From an uncultured delta proteobacterium (GTDB lineage Bacteria > Desulfobacterota > Binatia > UBA9968), in NCBI GenBank assembly GCA_963771465.1, contig CAVYTU010000015.1:480001-544000 (forward strand): a stretch of 64,000 nt of DNA, written 5' to 3'. The position numbers were made by a program, and so were the translations under genes. Shown here piece by piece: positions 1 to 64,000 of this stretch. The notes beneath the pieces were generated by a model. The model worked only from the letters and a program-made list of their open reading frames with translations. It was not told where the DNA came from and ran no database searches. Position 1 is the stretch's first letter; each line of letters starts with the position of its first letter.

Positions 1-256
1 ACGTTGACCGGCGACCGCTTCTTCCCAGCCCGACTTGAGCGTCGTCAAAAGCGTTAACGCCGTAGCCAGCGATAAGCGCATTAACGTCGAGTCCAGAAAT
101 CAGTCCGCCGATTTGTACGTTGGCAATATTGCGTTCTCTGAAATGTAAATCGGAAGAATCGCGACAGTCTTTAGCGCAAAACAACCCTGCGGTTCAGCAA
201 AAGCGAGGAGCCACCGAGTTGTGAGTAGTTTCTTCATGAGACGTTTTTCAATTTAA

Positions 257-397
257 TTGAAAAATTCTCTGGCAGCCACGGCTAGAGCCGTGTCTGGAGA
301 TCGGGAGAAATGCTTGGCTAGCGGCTGTAACGGCTACCTTGCCAAGCCTTTTACACACAGGGAGTTGGATGCCGCAATCAGGAAGTTGGTAACGTAA
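257..397 (+). pseudogene. C-terminal fragment of a single-domain response regulator (DivK/CheY-like)
   Basis: Manual translation gives LAATARAVSGDREKCLASGCNGYLAKPFTHRELDAAIRKLVT*, matching the beta4-alpha4-beta5 (KPF) end of REC domains. An in-frame TAA lies just upstream and the N-terminal half is absent. Confidence 0.7.
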
Positions 398-527
398 TCC
401 CGCTTACGGTTTTCCCAATCTATGATTTAAAACGGTAAAGGGGGAATAGAGGTGTTTACTGTTATTATAGCGCCTGTTGCCAGCCGACTTTGTCGGTAGG
501 CTTCAACGTCAATGGCTCCCCATGCTG

Positions 528-1349
528 CTACTCAACAGCGAAAGCGACCTTTTTATCCCGACAGCGTTTTATCTGGACACACCGTTGTTCGACGTTGACA
601 CCGAGCGCTGCGCGCAGCTGTGTCACCACCTGACCGAAAATTTGGCAAATGCGTCCTTCGCTGAGGTTCAAGATCTCGCCGATTTCGCGCAAGGTGTGTT
701 CTTCATGATAGTAAAGCGTCATGATTAAGCGTTGCCGTTCGGGCAGGTTTTCAATGGCCGCGCTTAACTTGACGATGAGGTCATTGCCTTCAACGGAGTT
801 GAATGGATCAGAAAAGCAATTGTGGTCGAAGTTTTCCTGGGCGCATTCCCAATCCGCCGCCGAATCGATCGACCAATCTTCGAGGCTCAGAAGCGTCGCG
901 TCGTTTACCTGTTGGTCGAGTCGAAAATAGGTTTTCAGCGGGATCACAAGTTCTTTGGCCATCTCGTCGGCGTTAGGTTCTCGGATAAGTTTTGCGACGA
1001 GCCTGGTCCGGGCGGCTTCCATCTTGCGTCCCCAAGACCGCACCGAACGGCTCACCCAATCGAGCGAACGCAGGCACTGTATCACTTCGCCATGGATACG
1101 ATAACGGGCGTAGACTTCGAACTCTACGCAGCGCTTGGGATCGAAGCGCTCGAACGCTTCCAAAAGGCCGACCACGCCGGAATGAATCAGCGACTCCAGG
1201 TCGACACCTGGCGGCAGCCGGCGGTAGATTTTTATCGCGATGAAACGAACCAACGGAAGATATTTTTCGATCAGCTCTTCTTTCGCCGTCGCGTCGACCT
1301 GACTAGAACGCTGCGGCTCTTCGGATTGCTGTTTTTGCGTAACCGTCAT
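528..1349 (-). CDS. fliA: RNA polymerase sigma factor, FliA/WhiG (sigma28) family
   Basis: Region 2 (LIHSGVVGLLEAFERFDP...YARYRIHG...LRSLDWVSRSVR) and region 4 (TLREIGEILNLSEGRICQI); directly downstream of flhG with a 4-bp overlap. Confidence 0.92.
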   Translation of the reverse strand: MTVTQKQQSEEPQRSSQVDATAKEELIEKYLPLVRFIAIKIYRRLPPGVDLESLIHSGVVGLLEAFERFDPKRCVEFEVYARYRIHGEVIQCLRSLDWVSRSVRSWGRKMEAARTRLVAKLIREPNADEMAKELVIPLKTYFRLDQQVNDATLLSLEDWSIDSAADWECAQENFDHNCFSDPFNSVEGNDLIVKLSAAIENLPERQRLIMTLYYHEEHTLREIGEILNLSEGRICQIFGQVVTQLRAALGVNVEQRCVQIKRCRDKKVAFAVE

Positions 1350-2267
1350 CGTTCTTCCTTCCCTGCCTCCAACATACGGCGAAAGAAAAATTGCAGATTG
1401 CCTTTGACTTTGACCCGCTCAACGGTTCTCTGAAGAAGTTTTTCCGCCAGGCGGGCAAAGGCTCTCGCTGACGGCGTCGACGCATCATTGCCGACCACGG
1501 TTTGCGCCCGCGCCACCGCCAACAGGAGTTTCGGGTCCCGGGGAATCCAATCAAGAAAGTCCAGCGAGACATTTAACAAGCGCAATGCCGTGCGAGACAG
1601 AGTGTTGAAAAGATGACGTGCATCCTCCTCATCGGAGACATTATTGGCAAGCACCCAAAAACGCTGCTTGCGATACTGTGACAACAATACTTTTACCAAT
1701 GCGTAGGCGGCGGTCATCGATGCCGGCTCTGGTGTCACCACCAAAATAATCTCCTGCGCCGCGCTAATGAAATAGGTGACCGCATCCGAAATACCGCTGC
1801 CGGTATCGACCAACACCAGATCCATCTCATGGGTGAGCAGATCGAGCTCAGTCAACAACGCGACCTTTTGCTCGGCGCTCAGAGTTGTGATTGCTTGGAC
1901 GCCGCTGGCGCCGGGCATGACCAAAAATGCCGTCTTGGTTAGTTAGGATAATTTCATCGAGCGCGGCCTTGCCGGCAAAAAAATCAGCCAGGGTAAACGT
2001 CGGCTTAACGCCGAGAAGCAAATCCAAATTGGCCAAGCCGAGATCGGCATCGATCACCAGCACTCGCTTGTTCAGATGGCTGAGCGCGACGGCGAGATTG
2101 GCCACTACATTGGTCTTGCCGACGCCGCCCTTGCCACTCGTAACGGAGAACACCGGCGCGACCCGGTGCGGCTTGATGTCGGCGCGGGAAGCGCGCCGCG
2201 CCGGCACAGCGATTGGCGCCAGTGAGCTGAGCCGTGGCTGGATTTCGAAATGGGTGGACTCACTCAT
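1346..2267 (-). CDS. flhG: FlhG/FleN (MinD-like) ATPase, split by one frameshift near 1925
   Basis: ORF 1848..2267 has deviant Walker A SGKGGVGKT and DADLGLAN. ORF 1346..1924 continues with PGASG, VDTGSG, VVTPEPAS. The break is at an A5 run. Confidence 0.88.
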
Positions 2268-2400
2268 GCTGATCTCCCGTTACCAGTAAGCTAGCGAAAC
2301 CACGGGCTGTGCGGCCGCCAAATCCTCAACTGGTCATTGCCCGAATGTGCTGCGAGAAAGCGGCACGGTGACACCGATGGATAAAACTCCGCGATGTTGT
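2259..2400 (-). pseudogene. Degenerate remnant of the FlhF (SRP-family GTPase) C-terminus
   Basis: Manual translation gives GVLSIGVTVPLSRSTFGQ*PVEDLAAAQP, then a frameshift, then ASLLVTGDQHE*. This resembles the FlhF end motif PLSY.T.GQ.VPEDL. It overlaps the flhG start, where flhF normally sits. Confidence 0.5.
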
Positions 2401-2442
2401 TGATAATCATTTTCATGACTCCGATTCGCTCGCTCTTCCTAG

Positions 2443-2458
2443 AGCAACGCAGATGCCA
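2443..2458 (-). promoter_or_regulatory. sigma54 (-24/-12) promoter for flhG-fliA
   Basis: Minus strand TGGCAT-CTGCG-TTGCT (GG-N10-GC). Confidence 0.8.
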
Positions 2459-2738
2459 TCGGCTAGCACTTGAAAATTATTGAAGATTTCGAAGTTGAGC
2501 GGGGAATTTACCAATGGGCAGCGTCAATAAATCCAACCATGGCGTCAGTAAATTGGCGCTGCGAAGGGTTAACAACGGCTCGCCGCCAGGCAATCGGATA
2601 ACCGCGGCACTGTGTGATTTAATGGAGGCTAGTAGAGAAACTTTTCGACAGTTTGGACTCTTTACAACAATCTTGGGAACATGGCGCAACACTTCGAAGT
2701 CATCGAGCTTGAGAAGCATCAAGTCGAGGGAGGCTAAC

Positions 2739-2754
2739 CGCAAAGCGAGTGCCA
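2739..2754 (-). promoter_or_regulatory. sigma54 (-24/-12) promoter with no clear intact ORF immediately downstream
   Basis: Minus strand TGGCAC-TCGCT-TTGCG. Confidence 0.6.
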
Positions 2755-2945
2755 CCAAACCCTTGAAAGGATCGTGGCAAGAGACTCTGCTAGCACAAAA
2801 GGATCGCAGCTTGAAAGTAAAAGCGGTGATGAGAGTTTAGCGCAGGCCCAATTGTTGTGCGGAGAACTTAGAACGTTCGCAAAGCGTCAAAGTCGTCTTT
2901 GATGCTGGCGTCGCCGCTGGCTTCGCGGCAGGCCGCCGCTCGCCC

Positions 2946-4956
2946 CTAGGCCTTGGCCAATTCTTCTACCTTAATTGGCTTGCTCAAGTAGTCGTCCATG
3001 CCGACGCCGAGATAACGTTCACGGTCGCCTCGTAGCGCGTTGGCCGTCAACGCGATGATCCACGGACGTTGCTCGCCGAATTGATCTCTGATTTTGGCAG
3101 TCGCTTGCACCCCGTCCATCTCCGGCATCTGCACATCCATCAGCACCACATCATAACTTTGCCGCCCCACTGCATCCACCGCTTCTTTGCCGTTCGACGC
3201 GACATCGGCCCGATATCCCATCCGATCGAGAATCTTGAGCGCCACTTTCTGATTGACCACGTTGTCTTCGGCCAGCAAGATACGCAAAGGATGATTCGCC
3301 CCAATACTTTGATCGACCACCGTCTTCACCTTCACCGCTTCACTCGACCGAGCGCCAAAAACCGATAGGGCGTCCAATAGCTGCGCCTCCTTCACCGGCT
3401 TGGTTAGCACCGCGTCGAATAGATCGACCATGATCTCGCGCCGTCCCATCGAACTCAGCATGATCAGCGGCAGCGATCGGCAATCTTGCAGAGTGCGTAT
3501 CTTGGTTGCCAACTCCACACCATCCATCGCGGGCATCTGCATGTCGAGTATCGCTACGTCGAACTTGTCGTTACTCGCCAAAATCGCTAACGCTTCCACG
3601 CCCGACGCCACTGCAACCGCGCTCATCCCTTGGGATTCCAGTTGGTGCTTGAGAATCCTTCGGTTCACCGCTAGATCATCGACCACCAAGGTGCGTTTGC
3701 CTTGAGTTCCGAGCGATCGGTGATGGGTCGCAGCGCGCGTTCTTCCTTACTGACGATGGTAAAAGAGAACGTCGATCCCTTTCCCTCTTCGCTCTGGACC
3801 CAAATCCTGCCGCCCATCAACTCGACTAACTGCTTGGAGATCGCCAAGCCAAGACCCGTGCCGCCGTACACGCGCGTGGTCGAGGAGTCGACTTGGCTGA
3901 ATGATTTAAACAGCCGGTCCATGCGCTCCGCGGAGGATGCCGATGCCGGTGTCCTTGACCGAGAAAGTGATTTCAAGATTGCCGTTGCTCTGCTCGGCAC
4001 CGCGTTTCACTTCGATCAGCACCATCCCTTCAGGCGTAAATTTCACCGCGTTGTTGGTCAGGTTGACCAACACCTGGCGCACCCGGGCGAGATCGCCCAG
4101 CACGCCCCACGGCACAGTCGGATCGATCGCGTAAACCAGCTCGATATTTTTCTCCGTCGCCCGCGGCAACACCAGATCGGCGGTCTCTTCGATGCATTGA
4201 CGGATATCGAACGCTGCGCGCTCGACCACCAATTCCCCGCTTCGATCTTGGAAAAATCCAAAATGTCGTTGATCAGATCCAACAGAGCGTTGCCACCGTT
4301 GCGGATGGTATCGACGAATTCGCATTGTTCGCTATTCAAATCTGTATCGAGCAGCAAACCCGTCGTGCCGATCACAGCATTCATCGGCGTGCGAATCTCA
4401 TGGCTCATGTTCGCCAAAAAATCGCTCTTGGCTCGGGTCGCCGCCTCCGCGACATCTTTCGCTTGCGCCAATTGTTTGGTCTGCTCCAGACTTTGCTCGT
4501 AGAGCTGCGCGTGGTGGATCGCGACCGCCAACTGGCCAGCGAGAACATGCACAAACTCCAGCTCTTCCTGAGTGACTTTGCCTTCCTGGGTTGTCGCCAG
4601 TGACAAGACTCCGATCACCGAATCTCTGTTTGACAGCGGCACACCGACGTACCATGACAAATTGTGGCGGCGGTAGTATTCAGGAATGGCACAGCTGGGT
4701 CATTTGCCGCATCCGTGATCAAAACGGCTTGCTTACTATCGACGACCGACTGGGCGAAGCTGGCCTTTTTTTCGCCCACGAATAACGGGCCGTGGTCCTC
4801 ACCAAACAGATCATGCGAAGCTTCGAGTTCAAGTTCGCCGGTGTTTTGATTGACCAACCGGATCGTCGACAGCGCCGAGAACGACAGGTAGGATTCAATT
4901 CTTTTTAATACCAGGTCGAGAATTTCATCCAACCTTAAGCTTAGTTTCATCGCCAA
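2946..4956 (-). CDS. Hybrid sensor histidine kinase (GAF-HisKA-HATPase-REC-REC), split by several frameshifts
   Basis: ORF pieces give a GAF domain (4615..4956, 4058..4660), H-box [15 protein letters not shown]-box [15 protein letters not shown] boxes DTGIG and GGTGLGL, and two REC domains (2946..3689). Confidence 0.88.
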
Positions 4957-5049
4957 TCTTTTGCTCGATGTGATCGCCGCCGCAGGGAAGTTTTTTGACC
5001 GTTGTTGATGCGCATGAGCCTAAGGCTTGAGCTAACCCATGCGCCGGAC

Positions 5050-6018
5050 CTAGGCTTTTCGGAGCTCCACCGCGCCGGGTGCGGGGACAAGCCACTCGAC
5101 ACGGTTTCGCCCCAGTTCCTTGGCGTGGTACAGCGCCCTATCCGCCGCGACAATAAGCGCTTCAGAATCTCGCACCTCGCCCATTGTCGTCGCGCTCACG
5201 CCGAAACTAGCGCTAACTTCGATCGGCCCGCTCGAAGATTGAACCGGCGTGGAGCAAAGGTTGCTCCGCACGCGCTCGGCGAGTTTGAACGTCTCGGCCA
5301 AATCACAGTTGGCCGCGACAATCAGAAATTCCTCGCCGCCGTAACGGCCCACTCTGTCATAGGGGCGGATGGACTCGGTCAGCCGCTTGGCCACCTCCTG
5401 TAAGACTTCATCGCCGCGCGCGTGGCCCAAGGTATCGTTAATCCGTTTGAAATGATCGATGTCCAGCAAGATCACGCCAACTGGACTGCGCTCGCGCTCG
5501 GTACGCGCCAATTCCTCCTGGAGACGCGCGAGCACGATTCTACGGTTCCACAAACCGGTCAGCGAATCGCGATCGGCCAAGATCTGCAGCTGCGCTTGGG
5601 CCGCCAACAGTTCACGTTGCAAGTCCAGAATGCGCCGCCCCGCCCGCAGCCGCGCGTTAAGTTCGGCGGGTTTGAACGGCTTGGTCATGTAATCGTCGGC
5701 GCCCGCTTCTATTCCTTTCACCAAGTGGTCGAGTGTGTCCATGCCCGTAAGCAAGATCACGTAGACGTAGACCGCATCCTTGCGCGCGCGCAGCTTGTGG
5801 CAGATATCGACTCCCGTCATGCCCGGCATCATCCAGTCAAGTATCGCAATCTCGGGGGCGTTGGGTTGCTCCAATACCGACCAGGCCTGGTCGCCGTCCT
5901 CCGCGACCTCGACCCGATAGTCGAGCCGGGTCAGGCCCGACAGCAGCAGCGTGCGCATTATCGAGTCATCGTCGGCAATAAGTATTTTCATGTTCGGCTG
6001 ATTTGTCGGAACAATCAC
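5050..6018 (-). CDS. Response regulator diguanylate cyclase (REC-GGDEF, PleD/WspR-like)
   Basis: N-terminal REC (ILIADDD...ILDWMMPG...KPF), DSLTGLWNRR, I-site RPYD and active site GGEEF. Confidence 0.93.
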   Translation of the reverse strand: MIVPTNQPNMKILIADDDSIMRTLLLSGLTRLDYRVEVAEDGDQAWSVLEQPNAPEIAILDWMMPGMTGVDICHKLRARKDAVYVYVILLTGMDTLDHLVKGIEAGADDYMTKPFKPAELNARLRAGRRILDLQRELLAAQAQLQILADRDSLTGLWNRRIVLARLQEELARTERERSPVGVILLDIDHFKRINDTLGHARGDEVLQEVAKRLTESIRPYDRVGRYGGEEFLIVAANCDLAETFKLAERVRSNLCSTPVQSSSGPIEVSASFGVSATTMGEVRDSEALIVAADRALYHAKELGRNRVEWLVPAPGAVELRKA

Positions 6019-6060
6019 TTCAAAGGCTTCCAGCGCTACACGCTGGGAACCGCAGTCACA

Positions 6061-6400
6061 TTATCGCTCGTGGGCGATGAATTGGTTGGTCGCCGCGATG
6101 ACGCGCACGTCGACTTCGACGCCGTGATCGCTGCCCACCGGTTCGAATTGGCGCTCCTGCAGCACACGCAGCAATTTCACTTGCAGTTTGGGACTCAATT
6201 CGCCGATCTCATCGAGAAACAGCGTGCCGCGGTGGGCGAGCTGAAAGCGCCCTGGCGGGCATTGACCGGTAAACGCGCCGCGCACGTGGCCGAATAGTTC
6301 GCTCTCCAATAACTCTTCGGGAATCGCGCCGCAGTTGACCGGTACAAAAGATTGATCGCGGCGCAGACTCAGGTCGTGAATCGAGTCAACCATGATAGTA
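6061..6400 (-). pseudogene. Internal fragment of a sigma54-dependent activator AAA+ domain (FleQ/FlrA-like)
   Basis: [27 protein letters not shown]...[26 protein letters not shown]...[10 protein letters not shown]. Walker A, the C-terminal half and the HTH are missing, and GAFTGA is disrupted. Confidence 0.8.
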
Positions 6401-6547
6401 ACCGAGCAGGCAGCCGTAGCCAAAAGTTAGCAGCCGTTCAACCCATATTGTGTAGCTGAAATTCAATCAGCGCGTGAGCCCAGATCCTGCCGTAGTGAAG
6501 CCAATGAGCCGCTGTCGCTGATTGAAATTAGAACTGCGGAATCCTAC

Positions 6548-7078
6548 TTAAAATTTGGCGTGATCGTGCAGTAACTTGAGTCGCGATTCTATCGTGTCGC
6601 TCAAACTAGCCGCCAGCACGTAATCGGGCATCGGCTCGGGCAATGCACCGAGGCTCGCTAGCCGTCGGTTCAGGGTGGTCAGAAGTTCGTGGCGCTTTTG
6701 ATATTCGTCCATGCGATCGACACAGGTCAGGATGCACCGATCAATTTTCGTTAGACATTCGTTCAGCGCCGCTTGATCGTGCACCGACTGCTCACGTAGT
6801 CGCGCCACTTGCAAGTCGACGACTTGACGCGCGATGGGCTGCACGCGTTGCTCGATCTGGGTTTGCATATCGCGGAGCGCCCGTTGCAAGCGGCCGTAAA
6901 CTTGATCATCTCCGGAAGGTTGCGGCGCGGCTTCGGTTACCGGCGCGGCCGGATCCGGGGTGGACGATTCGCTCCGGCTTAGCGACCCGAGAACGGAATG
7001 AATGCTAGAAATTTTTTCCAGCACCTTGCTTCGGTCGTCTAAGAGGCTTTGCAGTTGCTTGATCGGATCGAGATCCAT
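6548..7078 (-). CDS. Hypothetical coiled-coil protein
   Basis: 176-aa ORF rich in L/Q/E/R heptads, 27 bp downstream of the HTH gene. Confidence 0.6.
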   Translation of the reverse strand: MDLDPIKQLQSLLDDRSKVLEKISSIHSVLGSLSRSESSTPDPAAPVTEAAPQPSGDDQVYGRLQRALRDMQTQIEQRVQPIARQVVDLQVARLREQSVHDQAALNECLTKIDRCILTCVDRMDEYQKRHELLTTLNRRLASLGALPEPMPDYVLAASLSDTIESRLKLLHDHAKF

Positions 7079-7105
7079 CAGTCAACCAGACGGCAACTCG
7101 AACAA

Positions 7106-7327
7106 CTATTTGCCGCCGTTGGCCACGGCGCGCATTTCGCTCTCGCCATTGTCCGCCATGCCCATGGTGCGGCTCGATACCAGCTCCAAAACATCGTTGC
7201 GGCTAAAACGCCAGCTACGGCCGATGCGGCTACCCGGAATGACGCCTTTTTCAGCAAGCTTGTAAACTGTTTTTAGATGAATCTTCAGAAGCGTTGCGAC
7301 TTCTGAGGGTGTCATGATTTCTTCCAT
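7106..7327 (-). CDS. Excisionase-like / HTH_17 helix-turn-helix DNA-binding protein
   Basis: MTPSEVATLLKIHLKTVYKLAEKGVIPGSRIGRSWRF is a typical HTH_17 pattern; AGGAG RBS upstream. Confidence 0.85.
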   Translation of the reverse strand: MEEIMTPSEVATLLKIHLKTVYKLAEKGVIPGSRIGRSWRFSRNDVLELVSSRTMGMADNGESEMRAVANGGK

Positions 7328-7387
7328 CCGATGTTCTCCTTTTGCTAACTATATTGGCCCGAGGCTACTCATTGCTGGTGGAGAAAC

Positions 7388-7403
7388 AGCAGGTCTCGTG
7401 CCA
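7388..7403 (-). promoter_or_regulatory. sigma54 (-24/-12) promoter for the HTH_17 gene
   Basis: Minus strand TGGCAC-GAGAC-CTGCT. Confidence 0.75.
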
Positions 7404-7688
7404 AGCCCGATTGACCAACTAATTAAGCCAGTTAAGTCTTTAAATTTCCAAAGATTTCCCACTTGAGGCGGAGAAATGTGGGTAACGCCACAGAAGCGCG
7501 ATGACACACCGCTTCTGGACAATATTGGCCAACTAATGCGGTTTACGGCCAACTTCGTGGCCAATTAAGTCAGGTTCTTGCACGGATCGTGGGGACTCAA
7601 CTGTACGTACTGAGGCACCTTGAAAGAATCTAGTACCATTGCGCCACCATTGGCAGTCTCAAGTTGAGCCAAACTATCATCGCAGGCG

Positions 7689-9182
7689 CTACTCGCCGCG
7701 CGCGCGCAATACCGCATGACGCGCTTGGACCTGTTCGAGCTGGCGATGCCACTTCGACGCATACTCTTTGCGCGTCTCATCGGTGATGGCGCTGGTGGCG
7801 GGAAACTTATCGCGCCACTCCCACGGCCGGACCGCTTCGATGATCATGCGCGAGTTGAAACCCTTCTGGCCGGGCTGAATGATTGGGTCCAAAGGTCCGC
7901 TCCAGCAGCGCCGCAAGAGGTCTACTGACGTCGCAGGATCGCTACGAGTGCAGATTGCCCAGAGCACTTCGTTGGTATCGGTGATGTCGATGTCATCATC
8001 GACGACGACGACGTAACGGCCCAGATAAGCGCCGGCGTGGCATTGACAGGCGACCAACGCAGCCTGCTTGGCATGGCCTGGGTAACGTTGCTTGATGGCC
8101 ACTACGATCATGAAACGCTGCGCCGGCGGCGGCAGGTAAACGCCTTTGATATCCGGTACGCCGGCTTGTTCCATGCCGTTCCAAACCGTCGCGGCGCGCA
8201 AGCAGGATCGATACATGCCGTGAATCGTCGGCTTGAACGGCGCCGCGCCGGTAATGATCGGATCGTTGCGGTAGTAAAGCGCTTTGACGCGCACAAACGG
8301 CTCAGCGCGCCGCGCGCTGGCGTAATATCCCGGCCACTCGCCAAATGGACCTTCCTGCATCGATTCGCCGGGGATAATTTCGCCTTCGATGACGATTTCG
8401 GAATTCGCTGGAAAGCGTAATCCCGTCACCGGCCCTTCGATGACGTCGATCGGCTGGCCGATCAAGCCACCCGCCCAATCATATTCGTTGACGCCGAATG
8501 GCACGGCCTGGGAAGCGGCGATGTAGAGCAGCGGATGCTGACCGAATGCCATCGCGACAGGAAACGGCTTGCCGGCTTTCATCGCCTTATCATAGTGAAT
8601 CTTGCCGTGTTTGCCCGGCGAGATATACAGGCCGACTTTGTCCTTGTCTTGCAGCATCACCCGGTAGCAGCCGATATTTTCGACGCCGGTTTCCGGATCG
8701 CGGGTCACCACCAAGTGAGCCGTGCCGAGATAGCGGCCGCCGTCGCCGGCGTGCCAACGCGGCACGGGAAATTTCGTCAGATCGACCTGCTCGCCGTGCT
8801 CGACGTTCTCAAAGACCGGACCAGTGGAGACAACGTTCGCCGTGATCGGTTGCATCGTCCGCAGCTTGGCACGTAAGGCGTCGATCAGTGGAATGATTTT
8901 TAGATCGAGCGGCAAACTGAGCGTCAGCGCCGTGCGCTCCAACGTTTCCAGCATGTTCACCAGCACGCGCCGGTTCGGATCGAACCCGGGAACGTTGTCG
9001 AACACAATGGCGGGCGGCGTAGCAATTCTTTCAAGAATTATTTCCGTCAGCGCGCCAAGTTCCAGGTCCCAATGGGCGCCGGAAATCTGCTCTAATTGCT
9101 CCAGCCGCTTGACGTCTTTGAGCCAGTCGCGCAGATCAACGCTATTGGTCGCTTTCATCTGAGTTGCCGCCGCAGTAGCCAT
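7689..9182 (-). CDS. UbiD-family (prFMN-dependent) decarboxylase
   Basis: DLRDWL start, FPVPRWHAGDGGRYLGT, NIGCYRVM, EGPFGEWPGYY, VVVDDDIDITD...WA...R motifs. Confidence 0.93.
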   Translation of the reverse strand: MATAAATQMKATNSVDLRDWLKDVKRLEQLEQISGAHWDLELGALTEIILERIATPPAIVFDNVPGFDPNRRVLVNMLETLERTALTLSLPLDLKIIPLIDALRAKLRTMQPITANVVSTGPVFENVEHGEQVDLTKFPVPRWHAGDGGRYLGTAHLVVTRDPETGVENIGCYRVMLQDKDKVGLYISPGKHGKIHYDKAMKAGKPFPVAMAFGQHPLLYIAASQAVPFGVNEYDWAGGLIGQPIDVIEGPVTGLRFPANSEIVIEGEIIPGESMQEGPFGEWPGYYASARRAEPFVRVKALYYRNDPIITGAAPFKPTIHGMYRSCLRAATVWNGMEQAGVPDIKGVYLPPPAQRFMIVVAIKQRYPGHAKQAALVACQCHAGAYLGRYVVVVDDDIDITDTNEVLWAICTRSDPATSVDLLRRCWSGPLDPIIQPGQKGFNSRMIIEAVRPWEWRDKFPATSAITDETRKEYASKWHRQLEQVQARHAVLRARGE

Positions 9183-9209
9183 GGGGACTCCTTCGTTCAG
9201 CTGTAAAAG

Positions 9210-10214
9210 TTATTCGGTTAAGCCGTGTGTGCTCGGATGAAAAATCTCTTTGGGCGTGATTTCTCGCCCGGAAATCCCTTGAGCATGACAGTAAGTGAAA
9301 AACTTATCGAGCACATGGCGGTTCGCCGCCAGACCATAGGCCCAAGGATCGCTTTGAAACAAACCCTGCTCTTCGGCGAGATAATGATTGGGCCAGGCTT
9401 CGACCAAACTCGGAATCGTCCGGCGCCAGCGCTGCGCCCAGCGCTTTGCATCACTGTAGAGTTGAAACAATTGCGCGGGCAGTTCGGGATGCTGATCGAC
9501 CAAATTTTTTTGCAGCGCCAGCACGTGCATGATCGGCAAGATTTTCGTATCGCGAAAATAGCGCGCTTCGACCTGATGAGAATTCTCGAACAGCTTCTTG
9601 ACCGAATCGTTGGCGAGCAAAATCGCCAGCTGGGATTCAGTCACGCCCAAGGCGTCGACTTGACCGTCGAACAGCGCATGGCAAGCACGCTCGGAAGTGT
9701 TCTTGCCGCTGTTTTCGATCATGCGGATCACTGAGCCATCGCGTGGCTGCACCGTGGCGCCCGGATCGTGATCGTCCCAATGGTGCATCGAGGCGACGTA
9801 CCACTGCGAATCTTGGACCGACACGCCATAGGAGTCGACCAGCATGCCGCGCATCCAGATCGCCGCGGTTTGCACCCAGCGCAGAAAGCCGATTTTTCGG
9901 CCGCTCAAATCGGACGGCGTCTTGATACCGGAATCTTTACGGCAAAAGATAAAACCATGGCGAAACATGCGCGAGGGAAAAACCGGGATAGCGATGAAGT
10001 CGGCTTTGCCCCGGGAAGTGTAATAGATCAACTCGCCGAGGGACATCTCTGAAACATCGTACTGTCCCTTGAACATACCGGCGAACATCCCCGGCACATC
10101 CTCGGTCTCGGTAATGTCGAATTCGAATCCGGCAATCGCCATCTGCCCGCGCAAGATCGGCAAAACCCCATCGTACGCTCGGTTGGCCAGGCGAATCTTT
10201 ATTGCTGAAGTCAT
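9210..10214 (-). CDS. 4,5-dihydroxyphthalate decarboxylase-like (PhtD/OphC, periplasmic-binding-protein fold) protein
   Basis: DVSEMSL, AIPVFPSRMFRH, QTAAIWMRG, PIMH and DPWAYGL..N motifs. Confidence 0.8.
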   Translation of the reverse strand: MTSAIKIRLANRAYDGVLPILRGQMAIAGFEFDITETEDVPGMFAGMFKGQYDVSEMSLGELIYYTSRGKADFIAIPVFPSRMFRHGFIFCRKDSGIKTPSDLSGRKIGFLRWVQTAAIWMRGMLVDSYGVSVQDSQWYVASMHHWDDHDPGATVQPRDGSVIRMIENSGKNTSERACHALFDGQVDALGVTESQLAILLANDSVKKLFENSHQVEARYFRDTKILPIMHVLALQKNLVDQHPELPAQLFQLYSDAKRWAQRWRRTIPSLVEAWPNHYLAEEQGLFQSDPWAYGLAANRHVLDKFFTYCHAQGISGREITPKEIFHPSTHGLTE

Positions 10215-10261
10215 GGTTGTATGCCCTGAGTCTCGTCGAAATGGAGGAGAACGCAATGTGT

Positions 10262-11261
10262 CTAAGCGGCGGTCTCTTCCCGATAGAGCTGCAACGCTTC
10301 CATCACTGGCCGGTCGTTGATGGAAAAAAGAATTGCTTCGTCATTGCCAAGATTCTCATGGCCGTGCCACTGCCAGAGGGGAATCACAAAGCTGTCACCC
10401 TTTTTCCATTCCAGATACCCTTCGCCGACCTTCGTGCGTCCCTGACCTTTAAAGCAATGATAGAGCGATGTGCTGGTGTGACGGTGCGCCTTTGTCGACT
10501 CTTTCGCATTGAACAGCTGAATCTCGCACGACATCGTCGGGTAGGTGTAGCCGCCGGTGGCCGGATTGATGTAACGCAGCAGCGTACCGTCATAAGGATC
10601 GCGATCGTCCTTCCCCATCGCTTTCAGTGCCCGGTAAGTTTCTTTGAAGGAATAACGAAACGGCACGCCGCGGCGGTATGACGCTTCCTGTTTCGGCGGG
10701 CGTGCAAAGCCCATGCGGCCGAGCGACTCGCCGGTTTGCCGGGTGATTTTTTGTTCTGGCGTTGCCGAATCTTCGAAGAACAAAACGTTGAGCGACTGGA
10801 TCAGCGGACCATCCAGACCATCAAGCCAGATGATCGGATCTTCCGACTCATTGTGATGATCATGCCAAGTCCAGTTGGGCGTCAGAATCAGGTCGCCTTC
10901 TTCCATGAAGAATTTCTCACCGTCCACCGCCGTGTAGGCGCCCTTGCCTTGCACGACGAAGCGAATTGCCGCCATGTTATGGCGGTGTGCTTTGGCGACT
11001 TCGCCGGGATTGACGATGGAAAAAGTGATCTGCAGCGTGTGCGAAGTAGAATTTCATCGGCAGATGCGGACTGACCAAACGAATCGCGCGCCGCTCTGCT
11101 TGTTCGATGCCAATCGTCTCGCTCGCTTTGAGCAGCCCGTCGAGCAGCGGTTCCCATTTCCACAAATACGGCGCTTCCGAAGCATGCCCCGGCACACGCG
11201 TACGCCAGAACCCGGAGAGCTGATTTTTTTCTAGCTGGCTATCGAGTTCTTCGAGCTTCAT
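10262..11261 (-). CDS. Gentisate 1,2-dioxygenase-like bicupin, one frameshift near 11045
   Basis: AERRAIRLVSP, AHRHNMAAIRFVVQGKGAYTAVDGE, LTPNWTWHDHHN, WLDGLD, YINPATGG, AHRHTS. Confidence 0.85.
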
Positions 11262-11276
11262 CGCCGCTCCCCCAGT

Positions 11277-12005
11277 TTAGGCCGCTTTCTCCATCGCCTG
11301 CGCCATTCCGCCAAAGTAAGCGCGGTGAATTTCCATGGATTCTTTCGCGGTGGTGAGCACGTCTTGCTCTCGTCCCGGCGCGACGTACTTCTCCAGTACA
11401 TCGATGAACATGTCCGAGTGTTTCACGTCGGCCTTGCTATGCGCCGTGAAGTTCGGCATCTGCGCGTCGGAGAAATTCAGATCCCGCTGCCAGTTCTTGT
11501 AGAGCCGGGTGCAGTTTCCGCCGCCAAGATCGCCGAGCAAGCGATCGTCATTGGTCCATTCGGCGATCGTCGAAGCGGCGATGGATTCCTGCCAGGCGCG
11601 ATTGCGCGCGATCCACGACCACGCGTAGATCGCCGCCGTGGTCGTCGGCAGCGGCGCGGCGGCGAGAATATCCTCGACACTCAAGCCAACTTCCTTGCCT
11701 TGGCGAAAGATCAGATCGAGGTGGCCGTGCTTGGAGTGTTCGTCTTCGATCAACTCTTCATATTCATGGGACATGATGCGCTGCTTGACATCGAACTCGG
11801 GACAATTCGCCGCTACTTGAGGCCAAAAATCGCGCCGTTTGCGGACGTAGAGACTCAACTGCAAGAGATAAATCTGCGCCCGCCGCTCGGTCATCTTTAC
11901 TGAGTAAAACTGCTCCATCTCGGGCGATTGGAACAAGTCACGCACACATTCGCCCAACTTTTGTCGCCATTCCTGTGGTTTCATGATCGTTCCCTCCATC
12001 GACAA
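11277..12005 (-). CDS. Heme-oxygenase-like diiron protein (CADD/PqqC/TenA-like)
   Basis: Candidate diiron ligands EYEE...GH, AEW and HSKADVKH match the E-H-E-H-D-H arrangement of CADD-type proteins. Confidence 0.75.
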   Translation of the reverse strand: MSMEGTIMKPQEWRQKLGECVRDLFQSPEMEQFYSVKMTERRAQIYLLQLSLYVRKRRDFWPQVAANCPEFDVKQRIMSHEYEELIEDEHSKHGHLDLIFRQGKEVGLSVEDILAAAPLPTTTAAIYAWSWIARNRAWQESIAASTIAEWTNDDRLLGDLGGGNCTRLYKNWQRDLNFSDAQMPNFTAHSKADVKHSDMFIDVLEKYVAPGREQDVLTTAKESMEIHRAYFGGMAQAMEKAA

Positions 12006-12091
12006 TCGATTACATGAATGAAGCGTAACTCAATACTTGGGTTGGTCGTCGGCACAAACCATCTGAAAAGTTTTTGCGCCACGCCCCCGTA

Positions 12092-12121
12092 GACGTAATC
12101 AATCCGCTAATAAATTGTCAA
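12092..12121 (-). promoter_or_regulatory. Possible sigma70-type promoter of the aromatic operon
   Basis: Exact TTGACA (12116..12121, minus strand) with a weak -10 (TTACGT/TACGTC) 17-18 bp downstream. Confidence 0.35.
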
Positions 12122-12330
12122 GCAGAGAGACCCATTGGCACAGGCGGCGATCCGCGACTGACACCCGGGACATCGGCGGCGGTGACAAAAGCTGGCTGAA
12201 GGGAATTGGCTCGAATTACGTGGATGGTTGAGTAACTACATTGACCGAGCACGGCGAGAGCCGGTGCGGAATACGTATTCAGCGAGAGTCAGATGCGGAT
12301 ATTTGGCAAAACGAGACCGGCAAAAATCGC

Positions 12331-12720
12331 TCACAGCTCATCGATGGCGCTCAAAAGTTCTTGGAGGTCCACGGGCTTGGTAAAAAAAGCCGAGGCGCCT
12401 TTCCCAAACGCTTGGCGCCGGGTATCGGTGGTGGGAAACGCTGTCATCATGATGACTTTAATTTCAGGTTGGCGCTGCTTCATTTCCCCCAAGAGCGATA
12501 GTCCATCCATCGAACCCATTCTAATATCGATTAATGCCAGGTCCGAAGCCGCTTTTTCAACGAGCTTCAAAGCGTCTTCACCGTTCAGTGCGGTGCGAAC
12601 CTGGTAACCCCTAGTGGTCAAAAACCAATCCAAAAGGTCCACAAAGTTTTCTTCGTCATCGACGACCAATACAGACTTGACCATCGTTTTATCCGCACTT
12701 AATGTCCCTACACTATTCAT
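12331..12720 (-). CDS. Single-domain response regulator
   Basis: VLVVDDEE, LIDIRMG, MMTAFP, FTKPVD. Confidence 0.9.
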   Translation of the reverse strand: MNSVGTLSADKTMVKSVLVVDDEENFVDLLDWFLTTRGYQVRTALNGEDALKLVEKAASDLALIDIRMGSMDGLSLLGEMKQRQPEIKVIMMTAFPTTDTRRQAFGKGASAFFTKPVDLQELLSAIDEL

Positions 12721-12778
12721 AAATCCTGCATCGCGCACATACTGACTGCCCTGGCTTCAGCTGCCTCCTATTTAGCTA

Positions 12779-12794
12779 AGCAGAAATCATTCCA
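12779..12794 (-). promoter_or_regulatory. sigma54 (-24/-12) promoter
   Basis: Minus strand TGGAAT-GATTT-CTGCT (GG-N10-GC, less canonical). Confidence 0.55.
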
Positions 12795-13146
12795 GTGCCC
12801 CATTTACCCAAATAACGTAAAATTGGTAGGTTTTTTGTTTCCAATCCATCGTAATGGAGATTTAATCGAACAACATCTAGCGCTTTTTGAACGAATTTTC
12901 CGGACGGAAAGTTCGCGATATGAATAGATTTTCCCCACATACATTAGCTTCTTTGCCTTTACCCCGGTGTGTTTGATTTATTGCTGCATGGGTCCGCCGT
13001 TGCACGGCCACTGCTGACTGTGTCAGCCAAAACACGCCGGGCTGACGAGCAGAATTAATAACTTATCCGGATTGTATTAGCAGCTGCAGAAGTCGCGGCG
13101 TGAACCCAGAGTTTTGTCACCAGATCGGCCACGGTCTTGGAGAAGA

Positions 13147-13184
13147 TGGGACGGGAACCGCGCTGTCGCTCGGTTCCCGTCCCA
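13147..13184 (-). terminator. Strong hairpin at the 3' end of the PRC-CsbD-secreted protein operon
   Basis: Perfect 14-bp inverted repeat TGGGACGGGAACCG / CGGTTCCCGTCCCA; tail TCTTCT on the minus strand. Confidence 0.65.
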
Positions 13185-13216
13185 CGGACGGAGAGGCTAG
13201 TCTTTTCTTCCCCTCG

Positions 13217-13609
13217 CTAATCGTTCTTGTCGGACCTGCTAGCTGCACTCTCTCCTGTCTTTTGTCCAGACTTCGTTATGGCGTCAGCCAGTAACATACC
13301 ACCTTGATCTCGATAGGTAACGCTTACGTTATCGCCAATTTTGATCGACTCAAGGGATTCCTTAGCCGCGCTCGCTTGTACATTTAGGTTGAGGTCTTTC
13401 TCGGCCGTCTTGACCGCAAGTTTGCCGGTTTTGACATCGACGGAAGTTACTTGGCCCGTGGCGCGTTTTGCGCTGGCTTTGCTTTCCATGCCGGCTTCCG
13501 CCGCTGGTTTTGCGGGTTTCGCCGGTTTGTCTTCTTGCGCAAAGCTCATGGCAGAAACAGCCATCATTCCAACACCTACTAAACAGGACGTCACAAGTTT
13601 ATTTCGCAT
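13217..13609 (-). CDS. Secreted hypothetical protein (signal peptide plus a small OB-fold-like beta domain)
   Basis: Signal peptide ending SFA-QE, then ATGQVTSVD...IKIGDNVSVTY; AGGAG RBS. Confidence 0.7.
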   Translation of the reverse strand: MRNKLVTSCLVGVGMMAVSAMSFAQEDKPAKPAKPAAEAGMESKASAKRATGQVTSVDVKTGKLAVKTAEKDLNLNVQASAAKESLESIKIGDNVSVTYRDQGGMLLADAITKSGQKTGESAASRSDKND

Positions 13610-13637
13610 AAAATATCTCCTTCTGATCATTTGTTAT

Positions 13638-13868
13638 TTATATTCGATTTCCGGCTTCCGTTGTCTTGTGGGAACTCTTTTCGCACCAATCCTCGGCCCA
13701 GCGCTCCACTTCCTCTTTCCGATCACCGTAGCGCTTTTGCACAACGCCGAGGAATTTATCGTAATCACCCTCAGCTTCCACAAGATCGTTATCGGTAAGC
13801 TGACCCCACTTTTTCTTCACCTCTCCTTTAAACTGTCGCCAATTCCCTTTGAATTGATCTCTATTCAT
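13638..13868 (-). CDS. CsbD/YjbJ-family general stress protein
   Basis: MNRDQFKGNWRQFKGEVKKKWGQLTDNDL...G.VQKRYG. Confidence 0.92.
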   Translation of the reverse strand: MNRDQFKGNWRQFKGEVKKKWGQLTDNDLVEAEGDYDKFLGVVQKRYGDRKEEVERWAEDWCEKSSHKTTEAGNRI

Positions 13869-13919
13869 CAAATCGTCCCTCCTTCATTAATTATTCAAAC
13901 ACTCTTTCTCCTGCTGCCC

Positions 13920-14666
13920 TTAACACCACCAATAGTTTGGCTGACCGTAATGCCCGTAGAGTTCCGTCTCGTACGAGCGACTGAGCTTTTCTGGGTCGTA
14001 CTCGGGACTGGTCTTAATCGCATGACGCGACAAATTGACGTAGAGGTTGGAATTTTTCCAATCGACGTTCGCAACCCATTGAGGAGCGATCAGCACTTTT
14101 TTACCTGGCCACCAATCGCGCGTGTGGGCGATCATATAGCGGATAGTCCAGCTCTCATCGTCGACCACGAAGTCATCGACGTGACCGATCTCTCCGTCGG
14201 TTGCCTGGAGCGCATACCCAGTCACGTCTTTCACGCTGCGCAAATGTGACTCGTTGATTGCTTGGGTCAGCGCAACCTTTCTATCGATTCCTTCAGTGAT
14301 CAAGTCTTGCGGCAACGTCACGGGACCCCATACGTCCCCACCCTCCCAATAATAGGGCCAAGCATAATAGTCGTAGTACTTGATTTCATCCTGTGCAGAT
14401 AGGCTCTCGTCCATACTAATGTCAGGGCTGTTTCTTACTTGCTCTTGGGTCAGCAGAACGGGGAGTCGTTTCTCTTCCCAATCAGCGCGATCGATTACAA
14501 TGGGTGAAATCAACACTTTTCTTCCAGCCAGCCAACGATTGGTATCGGCCACCAAGTAACGAACCGTCCAGTTTTTGTCATCGAAGATGAAGTCGCTTGC
14601 TGCGCCAATATCGCCATCTTTAGCTCCTATCGAGAAACCTTTCAGGTCTTTCATTTTTCGCAGCAT
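13920..14666 (-). CDS. Tandem PRC-barrel domain protein
   Basis: Two repeats: GFSIGAKDGDIG..DFIFDD..WTVRYLV.DT..WL.GRKVLISP and GYALQATDGEIGHVDDFVVDD..WTIRY...WWPGKKVLIAP. Confidence 0.9.
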   Translation of the reverse strand: MLRKMKDLKGFSIGAKDGDIGAASDFIFDDKNWTVRYLVADTNRWLAGRKVLISPIVIDRADWEEKRLPVLLTQEQVRNSPDISMDESLSAQDEIKYYDYYAWPYYWEGGDVWGPVTLPQDLITEGIDRKVALTQAINESHLRSVKDVTGYALQATDGEIGHVDDFVVDDESWTIRYMIAHTRDWWPGKKVLIAPQWVANVDWKNSNLYVNLSRHAIKTSPEYDPEKLSRSYETELYGHYGQPNYWWC

Positions 14667-14723
14667 GGTCGGTTCTCCATTTTCCGTGAACGCGCGCGGA
14701 CGTAATTCCTACCCCTACCTAAA

Positions 14724-14739
14724 CGCACATACGATGCCA
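14724..14739 (-). promoter_or_regulatory. sigma54 (-24/-12) promoter
   Basis: Minus strand TGGCAT-CGTAT-GTGCG; IHF-like TTTCAGCCAGTTA at 14769..14781. Confidence 0.7.
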
Positions 14740-14967
14740 ACGGTGTCGCATTTGTGTAAGGTTCGTTTTTTCAGCCAGTTATAAATCTTGAATTCGTTGG
14801 CTGAGTTGTCAGAAGCAGAACTATTCCCTACACAAGCAACGGACAGCGTGAGGAATTTTCATGAGGCAGACAACGAGCTCCGTGAAGAAAGATGTGTTGA
14901 GCCGATTTCGTAGCGTCTCTAAAGACTGCTTTCATGTCTGTGACTTTTTCTTGCTACTGAGGAAGGA

Positions 14968-14996
14968 GGTCCCGATCTCGTGAAGAGACCGGGACC
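14968..14996 (-). terminator. Hairpin downstream of the DUF1328 gene
   Basis: Minus strand GGTCCCGGTCTC-TTCAC-GAGATCGGGACC (12-bp stem, one G-U pair). Confidence 0.55.
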
Positions 14997-15021
14997 CTAG
15001 GCAGGCAAAATTACCAGGAAA

Positions 15022-15186
15022 CTAAACAGGAGGTCTTCGACCCATCACGAGACCCACAACAAACAGGATCATGAACACGACGAACAGGATCCATGCGATC
15101 TGAGTCGCCGCACCGGCCACGCCGCTGAGACCCAACACACCGGCGATCAGAGCTACCACTAGAAATGTTATAGCCCAATTTAACAT
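15022..15186 (-). CDS. DUF1328 (UPF0391/YtjA) small membrane protein, 54 aa; not in ORF track
   Basis: Manual translation [54 protein letters not shown]; AGGAGG RBS. Confidence 0.92.
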
Positions 15187-15250
15187 AGACAGGCCCTCCT
15201 TTCCGCGAAAGTAGCTTTCGCCGATTTCAGTTTTCTCTTCGCCTTCTGCT

Positions 15251-15388
15251 TCACATTCGCACCAGTCCCAAGATGCCGATCACGATCAGATAGATGGCAA
15301 CGATGTAATTCAACAATCTGGGAATCATCAGGATCAATATTCCTGAGATCAGTGCTACCAAAGGCTGAAGGGCGACTTGTATTTGCAT
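15251..15388 (-). CDS. DUF3096 small membrane protein, 45 aa; not in ORF track
   Basis: [45 protein letters not shown]. Confidence 0.88.
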
Positions 15389-15485
15389 CACCTTAAATCC
15401 TCAACCGCGCTCGCGTGACCGAGTCAAGTAGACTCGTTCCATTAGCATTCTCCATCACAACAGCTCAACAATTCGATTCGCCCGA

Positions 15486-15586
15486 TCAAGTGCAGCCGCG
15501 AACTAAAAAAAGTATTAACAACAGTGGAATCGGCACGCCGATCCCCACAAAAGTATCCATCCAATTGCACCTTTTTCGTTATGCAT
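15486..15586 (-). CDS. ~33-aa single-pass membrane microprotein, 1-nt frameshift in a G run
   Basis: MHNEKGAIGWILLW / GIGVPIPLLLILFLVRGCT*; GAGGAG RBS upstream. Confidence 0.65.
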
Positions 15587-15618
15587 TGTTCTCCTCAATT
15601 TTATTTGTGACACCAAAT

Positions 15619-15891
15619 TTAGAATGCTAAATCAATCAGGCCGCCGACCGCCCGAAATGGCAACGCCAACGTTTTGCCGACAATATCCACAGTGCCACTG
15701 AGGATGCCGCCTGATTCGGTACTGCTTTTTTCCGTCTCAGTGGTCTCGGTTCTTCTCACCACAGGGCCAGTCGCGGCATCCGTATGATCGCGAGTGGTTT
15801 CGTAGGATTCGGTTTTAACGGTCTTGCTTTGCGTCGAGCAAGCCGACGTCAATAAAATTCCCGATATCAACAAATATCCTAGCGTTTTCAC
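15619..15891 (-). CDS. Small lipoprotein
   Basis: Lipobox LTSAC, T/E-rich linker and amphipathic end (VGKTLALPFRAVGGLID); GGAGG RBS. Confidence 0.75.
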   Translation of the reverse strand: MKTLGYLLISGILLTSACSTQSKTVKTESYETTRDHTDAATGPVVRRTETTETEKSSTESGGILSGTVDIVGKTLALPFRAVGGLIDLAF

Positions 15892-15902
15892 GGCAACCTC
15901 CT

Positions 15903-16079
15903 CTACGCGATTTTTAAAACTTTGCGCCGCTTCAATCGCACTCGTCGCTTTGCGAAGAGATCCTTCACAATAAAAGACACCAAAAAATTGGTATTGACCG
16001 AGCCGCGAGTTAACGGCGAAATTTCCTCGGTCACGGCCGCAATCAAATCTCCTAACGTCGCCTTCTTCGGTAGAGTCAT
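15903..16079 (-). CDS. 58-aa hypothetical protein, paralog of 48184..48348
   Basis: MTLPKKATLGDLIAAVTEEISP...NFLVSFIVKDLF; AGGAGG RBS; first gene after a sigma54 promoter. Confidence 0.7.
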   Translation of the reverse strand: MTLPKKATLGDLIAAVTEEISPLTRGSVNTNFLVSFIVKDLFAKRRVRLKRRKVLKIA

Positions 16080-16155
16080 AGTCAAGCCTCCTGAGTTCTC
16101 GTACTTCCCAAAACGAGTGCGCTCAATGTCGCCCAGGTTTCTGCAGACCCGATTG

Positions 16156-16171
16156 AGCAACCACCATGCCA
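16156..16171 (-). promoter_or_regulatory. sigma54 (-24/-12) promoter
   Basis: Minus strand TGGCAT-GGTGG-TTGCT. Confidence 0.82.
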
Positions 16172-16541
16172 GGACCTGACAAATCAGAAATTCTCTTTTG
16201 TTTAATAGATTCTCGCGATTTTATCGGTGCGGAGAATTAGCCGCGCGAGCGGTTCTTCACCTGCAATTTGTCGGGATTTCTCTTCTTAGTAGGTTTTCGG
16301 CCGGCGATTTTTCAGCACGTGAATTCCGAAACTCGCGTTGAATGGCCGATTTGGCAGAGCCTAGGCAAACGATGTTCCCGTTACTCTTCCTGCCCGCCCA
16401 ATCTCTAAGGAGAGGGGTTTAACTTCTATGTTAGTATTTTCCCTCTCGCGGAGAGCGAAAAATCAGACAAGCAAAAGGTTTAAGATATCTAGTAATCGGC
16501 TAAGTGATCTACAGCACAGCAGTATCGAAGGTCGATAGGTC

Positions 16542-16557
16542 TGGCATGTCATTTGTT
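16542..16557 (+). promoter_or_regulatory. Variant sigma54 promoter (-12 GT) for the BON lipoprotein
   Basis: TGGCAT-GTCAT-TTGTT. Confidence 0.5.
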
Positions 16558-16626
16558 AGGTAATAGATTATGACGAATTTCGTGTCGTCATAATTCGCAA
16601 AAAAGTAGGGAAAATAGGAGGACCAG

Positions 16627-16977
16627 ATGAGACATTCATACTGGCTCACGCCAATCGTTCTGAGTTCGGTTTTGATTTTACCGGGTTGCGATAAGGGAAA
16701 GGATCAACCCACCCCGACATCGGAAAGCGCACCGAGCACCGCGACTACGAAAATGTCGGATTCCGATTTGGAAAAATCAATTCGCGCCAAGTTAGAAAGC
16801 GATGATGCAGTCAAACAAGCCAACTTATCGGTTAAAGTCGACGTAAACGATAATAAGGCGACTCTATCAGGAACCGTCGTTTCCCAAGATCTCAGGAGTA
16901 AGGCGATCGATCTGGCGAAAAGCGCACAGCCGGGATTGATCGTAGAGGACAAGATCGATGTTAAACCAGCCGCGTAA
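16627..16977 (+). CDS. BON-domain lipoprotein (OsmY-like)
   Basis: Lipobox LPGC; SDSDLEKSIRAKL...ATLSGTV...VEDKIDV; AGGAGG RBS. Confidence 0.88.
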   Translation: MRHSYWLTPIVLSSVLILPGCDKGKDQPTPTSESAPSTATTKMSDSDLEKSIRAKLESDDAVKQANLSVKVDVNDNKATLSGTVVSQDLRSKAIDLAKSAQPGLIVEDKIDVKPAA

Positions 16978-17029
16978 TGTAAGCCGAGCGCCACGGCAAA
17001 GAATCGGCGGCGAGGCCGCCGAACTGGTG

Positions 17030-17182
17030 GCGGACAAAGCCACCAACTTCACCCGTATCGATGTAGATACGACTAATCATGTGGTCTCACTAACCGGCAT
17101 GGTCGAGTCGCCTGAGCAAAAAGCGCGCGCCCGGCAAATTGCAATGGATGTCAGTGGCGTGCGCCGAGTCGACAACAATTAA
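17030..17182 (+). pseudogene. Truncated second BON domain
   Basis: LVADKATNFTRIDVDTTNHVVSLTGMVESPEQKARARQIAMDVSGVRRVDNN*; no signal peptide or good start, ends just before the usual terminal L.V. Confidence 0.65.
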
Positions 17183-17218
17183 CGGCACGGACCGTCGTGA
17201 AAGACTCGGAGAGATAAC

Positions 17219-17380
17219 ATGAAGCTGGTATTGCCTTGATACTCCTAGGCATCGTCGGTCGACATCGGTCCAATCCAGGCGACTGCCGAAAGAGAAAAAT
17301 CGATTCCACTGCCGCCCCTGTTGGGCGGACTTGTTTTGGTCGCCGGGATCGGCCTGGTGGCCGTCGGTTACAAGAAATAG
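17219..17380 (+). pseudogene. DUF3185-like small membrane protein with internal deletion/frameshifts
   Basis: Pieces GIALILLGIV and VDIGPIQATAEREKSIPLPPLLGGLVLVAGIGLVAVGYKK* lie in different frames. Confidence 0.55.
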
Positions 17381-17468
17381 CGCTGGCGGCAAATAAAAAT
17401 TGACACTAGACCAGAATTCGTGCACCAATAAAGAAATCTTTGAACCTCAGCGCGATTGATGTCGGCCC

Positions 17469-17831
17469 ATGCAGAGATCCGTATTGATCGTTGACGATGA
17501 AACGAATTTGTTGGTACTTCTCGACTCCGTCCTATCTAAAGAAGGATTCCAGGTAAGTACGGCAAGCAACGCCTACGAGGCGCTCGAAATATTCGATCAC
17601 GGACGCTTCAATATTGCGATACTCGACATAAAGATGTTTCCCGTTGGCGGCGTTGTCCTCCTCGCCGAAATCAAAAAAAGATCGCCGTCGACTCAGGTCG
17701 TAATGATTACGGCTTATCCCACGGCCGACACTCGTAATGAATGTCTGCGCTTTGGCGCCGCCGACTATCTTACCAAGCCACTCGATATCCAAACACTCAC
17801 GACCGTCGTTCGAAACCTGGTGGAACTTTGA
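17469..17831 (+). CDS. Single-domain response regulator, paralog of 12331..12720
   Basis: VLIVDDE, ILDIKM, MITAYPT, LTKPLD. Confidence 0.9.
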   Translation: MQRSVLIVDDETNLLVLLDSVLSKEGFQVSTASNAYEALEIFDHGRFNIAILDIKMFPVGGVVLLAEIKKRSPSTQVVMITAYPTADTRNECLRFGAADYLTKPLDIQTLTTVVRNLVEL

Positions 17832-18004
17832 GTTTATCTCAGCATCGGCAGAAGAACTGATTCTGTGCCGAACCGAGGCGCGAAGGGGACCTCTGGCCGA
17901 GTGACGACACTCAACACTGCGGCTGCAAAATCAATTTAATTGGTGGGTAACCAGTCGGCAACGGGATAGCTCTCGATATCGGGCCACCTCCGTGCTGAGT
18001 TGGC

Positions 18005-19414
18005 TTAGTCGGATTTCTTATAGTCCGCCAATTTGATTTCATGCTTTTTTAGCAAGTCATAGAAATCGGCGCGATATTTCCCGGCGATCTCGGCGGCTTT
18101 AGACGCTTTACCGTTGCAGATCTCCATGAGCCGCATGAGATAAGCCTTTTCAAAATCGGTCCTCGCCTCTTTGAGCGATTTGAGTGCACCCAGCACCGGC
18201 ATCGCCTGGGATTGCGGCGTAGCTTCTACGGCCGCCGTAGCCACGTGACCGGCCGTTGGCAGCACCAGATCGTCGGTGATCACGTTCTGCGGCGCCATGG
18301 TCACGGCGTATTCCAGAGTATTCTCCAATTCCCGTACGTTTCCCGGCCAATCATGCTGCATCAGCTTCTGCATCGCTTGAGGTGTTAGCCCGGTGACATC
18401 CTTCTTCAATTGTTGGCAAATCTTCTTGAGCAAATGATCGACGAGATGCGGGACATCTTCCGGTCGCTCTTTCAGCGGCGGTAGGATTAAGGGAATGACA
18501 TGAATTCGGTAGAAGAGATCTTCGCGGAATGTTCCCTTTTTCACTTCCTCAATCAAGTCTTTCTTGGTCGCAACAATCACCCGAACATCGACTTGGACGG
18601 GTTTTTCGCTCCCGACGGGATAGAATTGACGTTCTTCTAGTGCTCGCAAGAGTTTTACCTGGATGGAAAGAGGCATGTCGCCAATCTCATCGAGAAAGAG
18701 CGTGCCTTCGTGAGCCTGAGTAAATAACCCCTTGGTGCTGCGCACGGCGCCGGTAAAGGCACCTTTCTCATGTCCGAAAAGTTCGCTTTCGAGTAAGGTT
18801 TCCGGAATAGCGGCGCAATTGATCGCGACGAGTGGCTGATCCTTACGCTCACTGGCGAGATGAATCGCCTTGGCGATCAATTCCTTGCCTGTGCCGCTTT
18901 CACCGTGAATGTAAACTGTTGAGTCAGCTTTGGCGATTAACGAAACCGCTTCGAGCACTCTCTGCATCTTATCGCTCTTGGCGACGATGTTGGCGAAATC
19001 ATACTTTTCTTTCAATAGGCCTTTGAGCCGGATGTTTTCGGTCGTGAGTTTACGGCTTTCCAGAGCTCGCTCGATCTGCAGGAGCAGCTCGCGCGGATCG
19101 AACGGTTTCGTAAGATACGTGTAAGCGCCTCGCTTCATCGCCTCGACGGCACTCTCGACACTTGCGTGGCCGGTGAGAATAATAACCGGCATCGCGGGAT
19201 TCATGGCGTGCAAGCGCTCCATGAGCGTCATTCCGTCTTGGTCCGCGAGACGTAAGTCAACGATGGATAAGTCGAAACTTTCGCTCTTGGTGGCGTTCAA
19301 CGCCTCCTCAGCATCGACGGCCACGGTCACCTCGTAATTGGCGCCGTTGAGTCGGCTCCTCGCCAATTCGAGCAGATTCTGGTCGTCGTCGACCACCAAA
19401 AGTTTTGCTGCCAT
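18005..19414 (-). CDS. sigma54-dependent response regulator (REC-AAA+-HTH), GlrR/QseF/NtrC-like
   Basis: REC domain, Walker A GESGTGKE, intact GAFTGA, LFLDEIGD, FREDLFYR, WPGNVREL; HTH ASKAAEIAGKYRADFYDLLKKH resembles the GlrR type. Confidence 0.95.
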   Translation of the reverse strand: MAAKLLVVDDDQNLLELARSRLNGANYEVTVAVDAEEALNATKSESFDLSIVDLRLADQDGMTLMERLHAMNPAMPVIILTGHASVESAVEAMKRGAYTYLTKPFDPRELLLQIERALESRKLTTENIRLKGLLKEKYDFANIVAKSDKMQRVLEAVSLIAKADSTVYIHGESGTGKELIAKAIHLASERKDQPLVAINCAAIPETLLESELFGHEKGAFTGAVRSTKGLFTQAHEGTLFLDEIGDMPLSIQVKLLRALEERQFYPVGSEKPVQVDVRVIVATKKDLIEEVKKGTFREDLFYRIHVIPLILPPLKERPEDVPHLVDHLLKKICQQLKKDVTGLTPQAMQKLMQHDWPGNVRELENTLEYAVTMAPQNVITDDLVLPTAGHVATAAVEATPQSQAMPVLGALKSLKEARTDFEKAYLMRLMEICNGKASKAAEIAGKYRADFYDLLKKHEIKLADYKKSD

Positions 19415-19569
19415 GATTTTTCTCACGTCATTGGTCTTATTTGTTTCCGGGTCCGAGCACAAGCGCCGTAAGAGCCCAAAAAGGCTGGCAATCGCTCATC
19501 ACCTATGACGGCTTACCACTCGGCTATCGTGATACCGTCCTGCAACGATTCAAAACTGATCAGCATTGA

Positions 19570-19794
19570 TCAGTAAATAATCGAACCGGACTCGATCTGA
19601 CTTTTGCGGGATTCATATTCCCGCCGTGAAATTCTTTCGCTCCGATAATCATCTTCCAGTCTATCCATCTGGCGTTTGGCGTTGAATTCATAGCCCGCGC
19701 CGGTCGCGAGCGCGCCGGTCGCCGCCCCGCCGATAAACGCGCATCCCCATTGGCTTACAATGGTCAATAACAACAGTGCTAAATATTTCTTCAT
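19570..19794 (-). CDS. Small lipoprotein with glycine-zipper and SHOCT-like tail
   Basis: Lipobox-like QWGC, GGAATGALATGAG, ISRREYESRKSQI. Confidence 0.75.
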   Translation of the reverse strand: MKKYLALLLLTIVSQWGCAFIGGAATGALATGAGYEFNAKRQMDRLEDDYRSERISRREYESRKSQIESGSIIY

Positions 19795-19836
19795 GGGCGT
19801 TTCCCTTTATTTTATTACCCACGTTCGTATCTATCT

Positions 19837-19852
19837 AACAAGTCGCATGCCA
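19837..19852 (-). promoter_or_regulatory. Variant sigma54 promoter (-12 GT) upstream of the lipoprotein and activator
   Basis: Minus strand TGGCAT-GCGAC-TTGTT, with tandem 19-mer motifs at 19928..19965. Confidence 0.6.
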
Positions 19853-20249
19853 GAGCCAGTGCACGATCTAATTCACTAATTTTGCACAAATATTGCTTCA
19901 AGACCTTCAAGGTGACAAAATCCACATTGCAGGATTTTCGCCAATATGTAGGATTTTCACTATCAACTAGCGGGACATCGACTCAGAGATCATGCTAAAT
20001 GGATCTTAACCAGGCAAATTTGCTCCGGTGCTAAAGCTGATCTTGCATTTGCCTTCGCTGATGTAAGACAGAAATGCATTTGGCACGGCAATCGAATTGC
20101 GAACAATAAAAGGTGTGGCCAGAAGCACACGATTTGCACCAATCGCCAGCGCGAGCTTAACGTCCGAAAAGCCATACATGCCTTAGGGGAATTTCAAAAC
20201 GTTCACACCATTTTTCCATATCGGCATCGCCGACGTCATCGATATCCTC

Positions 20250-21377
20250 GTGGTGGCGGTTTTGCTCTACACCGCGATTGCGTTTCTCAAGCAGACCCGC
20301 GCAGCGTTCATCATTCGCGGCATTTTTATTCTCGCCGCGATTTATATTCTCGCCCGTTATCTCGACCTGCAGCTTACGGCGTGGCTATTTCAAGGATTTT
20401 TCGCGATTTTTCTAATCATCATCGTAGTTATTTTCCAGGAGGAACTTCGCCAGATATTCGAACGCATCGCGGTTTGGAGTCTAACCAGCGATGACCCGTC
20501 CTTGCGCTCCGACGCTGCCGATATTTTGATCGGCACCGTTGCCGATCTGGCCAAGGACAAGATCGGCGCTTTGATCGTCATTGAAGGCAAAGATCCCATC
20601 GCTCGCCACATCATGGGCGGCATCGAACTGGAAGGAAAGATCAGCGAACCGCTTTTAAAAAGCATCTTTGATCCTCATTCGCCGGGCCACGATGGCGCAG
20701 TCATTATCAAAAAAGATCAGATCGCCCGTTTCGCCGCGCACTTGCCCCTGTCAAAGGATTTCCGCCAACTCGCCCGTGTCGGTACCCGTCACGGGGCCGC
20801 CCTTGGCTTGGCGGAATTGAGCGACGCCCTGTGCATCGTTGTTTCGGAAGAGCGCGGTAAAATTTCCGTGGCCCGCGACGGCCGCCTTCGTCAAGTGGAC
20901 AATACACAGGAGTTGGGTTCGATCCTGCAGCGATTCTTGGGCGACAAATATCCATCGGCGGAACATCGTGGATTTTCTTTTTCGCTGGTGCGCGAGAACT
21001 GGCTAGTAAAACTCGTAACACTCTCACTTGCGCTGGGGCTTTGGTACGTCTTGGTGCCAGGGTCTAGTACCATCGAAACTACCTACAAACTTCCCGTGCA
21101 GGTGGAGAATTTGCCGGCAGAGTTGCGCGTCGAGGAGCTTCAACCCAAGGAGGTCAGCGCCACTTTTACCGGGCCAAAGCGAACGTTTTACTTTTTCGAC
21201 GCGGGCCGGCTCAAGGTCACCGTCGACTTATCCAGCGCCGAACCCGGTCACAAGACCCTGCGGCTTTCCGAACTAAACATTCGTCATCCACAAAATCTCA
21301 CCCTACAACAGCTCAACCCGGTCACGGTGAGAATCTCGATCGTAAAGGCGTTGCGCGACGAGAAAGAAAAAGGTTAA
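20250..21377 (+). CDS. dacA: Diadenylate cyclase CdaA/DacA fused to a YbbR (CdaR-like) domain
   Basis: TM helices, VIFQEELR, IGALIVI, HDGAV, GTRHGAA, VVSEERG; then NWLVKLVTLSLALGLW and a YbbR-like beta domain. The frame extends upstream (IADVIDIL), so the true start is probably ~70 bp earlier. Confidence 0.88.
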   Translation: MVAVLLYTAIAFLKQTRAAFIIRGIFILAAIYILARYLDLQLTAWLFQGFFAIFLIIIVVIFQEELRQIFERIAVWSLTSDDPSLRSDAADILIGTVADLAKDKIGALIVIEGKDPIARHIMGGIELEGKISEPLLKSIFDPHSPGHDGAVIIKKDQIARFAAHLPLSKDFRQLARVGTRHGAALGLAELSDALCIVVSEERGKISVARDGRLRQVDNTQELGSILQRFLGDKYPSAEHRGFSFSLVRENWLVKLVTLSLALGLWYVLVPGSSTIETTYKLPVQVENLPAELRVEELQPKEVSATFTGPKRTFYFFDAGRLKVTVDLSSAEPGHKTLRLSELNIRHPQNLTLQQLNPVTVRISIVKALRDEKEKG

Positions 21378-21510
21378 ACCCCGGAGATCCCGAAGGATCG
21401 CGGCTTGCTCTCTGATTCAATTTCACAGACGGAATCCCGGCTTAAAGAAGCCTGCTTTTGCGGCGAACATCGAGCGCGCTTCACCGTGTGCATTAGAGCG
21501 CACGGCGCAA

Positions 21511-24500
21511 TCAGGGTGACGATTGGAGAATCTCCAGCACCCCTGTAATTGGCACATCTACCCAATCGGGTCGATTGTTGAGCTCATAGCTCAACTCGTA
21601 AATCGCCTTCTGCAGGGTACACAGGTCGAGCAAGGTCTTAACCTCGTCCATGGAAGCTGGCAGGAACCCTCCGCCATTGACCGATTTCACATAGCTTTCG
21701 AGAAACATGGTCGACACCCAAGTGACCCACAATTGCGCCCACGGCGCCAAACGCGGCTGATCCTCCGAACGGAATTCGCCGGTCTTTAGCCCGTAGGTTG
21801 CAGCATAATCGATCGACCGCAGCATTGCCGCGACGTCCACCAATGCCGAGCGTTTGCCGCGCCTTTCGGCAAGCGGCCGCGCCGGCTCTCCCTCGAAGTC
21901 GATGACGACAAAATCTTTGCCGGTAAAAAGCAACTGGCCGAGATGATAATCGCCATGGCAACGTATGCGCATGGCCGTGATCTTTCTGTCCACCGCCAGG
22001 CGAAACCGCTCGAGAATGACGTGTTTCAAAGGTAAAAGAATTTGCGCTTTTGCGCGCACGTCTTCGGGCAAGGCGGCGAGGCGTTCGCCGAGCAGCGTCA
22101 GGGCGCGATCCGTTGCGGTGCGCAAACTTTGATAAAGCGACCGGCGGTAGAACTGCGTAAACGGCTCAGGGGCGAAATCAGGATCTTGGTGGTCCGAGGC
22201 GAGCGCCATATGTAACTCGCCGGTGCGCTGACCTAAAAGACTCGCCGACGTGAGAAAGGGGCCGATCATTTCTCGGGGCAGGGCCGGGACTTCTTGACTT
22301 AGATTATCCAGAATATGGCCGGCCGGCCAGCTCAGGTCGTCGGGTTTGACGCTGCTCGCCACGCAGGCTTCAAAATAATCGGTGAGATGGTCGAGCGTAT
22401 AGCTCCACGCGTCACCTTCGTTGCTCACCCAGGCTTGTAAGATCCCGACAGTCGCGATTGCGTTGGTACTTTTGCGATACTCCAGACTTCCGGCCAGAGG
22501 AGGAGTATGCTCATAGGTGGTTTTGTCGGTGATAAAGCGGCCGATTTCAAGATCGGGATTGACCCCTTCGTGCAATCGCCGAAAGATTTTCAAGATGAAA
22601 CGGTCGCCGTATGTAATCGAAGTATTGCTCTGCTCTTTTTTCGCCAGCGTAGGTTCCAAGGTCGCATCCGAAGGCCCCCTAAGACTACGAAAATGTTTCG
22701 ATGGAACCGCGGATATCTCCGACGTCTGACCGCGAAAAATGCGCCGCCGAGTCACCGCGTCGAGCAGGGCATCGAGAAACAGGCGATCAAACACGGCATC
22801 GTAAAGTATTCCATCAGTGCCCCTACCCGACCCTGTCGACTTCGCTTTGAACTGCGCGACGACCGCCTCGGGATGAAACTGGCAGAGCTCGGCGGCGCGA
22901 TCACCGGCAGCGAATGCCATGGGTAAAAGATAGGTTTCAGGATCGCCTTCGCCGTAGGCAAGCTCCACGGCAACAAAGTAATCCCGGGTGGAATCGACCG
23001 GCATGGCGATGGCATCGATGATCTTGACCGAGCGAATCTTGCGCGCCTTGCCGCCAAACCACCGGCGGTTTTGCAGATAGCGCGGCAATATTTTTTCCAG
23101 CGCCGCCTTGGCGCTACCGATGATCACCTGATCCCATGCGCCGGCGATCTCAATGACCGGCGCCTGGACATCCTCTGCGGCCCGCAACTCCGCCTGCGCC
23201 GTCTCGAGCTTGAACCAATAGAAACCATGAGGACCCAGGGTAACAAAATAAGGCAAATCGCCGATCGGCGGAAACTCGGTTTGGCCAAAAAGCTCCACCG
23301 GAACTTTCCCTTTAAATGCCGAAAGATCGATCTCCACGCACTGTACGAAGCGCGACAGATTCGCCACGGTCAGAATAACCTCGGCTTCCAGGCGACGGAT
23401 GAAAACCAGGACGCGGCGATTGTTGGGATAAAGAAATTCCGTGCTGCCGTGGCCGAAAGCGCGAAAGCGTCGACGCAACGTGATCAAGCGTTTCGTCCAC
23501 CACAGGATCGAACTCAAGTTTTGCTGCTGCGCCTCGACGTTGACCGCCTCGTAATGGTTTTCCGGGTCGAAAATGATCGGCAAATAAAGCCGCTGTGGAT
23601 TCGCTTGGGAGAAACCCGCGTTGCGGTCCGCGCTCCATTGCATAGGCGTGCGCACGCCGTTGCGATCACCGAGGTAGATGTTGTCACCCATGCCGATTTC
23701 GTCGCCATAGTAGAGCACCGGCGTACCCGGCAGTGAGAAAAGCAAAGCGTTGAGCAACTCGATCTTGCGCCGATTGTTGCCCAGCAGCGGCGCCAAACGG
23801 CGGCGAATGCCGAGATTGAGCCGCGCCTTGGGATCATTGGCGTAGACTTTGTACATATAGTCGCGGTCTTCATCGGTCACCATTTCAAGAGTCAGCTCGT
23901 CATGGTTGCGCAAAAAAAGCGTCCACTGACTGTTATCCGGAATCGCCGGCGTCTGATCGAGGATATCGATGATCGGAAAACGGTCTTCCATGTGCACGGC
24001 CATAAAAATCCGCGGCATCACAGGGAAGTGAAAAGCCATATGGCACTCATCGCCGTCGCCGAAGTAGGTTACCGCCTCTTCGGGCCACTGGTTCGCTTCG
24101 GCGAGTAACATGCGATCGTTGAATCTTTGATCGACGTGGTGACGCAGCTCTTTTAAGAACTGATGAGTTTCCGGCAGATTTTCGCAGTTCGTGCCCTCAC
24201 GCTCGAACAGGTAGGGCACGGCGTCCAAGCGCAGACCATCGACGCCCATGCGTAGCCAAAAATCGACGACATCGAAAAATGCTTGCTTGAGCTCGGGATT
24301 GTCGAAGTTCAGATCCGGCTGGTGCGAATAAAAGCGATGCCAGTAATAGGCCTTGGCCACCGGGTCCCAGGCCCAATTGGAAGTCTCAAAGTCTTTAAAG
24401 ATGATGCGCGCTTCCTGATAGCGATCTTGAGTGTCGCTCCAGACGTAGAAGTCGCGATCTTTGCTGCCTGGGGCGGCGCGCCGGGCGCGCTTAAACCAAG

Positions 24501-24846
24501 GGTGCTGATCGGAGGTGTGATTGAGCACTAACTCGGTAATCACCCGCAGCCCGCGCCGGTGCGCTTCGCGCAAGAAGAGTTTGAAATCTCTCAGGGTACC
24601 GTAATCCGGATGGATCTCCGTGTAGCTCGCGATATCGTAGCCGTCGTCCCGCAGCGGCGAAGGGTAAAACGGCAGAAGCCAGAGCGCGGTGACGCCGAGG
24701 TCGCTGAGATAGTCGAGCTTTCCGGTCAAGCCGTTGAAATCTCCGATGCCGTCGGCGTTGCCGTCGGCAAAGGCGCGCACGTGCAGCTCATAAATCACCG
24801 CGTCCTTGTACCAAAGCGTGTTATCGCTCAATGGTGTGGTGGCCAT
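21511..24846 (-). CDS. treS: Trehalose synthase / maltokinase fusion (TreS-Mak)
   Basis: [44 protein letters not shown]; C-terminal [23 protein letters not shown]. Confidence 0.96.
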
Positions 24847-24870
24847 GTTTGCTTTCTCCGCACGCAATTT

Positions 24871-26863
24871 CTAGCTGAAATAATCGAAGTCCTGCTCGCG
24901 CCGCACGCGCCAGCGGAGCCGAAACACATGCGCGGGAGCACTGCGCGGATCGAGCTCGACGTAATTTTTCCCGGCTTGCCAGAGGAAACGCGCGCCGGTT
25001 AGCAGATCATGCGCCTGATAGGACGGCTGGACGTCGAATCCCAAAGTCTTGAGATCGAGGGAGAGCCAAGCGGATTGAACGTGATGCGGATCGAGATTGA
25101 CCACGACCACGACGACGTTGGCGCGGTCGGCGCTTTGTTTTGAGTAGCAAATGATCTGATCGTTGTCGGTGTTGTGAAAGCGTAGGCTAGAATCGTTCTG
25201 CAGCGCGGCATTCTCCCGGCGAATCCGGTTCACCCGGGCGATGAATTCTTTTAAGCTGTCGGGCGCGGTCAGTGTGCCAATGTTTGATCTGGTATTTTTC
25301 CGAATTGAGATATTCTTCGCTGCCGGGCTCGCGCGCTTGGTTGTCACAGAGCTCGAAAGCCGGACCGTAAATTCCATAGTTGGCGCCCAGCGTTGCCGCC
25401 AGAACCAATCGCGTCATGAACGCCGGCCGGCCGCCGAACTGTAAATACTCGGTCAAGATATCCGGCGTGTTCGGCCATAGGTTCGGACGAAAATATTCGT
25501 GCACTTCGGTTTCAGTGAGTTCGCGGAAGTACTCGGTCAGCTCCTGTTTGGTGTTGCGCCAAGCGAAATAACTATAAGATTGGCTGAAGCCCAGCTTGGC
25601 CAGACGGTACATGACCTTCGGGCGGGTAAACGCCTCGGCGAGAAAAATCGTCTCGGCATGATCTTTTTTTACTTCGGCGATCAGCCACTGCCAAAACGGC
25701 AGCGGCTTGGTGTGCGGATTGTCGACGCGAAAAATCCGCACACCTTGGTCGATCCAGTAATCCACCACGCTCTTTAGCTCGCGCCATAATTCGCGCCATT
25801 CGTTGGTGTCGAAATCGAGTGGATAGATGTCTTGATATTTCTTCGGCGGATTTTCGGCATACTGGATGGACCCATCCGGCCGATGGCGGAACCAGTCGGG
25901 ATGTTGCGTAACGTAGGGGTGGTCTGGACTACACTGAAAGGCGATATCCAAAGCGATCTCGATGCCGTATTCCTTCGCCTTCATGACCAGCCGGCGAAAA
26001 TCATCGAGGCTGCCGAGCTCGGGATGAATCGCCTTGTGACCGCCCTCCGCCGCGCCAATCCCCCACGGACTGCCGGGATCGTCGGCTTCGGCGGCGCCAG
26101 TGTTGTTCTTTCCTTTGCGCTGGGCGCGCCCGATGGGATGGATCGGCGGCAAATAAAGTGTATCGAAGCCCATCGCCGCGATGTGCGGCAAGCAACGTTC
26201 GCAATCTCTAAAACTGCCGTGGCGTCCCGGTTCTGCTGCACACGAGCGGGGAAATATTTCGTACCACGAGCTAAAACGAGCCTTGTCACGCTCGACAACG
26301 ACGGCCAGTTCGTTGGCGTATCGGGTGGCGAAACTTGTGTCGGGATATTTTTCCAACAGCGCGGCCAATTCACTGTCGAGGGCATAGCCGATTCTATCCG
26401 CCAGGCTGTGATTTTTTGCCTGCAACTTGCGCGCCCAAGCTCTGAGTTCTTTGGCATCCGCGTCTGCGGCACGCTGGTTTGCCGCTTCGATCAGGAGAGC
26501 GCCCGCCGCCATATCCAATTCAGTGTGTTGCGCCGCCTCGACTTTCTTCAGCAGGTCGCGGCGCCAAGATTTGAAACGGTCGACGTAGGCGGCGAGCGTA
26601 TAAAAATAGCGGCCGATCTCGGTGACGACAAACGCGCCATGCCAGCGATCGTTAACGCTAAGTTCCATCGCTGTTTGACGCCATTGTTTTTCTTGCTCGT
26701 AGCGAAACATCAGCACGCAAGAAATGGCCTCGTGGCCGTCGCCGAAAACATCGGCCTCGACCCGCACCGCTTCGCCGGGGATGCGCTTGATTGGAAAAAG
26801 TCCACCGTCGATTTCCGGCTCGACGCTTTCGATGACGACGCGGCATCTTTCTTCATCGAGCAT
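24871..26863 (-). CDS. glgE: Alpha-1,4-glucan:maltose-1-phosphate maltosyltransferase, one frameshift near 25275
   Basis: WYEIFPRS, YLPPIHPIG, AENPPKKYQDIYP, FRVDNPHTKP, FLAEAFTRP, WPNTPDIL, SEKYQ. Confidence 0.95.
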
Positions 26864-29726
26864 GTTCGACACTTGACGCACTCGACCGTACCTCGCTAAG
26901 AATCGGTTCATCCGTCATGCCGATATTGGAGAGCAGCGCGACGGGAAAATCTTTGCACACCGTTTGTACCGGCAGAAACTTCTTATCGCCAATGAGCAAG
27001 GCGTCCACCGCGCCGCCGGTAATCGTATTGACCCAGCGGGACGGCGCCTCTTTCGGCAGGTAAACCGCCGTGGAGCGCCAGAAATCGGCGTCCAGCGGAG
27101 CGGCGCCGTTAAAAACCGCGGCGCCGATCAAGCGCGGCGCCAGGGCCACCGCCCAAGCTGCTCCCGAGCGCCGCGCGAAAGCGCAAACTCGATCGCTCAA
27201 CTCACCGGAACTTTCCAGCGGCACATAGTCGCCTTCGACCAGGACCTCGGAGTGCAGACGGCGAACATTGGCCAATTTGTAAGTCAGATAAAATTTAATC
27301 CGCCCGTCCTGCCAGTGTTGCAGCAGCTCGCGCAGCAACGCCGGGCGGTCTTCTGCCTCCGCACTCTTGAGAGCCTCGAGCACCTCCAACCGCTTGGCGA
27401 AATTCACCGGCCGGCGGTTGTCCGGATCGACCAAGCTCAAATCCCACAGCTCGGTTCCTTGATAGCAATCCGCCACCCCAGGGACCGCAAATTTTAGCAG
27501 AGTCTGGCCGAGGGAATTGTACATGCCGCAGTGAGCGATCTTTTGCGCGAAGGGTACGAACTCGGAGAGGAAGCGGTTTTCCTGCGCCGGCGCGAGCAAT
27601 GCCGCGGCGAACTGGGTAAAAGCTTCTTCGTAGGCGAGGTCGGGCTTCAGCCACTCGGTATGCACTTTGGCTTCGCGCACCGCTTTGACGAGATACTCAC
27701 CCAAGCGGTTCAAAAGATCGCCGTCCGTTTCACCCACAGGATAGCAACCGATCAGAGTTTGATAGAGAAAGTATTCGTCGTTGCGGTCCGGCGCCTCCTG
27801 GCCCTTGATCTTGATCTTCCACGCGCGGTTCATTTTACTCCAAGACTTGAGACATTCGTCCCACTCCTCCGCCAGCTCGGAGAGCACGCAGATTCTCGCC
27901 CGCGCGTCCTCACCCCGTTTGGTGTCGTGGGTTGCAGTGGTGTTCATCGCGTGGGGCCAGCGTTTTTTACGCCGCTGGATGAAGGCGTGAAACTCATCGA
28001 CATCGACACCAAATCGATCCGGATCGCCGCCCACGTCGTTCAACGCTAAGAGCCGGTTGTAAACGTACAAGGTCGTGTCTTCAAAACCTTTCGCCATCAG
28101 CGGCGCGGTGAGCTGCTGGAAGCGCATTACGAAATGGGTCCAGTGCGCCTTTTCGTCCGCGCTCAAATGGGTGGCGAACTCAAGCTGCAAAAAGCGTTCG
28201 ATAAACTTAAGCTCGAGCAGCAAGCCGGCGTTGGCATCCTTGGCCCGCGCGATGGCGGTGGCGAGCTCACGGCGGTCCTGCGCAGTGAAACTTTCCGCGC
28301 TGACGTAACTACGATAGACCGGGAAAAACGTCAGCACTTCCACCAACGCACGTTTGAGGCCGTAGAGCGTAATGTCGGCGGCGTGACGATTTCGGCTCGA
28401 GACGCTTTTGAGCAGATTAGCCAGGTTCTCGATATCACCAGCCATATACTTGCCGATAATCAATCGCTTCTTTTCGATCATCAGCGCCGAACAGGGCGAG
28501 TCCATTTCGGCGAAGCGGCTGTAGATTTGGTTGAATTTGCGCCGATGGCGGCGCGCGCAAAAAATTCCGCCGACGAAGTTGAGAAAATCGTAGCCGGTGG
28601 TGCCCTTCGACCGGCCATGGCCCCGGCAATTCTTCCTCGAAAGCCAAAATCTTCTCGACGGCCAGGTACACATCGCCGGCCTCGCGCCGCAGTCGCTGGA
28701 GATAGCCGAGCGGATCGTAGAGTCCGTCGACGTGATCGATTCTTAGGCCGGTGAACTTGCCCTCGCGCGCCAGCTTGACGGCAAGCGCGTGGGTGTGGCG
28801 AAAAACTTTTTCCGTCTTCGACGCGGAGAGAAATTAGCTCGTTGATGTTGAAAAATCTCCGGTAGTCGAGCTCTTCGGCGGCAACTTTCCAAAACGACAA
28901 GCGATACCACTGCTGGGCCAACAAGTGGTCGAGCAAATTGAAGGATTCAGGCTTGCCGGGTGTGCCATTGAAGCGATGGACGTTAGTTTCGATAAATTCT
29001 TGAATTTCCCGGTTCGCGCTGTAGAGCTCCCAGAGCATTCGTTTGATGAAAACGAGTTGATCAGCTCCGTTCGCCGCTCTCCTCTTTCGGCACGATATTC
29101 TTGAGCGCGTAAAGCACGCCGAGGAGTTTAATGAAATCGAAGTCGCCGGTGCCGAGCCGTCTGCGGAGTTGCGCCAGATTGTGGGTCAACACCTCGGCGT
29201 AGGATTCGATGCTCAACGGTAATTTCATCGCATAGTAGCGGACGCTGAGACCGGCCTGATCGTAGCCCAGCGTGATCTCGCCCTTTTCCAAACAATCGCC
29301 GTAGAACTCGCCGAGAAACGGCGCGAGAATTTTCGCGCGCATGTTTTCGTAGGGATGGTTCCAATCGATGTCGAAATATTCGGCGAACTCCGACGCTTCG
29401 CCGTTTTCGAGAACGTCCATAAGCATGCGGTTTTGGCCGTCGTAGGCCATGTGATTGGGGACAATATCCTGCACCCAACCCAAATCGTGACGCCGCGCAC
29501 GATCGATCAGCGAGAGGAATTCTTGCTCGCTGCCAAGCTCCGGGTTGACCCGGTTGGGATCGACGATGTCGTAGCCATGCATGCTGCCCGCGCGCGCGTG
29601 AAAGATCGGCGACGCGTAAATATCGCTGATACCGAGTTCGCGCAAATACGCGATCACCGCGTCCGCGTCGGCAAAGCGGAACTGCGGGGTGAACTGCAGC
29701 CGATAGGTCGTCGCCGGAATTTTCAC
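26853..29726 (-). CDS. treY: Malto-oligosyltrehalose synthase, several frameshifts
   Basis: IPATTYRLQF, GSMHGYDIVD, DIVPNHM, YRRFFNINEL, GTTGYDF, TATHDTKRGED, YQGTELWDLSLVDPDNRRPV. Confidence 0.93.
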
Positions 29727-31932
29727 GACAATGCCCTATGAGCAGTGGCGCCGCGCCGCGCGCGCCGCGATACCGGAAGGCCTTCGCCATTATCTTCCTC
29801 GACTTCAACATGCTTGGGCAAGCGCAATATCGCCAGCGACCGAGGGTTAAGCTCGTAGGCTTCGCCGCCGCGCATGGATCGCGGCTTGTTATCGATACTG
29901 CTCGGATCGTAAGTATCGAGCGCCACTTCCCAACGCACTTTCCGCCGGTGCGCCGGCAAGATGAAGGGGATGGTTTCGTGATACGAATTCAATAAAATCA
30001 GTAAAGTATCGTCCACGATCGGGTTACCGCGCTCGTCCACCTCTTCCATTCCATCGCCGGCGAGACGCAGGCCGAAGCAGCGGTTCTCCGAGTTATTCCA
30101 ATCCTCGTCGGTCATCTCCTTGCCGTCGGGACGAAACCAAACGACATCTTTGACCTCCGATCCACGGATCCGCCGTCCTTGAAAAAAATGCCGGCGGCGC
30201 AATGCCGGATGCGCCCGGACCAGCCGAATAAGATGGCGGGTAAACTCGCGCAGCTCGCGCCGCGGCCGGTCGAGTTTCCAATCGATCCAGGAAATCTCGT
30301 TGTCCTGACAATAAGCGTTGTTGTTACCCCGTTGAGTGTGGCCGATTTCATCGCCAGCCAGCAACATGGGCACGCCCTGCGACAACAGCAGTGTCGCCAA
30401 AAAATTTCTTTTTTGCCGCTCGCGCAGGGCTAATCACCTCGGGGTCGTCCGTGTCCCCTTCGGTGCCGCAGTTCCAGCTAAGATTCTCGTTGTGGCCGTC
30501 GCGGTTCTCTTCCCCGTTGGCTTCGTTGTGCTTCTCGTTGTAGCTGACCAGATCGTGCAGGGTAAAGCCGTCGTGCGCCGTGATAAAATTGATGCTCGCA
30601 TAGGGCAGCCGGCCATTGTGCGCGTACAGATCGCTCGAACCGGTCAAGCGAAAACCGAGGGCGCCGACTTGCCCGGGGTCGCCTTTCCAGAAGCTTCGCA
30701 CGGTGTCCCGGTAGGCCGCATTCCACTCGGCCCACAGGATGGGAAAGTTGCCGACCTGATAACCGCCCGGCCCGAGATCCCAGGGCTCGGCGATCAGTTT
30801 GACTTGAGAGATGATCGGATCCTGATGGATGATATCGAAAAACGCACCGAGCCGGTCAACGTCAAGAAGCTCGCGCGCCAGAGCGGCGGCAAGATCGAAG
30901 CGAAAACCGTCGACGTGCATCTCCGTGATCCAATAGCGCAAGCTGTCCATGATCAGTTGGAGCACTCGCGGATGGGTCATATCGAGGGTGTTGCCGCAGC
31001 CGGTATAGTCCATGTAGTAGCGCCGGTCATCCTCCACCAGACGGTAATAGGAAGCGTTGTCGAGGCCGCGGAAAGATAGCGTCGGACCGAGATGATTACC
31101 CTCGCCGGTGTGATTGTAGACCACGTCCAAGATGACTTCGATACCCTCACGGTGCAGCGCGCGCACCATGCTTTTAAATTCGGCCACCTGCTCGCCCGAC
31201 GTGCCGCAGCACGCGTAGCGCGCCACCGGGGGCAAAGAAACCGATCGAGTTATAGCCCCAATAATTGCTCAGACCGCGGTCCTCCAAATGCTTGTCGATG
31301 AGAAACTGGTGCACCGGCATCAATTCCACCGCGGTGATGCCCAATGCTTTGAGATAGTCGATCACCGGCGGACACGTCAGCGCGGCGTATGTGCCGCGCA
31401 ATTCCGGCGGCACCGCCGGATGACGTATGGTGAAACCTTTTACATGCAATTCGTAAATAATCGTCTTATGCAAGGGCGTATTCGGCGGCGCGTCGTTGCC
31501 CCAACTGAATGCCGGGTCAATGACCACGGACTTGGCCGCGCCGGCGGCACTATCTTGATCGTTGCGCGAAAGATCCTCATCGGGGTGGCCGATCGTGTAA
31601 CCGAAAAACGCGTCGCTCCACTGAAACTCGCCAGCCACCGCTTTGGCGTAGGGGTCCAAAAGGAGTTTCGCCGGATTGAATCGATGGCCGTTTTGCGGCT
31701 CGTAAGGTCCGTGCACGCGATAACCGTATAACTGTCCCGGCCGCGCTTCCGGCAGATAGACATGCCAAACTTGATGCGTCTGTTCGCTCATCGGGAGACG
31801 CATTTCATTGTCTGCGCCATCGAACAAACAAAGCTCGACCTTGATGGCATTTTCAGAGAACAGCGAAAAATTCACACCGGCGCCGTCCCAGGTCGCACCA
31901 AGGGGATAGGGTTTGCCAGGCCAGACTTTCAT
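29723..31932 (-). CDS. glgX: Glycogen debranching enzyme, two frameshifts
   Basis: [72 protein letters not shown]. Confidence 0.95.
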
Positions 31933-31954
31933 GGTGCTTGTTCTTGCTTGCAGC

Positions 31955-33863
31955 TCAGGCAACTTTTTCGCGAACGAATTGAGCAAACGACCACGGCACC
32001 AATGACAGGCTGGTTGTGGATTCGGCGCTGAAGTCACGGGGCAGCAAACTGCCCTTGCCGCGCCAGGTTTGGTCGGCGGAATCAACGACGTTGCGCCAAT
32101 GACCGCGCGGAATCGACACTGCCACCGAGGCTTGTGCCGCACTCAGATTGGCAATGAATAATGCACAGGCCTCTTCCCGCCAGCGCTGCACGATAATCAC
32201 TCGCTCGGTTTCGCAGTCTGCCACATTTATGTCGCCGTCAGCCAGCGGAATTTGGACGCCGATCTTTTTCCTCAAACTGATCAGCTCACGGTAGAATTTC
32301 ATCATCACAAGATGTTCGTCCGCGGTACGAATTTCATGTTTGAGCTCGGCGCGCAGAAAACGTCTTAGCGTCCTGGGGATCGGGTGGGTCGCCTTGCCAA
32401 CCAAAAGCGGCCAACTCGGCGCGTCGTCCACGCCGGACCGCTTCAATAAGATCGGGATCTGAATGGCTTATGAAATAAGGAAATGGCGCCCTCTCGGCAT
32501 ATTCCTCACCCATGAAGAGCAAGGGAATAAAGGGCGAGAGAAGAACCAAACCGGCGGCGAGTTTTAACGCCTCAAAAGAAACCGCTTCACTTAGCCGGTC
32601 ACCGAACAGGCGATTGCCCACCTGGTCGTGATTCTGCGCGAACACGACAAAGCGGCTCGGGCGGGAGATCGCGTGACACAGCTGCCGTGGCGGCGCCGGC
32701 GAAAGCGGGAATGCTCGCCGCAATAGGCAAAGCCCTCGCGATAGGCTTTGACGAACTGCGAGAATTCGCCATAATCCTCGTAATAGCCGGTGCGCTCGCC
32801 GGTCAGGAGCGTGCGCAAACAATGATGAAAATCGTCATTCCAGAGAGCGTCCAAGCCGTAACCGCCGGCGTCGCGCGGCCGGATGAGACGGGAGTTGTTG
32901 TCGGCGCTTTCAGCGATGAGAAAAATTCCGCGGTCGAGACGCTCAGCCGCATGATGAACTTCTGTGGCAAGTTCCTCGATAAAGGTAATCGGCGAGTGAT
33001 CGAGTATCGCGTGCACGGCATCGAGGCGCAGCGCATCGACGTGAAATTCAGTGATCCAATACAGTGCGTTCTGAATGAAGAAGTGCCTTACCTCATCGCT
33101 GTATGGTCCGTCGAAGTTGAGCGCCGGCCCCCAGGCTGTCTTGTAGCGTTCGGTAAAGTAGGGGCCGAAGTCGGCGAGATAATTTCCTTCGGGTCCCAGA
33201 TGGTTATAGACCACGTCGAGGATCACCGCGAGACCGCGGCGGTGACACGCGTTGATCAATCGCTTCAAGCCGCGCGGTCCGCCGTAGGAATTTTGCACGG
33301 CGAACGGATACACGCCGTCGTAGCCCCAGTTGCGGCTGCCGGGAAATTGGGCGACGGGCATAAGCTCGATGGCGGTGACGCCTAGCTGGACCAAATACTC
33401 GATGATAGGCAATGATCGCGTCAAAAGTGCCGGTCGGCGGGAACCTGCCGACGTGCAGCTCGTAGATAATATAATCCTTGAGCGGTGGACCGACCCAGCC
33501 CTTTTCGTCCCAACGAAAATTGCCATCGACCACCTGGGACGGACCATGAACGCCGTCCGGTTGAAAACGCGAGGCGGGATCGGGTCGCTGCTTATCCGCT
33601 GCCAATTGGTAGAAATAAAGCGCGCCATCATCGACGTTCTTGACCGTCGCTTCATGATACCCGCGCGCAGCCTTTTGCGCAGCGCGACGATGCGCTCGCC
33701 ATCGAGCAGGCGCAGATTGACTCGCTCCAGCGACGGCGCCCAGACGCGAAATCGGCAAGTATGATTTCCTAAATAAACGGCGCCGATGGATTCGTCATGG
33801 ATCGGGGATTTCGGCCCTTTCAGCCGCCGGCTTAGGCGCGCTGAGATCTTCCGAATGTTTCAT
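31955..33863 (-). CDS. treZ: Malto-oligosyltrehalose trehalohydrolase, several frameshifts
   Basis: [67 protein letters not shown]. Confidence 0.93.
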
Positions 33864-35852
33864 TTTCCGCCACTCCCGAGTTGGCGCTGAGGGTCTTCGG
33901 TAGCCAACGAATCCCGGTTGTGAAGAAACAAGATCGACAGCGGCGGCAAAGTCAGAAAAAGCGAATGGCGTCTACTCAAGGAACGGAATCGGCGCGGCTT
34001 CCACCTCGCCCATATTGCCAACGCCGCTGCCGCCATATTCCTTGGCGTCGCTGTTTAAAAGTTCACGCCAAATCCCGCCACGCGGCGCGCCGACACGATA
34101 ATTGCTGCGCACCACCGGCGTGAAATTACACACCACTAACAACGTATCGTTGTCGCCACGCCCATGGCGCAGTAGGCTCACGACACTGGCGTCGGCGTCA
34201 TTACAATCGATCCATTCAAATCCTGCCGGATCGAAATCCACTTCATGGAGCGCCCGCGTTGCCGCGATAGAAGCGGTTGAGATCGGCGGCCCAGCGTTGC
34301 ATTCCGGCGTGGAGCGGCTGTTCCAACAGTTCCCATTCCAGACCTTGATCATGCTGTCCACTCTCGCCGTTGGCCGAACTCGCCGCCCATGAACAGCAGT
34401 TTTTTTCCCGGCTGCGCGTACATATAACCGAGCAGCAGTCGGAGATTGGCGAATTTTTGCCATTCATCGCCCGGCATTTTGTTTAACAGCGAGCGTTTGC
34501 CGTAAACCACTTCGTCGTGGGAAAGCGGCAGCACAAAGTTCTCGTGAAAAGCATAGACCATTCTGAATGTGAGTTGGTGATGATGAAACTTGCGATAGAT
34601 CGGGTCCTGGGAAAAATAGTCCAGCGTATCGTGCATCCAACCCATGTCCCATTTGAGACCGAAGCCCAGTCCGCCGCTGATAAATCGGCCGCGAAACCAG
34701 CGGCCAGGCAGTGGATTCCTCGGCGATCGTCTGCACGTCGGGATAGTTCTCGTAGACGGTCTTGTTGAACTGCTTGAGAAAATCGATCGCCTCGAGATTT
34801 TCTCGGCCGCCGTGACGGTTCGGCACCCATTCGCCGCTCCGGCGCGCATAGTCGAGGTAGAGCATCGATGCCACGGCATCGACGCGCAATCCATCGGCGT
34901 GGTAACGGTCGAGCCAAAAGAGCGCATTGCTGATCAGAAAGCTGCGCACTTCATGACGGCCATAATTAAAAACATAACTGTTCCACTCGGGCTGCACTCC
35001 TTGGCGCGGGTCGGCATGCTCGAAAACATGGGTGCCGTCGAAATAAGCGAGACCGTGCGCGTCAGCGGGAAAATGGGACGGCACCCAATCGAGGATGACA
35101 CCGATGTCGTTTTGATGCAGCGTGTCGATGAGAAACATCAGGTCCTGCGGCGTGCCGTAGTTGGCCGATGGCGCGAAGTAGCCGGTAATTTGATAGCCCC
35201 AGGAACCGAAGAAAGGATGGTCCATCAGCGGCAAAAATTCCACGTGAGTGAATCCCATGCGGCGCACATATTCGGCGAGTAGCGGCGCCATCTCGCGGTA
35301 GGAAAGCGAGCGGTTGCCTTCTGCGCCAATGCGCCGCCACGAGCCCAAATGCATTTCGTAGATCGACATGGGCGCAGCCAGCGTTTGGCGCGCTTTGCGT
35401 TGCGCCATCCAAGTATTGTCATCCCAGGAATAGTCCAAATCCCAGACGATCGATGCCGTCTTCGGCGGAATCTCGTTGAAGATGGAAAACGGATCCGCTT
35501 TCTCCACCCGATGGCCCATGGCGCGGGAATGGATGAAATATTTGTAGAGCGCGCCTTTGTCGACACCGGCAACAAAACCTTCCCAGATCCCCGAATTTCC
35601 GCGCGGATGAAGCCCATCGCTTTGCTCGTCCCAATGGTTAAAAGTGCCGGCCACGAAAACCTGCTCGGCATTGGGCGCCCAGACGGCGAAATAGGTTCCC
35701 TCGACTCCTTCGCGGACGAACCGGTGCGCACCAAATTTTTCGTACGCGCGCGCATAACTCCCTTGGTTGAACAGATACAGCTCTTCGTCGGTGAGGACGC
35801 CACTGCCGCACGTCCAACCGGTTTGCCTGCCGGTCGGTGGCGATATTGTCAC
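33860..35852 (-). CDS. glgB: 1,4-alpha-glucan branching enzyme, several frameshifts
   Basis: [65 protein letters not shown]. Confidence 0.95.
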
Positions 35853-36113
35853 CGAGATTGTTTGGCAATCTTCTGGAGCTCACGGCACGCTCATAACTCC
35901 GCCGAATACCAGTGAGACGTTTCGCTTCGACGGTTTTCCATGATTTTGTTGTCTCGCGAGTAGCGCGAACTTCTCAACTTTGTTACCCCGCCGCGCGCGG
36001 CACAAACGCGTATAATCTGGATTTCTAACGATGCATTTCAGTCGTCCATCGAGTCCGACAGTCGCGGCGACCCTTTAGCATCGATAATTCAAATCGAAGT
36101 AAACCAAGGAAAA

Positions 36114-36129
36114 CGCAAAAAAGATACCA
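36114..36129 (-). promoter_or_regulatory. sigma54 (-24/-12) promoter for the glgB...treS operon
   Basis: Minus strand TGGTAT-CTTTT-TTGCG; palindromic motif at 36223..36241. Confidence 0.68.
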
Positions 36130-36349
36130 CCGCCGATCGTGGTGCAAGTGGTTTAAATTAAAGGAAGCGGTTTGTGCTGGGGAAGCCCATCACTATGTGC
36201 GCGTAGCGGGTTTTTTCTGTCTTGCAAGGAATTTGCCTACAAACCTAAGTCGCTCTCATGGGCCATGATTCCAGATGCATTGTGTTCGCTACGGAACTAT
36301 CAGCGTGCCATTCGCTGAGTCAAAAAAATTTCAATCGTGGAATTCGGGT

Positions 36350-39125
36350 TCACGGTGGGTCGCTGGCGCGCGTCATCGTCGCTGCTGGCTTCACAGGGAA
36401 ATGGATTTTGAAAATCGTTCCTCGACCCGGCTCACTCGACACTTCAATTCTGCCGTTGTGAGATTTGACGATACGATCGCAGATCGGCAGTCCGAGTCCC
36501 AAGCCGCGTCGCTTCTTCGAGGTAAAAAACGGTTGAAAAATTCTCGGCAAAATCTCAGCGTCGATGCCGATCCCGGTATCGGCCACGGTAACGATGATTT
36601 GATTGGCGCCATTGACCGTCGCCCCAAGGGTGAGAATGCCACCCTTTGGCATCGCATCCACAGCATTCAAGGAAAGATTCAACAACACCTGTTGCACCTG
36701 CTGCGGGTCCGCGTAAATTCGCGGCAATTGCCCATCGATATTGAGCGCCGTTTCGACGTGGTTTTTTGCCGCGTGCGTCTGCACCAAATCGACCGTCTTC
36801 TGAACAATCTGCTCGATATCGGTCGGCACAAAATCAGCGTCTTTCGGACGCCCGAATTCGAGAAGTTCTTGCACCAGTATTTCGCAGCGCTTGGCCTCTT
36901 CGGCAATGATCTGAACATGATGATAATCCGCGTCGGCGGGATCCATGTTGGCGAGCAACGCTTGGGCGAAACCCAAAATAATTCCCAAAGGATTGTTAAA
37001 CTCATGGGCCATGGACGCGGTCAGCTCGCCGACCGCCACGAGTCGGCCTGAGGCGAGCAGTTGTAGCTCTAGTTCCTGCGCCTGATTGCGCAGGTGCTCT
37101 TCGCTCTGACGCAGCGCCGCTTCCGCCCGCATACGCTCGACGAACTGGCCGATCTCGCCGCCGATCGCTTGTACCACCTTCAAGAGTTCCTCATCCGGTT
37201 CCCGAAACGCCGTGCTGAAAAACTCGATAACCCCGAGTACCTCGTTGCGCATGTGGATGGGAAAAGCGAAAGCACTTTGCAGGCTCTCAGTCACGGGAAA
37301 GGAAAGCTCTAAGCGTGTCGGCATCTTTCTTAACATCCGCGATCCAGATGGATTGCTCGCCGGCCCAAACGCGGCCGGGAAGCCCCACACCACGGGCCAG
37401 CGGGGGACATGCATTACAGCCGGCAAAATGTTTCGACGGACTTTGCCAAGTATCCATGCACTCGATCATCTGGCTACTTTTATTGACCATCCAGAGCGCG
37501 CCGAGCTCCCAATTGAGTCCCTCACCCATCACTTTCAGGATTCTGCTCCACGCCGCTTCCAGCGTTTCCGATTCGGCCAGCGCCAACGTCACCGCGTGTT
37601 CGGTCGACAGCCGCCGAGCAAATTGTTTCCGGCCAGTAACGTCGCGAATGCACTCCAACAAAATTCGCTCGCCGGCCCGGTCATAGATTAACTTGAATCG
37701 ACTCTCCACCTCGAGAACTTGACCGTGCCTGGTTCGCTGTTTCAATTCGCCGGTCCATTCTCCCCGCTCCAGCAACACCGCCTGTAAATTTGTCCAGCCA
37801 TCGGGAAATTCCGTGGCGAGCAGACCTTGGCTTGAACGACCGATAGCCTCCTCCTGCGAGTAACCGTAGAGTTCCTCCGCGCCGCGGTTCCAGTAAACAA
37901 TCCGGCCGTCGAGCTCTCTCGCAAAAATCGCTTCGTTTGCCAGATTCAAAAGATCGGCCTGGCGTTGTAAGAATGATTCTTGTTTGCGCAAAGCGGCTTC
38001 GACTCGGTCCCGTTCATTTCTACGATCGCTCAACAGTTTGCCGGCACGTTCCATCTCCTGCGCCAGTCCTTCCAGTTCCGCGATGTGCGAAGTCGCGGCA
38101 AGCGAGATCGGTTCGCCCCGCCCCAGATCATGGGCGGCGCGCGATAAGGCTTCGATGGAACGGGCAACCTGGCGCGCGAAGATCAACGCGACGCCGAGGC
38201 CGAAGATCAAAAGAAATAAACCGCCGCCGCCCACCATCGCCAGCGAACGGTATAAAATGGCGTTCACCTCCGAGCTCGGCACCGTCACGGCAACATACCA
38301 ACCCGACCGCTGCGAGCGGCTGACGGCGGCAAATGAGCGCCGACCGCCTTCGGCGACACCATCGATGAATTGTTCCGACGCCTGGAGATTGACCTGTTCG
38401 AGCAAACCCCCGATGGGTTTGCCAACCCGATTTGCCGCGTCGAGAGTTATGGCGACGATATTTTTTTTACTATCGAACAACGTGCCGAGCCACTCACGCG
38501 GCAATTTTTGTTTAGTCAAAATTTCCGTGAAAATCCCAGGCTCGATCGCCGCGGTGAGAACGTAAATGATGGTCTGTTCACGCACCACCGGAACATGAAT
38601 ATTAATGCCGCTCTCGCCTGAAGTCGAAACAGGAAAATCGCTGATCACGGGCTGACGCGTGCGCAACACTCCGTTCAGGCTCTCGCTATTTATGCCGCCC
38701 GAATCCTCGGAGAGGGGTTTGGCGATGTTCGTTAGCCGTCGGCCGCGCGGATCGAATAACGACACGCTTTTCCAACTGTTCTGGGTGCGGAGGAAGCGTC
38801 CTGCAACGACGCGGAATTCTTGCACGGCGCCAAAATCCAAGGGTTCGGAAGTAGCGAGCGCCGTAAGATTCGTTACAGAAGACTCGATTTCCTGGTCGAT
38901 GGCGAGCGCCAAAGCGCGGGCGGTATCTTTGAGTCCGCGCTGCCGGTCGGCTTGCTCCTGGCGCGCAAAGAGAACCATCATGAAGACTGAAAAGCAAAGC
39001 AGTGGAACTAGCCCTGCGATGATCAATCTAATCAGATATGAATTGAGCGTCGTGGGACGGCGGAAAAACCAGCCGATCAGGGAGGAGTCGGAACTACCGG
39101 CAACAGTCTCCATGCTTTCAGCCAT
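36350..39125 (-). CDS. Membrane sensor histidine kinase (Cache-like, HAMP, PAS, GAF, NtrB-type HisKA, HATPase), one frameshift near 37300
   Basis: Two TM segments, PAS (YWNRGAEELYGYS), GAF (GLPGRVW), H-box MAHEFNNPLG, NLSLNAVDAM, DTGIG, GLGLGL. Confidence 0.9.
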
Positions 39126-39364
39126 TGCCTAAGACTCAGGTCGACTGGAATATCGTATCATACATAAGCTCGACATCACTGAAACAGTGCAATTAACGCG
39201 CGACTGGGTCACTTTCAAGACAGCCTTCGCTCTCAAAGAGAATTTGATGGCACGCCGAAACGATATTACTAAATTCTACGAGGCGCGGCGAGACCGTAGT
39301 CCCGATAAACACCGCGAGCGGATAGAAAATTCCATCGACGCGGCAAAAGCGAGATTCTTTGTTA

Positions 39365-40201
39365 TCAATAGTTTCGACCCGGAAGAACACTCAATTTTTC
39401 CTCCCCCGCAGCGGTCCACTGAGCGGCTTGCTCGGCGGTCAGTGGACCGCGCGGCAGTTGCCGGCCATCTTCGTATCCCCAACTCTCCACGTCGTCGCGA
39501 TACTGGGTGCGCGATAGCAGCGTGCCCCGGCAAACTCGATTTCGAGAGAGTGGCTCGTCTTTTTCCTTCTGTAGCTGGTCCAGCAGCGATTCCATTACCG
39601 GCGTAGGGACTAGGGATCGGTCTGACTGATATATGAAACCGAATAACACGAGGTGGCTGAGAAGCACCCGCCAGTGCGGTCCGAAACGTTCCAACAGCCG
39701 TGGCCAGTCGAGCCGGGTCGCGCAAGCATGGATGAGATGGGCGACATCGGCGCCGTCATAGCGCTCCCGCTCCATGACAAACGCCTTGGCCCAAATCATT
39801 TCTTCAGGTGGGCAAAACATTACCGGAATGTCGAACACTTGTCCCGTCACCGCATGTTCGAACCAACCATCGTCGACTGTGCAGACACCGTTTCCCGAAC
39901 TGAAAATAAGGTCGATAAAGTCTCGGTGGTAATAGATCTTGCCGAGCCAATGCGGATAGCATAGCTCCGTCTTGTAGTGCTTGTCGGCGAGTGTTTTTAG
40001 GGTAATCTCGACGTCCGCTGGCCGCACGAAGAGATCCATATCTTTCGTCTTGCGACTGCTTCCCGAGTACACCGCAAAGGCGTGGCCGCCGCCGACCAAG
40101 AAACTAATCTTCGCTGCATTGAGCGTCTCAAGTACATCACGATAGAATATTTTCTGGTTGAACGTTCTTATGGAAAATAATCCAGCAGCTTTACTGTTCA
40201 T
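39365..40201 (-). CDS. Pol-beta-superfamily nucleotidyltransferase
   Basis: FLVGGGHAF...TKDMDLFV (GG plus DxD), third acidic residue in IDLIF, conserved KAFVMERERYDGADVAH. Confidence 0.82.
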   Translation of the reverse strand: MNSKAAGLFSIRTFNQKIFYRDVLETLNAAKISFLVGGGHAFAVYSGSSRKTKDMDLFVRPADVEITLKTLADKHYKTELCYPHWLGKIYYHRDFIDLIFSSGNGVCTVDDGWFEHAVTGQVFDIPVMFCPPEEMIWAKAFVMERERYDGADVAHLIHACATRLDWPRLLERFGPHWRVLLSHLVLFGFIYQSDRSLVPTPVMESLLDQLQKEKDEPLSRNRVCRGTLLSRTQYRDDVESWGYEDGRQLPRGPLTAEQAAQWTAAGEEKLSVLPGRNY

Positions 40202-40211
40202 TTCTCGGCTC

Positions 40212-40931
40212 CTAAGACTCCGGGATTTCCATAATTCGAAACGCTGGGCGATCCGGAAAGACCCGTTGTAAGAGTTTCATGGCGACATTGTAGACGGGCA
40301 CATCGGTTTTCGTGCGTCCCTCCGGAGCGCCGTGATGCGCGTGGCCGTGAAAGACGGCGGTTACCGGATAACGATTAAGCGGTTCCTCAAGTCGGCTCGA
40401 ACCCAGGAACGGAAAGATCTCCGCGGGTTCGCCGATGACCGTGGCCTCGATCGGCGAATAGTGAAGCAAAACAATCCGCTTATCCGAGCGCAGCCGTGCC
40501 AGGGCAGATTCGAGCTTTAGTGCCTCATCGATCGCTTCGTGGACAAAACGTTTGATCGTTTCCTCGCCCCAGGGACCGAGCGCCCGCTCGCCAAAGCCAC
40601 CGGCAAACCCTTTGACGCCGACAAAGCCGACCCCATCAACCTCACGCGCGTCACCGTCCAGAAGCATGGCACCGGCATCCGAAAAAATCCTTTTGACTTC
40701 GTCCTGTTTGCCGGACTCAAATTCATGATTCCCGAGCACCGCCAGGACGGGGATTTTCAGGCTGCTTATTTCCTTTGCCAGAACTATCGCTTCCTCGGGC
40801 AGACCGTAATCGATAAGATCGCCACATAGCAACAGCACGTCGGCGCTCTGAGCGATTTGCATAAATAGCGGACGCAACATGTCATGCGATGTTTTGTTGC
40901 AATGAATGTCCGCGAGCGCCGCGACACGCAT
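40212..40931 (-). CDS. Calcineurin-like metallophosphoesterase
   Basis: ADIH, CGDLIDYG, LGNHE, LLHY and FHGHAH motifs all intact. Confidence 0.92.
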   Translation of the reverse strand: MRVAALADIHCNKTSHDMLRPLFMQIAQSADVLLLCGDLIDYGLPEEAIVLAKEISSLKIPVLAVLGNHEFESGKQDEVKRIFSDAGAMLLDGDAREVDGVGFVGVKGFAGGFGERALGPWGEETIKRFVHEAIDEALKLESALARLRSDKRIVLLHYSPIEATVIGEPAEIFPFLGSSRLEEPLNRYPVTAVFHGHAHHGAPEGRTKTDVPVYNVAMKLLQRVFPDRPAFRIMEIPES

Positions 40932-41405
40932 GTTTTTCTCCCGGTATTTTCTTGTCGGACCTCGATAGATCTGGCATGGCGTAAGGCAGTCCCATGATAA
41001 TCAGTTTTCTCATGAGTTCTGCTTCATCTTAGGATATTGTGAAAGATAGGTCGCCGGGTTGGCTAAGGCATTGCGATGGGTTAAGACTTCTTTCTTTCGT
41101 CTTCGACTTTTTAAGAACTTTTTGGCGTAGATCCGGGTTATTATTATCGCGGCGATTCTTGTCGCAGCCGTTCATTTTCTGCTGCTTGCCCCGAGGCCTA
41201 AGCCGAAGAGCCCGCCAGTGCAGGCTCAACTAGCCAGGACCACAAACACCAGTACCAAACCGAATATATGTTTTTTATTCATTTCATCTTCTCCTGACTA
41301 ACGCGCTCTAGCTCCGGCAACGCCGATTTTTCCAATCTCAACGGTGCGCAATCGTTGAATCAATCTGCCAGCCCGTTGAAGCTATGCGTCGCAATTCGTG
41401 GCTAC

Positions 41406-41421
41406 CGCAAGGCGTATGCCA
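41406..41421 (-). promoter_or_regulatory. sigma54 (-24/-12) promoter upstream of the phosphoesterase-NTase unit
   Basis: Minus strand TGGCAT-ACGCC-TTGCG. Confidence 0.8.
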
Positions 41422-41585
41422 GTAGTCTTCGCTGATCGGCTGGTTGGTAATGGTAGGAATTCACATTATCGGCTCATTAGACTTGAGCCGTTGGAGGATT
41501 TTTACAGACAACTAGAAAGTGATTTCCCTCTCTTTGGAACGATTTGAGCCGCCAACCGCTTCAATCGTCTCGCAGTTCCCGGCGC

Positions 41586-41975
41586 TCACGTTGTGCTGTG
41601 TAGTGGGCCGTGAGCATGGGCCGCAATCAGGTCCAGCAAGTTGTTTTCGGAAAACGGTTTGCGCAGGACGCGGGTATGGTGAACTGTATTTTCCACTTCC
41701 AGCTCTGAGCGGTAACGGTCCGGGTCGCCGGTCATATAAATCGTTGCAATCTCAGGCTCGTGAATTCGTATGCGCTCGACTAACTCGATGCCGGTTTCCT
41801 CGCCCATGGAAATATCCGTGAGCACGAGATCCGGTCGAAACCGGAGATAAGTCAGATATCCTGCGGCGACGCTTTCGGCGCTGCGGACTTCGTAACCTTC
41901 ATTGCCCAGCCTTTCCCCAATCAGAAAACTCAGATTGTCATCGTCATCTACGACTAAGACTTTGAACAGTTTCAT
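41586..41975 (-). CDS. Single-domain response regulator
   Basis: VLVVDDDD, VLTDISM, IYMTG, LRKPFS. Confidence 0.85.
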   Translation of the reverse strand: MKLFKVLVVDDDDNLSFLIGERLGNEGYEVRSAESVAAGYLTYLRFRPDLVLTDISMGEETGIELVERIRIHEPEIATIYMTGDPDRYRSELEVENTVHHTRVLRKPFSENNLLDLIAAHAHGPLHSTT

Positions 41976-42033
41976 AATCGTTACTCCTTCAATGACGGAC
42001 AGACCTGTCTGAATATTCACGCTATTTATTCAA

Positions 42034-42318
42034 TCAGATTTCTTGGAAACAGTACCTTGGCACGCTTGATCGCTTCCTCCGCTTCATAATGGGGCTCCAT
42101 TCCAAGATCCTTAACGCTCGCCAATGGGCCTTGTCGACGCAAAGTTTTGCGCCGTGGCCGACCAAGGCCGAAACCTTCGATCGGTCGGTCAGCAACGGCG
42201 TGCGTTTGTGAAAAGTAATTTCATCAATGCCGAACGCTTCGCGGAAATTTGCTAACAGACCGATCAACGGTTCGCCGATGGTGCCGGTACCTACAACGTG
42301 CACAATGTTTTTATGCAT
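42034..42318 (-). pseudogene. N-terminal Rossmann fragment of an NAD(P)-dependent dehydrogenase (type II GAPDH-like)
   Basis: NIVHVVGTGTIGEPLIGLL (GxGxxG); the reading frame degenerates and ends after ~95 codons. Confidence 0.5.
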
Positions 42319-42432
42319 AAGTATCCTTTGGTGTCGTTGTTTGCATAGTTCGCATCGACGCGCTTTGCTTGACCTGCGCGCAGGGCATGAATAAATCGTG
42401 GTCGAGACCCAACCGGCGGCCGGCGCCAACGT

Positions 42433-42831
42433 TTACGATTTCGCCTTTTCATCTTCGATTAGTTTAAGAACCTTTTCACGTAATCGATCATTGCCATTGA
42501 CGGTTTTATAGAGCGCGGCATAACGTTCCATGGTCAAACCTTCCCGTTCGAGCACCGAACCGAACTTTGCCACCGCCTCTTGCTGTATCCTGGTCTTTTC
42601 CTCCGGCGTCTTTGCGACGCTCACCTGGGGCTCGTAAATCGTCCTCATTTTAAGAAACTCCACGTAGGATTTCGCAAAGGCCTGCAATTCTTGGTCGCTA
42701 ACTTCTGACGACGCGCCGGGAGACTGTTGAGCCGGCGCTTGGGTCTGAGCACAAACGGCCCCAACCGATAGCGGGAGCGAAACCCCAAGCGTCAAGCCAA
42801 GCACCAGAGAATTTGTAAACTGTTTTTTCAT
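42433..42831 (-). CDS. DUF4168-like secreted protein
   Basis: Signal peptide, EVSDQELQAFAKSY...EGLTMERY...NDRLREKV. Confidence 0.8.
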   Translation of the reverse strand: MKKQFTNSLVLGLTLGVSLPLSVGAVCAQTQAPAQQSPGASSEVSDQELQAFAKSYVEFLKMRTIYEPQVSVAKTPEEKTRIQQEAVAKFGSVLEREGLTMERYAALYKTVNGNDRLREKVLKLIEDEKAKS

Positions 42832-42910
42832 CGCACCTCCACTTGATTAAAAAGTAAACCGAACCATCTCGATTCCACACAAGACGGTTCGGTTCCCGTT
42901 TGAGAATTCG

Positions 42911-42926
42911 AGCAACGGCTATGCCA
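42911..42926 (-). promoter_or_regulatory. sigma54 (-24/-12) promoter
   Basis: Minus strand TGGCAT-AGCCG-TTGCT. Confidence 0.82.
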
Positions 42927-43144
42927 ACCGGGCACGCGCGTCGGTTTCTTGATTTGAAGGTATTTTGAGCAAAAACTGCGCGGCAAATTAGCTGGACTTA
43001 CAGGTGCAATTCATACACCCCAAGAAGAGTTTCCCTTCAGCCCGAACACCGAGTGGGAAGTGATGGCGTGGGTCGAATGAGACGTGAGCCTGGAGTAGTG
43101 AAGAAAGCAACACGGCGGTTGGAGAATCAGGTTATCTGCCGATT

Positions 43145-43680
43145 ACATAATCGTGATGCCTCCTGTTGGTAGCGCCGATGCAAACGCTTTATAATTCGTG
43201 TTTGAGCAAGAAACTGTCCGCTAATCCTCGGCGCTTAATGTCACGGCGAAATCAACCCCGAAAGAATTGAGAATTAGAAACGTGTAAACACGTATCGCGG
43301 TGCGAGTCGCGATTGCACTGGCTTTGCGAACTTCTCGCGCCACGGCGGAGGTTACCTGCTCGACTTTTTCCAGGTCGTTGTTGTAGTGCACCCACAATTG
43401 AACGAGAATCGTCGAGTCAGTATCCCCCGTGTGAAAATTGACAATGTTGTTCTGCACAAGCTTGCTGTTTCTGCGTGTTACGCCAGCCGATGCGCTCCAC
43501 GTAACCTTCTTCCTGTCGAAAGTTTTACGAAATGGCCGACCTGCAGCGGGCGGTCGGCTTTAATGTATAACCCGGCAAAGAGATTGCCCAGCGTGTCTTG
43601 AAGCGCGATCGCGACCGCTAAACTGCCGATCTCTAGCGTAGTCACCGCCGAGATTTAAGGACGATATTGATTCAAATAAA
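43145..43680 (-). pseudogene. Degraded MscS-family mechanosensitive channel
   Basis: IGSLAVAIALQDTLGNLFAGLYIKADRPLQVGHFVKL and VHYNNDLEKVEQVT pieces, interrupted by deletions, stops and frameshifts. Confidence 0.8.
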
Positions 43681-44069
43681 CCCGGATTCAGCCGCTGAAA
43701 TCGCCACTCAGAAGCACAGACCCACCGTCTTCTTCACGACGAAAGGAGCGCGCCCCACTCGCCGATTCAATTTCAACTGCGCAGTCCTCCGGGATGAATA
43801 GTAATTGGCCGATTTCCACCGCGGTAACATTCCATGGGGGAGCGCGTACATGCGCTCGGCATCTTTGAGTGAATTAGCCTTTTGCGATACTGACAGCGCC
43901 GCCAGACCATCATGCATGAGTCACCTTTGCGGTTCGGTCGTGAGCGATTCCAACCCGCTTGGAATGTTATGAACCCATAGGGAAATCCCCTACAGGTTCA
44001 AATGTAGAATACTATCGCTCTGAATACCGGACAGCGTGAAATTTCAATGATTTACACCGGCGAACTGAT

Positions 44070-44085
44070 TGGCACTTCACTTGCT
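44070..44085 (+). promoter_or_regulatory. sigma54 (-24/-12) promoter
   Basis: TGGCAC-TTCAC-TTGCT; IHF-like TTTCAATGATTTA at 44042..44054; palindrome at 43976..43994. Confidence 0.85.
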
Positions 44086-44131
44086 CTAATCAAATGGATG
44101 TCTGGTTTGAAAAGAGGCATCACCACTACCC

Positions 44132-45772
44132 ATGAGCTACAGTCAATTTGAATCACGGCGGGATTCGCCTTTCACCGGTGTTGTCGGTGCGCGTTCGTTT
44201 TTCAAAAGTTCCCATTACCGCGAGGCGCTGGCGACGCTTTACCATGGTGTTGAGACGCGGAAAAAATTAATCCTTTGCACCGGCGAAGCCGGCACGGGTA
44301 AGTCCACGTTGCTGCAACAATTTGCGCTCGAACAAGGTGCCAACGTTAACTGCGTGCTGATCTCCGATCCGCATCTCGGTTTCACCGAGATAATCCGCTC
44401 GATCCTGGGTCAATTACAGGTCGAATCGGCATCGACGGCGGAACCGGCATTGCTCCGACAATGGCTGAAGGTGATGCGTTTAGAGTGTGAATCAGGCCGG
44501 ATCATTTGCCTGGCTTTCGATGATGCGCATCATTTGCACGACCGAGTGCTCGAAAAGATATTGCACGAGTTTATCGGAGTGAACCCGGTAGACTCGCAGA
44601 AACATTTCGCGCAGGTCATCTTGGCGGGACGGCCAAAACTGAAAGACAGATTATTTCGACCGCCGCTCGGATCGCTCGGTTCGTTGCTGCTGGGTAGCGA
44701 GTGTCGATTGGCGGTACTGAACGACAAAGAAATAGGCGAGTATATTGAACATCAGCTGCGCGCCGCCGATCTACCGGTGGACCTCTTCGGCCACGAGGCG
44801 ATCCAACGCATCGCCGTTTATTCGGGCGGCAACCTGCACCATGTCAATGTCTTATGCGACCGCCTTTTCCAGGCAACCGGCGCTTCGTTAAAACGGCAGA
44901 TTTCAGTTGCCGCGATTGAAACAGCAGCGCAAGATCTCAACCTTTGGCAGCCTCGCTGGACTAGCATGGAAAAGCCGACAAAGGATTTTACCTTACCGAA
45001 GGAACGAGACGAACCTTTTGGTTTCACGCTCGACGACAACGACACGACGGAAGCCGTGGGCCAAACATTCATGAATTATAGCGACGACAGCAGTCCGACC
45101 CAATCACTTTTGTCGCGGAACGGACATGGTCGGCGAATTTCGATATGGGTGATTCTCATCGCGCTTGTGGGAGCGGGCGCATGGTGGCAAGGCAATCAGG
45201 TGGAAGACCGTCGTGATAGCTCTGACAACAATAAAAAGTATGAAGCTGTGCGCTCGGATTATTTGCCATTCTCGGCTCCGACAAATGCCGACCGAAAAAC
45301 CGATTCCGTAGCCCAGGAGTTGGAACCCAACACGCTGCCCCCGGATAGCAAACTTTCTCCTCCTCCACCAGCGGGTGAGGCGGAGGACAAAAACCAAGTA
45401 GCTTCCCTACCGGAGACCGGCAAACAGAGCGAGCCGCCAACCGCCGCCGCGCCACGACAAAACCCGCCGATTGCGAAGCCCGATCCCGCGCCAAAAAAAG
45501 TTACTCCAGCGGTGAAACAGAAAGGGCCCGAGAGTCATCCGCCAGCTCCTATCGAAAACGCCGAAATCCGCAGAAAGCGTCTAGAAATAGAAGTTGCCAA
45601 GGCGATCGAAAACCGGGCCATTGCCGGCGTCGCTGTCGCGGTGATCGACGAAATCATTTTTCTCGACGGGCGAGTCGCCACCGAGAGACAGCGAGCCGCC
45701 GCGGAACTAGCCGCGCGCAGCGTCGCCGGCGTCGAAAAAGTGCGCAATCGCATCGGCGTCAATGTCAGCTAA
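44132..45772 (+). CDS. ExeA/GspA-like AAA ATPase with TM helix, Pro-rich linker and C-terminal BON domain
   Basis: HYREALATLYHG, Walker A GEAGTGKS, LAFDDAH, QVILAGRP, SGGN...NVLCD; C-terminal IFLDGRVATERQRAAAELAARSVAGVEKVRNRIGV. Confidence 0.82.
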   Translation: MSYSQFESRRDSPFTGVVGARSFFKSSHYREALATLYHGVETRKKLILCTGEAGTGKSTLLQQFALEQGANVNCVLISDPHLGFTEIIRSILGQLQVESASTAEPALLRQWLKVMRLECESGRIICLAFDDAHHLHDRVLEKILHEFIGVNPVDSQKHFAQVILAGRPKLKDRLFRPPLGSLGSLLLGSECRLAVLNDKEIGEYIEHQLRAADLPVDLFGHEAIQRIAVYSGGNLHHVNVLCDRLFQATGASLKRQISVAAIETAAQDLNLWQPRWTSMEKPTKDFTLPKERDEPFGFTLDDNDTTEAVGQTFMNYSDDSSPTQSLLSRNGHGRRISIWVILIALVGAGAWWQGNQVEDRRDSSDNNKKYEAVRSDYLPFSAPTNADRKTDSVAQELEPNTLPPDSKLSPPPPAGEAEDKNQVASLPETGKQSEPPTAAAPRQNPPIAKPDPAPKKVTPAVKQKGPESHPPAPIENAEIRRKRLEIEVAKAIENRAIAGVAVAVIDEIIFLDGRVATERQRAAAELAARSVAGVEKVRNRIGVNVS

Positions 45773-45775
45773 AAC

Positions 45776-47758
45776 TTAAACCCGGATTCTAGCCGGTGAC
45801 CCGTAGGAGCCGGGTCTTGGCTTCGTCAGATCTGGGAACCATGGACTGACCCCCTGATCGATGAAAAGCCGGTGCCAGATTTCGAACGTTAGCAGTGCCC
45901 ATAAACGATGACCATGGTCGCGTTTGCCGCTCATGTGCTCACCGACGAGCGTTCGAACCACGGGCTCTCGGAAGTAACCGCGTTGCAACGCCTCCGGCGA
46001 CAGAATCGTGTCGCAGAGAAAATCTTTTAAGCCAGCGCGAAACCAGCGTCCCACGGGTACGCCAAAGCCATGCTTTTTGCGCCGGACAATTTCGCGCGGC
46101 AAGATCCCTTCGAAGGCACGCTTTAGAATGTAATTCGTCGTCATGCCTTTAAGCTTGAGTTGTGACGGAATTTTACTGGCGCGCGCGAGCAGTTGATCGT
46201 CGAGAAAAGGACAGCGCGCTTCGAGCGAGTTAGCCATCGTCATGCGATCCATCTTGACCAGTGAATCGCTCGCCATGTTTAACGTTAGCAGTTGAGCGAT
46301 TGGATTGGCGGCTTGGCGCGCATCGAAATAGCCACGAAGGTGACCGGCTGTATCGATCTCAGTGGAGTCGAGCAAAAGCTCGTGTAAAAAGTCGGGCTTG
46401 AAAATGCCGACCCATTCCAGATAGCGCTCGGGCAAAGGCAGCGACGCCCTCTCGACAAATTGGCGCGCGCGGCGCACAAGCCCAAAGTACGACGTGGATT
46501 CCGGCAACGCGTGAACGAGCCGGCTGACCGCGCCGCGCAAAATCGGCGGCGTGCGCCGATGAAACTCCGCCATACGCGCGGCGGCAAATCGCTCATAGCC
46601 CACGAAAAGCTCATCGCCGCCGTCGCCGGTGAGTGCAACCTTGACATGCTCACGCGCGAGTTGCGCGACGTAATAGATCGGCAGCGCCGAAGAGTCGGCG
46701 AAGGGTTGGTCGTAGTGCCAAACGAGCTTCGGCAAAAGTTCAATGACGTCGGGTTTGACTATGAACTCGTGATGATCGGCGCCGAACTGCTGCGCCACCA
46801 GCCGCGCGTATTTCAATTCGTTGAACGAAGGTTCGTCGGCAAAGCCGATGGCAAACGTGCTGACGGAGTGACCGAGCAATCGCGTCATGACTGCGACGAC
46901 TGCCGCCGAATCGATTTCGCCGCTGAGAAAAGCACCCAGCGGCACATCGCTCACCAGACGAGACCTGACCGCATCTTCGAAATGGGCGCGCACTTCGTGG
47001 AAATACTCCGCCTCGGAGTGCACCGGCTCGATGACAGGATCGCGCGGTAGCTCCCAATACCGGCTGACGCTCACACTGCCATCTTCGACAATCGCCGTGT
47101 GGCCCGGCGCCAGCTCGTAAATATCCTCGAAAAAAGTCGCAGGGGACGGCACGTAGCCGTAGGTGAAATAAAGCGGCACGACGGCGCGATTGACCCGCGG
47201 GCGCACGCCAGGATGCGCCAAGATGGCCTTGATCTCAGAGCCAAAAATGAGCTGTTCCTCGTCGAGGAAATAAAAGAGCGGCTTCTCGCCGACTCGATCT
47301 CGCGCCAAAAATAAACGAGCGGATGGCGCCGTAGCCTTGCCTTGATGGCCATTCGCCCTTCGACGATCGCAGATGGCGAACGCGAACATGCCGCGCAACC
47401 GGCGCACACAATCGAAGCCCCATTCTTCGTAAGCGCGTAGAATCACCTCCGCGTCGGATCGGGTGCGAAAATGGCAGCCGCGGCCTTTGAGTGCGTCGCG
47501 CAGCTCCTTGACGTTGTAAATTTCGCCGTTGAAAACGATCCAACAATCTTCCGCTTCGTTGGCGATCGGTTGCTGGCCGCCTTCGATGTCGATGATGCTG
47601 AGCCGAGTCATGCCTAGCACCGCGTCATCGAAAACCACTGCGCCGCGGTCGTCGGGGCCGCGATGCGTCAGCGAGGCGTTCATCGGCTCGAACCAAGCTG
47701 TCGAGGTTTGAATGTCGATTTTGCCGTTGAGTTGAATCCAGCCGCAGATACCAGACAT
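45776..47758 (-). CDS. Asparagine synthase (glutamine-hydrolysing) AsnB-like amidotransferase with degenerate catalytic motifs
   Basis: HRGPD, RLSIID, FNGEIYN, ARDRVG.KP, DVPLGAFLS, TGDGGDELF.GY, RKKHGF; but the N-terminus is MSGICG and the PP-loop is SGEIDS. Confidence 0.85.
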   Translation of the reverse strand: MSGICGWIQLNGKIDIQTSTAWFEPMNASLTHRGPDDRGAVVFDDAVLGMTRLSIIDIEGGQQPIANEAEDCWIVFNGEIYNVKELRDALKGRGCHFRTRSDAEVILRAYEEWGFDCVRRLRGMFAFAICDRRRANGHQGKATAPSARLFLARDRVGEKPLFYFLDEEQLIFGSEIKAILAHPGVRPRVNRAVVPLYFTYGYVPSPATFFEDIYELAPGHTAIVEDGSVSVSRYWELPRDPVIEPVHSEAEYFHEVRAHFEDAVRSRLVSDVPLGAFLSGEIDSAAVVAVMTRLLGHSVSTFAIGFADEPSFNELKYARLVAQQFGADHHEFIVKPDVIELLPKLVWHYDQPFADSSALPIYYVAQLAREHVKVALTGDGGDELFVGYERFAAARMAEFHRRTPPILRGAVSRLVHALPESTSYFGLVRRARQFVERASLPLPERYLEWVGIFKPDFLHELLLDSTEIDTAGHLRGYFDARQAANPIAQLLTLNMASDSLVKMDRMTMANSLEARCPFLDDQLLARASKIPSQLKLKGMTTNYILKRAFEGILPREIVRRKKHGFGVPVGRWFRAGLKDFLCDTILSPEALQRGYFREPVVRTLVGEHMSGKRDHGHRLWALLTFEIWHRLFIDQGVSPWFPDLTKPRPGSYGSPARIRV

Positions 47759-48183
47759 GATTTTCCGATCCTCCGTGGGCTCCGTCAATTACGCCAACCA
47801 GCGGAGAACTGAGATTTTGCCGCAGGCTTTGCAGTAACAGCGACGTAGTCGCGCCACATTCATACGAGCTTGCTATTCTCTTGATATTTCGGATTTGTTT
47901 TTTCTTACTAATTTGTTCCGCGACATTGCCATCACCTACGCGCAGTTCGGCGCGGCATTTCCTCCCCGTGAAGCGAAAAAACTCATCTGAGATCGACGGC
48001 AGAGAATTGGAATTGGTCGAACATTGAGTTGATCAAAAAACTGAAGTGATTTGAGCCCGTGTTGGTGGACTCGGCGAGACTACGCGAAATACCCCCGGTG
48101 GGCTTCATACGCCACCGAGCCAAGGCGCGTTGCCGCCTTTTTGATCGGGCATTGCCGGCAATTCTGAGAATTGCGACAGCGGA

Positions 48184-48348
48184 TCAATGCCAACTTTTAG
48201 AAATCGGCTCGGTATTATGAAAAAGGTCCGATAGGATATAGGCGACTAGAATATTTGCCGCCTTTTCATCATGCACATGCCGGGAGGTTTCTTCAGTCAA
48301 TGCTACGATCAGCTCTCCCAAAGTAGTCTCGCCATTCTCTCGTTCCAT
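48184..48348 (-). CDS. 54-aa hypothetical protein, not in ORF track; paralog of 15903..16079
   Basis: MERENGETTLGELIVALTEETSRHVHDEKAANILVAYILSDLFHNTEPISKSWH*; AGGAGG RBS. Confidence 0.75.
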   Translation of the reverse strand: MERENGETTLGELIVALTEETSRHVHDEKAANILVAYILSDLFHNTEPISKSWH

Positions 48349-48478
48349 GTCCGGCCTCCTGGTAGATTTGCGTGCCTTATTTACGCCGCGTCACTGCCAA
48401 CAAGAACTGTGAAGATGGCTGCGACTCCTGGTATTTTTTGCGATTCATCGAGCTACTTTCTCACTTTCGCGCCATGAC

Positions 48479-48835
48479 TCATGAAATTTGAAATCCAAGT
48501 ATGATAGATTCCAGTTTCATACCTGGTTCAGCGTGAAGCTTGACGATACGACCCGGAGAGTCCACGGCTATGAAGGCGGTGGGACTACCCACGATACAAT
48601 CGCCAGCGGTGCACACACTGGGATAAATCACCACGGCAAACAATCCCTTCGCGGGATTTTGAAGCACGGTCGCGATGTAGCCATCTTGGACCGCGCTTAC
48701 CGCGCCCTCGACAAATTCAAAGTCGCTCAGAAATCTCCAAGGGTTTTCCTCTTGAGCATGCAATGGCGATCGATCTAATAATAGGATGGCAACAACGATA
48801 AGCGCGGAACCAATTTTTATTAAACGAGAGTGCAT
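48479..48835 (-). CDS. Secreted hypothetical protein
   Basis: Probable start MHSRLIKIG, signal peptide ending LHA-QEE; downstream of a sigma54 promoter. Confidence 0.6.
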   Translation of the reverse strand: MHSRLIKIGSALIVVAILLLDRSPLHAQEENPWRFLSDFEFVEGAVSAVQDGYIATVLQNPAKGLFAVVIYPSVCTAGDCIVGSPTAFIAVDSPGRIVKLHAEPGMKLESIILGFQIS

Positions 48836-48965
48836 GACAAAAGCTCCATCCGTTCTCCAAGAGCGAAAAATCCAAAAAATCTGACGTCCTCGGCTTTGTC
48901 TCACATGCTGCGAAACTTGGTCTTCCGCGTTCGTGCTCGCAAAGAATTTTTCGGATTCTATTGAG

Positions 48966-48981
48966 CGCAAAGCTCGTGCCA
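48966..48981 (-). promoter_or_regulatory. sigma54 (-24/-12) promoter
   Basis: Minus strand TGGCAC-GAGCT-TTGCG. Confidence 0.82.
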
Positions 48982-49209
48982 AATAATCCCTCGTTGCATA
49001 ACTGTTGATTCCAGTGCGAATTTTGGCATTACTCGATGATGCAGCCAAAGCTCTTGGAGGAATTCTCCCTAAAAAAATAGGAAACTGGAGGAATTTTGAA
49101 TTTTGATAATTTTTAACCTGGATTCCGCGGTTGGAGTCGGTTGCTTATTGCGTCTTCACCACGGAAGCCGTGCGTCGCACTCACCAAGCTACTAACGCGA
49201 CCTACCAGA

Positions 49210-49467
49210 TCAGGAAGCCGCCGCGATGGGTTTGAGATTGTTAGACGGCGCTACGATCTCTGCGAAGTCGTGTTCATCAAGCCACAGCTTATCGCCATCG
49301 ATGCCGCCTCCCGGATAGCGTTCGTCAAATTGCACCAGCCATCTTCTTTTTTGTCCCTGGCTTTGCTCGTCTATTACCAATCCGGTTTGATTGGCGCGTA
49401 GGCCATGATTCGGTGAGATCGTCACACGAGCCCAGACACTGACAGTGCTTTTTTCCTTGGTGTTCAT
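49210..49467 (-). CDS. Small hypothetical protein (beta-rich, possibly SH3-like)
   Basis: 85-aa ORF with AGGAGG RBS and its own sigma54 promoter. Confidence 0.65.
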   Translation of the reverse strand: MNTKEKSTVSVWARVTISPNHGLRANQTGLVIDEQSQGQKRRWLVQFDERYPGGGIDGDKLWLDEHDFAEIVAPSNNLKPIAAAS

Positions 49468-49523
49468 TTCAGGCCTCCTGACATGCCATCAGCGCTACTT
49501 CACAATGACTGAAGACATGAAAA

Positions 49524-49539
49524 GGCAAGCAGCGTGCCA
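49524..49539 (-). promoter_or_regulatory. sigma54 (-24/-12) promoter
   Basis: Minus strand TGGCAC-GCTGC-TTGCC. Confidence 0.75.
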
Positions 49540-49714
49540 TGCTAACCAGGACAACGCTCGTGTATTTTTCAAGGAATTTATGTGGCTGAAGTTATGAAAA
49601 TCCCGTCTTGAAGGGAATGTCCGTACAATCCCGCCGCTCGAGTACCGGGAAGGTCATTGCTGGGGACCCGGGACCTTTGCAGTTTTACCTCCCGCAGTCC
49701 CTCTGAATCCTACC

Positions 49715-50122
49715 TTACTGAAATGGAATGATTTCAGTAAACCCGGCCACTGACACCACTGTCTCGTATTGACCGTCCGTCCGAACCGTCGATGTCGTAC
49801 CTTGTCGATAAGTGAAAGGTATGGCCGCGCCAGCAGGTATCGTTTTTTCTACCGTGTAATACGAAGCCGTTCCCAACTCGTCGCTTCCCGGGTGGAACTC
49901 GTTCTTCCAATGCCAGATGTGTCGGACAAGCAACTCCACGTTTCGAACGTCACGGCGCGAACGATTCACAATCTCGCCGGATACAACGCTATCGCGGAAC
50001 GCCAGGTTGCGAACCTCGATACTTTCAGCGGACTGTTTCACCGATACGAGCGGCTGCGCGGCGCTGGCCGATGCCGACGCTAATACCAACGTCAAGCCGA
50101 TTAGTAGAGTGCGACATTTCAT
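49715..50122 (-). CDS. Secreted hypothetical protein (Ig-like beta sandwich inferred)
   Basis: Signal peptide ASASA-AQ; VSGEIVNRS...VRNVELLV. Confidence 0.7.
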   Translation of the reverse strand: MKCRTLLIGLTLVLASASASAAQPLVSVKQSAESIEVRNLAFRDSVVSGEIVNRSRRDVRNVELLVRHIWHWKNEFHPGSDELGTASYYTVEKTIPAGAAIPFTYRQGTTSTVRTDGQYETVVSVAGFTEIIPFQ

Positions 50123-50155
50123 AAAAGACTCTCTCGCTTCGCTTTCCTGGTTGCC

Positions 50156-50201
50156 GTGGCGCCGCAGCAGCGCGTTTACTATTACCCCGCTGCGGCGCCA
50201 C
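50156..50201. repeat. Intergenic inverted repeat
   Basis: 13-bp perfect stem GTGGCGCCGCAGC / GCTGCGGCGCCAC with no U-tract. Confidence 0.7.
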
Positions 50202-50249
50202 CACCCTCATCTAATGCGCCTAATGCGCCATGATAATTGCCCTAATTTA

Positions 50250-50606
50250 TCAATATTCCCCGCGCTCGCGTCTTAAGCGCTCAGTCTCACGACGCTGCCG
50301 ATCGATCTCAGCCTGATTGCGGTTGATCTGTTCCTGTTGCCGGTAGTTTGTATTCTCCTGTCCCTGGAGTTGGTCGCCAACCAACGCGCCCGCGCCGAGT
50401 CCTAGGCCGCCACCGATCGCGGCGCCCGCTCCAGGGTGGCCAACGGCACTGCCGACGATGCCTCCCACCGCGGCTCCGCCAAGGGCACCTATCCCTGCGC
50501 CTTTCTCTCTCGTCGTCAACGACCCACCGGCACAACCGGCACCGATTAGAGTCACGCCAAGAATTGACGCTGTAATGAAGTTTCTACCGATGTTCTTGTT
50601 GTTCAT
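50250..50606 (-). CDS. Glycine-zipper lipoprotein
   Basis: Lipobox GAGC, GAGIGALGGAAVGGIVG...GAAIGGGLGLGAGALVGDQ, coiled-coil tail. Confidence 0.85.
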   Translation of the reverse strand: MNNKNIGRNFITASILGVTLIGAGCAGGSLTTREKGAGIGALGGAAVGGIVGSAVGHPGAGAAIGGGLGLGAGALVGDQLQGQENTNYRQQEQINRNQAEIDRQRRETERLRRERGEY

Positions 50607-50834
50607 AAATCTCCCTTCGTTACTGTAATGTAGTTTTCGCGCTCAACCCTATTCCCGACTTCCTGATTCGGGAAATCTCCTGTTCGCCTATGGAAGAAAT
50701 GCGTTGCAATTTTGCGTTTTCAAATTTCCCCTCCTTCTGACTGACTAACTGAAATAGGTAGTTGGCCAACCTCCAGACCAACTCCTAATTCTAGTCGCCC
50801 CGTAAATATTCCGGAAGCGGCTAACACTAAGTAG

Positions 50835-50850
50835 CGCAAGCTGCATGCCA
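50835..50850 (-). promoter_or_regulatory. sigma54 (-24/-12) promoter
   Basis: Minus strand TGGCAT-GCAGC-TTGCG. Confidence 0.8.
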
Positions 50851-51064
50851 ATCGTTAATGGTTGTTTCTAAAGAAGTTTTCGCCAGGCCGATGTTGGGAA
50901 TTTCCTCCGGGAAAGGAATTTCCGTACGTGGGTTAGAAAATTTTCATGGCGCTGCTGCGAAAACTCTCTGAATGATCGATGTCCAGCCTCACTCTGACGG
51001 GAACGCGCGCGATACCGTGATACTAAAAACAATTAATCGCTAGTAATTCCGAAATAGCCAAGGT

Positions 51065-51694
51065 TCATGTTTTCTGTTTTTTCACAGGCGCGTCGAACTG
51101 CTTTTCCTTCATCTTGCTCAAAAGATCTTCGTAGGAAGACTTTGCGATAACGCGGTTGAATTGAGAACGGTAGTTATTAATCACGCTGACGTTCTCAAGC
51201 ACCACGTCGTAAACTTTCCATCCGCCGTCGGCCTGATGAAGTTTGTATTCGACGGCGAACTCCTCACCTTTTTTCGTCATGACTTTGCTGGTGACATCCG
51301 CAAAGGTTTTGTCCTGGGTGTCTTTAACGATGACCACTTTCTCACCGTTATAGGACTCGATCGAGTCCAGATAAGCCCCTTCAACAAGTTCAGTGAACAG
51401 CTCGACAAATTTTTTCTGTTCCTCAGGGCTTCTGCGCTGCCAGTGCGAGCCGAGTGAACGCTTGGCCATCTCGGCGAAGTCGAATTTAGGGTTAATGACG
51501 GCCCTAAGCTTACTGCGGCGATCTTTTTGCTTATCCGGGCCCTTCAAATTAGGATCCTGAATTATTGCCAACACACTCTCGACCGTGGCGCGCATCTCAT
51601 CGCCCGGAACTCCGGCTGTAACAGGCACCGCCACCGCCAGGTAAATGATTCCAAGCACCGGCACCCACCATTTGCGCGTAAGAATTCGCTTCAT
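51065..51694 (-). CDS. mlaC: MlaC/Ttg2D-family phospholipid-binding periplasmic protein
   Basis: FDFAEMAKRSLGSHW, WKVYDVVLENVSVINNYRSQF. Confidence 0.9.
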   Translation of the reverse strand: MKRILTRKWWVPVLGIIYLAVAVPVTAGVPGDEMRATVESVLAIIQDPNLKGPDKQKDRRSKLRAVINPKFDFAEMAKRSLGSHWQRRSPEEQKKFVELFTELVEGAYLDSIESYNGEKVVIVKDTQDKTFADVTSKVMTKKGEEFAVEYKLHQADGGWKVYDVVLENVSVINNYRSQFNRVIAKSSYEDLLSKMKEKQFDAPVKKQKT

Positions 51695-51793
51695 TTTTAA
51701 ACCTCTTATCGTTCCGGCCGCATGTCCGACTGTGCGGTTCATGAGAATTCGCCGTTTGCCGAAAAACCAATTCGTTTCCCAACGGGTCGGATG

Positions 51794-51809
51794 AGCAAGC
51801 GAGGTGCCA
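51794..51809 (-). promoter_or_regulatory. sigma54 (-24/-12) promoter
   Basis: Minus strand TGGCAC-CTCGC-TTGCT. Confidence 0.85.
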
Positions 51810-51956
51810 GGGATAATAAAGCGCTACGTCCCTGAATTTGAAGATATTTCGAAAAAGCCCAGCTCATGCAGGGATCTCGAACAAGAGTTTTTCATACAAA
51901 TAGAAGGAATTTCTCATTCATTGGATTTCGTGATTTTCTCGGTTATTTGCAGCCAT

Positions 51957-52430
51957 TTATTCTTTAACGGATTCATGGAAGCCATTAATTTTTCCGCGCC
52001 ATCCGCCGGTTTCTCCACCGCGCGTTTCAATAAACTCTTTGAAACGCTGCAGATCTTCCTGCACGCGATTTGATGCGATGCCCAATTTATCACCCGTTTC
52101 TTCGAGAAACGTTTCCGGCTCGTAATCAATACGCAAAACGACTCGAGTGACAGAGTCGTTCACCGGATTGAAGGAAACGATCCCGTTGCGCACTGGACCT
52201 CTAGCGCCGTACCAAGCTATTCTTTTATCTGGCACCTGTTCCGATATCTCAGCGTCCCACTCCACCTTAACCCCAGCGATTTTAGCCACCCAATGGAGGC
52301 CTGTTTCGTCGAGCTGTTGGACGCTTTCAATATTTTCCATGAATTTGGGAAATTCTTCGAACTGCGTCCATTGATTGTAGACAGCTCGTACAGGAACATT
52401 GACATCAATATATTTTTTTATCGATTTCAT
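51957..52430 (-). CDS. SRPBCC / polyketide-cyclase family protein
   Basis: IDVNVPVRAVYNQWTQFEEFPKFM...EWDAEISEQVPDKRIAW...DLQRFKEFIETRGGETGGWRG. Confidence 0.9.
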   Translation of the reverse strand: MKSIKKYIDVNVPVRAVYNQWTQFEEFPKFMENIESVQQLDETGLHWVAKIAGVKVEWDAEISEQVPDKRIAWYGARGPVRNGIVSFNPVNDSVTRVVLRIDYEPETFLEETGDKLGIASNRVQEDLQRFKEFIETRGGETGGWRGKINGFHESVKE

Positions 52431-52472
52431 GCTGGATCTCCGCAACGACAGATCTGCTAATACAGAAAATCG

Positions 52473-52488
52473 AGCAAAGCCGATGCCA
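52473..52488 (-). promoter_or_regulatory. sigma54 (-24/-12) promoter
   Basis: Minus strand TGGCAT-CGGCT-TTGCT. Confidence 0.82.
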
Positions 52489-52572
52489 GCCAGCAGCAAC
52501 GAAATGAACACGCTGATCGCCAGACAAGTTGTATATCTTGGCGCAGGAATGAAAGTTCAGAGATTGGGGCTT

Positions 52573-52878
52573 TTACCGAATCAACGTACTAAGGCCTTCG
52601 CGAGTGAGTACGTCGCTCAGGGTCAGACTCATCATGATCAGCAGCCAGAATAATCCGGCGCCGGCGAAGACCCATGTCAGGCGACTGCTGTAGCGAACGT
52701 GCATAAAAAATAGCAGCACCAACAAGGTCTTTACGAGCGCGATGGTTAGCGCGACGATGCTGTTCAGTTCTCCGCCGAGATCAACAAACGCGGCACCAGC
52801 TGTCGCCATGGTCAGCAGCAGTAAAGCGCCGAAGATCGTTGCGTAGAGTTTGATTGAAACAACGTGCGGCGAATTCAT
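52573..52878 (-). CDS. Cytochrome c oxidase subunit IV (caa3 type)
   Basis: IALVKTLLVLLFFMHVRYS; last gene of the oxidase operon. Confidence 0.88.
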   Translation of the reverse strand: MNSPHVVSIKLYATIFGALLLLTMATAGAAFVDLGGELNSIVALTIALVKTLLVLLFFMHVRYSSRLTWVFAGAGLFWLLIMMSLTLSDVLTREGLSTLIR

Positions 52879-53525
52879 CCCGCGTGCCTTCCCACTAGAT
52901 AAAGCAACGGAAACAGGAAAATCCAAATAATGTCGACAAAATGCCAGTACAAGCCGATCATCTCTACTGGCGTGTAATAGCTCCTGGAAAAGCGGCCGCG
53001 CGCTGACTTGACGATGAGGGTCGCGAGCAGGCCCAGTCCGATGATCATGTGCAACGCGTGCATGCCGGTCATGGCAAAATAAAGCGAAAAAAAGAGTTCC
53101 GCAGCGGCCGCGTGCGGTCCCGCAAAAGCAAATGCGCGGCCTGGCACCAGGTGTTCGGCGAATTTGACGTGATACTCGGTAAACTTTATGCCGAGAAAAG
53201 CCGAACCAAGAACAACCGTCAGAGCCAGAAAGATAATCACGATCTTGCCCTGCCCGAGCTGCGCAGCGCGCACTGCAAGAGCCATGGTGAAACTACTGCA
53301 AATCAACACCGCCGTGTTGATGGTGCCGAGCCACACGTCGAGATGATTGCTCGCGCTGGCAAACGCTTGCGGATTGACGCTGCGATAGATCGTGTATCCC
53401 AAGAACATGCCGCCAAAGAACATCACTTCGGTGGCCAAAAATATCCACATGCCGAGCCATGACGCTTCGTGTTGCTGGACGAGATCGTCGAACTGATGGG
53501 CATGAGCCGAAGCGGTTTCAGACAT
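52875..53525 (-). CDS. coxC: Cytochrome c oxidase subunit III
   Basis: [40 protein letters not shown]. Confidence 0.95.
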
Positions 53526-55161
53526 CGGCCGGCCTCCCCGCAGGATAGGTAATTTCAGGCTCTACACTTTCATAGGCGTAGGCGTCGCACACAACCGTTG
53601 GCGTGACGGCAAAGTTATTTGTCGGTGGCGGCGATGGAGTTTGCCATTCCAACCCGCGCGCCTTCCAAGGATTCATTCCCGCGATCGCGCCGTAGCGCAA
53701 AGACCAAATCAGATAAGCCAGCGGCAGCACGTAGCCGACCCCGAGAATCGATGCACCGGCGGTGGACAACACATTGAGTACCTGAAACTCCGGTGGATAG
53801 ACGTGATAGCGACGCGGCATGCCGAGATAACCGAGTACGAACTGTGGGAAAAAGGTCAGGTTGAAGCCGAGAAAAATAATTACCGCCGCCAACCGCGCTA
53901 GCCGTTCAGGATATTTTCTCCCGGTCATCTTGGGCCACCAGAAATGGACTCCGCCTAGATACGCCATGACCGCGCTACCGACCATGATGTAATGAAAATG
54001 GGCGATCACGAAGTAGGTGTCATGCACATGAACGTCCACGCCCAACGTCGCTAGAAAAAGGCCCGTCAATCCGCCGATGGTAAACAGTCCGATGAATCCC
54101 AGCGCATAGAGCATCGGCGCGTCGAGCGAGATCGAGCCTTTGTATAGCGTCGCCGTCCAATTAAAAACTTTCACGGCCGAGGGGATCGCCACCAACATGC
54201 TGAGGAGAGAGAAAATCATACTGGCATAGACCGACTGCCCGCTGACGAACATATGATGCCCCCAGACCAGAAAGCCCAGCACCGCGATCGCCAGGCTGGA
54301 GAAGGCGACAAAGTCGTAGCCGAAAATTCGCTTGCGGGAAAAACAAGTAATCAACTCGCTGATAACCCCCATCCCCGGCAGGATCATAATGTAGACCGCC
54401 GGATGGGAGTAAAACCAAAAAAGATGTTGGAACAATAATGGATCGCCGCCCAGTTCGGGATTGAAAATCCCCAGGCCAAAAAGCCGCTCCAGAGCTACCA
54501 ACGCAAGCGTGATGGCGATGACCGGAGTGCCTAAGATAAAAATGATGCTGGTGGCATAATGCGCCCAAACGAACAATGGCATCCGGAACCAGGTCATGCC
54601 CGGCGCGCGCATGGTGTGAATCGTTACGATAAAGTTGAGGCCGGTAAGAATCGATGAAAATCCGGTGATGAAGATGCCAACGACGGTGAGCGCAACATGG
54701 GTATTGGAATAAATGCTGCTGTACGGTGTGTAAAAAGTCCAGCCGGTGTCGACGCCGCCCGCCGCCGCCGCGGTCAGCGTAAAGAGACCGCCGAGAACGT
54801 AAATATACCAGCTCGCCAGATTGAGGCGCGGAAACGCCAAGTCCCGCGCCCCAATCATGATCGGAATCAAAAAATTGCCCAACACCGCCGGAATCGACGG
54901 AATGAGAAAAAAGAAAATCATCGTGACGCCGTGCATGGTGAATAATTTGTTATAAGTTTCCGCCTGCACTAAGTCGCCCTGCGGCGTCAGCAATTCCAAA
55001 CGGATCAACATCGCAAACAGCCCACCGATGAAAAAGAAAAAAGTTACGGACAGCAAATACAGCCAGGCGATGCGTTTGTGGTCGGTCGTGAGCAGCCACG
55101 ACTTGAGACCGTAATTGACGTTCAAATAGTGCGGTCGCCGCTCCGCCGTTGCTTCACTCAT
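53518..55161 (-). CDS. coxA: Cytochrome c oxidase subunit I, A2 type
   Basis: [25 protein letters not shown] (A2 YS motif), [22 protein letters not shown]. Confidence 0.97.
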
Positions 55162-56114
55162 TGTGTTCCTTGCCTCCTTTCTTCCCGCTTGAGAGATTTG
55201 ACGTAGGCAAGGATCTGGGTGATGCCGTCCTCGCTGATTAGCCCCTTGAAGGTCGGCATGATCGGTGCAAAGCCGGCGACGATTTTGGCTTGCGGATTGA
55301 GGATCGATTCGCGGACGTAGTCTTCGTCCGCGGTCACCGACCGCCCGCCGTGCAGCGCCACCTGCTTGCCGATCAAGCCGACGAGAGACGGGCCGCGGCC
55401 GGAGTCGTTGGCCTGGTGACATGCGACGCAACCTAATCTTTGAAAAAGTTTTTCACCGGCGCCAGCCATCGACACGTTAGCGGCGCCACCACCGAGCCAA
55501 GTGGCAAACGCCGCCGGCGCCATGACGATAATCCGGCCGACCATGCCGGAGTGCTGCGTGCCGCAATACTGCGAGCAAAACAATTGAAAGGAACCCGGTT
55601 TGGTCGCTTCGAACCAGACCGTCGTGTAGCGTCCCGGCAGCACGTCCTTCTTGACTCGGAATGCCGGCACAAAAAAATCGTGAATGACATCTTGCGAAGT
55701 CATCACCAGTTTGATCGGCCGCCCTGCCGGGATATGCAATTCATCGATTTCAGACTGTCCTCCGGGATGCTGAACTTTCCACATCCACTGCTTGGCGATA
55801 ATGGTGATCTCCAGCGCATCGCTGGGCGGGTAATTCATCTCAAAAAACAGCCTGGCGCCCCAGACAAACATGACCATGGTCAGTGCCAGTGGAATCGTCG
55901 TCCACAAGATCTCCAGCCGCAAATCGCCCGGAATCGCTTGTGGCCTTTCATCGTCCTGGCGCCTTCGGTATTTGACCGCGAAGGCGACGATGAGGACACA
56001 GATCAAAGTCGCGAAGCACACGCTGACGGCGACGAGAAAAAAGAATAGCTCGTCGACGCGGCCCGCCATGGTTGACGCCTGCTCCGGAAATAGCGGGAAA
56101 CCCAACGTCGACAT
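55158..56114 (-). CDS. coxB: Cytochrome c oxidase subunit II with C-terminal cytochrome c
   Basis: LEILWT, KQWMW, DVIH, Cu[13 protein letters not shown], heme CVACH. Confidence 0.95.
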
Positions 56115-56119
56115 GACCG

Positions 56120-56959
56120 CTACGTCGCTCCCCTGCCCACCGACGCGTGTATGCGCTCGCGCCGCAGCATCGCGAAGATGAATCCACCCAGAGCTAGAAC
56201 CGTGACACCACCGGCGAGCTTGATCACATTGGTGACCAGGAGCCCGTATTTTCCTGTGATGGGATCGTAGTGATAACAAAACAGCAGCAGTTGATCGATC
56301 GGCGAGCCGATCTTACCCGTGGCGGCTTCGATGAGTCCCAAACGCAAATCCCGCGGCGAAAACTCGATACCGTAAAAATAGCGTGCGGTCCTGCCGTCGG
56401 GCGTCAGCAGCACAATCCCGGTGGCGTGAGCGAACGCGCCGGTCTGAGGATCGTAATGGTGGCGAAAGCCGACGGCGCGGCTGAGTCTTTCGATGTTGGC
56501 TTCGTCGCCGGTAAGAAAATGCCAGCCGGATTTCGCCCCAGACCTGGCGTAGCGTTGGACAAAATCCTGCTTCTTAGCCGCCGCCGATGGAGTGTCGTCA
56601 CGAGGGTCGAAACTCACGGTTAAAACATCAAACTGGTTGCCGATCTCGAAAGCGAGGGCGCGCATCGTGCGGACCATGCCGTCCAAAAGCAACGGGCAAA
56701 GGTCGCGGCACTTGTAGTAAACAAAGTTTAGAATAACCGGCTTGCGGCCGAAGTAGCGGTTTATCCCGACAGCCGCACCCGTTTCATCGCGAAACTTGAG
56801 ATCGAGAGGAATTTGCTGGTCCAATTTTTGGTCAAAAGCCACGTCGCGCAACGCCGCCGGTCGGCTGGAATCGTGCGCACCGGAGACGCCGGCCAGTGTC
56901 ACCACGAAGGCCCACGTTAATCCCATGGCTCGCAACCATTTAGCAAATTTAGTCTGCAT
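56120..56959 (-). CDS. SCO-family copper chaperone
   Basis: YYKCRDLC (CxxxC), VSFDP, WHFLTG, AH. Confidence 0.9.
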   Translation of the reverse strand: MQTKFAKWLRAMGLTWAFVVTLAGVSGAHDSSRPAALRDVAFDQKLDQQIPLDLKFRDETGAAVGINRYFGRKPVILNFVYYKCRDLCPLLLDGMVRTMRALAFEIGNQFDVLTVSFDPRDDTPSAAAKKQDFVQRYARSGAKSGWHFLTGDEANIERLSRAVGFRHHYDPQTGAFAHATGIVLLTPDGRTARYFYGIEFSPRDLRLGLIEAATGKIGSPIDQLLLFCYHYDPITGKYGLLVTNVIKLAGGVTVLALGGFIFAMLRRERIHASVGRGAT

Positions 56960-57024
56960 CGAATTCCCAGTCTATGGGCGTTGAAGACAGCGGCAATGCG
57001 CCGACTCGTTCATGTCCAATGGCG

Positions 57025-57474
57025 TCAGCGTATCTTTGTCCCCGTTCGTCGTGGCGGCTGTTTCTCAGCAGCCGCCTTCTCACTCTTTTCCGTTCGCACC
57101 GGTAGTCCTCTGTCGGCGAGAATCTCGATGGCGCGCTCGATCGGAATCCGCACAACGCCATGGTCTCGATCGACCCAGTCGTAGCTAGATAGAATTTTGT
57201 TTTCCTCCGCCCGCATTGCGCTCAATTCGTCACCTGGCCTTTGGGACAATCGCGGCGCCGCCGTCGGCTCACGGCTATAGGACAGCGGGCTTGGCACCGG
57301 CCTTGTTTTGGTTATGCTGGTGTTGAAAAACCCGAATAACCCGTAGGCCGCGACCGCCACCGCGGCTATTATCGCGGCCAGCGCCGCGCCGAACAGCGCG
57401 ATGTTCTTGGGCTGTATATCGCTCAGCTCGTGGCCCGGTGCATCACCGCTGGCCGAAATGTTTTGCTCAGCCAT
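57025..57474 (-). CDS. ActG-like accessory membrane protein of alternative complex III
   Basis: HELSD, one TM helix, YDWVDRDHGVVRIPIERAIE; lies between actF and sco. Confidence 0.7.
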   Translation of the reverse strand: MAEQNISASGDAPGHELSDIQPKNIALFGAALAAIIAAVAVAAYGLFGFFNTSITKTRPVPSPLSYSREPTAAPRLSQRPGDELSAMRAEENKILSSYDWVDRDHGVVRIPIERAIEILADRGLPVRTEKSEKAAAEKQPPRRTGTKIR

Positions 57475-58661
57475 TTTGCGCCAATCCATGTTCTTCGACG
57501 ATAGCGATGAAACGGGGATCGCGGAGCGGCAATAACGGCAGCGTTTTCATTTGCGCTAAGAACGCCGCCAACCAAATGCCGCCCACTCCTATGGGTGCCA
57601 AGAAACGTCAACCCATGAATCGCGAAGCCGTCAGGATGAAATGTCGGCGCGACGAACCAAAACAACTCGATCTGGTGCATGAGCGCAATGCTGAGCGCGA
57701 CGGCGCATAGCGTCGCCGCTTTACGCTTCACCGTTCGCGACAACAGCAAAATAAGCGGCAGGGCGAATTGTAGCGCAATCAGCAGCACTGCGATCACGCC
57801 CCAGCCGCCGTTCGCTCGATGGAGATACCAGGGAATTTCATGTTGGAGATTTTCAACCCAGATGATCAGAAACTGCGAGAAGGACAGGTAGGCCCACAAC
57901 ATTACGAAGGCCAACAGCAGGTTGCCCAAGTCGTTAAACACCCAGGGCGCCAGGATGCGCGAGAACGGCTCACGGCGCGAGAGAAAATAACTCACACTGA
58001 TAATGAAAGCCAAAGCGACCAAGCCGTGACCGACCATGAAGATCATGCCGAAAATCGTTGAATACCAGCGGGGCTCCAGCGACATTAACCAATCGATGGC
58101 GGAAAATGTCACAGTCAGCCCGTACAAGACTAGTCCGGGACCGCTCAGCGTCTGCAGCCGTTGTGTCAACGCCGGATCGCCCGTGCGGTCCTGTTCTTTC
58201 GACCAACGAGAGAGGAGAAAGCCGAGAACGATCCAGATCGCGAAATAAACTGCCGCGCGCGCGATAAAGGCCGGAATATTAAGGTACGCGGCTTTTTGCT
58301 GCAGGATCGGATCGCGCGCGACAACCTCCGGCTGCGCCCATAAAAATAACTCAGGGACGCCGAATAAAAGCGGCACGAAGAGCAATGCCATAACGGGAAA
58401 GGTCCTGATCGACGCCTCCAGCGAGCGCTGGATGACAAATCCCCAAGTTCCGCCGACCAGGTGATGAATCATCAAGATGGCCAAACAACCGAGCGGGATG
58501 CCGAGCCAAAACACATACGCAATCAGGTACGACCGAAAGAATTGTTGGCGGTCGAGAAAGGCCCCGACCAAACAAAGCAGCAGCGCGGCGCCGCCGATGG
58601 CGCCGGATTTTCGTACCGTCGGTTCCAGTTCACGGGTCAGTTGGGTAGCCAAGTCGCTCAT
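57467..58661 (-). CDS. actF: Alternative complex III subunit F, frameshift near the C-terminus
   Basis: Multi-TM protein, HHLVGGTWG, AIDWLMSLEPRWYSTIFG, DLGNLLLAFVMLWAYLSFSQFLIIW. Confidence 0.88.
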
Positions 58662-59257
58662 GGTTTTTTCTCGAGAATCGCGCGACGTTCCGGCTCCGGC
58701 ACATCGCCGACCGCTGCGTTCTGACTCAGCTGCAAGGCGCGGATGTACGCGACGATCATCCAACGGTCGCGCACCGAAATCTCCGCCGCATAGTCCGGCA
58801 TGACACCGAACCCATGTGACATGACATCGAAGAAATGGCCCGGCGGCGCAGCGCGCAAGCGATCGATGTGCAATGACGGCGGCAGCCGATAACCACGCCG
58901 CACGATCATGCCTTGTCCCATGCCGACTCGGTCGTGACACGGCGAGCAAAAAATATCGTAACGCTCCTGGCCGCGCCGCAGGACCTGGCGATCGATCGGA
59001 AATGGAAAGGCGGTGACCGGCTTGCCATCGCTCTTGCCAGTGCGGAACGGCTCGTCGCCTTCCAGTTGGCCGCGCGCGACTGTGCCTTCGACGAGCGGAC
59101 GCGAGGCGCGCTCATCGTCGAACAAACTGCTCTTCTGCAACGGTTCGTAGCGCGGTTGATCGGCCATTTTTTGCTGGCACGAGAGCAAGCAAAAGCAGGC
59201 AATCCACCTGCACCACCGCTGCCGAATATTTGTCACGTTTGGTTTCATCCTCGTCAC
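58658..59257 (-). CDS. actE: Alternative complex III monoheme cytochrome c lipoprotein
   Basis: Lipobox LLSC, MADQPRY, GTVARG, CSPCH, DRWMIVAYIRALQ. Confidence 0.9.
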   Translation of the reverse strand: MTRMKPNVTNIRQRWCRWIACFCLLSCQQKMADQPRYEPLQKSSLFDDERASRPLVEGTVARGQLEGDEPFRTGKSDGKPVTAFPFPIDRQVLRRGQERYDIFCSPCHDRVGMGQGMIVRRGYRLPPSLHIDRLRAAPPGHFFDVMSHGFGVMPDYAAEISVRDRWMIVAYIRALQLSQNAAVGDVPEPERRAILEKKP

Positions 59258-59814
59258 GGCTCGACTTCGTAGACGCCTTGGGCACCGACCGAGGCGAAGA
59301 AGCGGCTCACGCTTTCCGGCTCAAACTTGGGATCGCTCGCTTCGATGCAAAGAAAAAAGCGGCTGCTGCTCGCCAAGGCAAATCGTTCGACGTTAAAAAC
59401 CGGATGATAGGGCATCGGTAAGCCATTGAGCGCTAACACGCCGAAAACCGCCGCCAACGCCGCAACGAGAATGGTCATCTCGAATGTCACTGGAATGAAA
59501 GCGGGCCAACTATTCAAGGGCCGGCCGCCGATGTTGATCGGATAATCGATGACCGCCACCCAATATTGCAGGAAGAAGCCGCCGAGGCAGCCGAGGATAC
59601 CGCCCACCAGGACGATTAAGGGCACTCGCGAACCGTGAATCCCGAGGGCTTCAGCTAAACCTTCCACCGGGAAAGGCGAATAGCCATCCATGCGGCGGAA
59701 GCCTTGGGCAAATGCTCCGCGCGCCGCGGCGAGCAGCGCTTCCGGACTGTCGAACTCGCCCATCAGGCCGTAGAGAGAAGAATTATTCATCGAAGCGCTC
59801 GCGTTCGTGCTCAT
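59254..59814 (-). CDS. actD: Alternative complex III subunit D (DUF3341)
   Basis: GEFDSPE, YSPFPVEG, DYPINIGGRP, FIPVTFE. Confidence 0.9.
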   Translation of the reverse strand: MSTNASASMNNSSLYGLMGEFDSPEALLAAARGAFAQGFRRMDGYSPFPVEGLAEALGIHGSRVPLIVLVGGILGCLGGFFLQYWVAVIDYPINIGGRPLNSWPAFIPVTFEMTILVAALAAVFGVLALNGLPMPYHPVFNVERFALASSSRFFLCIEASDPKFEPESVSRFFASVGAQGVYEVEP

Positions 59815-59819
59815 CTTCT

Positions 59820-61205
59820 TTACTCGCTCCGGGTTTCTTCTTCGTGAACCAATTCGCGCATCTCAAAAATCGAAATCATCGGCAACACCCGTATGAAAAG
59901 AAACAAAAGAGCGACGAAGAGACCCAGGGTGCCCGCGAATACGCCGTAATCGAAGATCGTGCCCGAATACATTCCCCAAGCCGAAGGCATATGATCACGG
60001 TGCAAACTGACAACGACAATGACGTAGCGCTCCAGCCACATGCCGATGTTCACTGAGATGGCAATGACAAAGAGCGCCATCACGTTGGTCTGCAAGGAGC
60101 GAAACCACAGCGCCTGTGGAATCAAAATATTGAAAAGAATAAGCAGCCAGTACATCCAGCCGTAGGGACCGAACATGCGGTTCATCATCATATACTTTTC
60201 AAAAATATCGCCGCTGTACCAAGCCATGAAGGTTTCCATCAGATAGCCATAGGCGACGATCATGCCGGTGGCGAGCATGACCATGCCCATGTTTTTCAGA
60301 TGGCGCATGGTGATCAAGTCTTCGAGCTTGTAGAGTCGGCGCAGCGGAATCGCAATCGTCAGAACCATGGCAAAGCCGGAATAGATTGCCCCGGCGACGA
60401 AATAAGGTGGGAAAATAGTCGAGTGCCAGCCCGGCACCAGCGCCACGGCAAAATCGAAACTGACAACCGTGTGAACGGAAATCACCAGCGGCGTTGCCAG
60501 GCCTGCAAGAAGCAAATAAGCCATCTCGTAGCGGTGCCAGTGCAGCGCCGAACCGCGCCAACCCATCGCCAGCATGCCGTAAATGAAACGCGGGATCCGA
60601 CGGCGCGCCCGGTCGCGCAGCGTGGCGAGGTCGGGAATCAGACCGAGGAACCAAAACAACAACGAGACGGTAAAGTAGGTGGATACCGCAAAGACGTCCC
60701 AAACCAAGGGGCTGCGAAACTGCGGCTGTAGCGCCATGGTGTTCGGATAGGGCAGCAGCCAATAAAAAAACCACGGGCGTCCCAAGTGTATCAGCGGATA
60801 CAATCCAGCGCAGGCGACTGCGAACAGGGTCATCGCTTCGGCGAAACGGTTGATCGACTGGCGCCACTGTCTGCCGCAGCAACAACAGAATCGCGGAGAT
60901 CAGGGTTCCGGCGTGACCAATGCCGATCCACCACACGAAATTAACGATATCGAATCCCCATGCCACCGGGATCATGATGCCGAACAGACCGACGCCGACG
61001 GTAATCACCGCCGCGATGACAAAACAAAAGCACCAACACAAGCATGAAAGAGATCCCGAAACCGACGTACCAAAACTGCGGTGTACGGCCGGGTGAGAAC
61101 GATGGCACTGATCTTGTCGGTGATCGAACCGAAAGTATGCCCCGGCTCGATGACCGGCAAAGAGGCGCCCGTTTCGGCGGATTGATTCTGTGAGTTGGGC
61201 TCCAT
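59820..61205 (-). CDS. actC: Alternative complex III NrfD-like subunit C, frameshifts in the 5' part
   Basis: [73 protein letters not shown]. Confidence 0.92.
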
Positions 61206-61209
61206 TCGA

Positions 61210-64000
61210 TTAGCTCTCGTCGAGCTCCGGATTGGGATTTTTGAGCTTCGCCTGATAGGTGGTTCGCGGCTTGGTGTTCAATTCGGTCAGTAGTCCATAG
61301 TTGAGTGGCTGCGCTTTCAACTTGGCAACGCGACTTTCGCGGTTCATTGATATCGCCAAAGACGATCGCCTGGGTCGGACAGGCTTGCTGGCAAGCCGTG
61401 ACGATTTCGCCGTCGCGCAGCTCGCGGTTTTCTTTTTCGGCGCCGATCTTCGCCTGATTGATGCGCTGCACACAGTAGGTGCATTTTTCCATGACGCCGC
61501 GGGAGCGTACGGTGACGTCAGGATTGCGCGACAGCTTCACGCTCTCGGTCGTGAAATCGCTGTACAGGAAAAAATTGAAGCGGCGGACTTTGTAGGGACA
61601 ATTGTTAGAACAATAGCGGGTGCCGACACAGCGATTGTACACCATGTCGTTCAGCCCTTCCTCGCTATGAGCGGTCGCGCCGACGGGACAAACCAACTCG
61701 CAAGGCGCGTTCTCGCATTGCATGCAGGGCACCGGCTGATGATAGGTTTCCGGATTGTTTAGCTCGCCTTTGAAATAGCGATCGATCCGAATCCAGTGCA
61801 TCTCGCGACCCCGCAAGACTTCTTTCTTGCCCACCACCGGACCGTTGTTTTCGGCCTCACAGGCGACCACGCAGGCATTGCAACCGATGCAGGCGTTAAC
61901 ATCGATGGACATGCCCCACGCATGGTCGTCGTATTTGAAACCCGGATAGAGACTGCGCGGCGCTTCCCGTTCGCCGTCCATGGCGTGGATAAAATCAGGA
62001 TTCTTGCGGTATTCGCTCAATCGTGCCGGCGCGCACCAGCTGACGACCTTCCATCAAATGATGGAACTGTGTGCAGGCGAGCGGATAAGTATCGCCGGCT
62101 TTCCGGAGGCGCAACCCGGCGCCTTGCAAACCCGTCGATGACGTCAAGAGCGCAAACGCATTGAAGCCAACATGGCTCCCCACTTTGCCGGCCCGGGTGC
62201 GTCCATAGCCCAAATCGAGCGTAACGCAGTTGTCGGCATGACCCGGCAATATCCACGCGGGTCCGCGCAGTGTGCGTCCCTGAAAACTCATTTCAACGAC
62301 GTCCGCATGGATTGTGCCGTGCTCGCCGCCGGTGGTACCGACGCGATAGGAAATGCCGAACTTCGCCGCGGTTGCCGGACTCATCACGACGGCGTTATCC
62401 CAGGTCAGCTTGGTGAGTGGCTTGGGTAACTCTTGCAGCCATCCGTTGTTGGCAAATTGGCCGTCGAGAATAGTCGAATCGCAGCGAAAAACGATTTCCA
62501 GAGATCCTTCCGAGCCGGCCGCCGAGCTCTTGGCGCCGGCCGTGGAATTTGAAATCTTGGAGTCAAAGCTGCCAACCGCTTGGACTCGCACCGGCTTTGT
62601 CGCAAATGCCGTGCTGGCGACCACGCCGTCATGCAACCAGCGGCGCCACGAGGCGTCAAAATCGTTGCCACGGTGTTGGAGCCGCCAGTATTCGCGCACA
62701 AGGTCATAGCTTGAGCGTCCCGGATCGCCGGCGACGGCGCCGAGAACTTCATGGGCCGTGCGCCCTCCGTAGAGCGGCGCGATCAAAGGTTGCAGGATCG
62801 TCGCCGTACCATCGAAGGCGCGCACATCGCTCCAGGATTCCAGATAGTGCGCTTGCGGGATATGCCAATGGGACAATGCCGAAGTTTCATCATCGTATAA
62901 CGACAGATGGACGTTAAAGTTCGATTTCACCAAATGGCCCGCGAAATCGAGATCGGCAGGCGCGCTATACGCGGGATTGCCGCCCAACATGATCAGGACT
63001 TGGACCGCGTTGGCTTCCATATCGCGCACCAGATCGCGCAGTGAATCGACTTGCTGGATCGGATTGGCCGCCACCGGTTCTATATGGTTGACGGTCGCGC
63101 CATGGTTGCCCAAAACGTGATTGATCGCGTGAACCAAGGCGTGAACCATGGCCGGCTGCTGATCCCCAGCTACAACGATGACTGCGGCCGCGATGACTTT
63201 GCAGATCACGGATCAAAGCGCGCAGCCATTTTTCTTGCTGCTTAAAAGTTCCCGGATCTCCGCCGGCGACTTGCAAACCTAAACCGATCGCCAGCTGCTT
63301 CGTGAACGACTCGATGGCGCTCGGACTCAGGGCGAATCGGTGATCCGCCATCGCTCCGGTGACGCTCGGCGTGGTTTCCACAACGTAGAGTCGATTCATT
63401 TCGGCGCCGGGTCCGTTGACCCGACGCTTGCCGGCAAAATCATGGGCGTAACGCACACTGGCGGGACCGTAAAATAAGAAATCCGCGCCGATGGACAAGA
63501 CTACGTCTGCGGCATCGAATCGATAAACGGTATCCACCACCTCAGTGAATGCCAGACGCGAGCCTTGACGCACGTTGTCGCTCCCGGCTGGTTGATATTG
63601 ATGCCACTTGGCTTGGGGAAATTTGCCTAGGAGATTCTTGATTTGCTGTGCCAAAGTCGGCGACGTCACGGCTTCGGTTAGGATTCGCAAGCCTGCGCCT
63701 CGGCTCAGTCGTTGCGCTTCGAGTTCGACGTTCAAGGCGGCAAAGAAGGCGTTCCACGTGCTGATGCGACCGGCGTTGTTGATCGCGTGGGAGCGATCCG
63801 GATCGTAGAGGCCGAGCACGGAAGCCTGGGTGAACGCGTCCGTCGCGCCGAGACTCGCCGGATGCTCCGGATTCCCCTCGACCTTGGTCGGACGGCCCAT
63901 ATGACTCTCCGCCAAAACTCCACGGCCGTAACCCTGGAGCGGCATCGCCGTGGCAAAATACAGCGGTCGGCCGGGAATGATCTCTTCGGGTTGTCTGACG
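61210..64000 (-). CDS. actB: Alternative complex III subunit B (MopB-like domain plus Fe-S domain); 5' end outside the window, frameshifted
   Basis: [33 protein letters not shown]; Fe-S motifs [53 protein letters not shown]. Confidence 0.93.

Follow-up and report, generated by a model that had tools for sequence, protein, structure and literature searches.

Do the sigma-54-like motifs that crowd this locus act as promoters, and do they place a general stress or dormancy response under one regulon, as the first-pass annotation proposed? We examined the whole stretch of 64,000 nucleotides (hereafter the window), the rest of the genome and related genomes. We consider it probable that genuine sigma-54 promoters serve most survival-type units of an island spanning about 95 kb, many of them fired by the island's own activator, with parallel modules elsewhere. 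Promoter sites are given in window coordinates and lie on the minus strand unless stated otherwise.

Sigma-54 motifs in the window, the genome and its relatives

All 17 motif positions reported for the window were present, to within one base. The GG-N10-GC core was kept in 15 of them, as claimed, with GT at -12 in the other two (16542 and 19838). Eleven of the 17 matched the strict pattern TGGCAY-N5-TTGC, vs a mean of 0.36 and a maximum of 2 over 100 dinucleotide shuffles. Three sites had one mismatch, either C or G for the first T of TTGC (7389 and 14725) or TGGTAT (36115), and the site at 12780 had two (TGGAAT...CTGC). In a hand-curated gene map, all 17 sites were intergenic once start codons were corrected (14 of 14 for those with at most one mismatch), and all pointed toward the next gene on their own strand. 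The shorter start codons required for this placement had Shine-Dalgarno-like motifs in most cases. The announced spacing of about 40-260 bp held for 15 of the 17 sites, with 43-262 nt between the -12 element and the start codon, but there were two exceptions where one had been claimed. The strict site at 2740..2754 has no assigned gene and lies 473 nt before flhG, and a Pfam search with the 81-aa ORF behind it gave no match. The strict site at 41407..41421 lies 476 nt upstream of a Metallophos gene (40931-40212), and no convincing ORF was found within 300 nt downstream of it. The motif observation in the window is thus confirmed.

Genome-wide, we recovered 119 strict sites, of which 108 were intergenic according to our own crude gene caller, although non-coding DNA makes up 17% of the genome. 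Four control patterns gave 2-12 intergenic matches, the altered spacings N4 and N6 gave 4 and 6, and the TGGTAY variant was intergenic in 30 of 39 cases. Site density exceeded the genome background, with up to 14 strict sites per 64 kb vs a simulated mean of 5.3 and maximum of 10; none of 2000 simulations reached 14. The physical clustering that had been suggested was also borne out by the island counts, since three islands covering 3.4% of the genome hold 42 of the 108 intergenic strict sites. The island of the window continues beyond it to about C15:575 kb. The congeners carried 91-102 strict sites each vs 12-23 for a reversed control.

The sites also recurred 5' of orthologues in congeners, the -12 GT and TGGAAT variants included. 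Of 17 gene-genome pairs from four congeners, 9 had a site with no more than one mismatch within 400 nt upstream; no such site was found within that distance in the other 8, some of these genes being inside rearranged operons. The TGTGC variant of the PRC operon (14725) was kept in G014, the TTTGT variant of the BON lipoprotein (16542) in G014 and G003 at 67-68 nt, the GT variant of the lipoprotein-activator promoter (19838) in G015, the two-mismatch TGGAAT variant (12780) in G003, and the promoter at 48967 in G004. PRC homologues carried strict sites too, in G032 as well as in G047 from another genus. A strict site 51-108 nt upstream was common to all 11 testable best hits of the MlaC-like gene in the genus (at least 52% identity); likely paralogues (at most 53% identity, with one exception at 54%) were mostly without one. 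In orthologous upstream regions, the -24/-12 elements formed the conserved blocks while their flanks diverged. Together, these observations support the view that the motifs behave as sigma-54 promoters.

Genes behind the sites

The strict site at 2444..2458 lies 176 nt before an flhG-like ATPase gene (2267-1346, in split ORFs), followed by fliA (1349-528), whose product scores above its NCBIfam cut-off. The one-mismatch site at 7389..7403 (CTGC) is 61 nt before an HTH_17 gene (7327-7106), with orf176 and a truncated ORF bearing a sigma-54 interaction domain (6423-6061) 3' of it. Because the 2444 and 2740 sites precede flhG-fliA and the 7389 site this HTH_17/activator-fragment module, the genes behind them are not stress genes. 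The two-mismatch site at 12780..12794 (TGGAAT-N5-CTGC) is found 59 nt before a single-domain response regulator (12720-12331).

Most other sites precede stress-type or envelope genes. The one-mismatch site at 14725..14739 (TGTGC) lies 58 nt before an operon encoding a PRC-barrel protein (14666-13920), CsbD (13868-13683, detected by tblastn) and orf137 (13630-13217). The strict site at 16157..16171 is 77 nt before a 58-aa ORF (16079-15903) and a lipoprotein (15891-15619), past which DUF1328 (15186-15022) lies farther downstream. The two -12 GT variants precede lipoprotein genes, one with a BON domain (plus strand, 16542..16556, 70 nt before 16627-16977) and one of 74 aa followed by the activator gene discussed below (19838..19852, 43 nt before 19794-19570). 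A strict site at 42912..42926 lies 80 nt before DUF4168 (42831-42433), orf131 (42429-42034) and a response regulator (42020-41586), and another on the plus strand (44070..44084) is 47 nt before an ExeA-like AAA_22 ATPase with a C-terminal BON domain (44132-45772). The remaining strict sites precede a secreted 118-aa protein (48967..48981, 131 nt before 48835-48479), an 85-aa protein whose paralogue in a C13 island is likewise behind a strict site (49525..49539, 57 nt before 49467-49210), a glycine-zipper lipoprotein (50836..50850, 229 nt before 50606-50250), an MlaC-like protein (51795..51809, 100 nt before 51694-51065) and an SRPBCC/polyketide-cyclase-like protein (52474..52488, 43 nt before 52430-51957). 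The TGGTAT variant at 36115..36129 is 262 nt before the glgB...glgE...treS-mak block (35852-21511); the link of trehalose and glycogen genes to sigma-54 goes through this single variant, and G014 offers no comparable context for it.

Of the families originally named downstream, Pfam recovered PRC, DUF1328, BON, TreS-Mak and GlgE, and tblastn CsbD, but TreY and TreZ were not confirmed under those names; the matches there were limited to alpha-amylase, CBM48 and isoamylase pieces. Gly-zipper, MlaC, SRPBCC and DUF4168 are further families of the window; outside it, the extension of the island and those on C13 contribute CsbD, BON, Dps-like ferritin, YflT, DUF3309, BrkB and CBS, as well as Usp, HPF, metallothionein, DUF892 and UDG. 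Genes downstream of the sites belong largely to general-stress-type families.

In three studies, soil and rhizosphere RNA libraries yielded contigs that covered island genes at 95-100% identity; these RNA runs were kept as contigs and may include DNA carry-over. Some contig ends fell near predicted starts (49517, 51762 and, at the ExeA-like ATPase promoter, 44112 and 44122, where contigs of two studies begin), which is a weak hint, and one contig (51733-51948) spans the MlaC-like promoter. We infer that the predicted sites probably drive transcription.

Sigma factors, activators and the upstream motif

One rpoN gene was found, with the single Sigma54_DBD match of the genome, together with 35 matches to the sigma-54 interaction domain (22 full length). 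Classic sigma-54 targets occur elsewhere in the genome, namely Amt, P-II (glnB-like), nitrite/sulfite reductase, KdpA and acetate kinase. None of the 16 sigma-70-family genes reached the NCBIfam cut-offs for RpoS, SigB or SigB/F/G, but a second RpoD-like sigma (509 aa) was present, as was an RpoH-like one. Because this second RpoD-like factor exists, replacement of an RpoS-like factor by sigma-54 does not follow.

An NtrC-family response-regulator activator (minus strand, 18005..19462) with a receiver, an AAA+ domain containing GAFTGA and Walker A/B motifs, and a C-terminal helix-turn-helix-like tail is a candidate activator of the island's promoters, assigned by proximity alone. Its orthologues in the genus share 71-83% identity. 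Despite rearrangement, those in G014, G015 and G003 have the same set of genes around them; the one in G004 has a single such gene beside it. The region upstream of the G003 orthologue has a strict site and a 17-bit motif. A sensor histidine kinase (minus strand, 36350..39125; dCache, PAS, GAF, HisKA and HATPase, in two frames in the assembly) is the candidate cognate kinase, because it directly adjoins the activator orthologue in G015 and G003; it is absent from the syntenic place in G014. Within the islands, at least three response-regulator activators are each behind their own sigma-54 site.

Upstream of the C15 island promoters, AAATTCCT occurred in 7 of 29 regions vs 0.42 expected (P=1.5e-7). 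Of 54 regions, 9 contained another motif, TGTCCCAA, and almost all of these lie in C13:150-242 kb. Applied to the C15 island, the trained matrix is circular, and leave-one-out supported only about 8 of the 29 promoters (8 at empirical p<=0.05 vs 1.45 expected, binomial 6.5e-5). Among orthologous MlaC-like promoters outside the training set, 5 of 11 reached 13 bits, vs 2.1% per 260-bp chunk as background. Upstream of the MlaC-like promoter, at 73-109 nt (minus strand, 51882..51918), lies a candidate tandem of activator-binding sites spaced about 21 bp, and both the pair and its position are kept in congeneric orthologous promoters. A second candidate tandem, GGAAATTCC twice, lies upstream of the glycine-zipper promoter (minus strand, 50893..50927). 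Other single 16-mers of at least 13 bits start at 14849, 16270, 19948, 36225, 41453, 43977, 49056 and 49592, and the motif is absent at several strong promoters (52474, 42912, 7389 and 2740). The upstream signal is modest.

Proposed wiring, rival readings and known systems

Sigma-54 promoters stay closed until an upstream-bound AAA+ activator remodels the holoenzyme. We propose that the window forms the left two thirds of the island of about 95 kb (C15:480-575 kb), and that most island units that encode small survival-type proteins of the envelope, periplasm and cytoplasm (PRC-CsbD, BON lipoproteins, glycine-zipper lipoproteins, DUF4168, MlaC-like, SRPBCC and the ExeA-like ATPase with BON) would have genuine sigma-54 promoters, the glgB-glgE-treS block perhaps being joined to them through its one variant site. 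Many of these promoters would be fired by the NtrC-family regulator at 18005-19462, bound 30-125 nt upstream of the -24 element to a GTAGGAAAATTCCTAC-like near-palindrome (about 16 bp) that is frequently present as a tandem with a spacing of about 21 bp. Phosphorylation of this regulator would come from the dCache-PAS-GAF histidine kinase (36350-39125), and the regulator would also control its own synthesis via the sigma-54 site ahead of the lipoprotein-activator operon. The other islands, in C13, would work in parallel as modules, with response-regulator activators of their own and an upstream motif that differs. The general-stress-like gene set would then be spread over several sigma-54/activator modules, beside nitrogen, potassium, flagella and exopolysaccharide targets. 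Our guess from the genes present is that the signal may be osmotic, desiccation or starvation stress.

A single general stress or dormancy regulon, with sigma-54 and one master activator replacing RpoS, SigB or EcfG, would agree with gene content typical of such regulons, with the clustered sites and with the lack of any sigma-70-family gene above the RpoS and SigB-type cut-offs. We nevertheless find it unlikely, given the two islands with two enriched upstream motifs, the several in-island activators behind their own sites, the additional RpoD-like and RpoH-like sigmas, and the service of sigma-54 to nitrogen, potassium, flagellar and polysaccharide genes. Islands with different upstream motifs and their own response-regulator activators point to several modules and not to one regulon. 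What stands of the first-pass proposal are the sites, the machinery, the stress-type families and the clustering, but not one regulon or one activator, with flagellar genes behind 2444 and 2740, a non-stress module behind 7389 and classic targets elsewhere.

It also seems quite improbable that the sites are real but secondary, the genes being transcribed mostly from sigma-70-family promoters (e.g., by the second RpoD-like sigma) with sigma-54 giving a conditional boost or a poised holoenzyme. The gaps of 176-476 nt at 2444, 36115, 41407, 50836 and 2740 could hold other promoters, and the RNA contig bridging the MlaC-like promoter fits this reading, but at most sites the start codon follows at a distance of 43-131 nt, which leaves little space for another promoter, and the -24/-12 elements are the conserved blocks upstream of orthologues. 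Hardly credible is an origin of the motifs as copies of a dispersed repeat or as chance matches in AT-richer intergenic DNA. The island segments are indeed lower in G+C (0.49-0.52 vs 0.556 for the genome), but the dinucleotide-keeping shuffles yielded far fewer sites, neither composition-matched controls nor N4/N6 spacings showed intergenic enrichment, and sites are conserved 5' of orthologues while flanks diverge. Flanking positions across the 108 intergenic sites carry almost no information, which argues against an extended repeat.

Genome-wide -24/-12 prediction has been performed previously, as here (Carrera-Reyna et al., 2025, PMC12316311; Francke et al., 2011, PMC3162934). The former reports in its main text that universal stress proteins (COG0589) are enriched among predicted Planctomycetia sigma-54 targets; "Nitrospir", "general stress" and "trehalose" do not occur in that main text. 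In the main text of Francke et al. (2011), sigma-54 is tied to the cell exterior, in agreement with the many lipoproteins and periplasmic proteins found here; general stress comes up solely in connection with Sigma-B and in two references, Nitrospira is named just in one figure legend and one reference title, and trehalose, glycogen and dormancy do not appear.

The activator of the window resembles NtrBC, ZraSR, GlrKR and AtoSC in its receiver, AAA+ domain with GAFTGA and C-terminal DNA-binding tail, and, as candidates here, in the kinase partner, the binding sites some 100 nt upstream of a -24/-12 promoter and the likely autoregulation. It differs in falling below all NCBIfam equivalog cut-offs (best GlrR, 461 bits vs a cut-off of 763) and in its predicted targets, which are dozens of small stress-type genes in islands and not one pathway. 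A further known system that comes close is the development of Myxococcus xanthus, in which many sigma-54 activators and promoters govern entry into a resting state, in a cascade.

CsbD, BON/OsmY-like, YflT, Dps-like ferritin, Usp, HPF, DUF892 and trehalose/glycogen genes are members of SigB, RpoS or EcfG regulons, and the gene set described here overlaps in these with SigB of Bacillus, RpoS of Escherichia coli and EcfG/PhyR of Alphaproteobacteria. In contrast to those systems, which work by release or accumulation of a sigma factor, the promoters here are of the sigma-54 class with an ATP-dependent upstream activator, and several activator modules would take the place of one master factor. A soil bacterium would thus keep survival-type genes (CsbD, BON, PRC-barrel, lipoproteins and trehalose/glycogen enzymes) behind activator-dependent sigma-54 promoters in a few islands, an unusual wiring for genes whose counterparts run from RpoS, SigB or EcfG in other bacteria.

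Sigma-54-type sites and their clustering

All 17 of the -24/-12 motifs named in the first-pass annotation were recovered in the window. Eleven corresponded to the strict pattern TGGCAY-N5-TTGC, against a mean of 0.36 and a maximum of 2 in 100 dinucleotide-preserving shuffles. Three carried a single mismatch (within TTGC at 7389 and 14725, as TGGTAT at 36115), one carried two (TGGAAT...CTGC at 12780) and two had GT at -12 (16542 and 19838). On a curated gene map of the window, all 17 were intergenic, as had been proposed, and on the strand of the next gene, and for 15 of them the -12 element lay 43-262 nt from a start codon, mostly with a Shine-Dalgarno-like motif upstream. No convincing gene was present within 300 nt of 2740 or 41407; when a target for the latter was searched by blastn of the upstream region against four congeners, only the start of a Metallophos coding sequence in G014, a genome of the same genus, was returned.

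The whole genome (6.9 Mb, 19 contigs, G+C 0.556) contained 119 strict sites, 108 of them intergenic according to our crude gene caller, by which 16.8% of the genome is non-coding. Four control patterns, either composition-matched or reversed, gave 2-12 intergenic matches each genome-wide, and the same half-sites gave 24 matches (4 intergenic) when spaced by N4 and 17 (6 intergenic) when spaced by N6. One-mismatch sites keeping GG and GC were intergenic in 182 of 638 cases genome-wide, among which the TGGTAY variant stood out (30/39). Positions flanking the sites held almost no information, so that an extended repeat, of which the sites would be copies, could be ruled out.

The physical clustering suggested by the first-pass annotation was also recovered: up to 14 strict intergenic sites fell within 64 kb, compared to a mean of 5.3 and a maximum of 10 in 2000 random placements over intergenic DNA. 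Three islands representing 3.4% of the genome harbored 42 of the 108 strict sites, namely C15:480-575 kb (17 sites), which includes the window, C13:150-242 kb (19) and C13:375-425 kb (6), C15 and C13 being contigs of the genome. The window thus shows only part of one island among several. With regard to a possible horizontal origin of the island, the G+C content was 0.49-0.52 in gene-poor parts versus 0.556 for the genome; in the window, these low values corresponded to 12000-20000 and 40000-52000, where small genes and intergenic DNA abound.

A search of RNA data found 14 runs, of which four (soil and rhizosphere, three studies) were compared over positions 36001-56000 of the window. These are assembled contigs that carry no starts, strands or levels and whose uncovered parts are uninformative. 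They covered island genes at 95-100% identity. Near the starts predicted around 44096, 49513 and 51783, contig ends were located at 44112 and 44122 (from two studies), 49517 and 51762, respectively; these distances of 4-25 nt are weak hints of agreement with sigma-54 starts.

Genes located behind the sites

The downstream genes had been described as typical of general stress regulons elsewhere; families of this type were recovered (CsbD, BON, PRC-barrel and others), but some sites serve flagellar genes, since 2444 (and perhaps also 2740) precedes an flhG-like ATPase and fliA. The site at 14725 is followed by PRC-barrel, CsbD and orf137, 16157 by a 58-aa protein and a lipoprotein, 16542 by a BON lipoprotein, and 19838 by a 74-aa lipoprotein and then by the gene of an NtrC-family response regulator (18005..19462, minus strand; hereafter the activator). 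The site at 36115 precedes the trehalose/glycogen block, from glgB through glgE to treS-mak. A single-domain response regulator lies behind 12780, and another one ends the operon of 42912, whose site precedes DUF4168. The 44070 site precedes an ExeA-like AAA_22 ATPase with a terminal BON domain, for which a protein atlas look-up returned only ExeA-like AAA_22 clusters. Among the remaining units, 48967 precedes the gene of a secreted 118-aa protein and 49525 that of an 85-aa protein, whereas a glycine-zipper lipoprotein, an MlaC-like protein and an SRPBCC protein are encoded behind 50836, 51795 and 52474, respectively.

The site at 7389 is followed by an HTH_17 gene and a truncated activator-domain ORF: positions 6061-7403 comprise the one-mismatch site, the HTH_17 gene, a 176-aa ORF and a 120-aa ORF whose match to the sigma-54 interaction domain is limited to positions 38-145. 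Activator domains that are likewise split or partial were observed in the same genome at C5:30768-31233, C17:821032-821521 and C17:491019-491386. Several long genes of the window were split into two to four consecutive ORFs in different frames (flhG-like, glgE, glgX/isoamylase-like, glgB, the sensor histidine kinase on the minus strand and part of the cox region; 1346-2267, 24871-26911, 29061-32142, 32591-35852, 36350-39125 and 55158-56279). The orthologue of the kinase in the congener G015 is in one frame, and 1-nt indels (38461, 48874, 50150 and elsewhere) distinguished the RNA contigs from the window; the split genes could be either assembly indel errors or pseudogenes. A CdaA-like diadenylate cyclase with a DAC domain (20250-21377, plus strand) is divergent from the lipoprotein-activator operon, an adjacency kept in G014 (86% identity), and c-di-AMP is possibly linked to the activator module of the C15 island.

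We also scanned 52 genes located behind sites in the rest of the C15 island and in the C13 islands, and 64 genes outside the islands. The island genes encoded CsbD (2), BON (3), YflT (2), a Dps-like ferritin, DUF3309, BrkB/YihY, DUF1003, CBS pairs (4), Usp (2), a hibernation-factor/cold-shock fusion, a metallothionein, DUF892, PG_binding_1 (3), UDG, Metallophos and hemerythrin, as well as two more response-regulator activators that are themselves behind sigma-54 sites. Among the non-island genes were targets classically assigned to sigma-54 (ammonium transporter, P-II, nitrite/sulfite reductase, KdpA, an NMT1-type binding protein, acetate kinase, phosphofructokinase, polysaccharide glycosyltransferases, SLT-LysM and bactofilin), together with further Usp, glycine-zipper, BON and metallothionein genes. 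The presence of both classic targets and stress-type families suggests that sigma-54 performs its usual jobs in addition to serving a large stress-type set concentrated in the islands.

Some of these genes deserve mention on their own. The fusion of the hibernation factor (S30AE) with a cold-shock domain, at C13:402015 (locus L119, 11323-11943), is located behind a strict site with two AAATTCC motifs upstream. Three 53-aa prokaryotic metallothionein genes (PF02069) are each behind a strict site (C13:103878, C13:240784 and C2:4908). Proteins of 49-69 aa with a CxxC...H...H arrangement like a small zinc finger, which form a family lacking any Pfam match, are each encoded directly behind a sigma-54 site (strict at C13:63262, C14:870461 and C15:1219203; also C1:62350 and C19:41541).

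Conservation in related genomes

Ten more members of the genus (G014, G018, G005, G016, G006, G015, G004, G003, G017 and G012) encode orthologues of the activator with 71-83% identity; among them, G005, on which the statements about loci L085 and L142 rest, is unpublished. Outside the genus, the identity did not exceed 49% in most families, with one genus at 64-69%. We compared 80-100 kb around the activator orthologue in G014, G015, G004 and G003. The same small genes surrounded it in G014, G015 and G003 in a rearranged order, and in G004 only that of the secreted 118-aa protein adjoined it; more generally, the island gene set was common to members of the genus but rearranged. The dCache-PAS-GAF histidine kinase, which is in two frames in the window (36350-39125), was directly beside the activator in G015 and G003. 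The trehalose/glycogen block adjoins the activator in the genome studied here, where it sits between activator and kinase, and in G014, for which no kinase orthologue was found within the 100 kb fetched.

Conservation of the motif upstream of orthologous genes, a check proposed by the first-pass annotation, was observed for part of the genes. Considering the first genes of the stress-type units of the window and orthologues sharing at least 40% identity with them, 9 of 17 gene-genome pairs had a site with no more than one mismatch within 400 nt upstream, the other eight including genes located inside other operons in the relatives. Unusual variants were kept: TGTGC for PRC in G014, TTTGT for BON in G014 and G003 and for the lipoprotein in G015. 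In G003, the response regulator likewise retained its TGGAAT...CTGC, with two mismatches. The comparison of the 36115 site with G014 was set aside because another gene precedes glgB there.

The MlaC-like gene was compared with one best match from each of 30 other genomes of the genus, 12 of which were counted as likely orthologues (eleven with at least 56% identity, plus G042 at 52%). A strict site was present 51-108 nt upstream in all 11 testable ones, the match of locus L148 (57%) being at a contig end; the 18 likely paralogues (55%, 54% and the rest at most 53%) had no strict site and three one-mismatch sites. Homologues of the PRC-barrel protein were sporadic (5 of 61 genomes in a sample of the order), with a strict site in G032 and G047 (another genus) and none before those of G065, G042 and the paralogue on contig C17. 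Co-occurrence of the activator orthologue with a sigma-54-fronted MlaC-like gene, counted by hand (5/10 versus 1/7), was not used because kin genomes are not independent.

Strict motifs numbered 102 in G014, 91 in G015 and 98 in G004 (12, 21 and 23 for the reversed-pattern control), compared to a modest 33 (11) in G019 and 9 (11) in G020, which belong to two other families of the order. The large regulon thus appears as a trait of the genus or family (91-119 strict sites versus 33 and 9) rather than of the whole order. In G020, where the motif was at control level, only three strong activator matches were found.

Proposed activator modules and comparison with known stress regulons

As anticipated by the first-pass annotation, rpoN was present, in one copy (single Sigma54_DBD match, E=4e-63), together with GAFTGA-type activators; the sigma-54 interaction domain had 35 matches in the genome, 22 of them full-length Sigma54_activat. 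The activator of the window combines Response_reg (1.2e-28), Sigma54_activat (1.1e-72, with GAFTGA) and AAA_lid_14. HTH_8, which its C13 paralogues have, was not reported in it at E<=0.001. The receiver, AAA+ domain and DNA-binding C-terminus of the protein, the tail being read by eye, place it among NtrC-family response-regulator activators. It scored below all NCBIfam equivalog cut-offs of the groups compared (GlrR, AtoC, NtrC, ZraR, PEP-CTERM regulator and others), the best being GlrR (460.9 versus 763), AtoC (438 versus 714) and NtrC (433 versus 559). Its closest named relative was from an uncultured Nitrospira (51% identity); a scan of genome contigs gave distant homologues only (at most 51%), the close relatives coming from the genome search. 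Among the 16 sigma-70-family genes (RpoD, a second RpoD-like, an RpoH-like above the sigma-32 subfamily cut-off, FliA, located in the window, and 12 ECF-like), none exceeded the NCBIfam cut-offs of RpoS, SigB or SigB/F/G. By these cut-offs, rpoS and sigB, which the first-pass annotation had proposed to check, were not found, but the second RpoD-like sigma (C17:915452; 509 aa, under the cut-offs of both RpoD and RpoS) is present.

In the 260 nt upstream of each site, AAATTCCT (either strand) was found in 7 of 29 regions of the C15 island against 0.42 expected (P=1.5e-7, about 33,000 8-mers tested). Expectation-maximisation seeded with it produced a 16-bp near-palindrome, GTAGGAAAATTCCTAC, whose matrix, trained on the island, reached 13 bits in 14 of 26 island promoters and in 2.1% of 2259 intergenic chunks. 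Only 9 of 264 other sigma-54 upstream regions did so (1/66, 6/152, 1/29 in C13 island A and 1/17 in C13 island B), which rules out one motif common to all sigma-54 promoters. Because the matrix was trained on the island, we repeated the analysis by leave-one-out, and 8 of 29 promoters had an empirical p<=0.05 against 1.45 expected (binomial 6.5e-5). The predicted motif is thus a real signal in part of the C15 promoters. Promoters of the MlaC-like orthologues, anchored at -24, share little beyond the promoter itself and a tandem pair of GTAGGAAAATTCCTAC-type copies about 21 bp apart; the best-scoring copy was 78-113 nt upstream in 9 of 11, and 13 bits were reached in 5 of 11. These promoters of other species provide independent support for the candidate binding motif.

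In the C13:150-242 kb island, another motif, TGTCCC-N6-GnGACA, was identified at a distance of 55-125 nt upstream of -24 (TGTCCCAA in 9 of 54 regions versus 0.36 expected), one copy of which precedes the island's own activator gene. This island (loci L113-L117) has its response-regulator activator at C13:153626-154978 and contains paralogues of the 74-aa lipoprotein, the 85-aa protein and Metallophos of the window. Since its motif differs from that of C15, we read the islands as parallel modules. With two upstream motifs and islands having their own response-regulator activators, the single regulon under one activator that was initially proposed appears unlikely, and the evidence, which comes from sequence, favours several predicted activator modules. 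From the promoters, we infer that hallmark stress families would be co-regulated, the motifs (at least two) pointing to separate modules.

General stress responses are classically controlled by alternative sigma factors of the sigma-70 family. Here, real sigma-54 promoters, clustered and conserved, precede general-stress-type genes. One could tentatively imagine, although we find it rather doubtful, that sigma-54 took over the role of RpoS/SigB/EcfG. Paralogous activators, each with its motif and island, would jointly form a general stress or resting-state programme, the tight off-state would suit survival genes, and the about ten-fold expansion of strict sites (90-120 versus 33 and 9) would mark the rewiring. 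On the modular reading favoured above, this lineage would have hallmark stress genes on enhancer-dependent sigma-54 promoters, distributed in several two-component modules packed in islands. The logic of such a regulation would differ in that promoters do not leak, activation is gated by ATP and each module has its own sensor kinase. In any case, we obtained a concrete, testable predicted regulon together with a candidate binding motif, in a soil and rhizosphere lineage that is uncultured and has a large genome, and the catalogue could help to read metatranscriptomes from drying, rewetting or starved soils.

In the full-text literature searched, general stress genes of the CsbD, BON or YflT type were nowhere described as being under sigma-54. 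Sigma-54 has been tied to the cell exterior (Francke et al., 2011, PMC3162934, in the part consulted), and Usp are enriched among predicted sigma-54 targets in Planctomycetia (Carrera-Reyna et al., 2025, PMC12316311, in the part consulted). The main text of the latter, as far as consulted, does not mention Nitrospir*, and a text search of PMC12342949 returned no occurrence of "sigma". In the window and the islands, the hallmark families of general stress were found behind one promoter class, of the sigma-54 type, and would probably not be controlled by a dedicated alternative sigma factor of the sigma-70 family. These hallmark families are common to the present set and to the SigB, RpoS and EcfG-type regulons, whereas the promoters differ, those described here being of the sigma-54 type.
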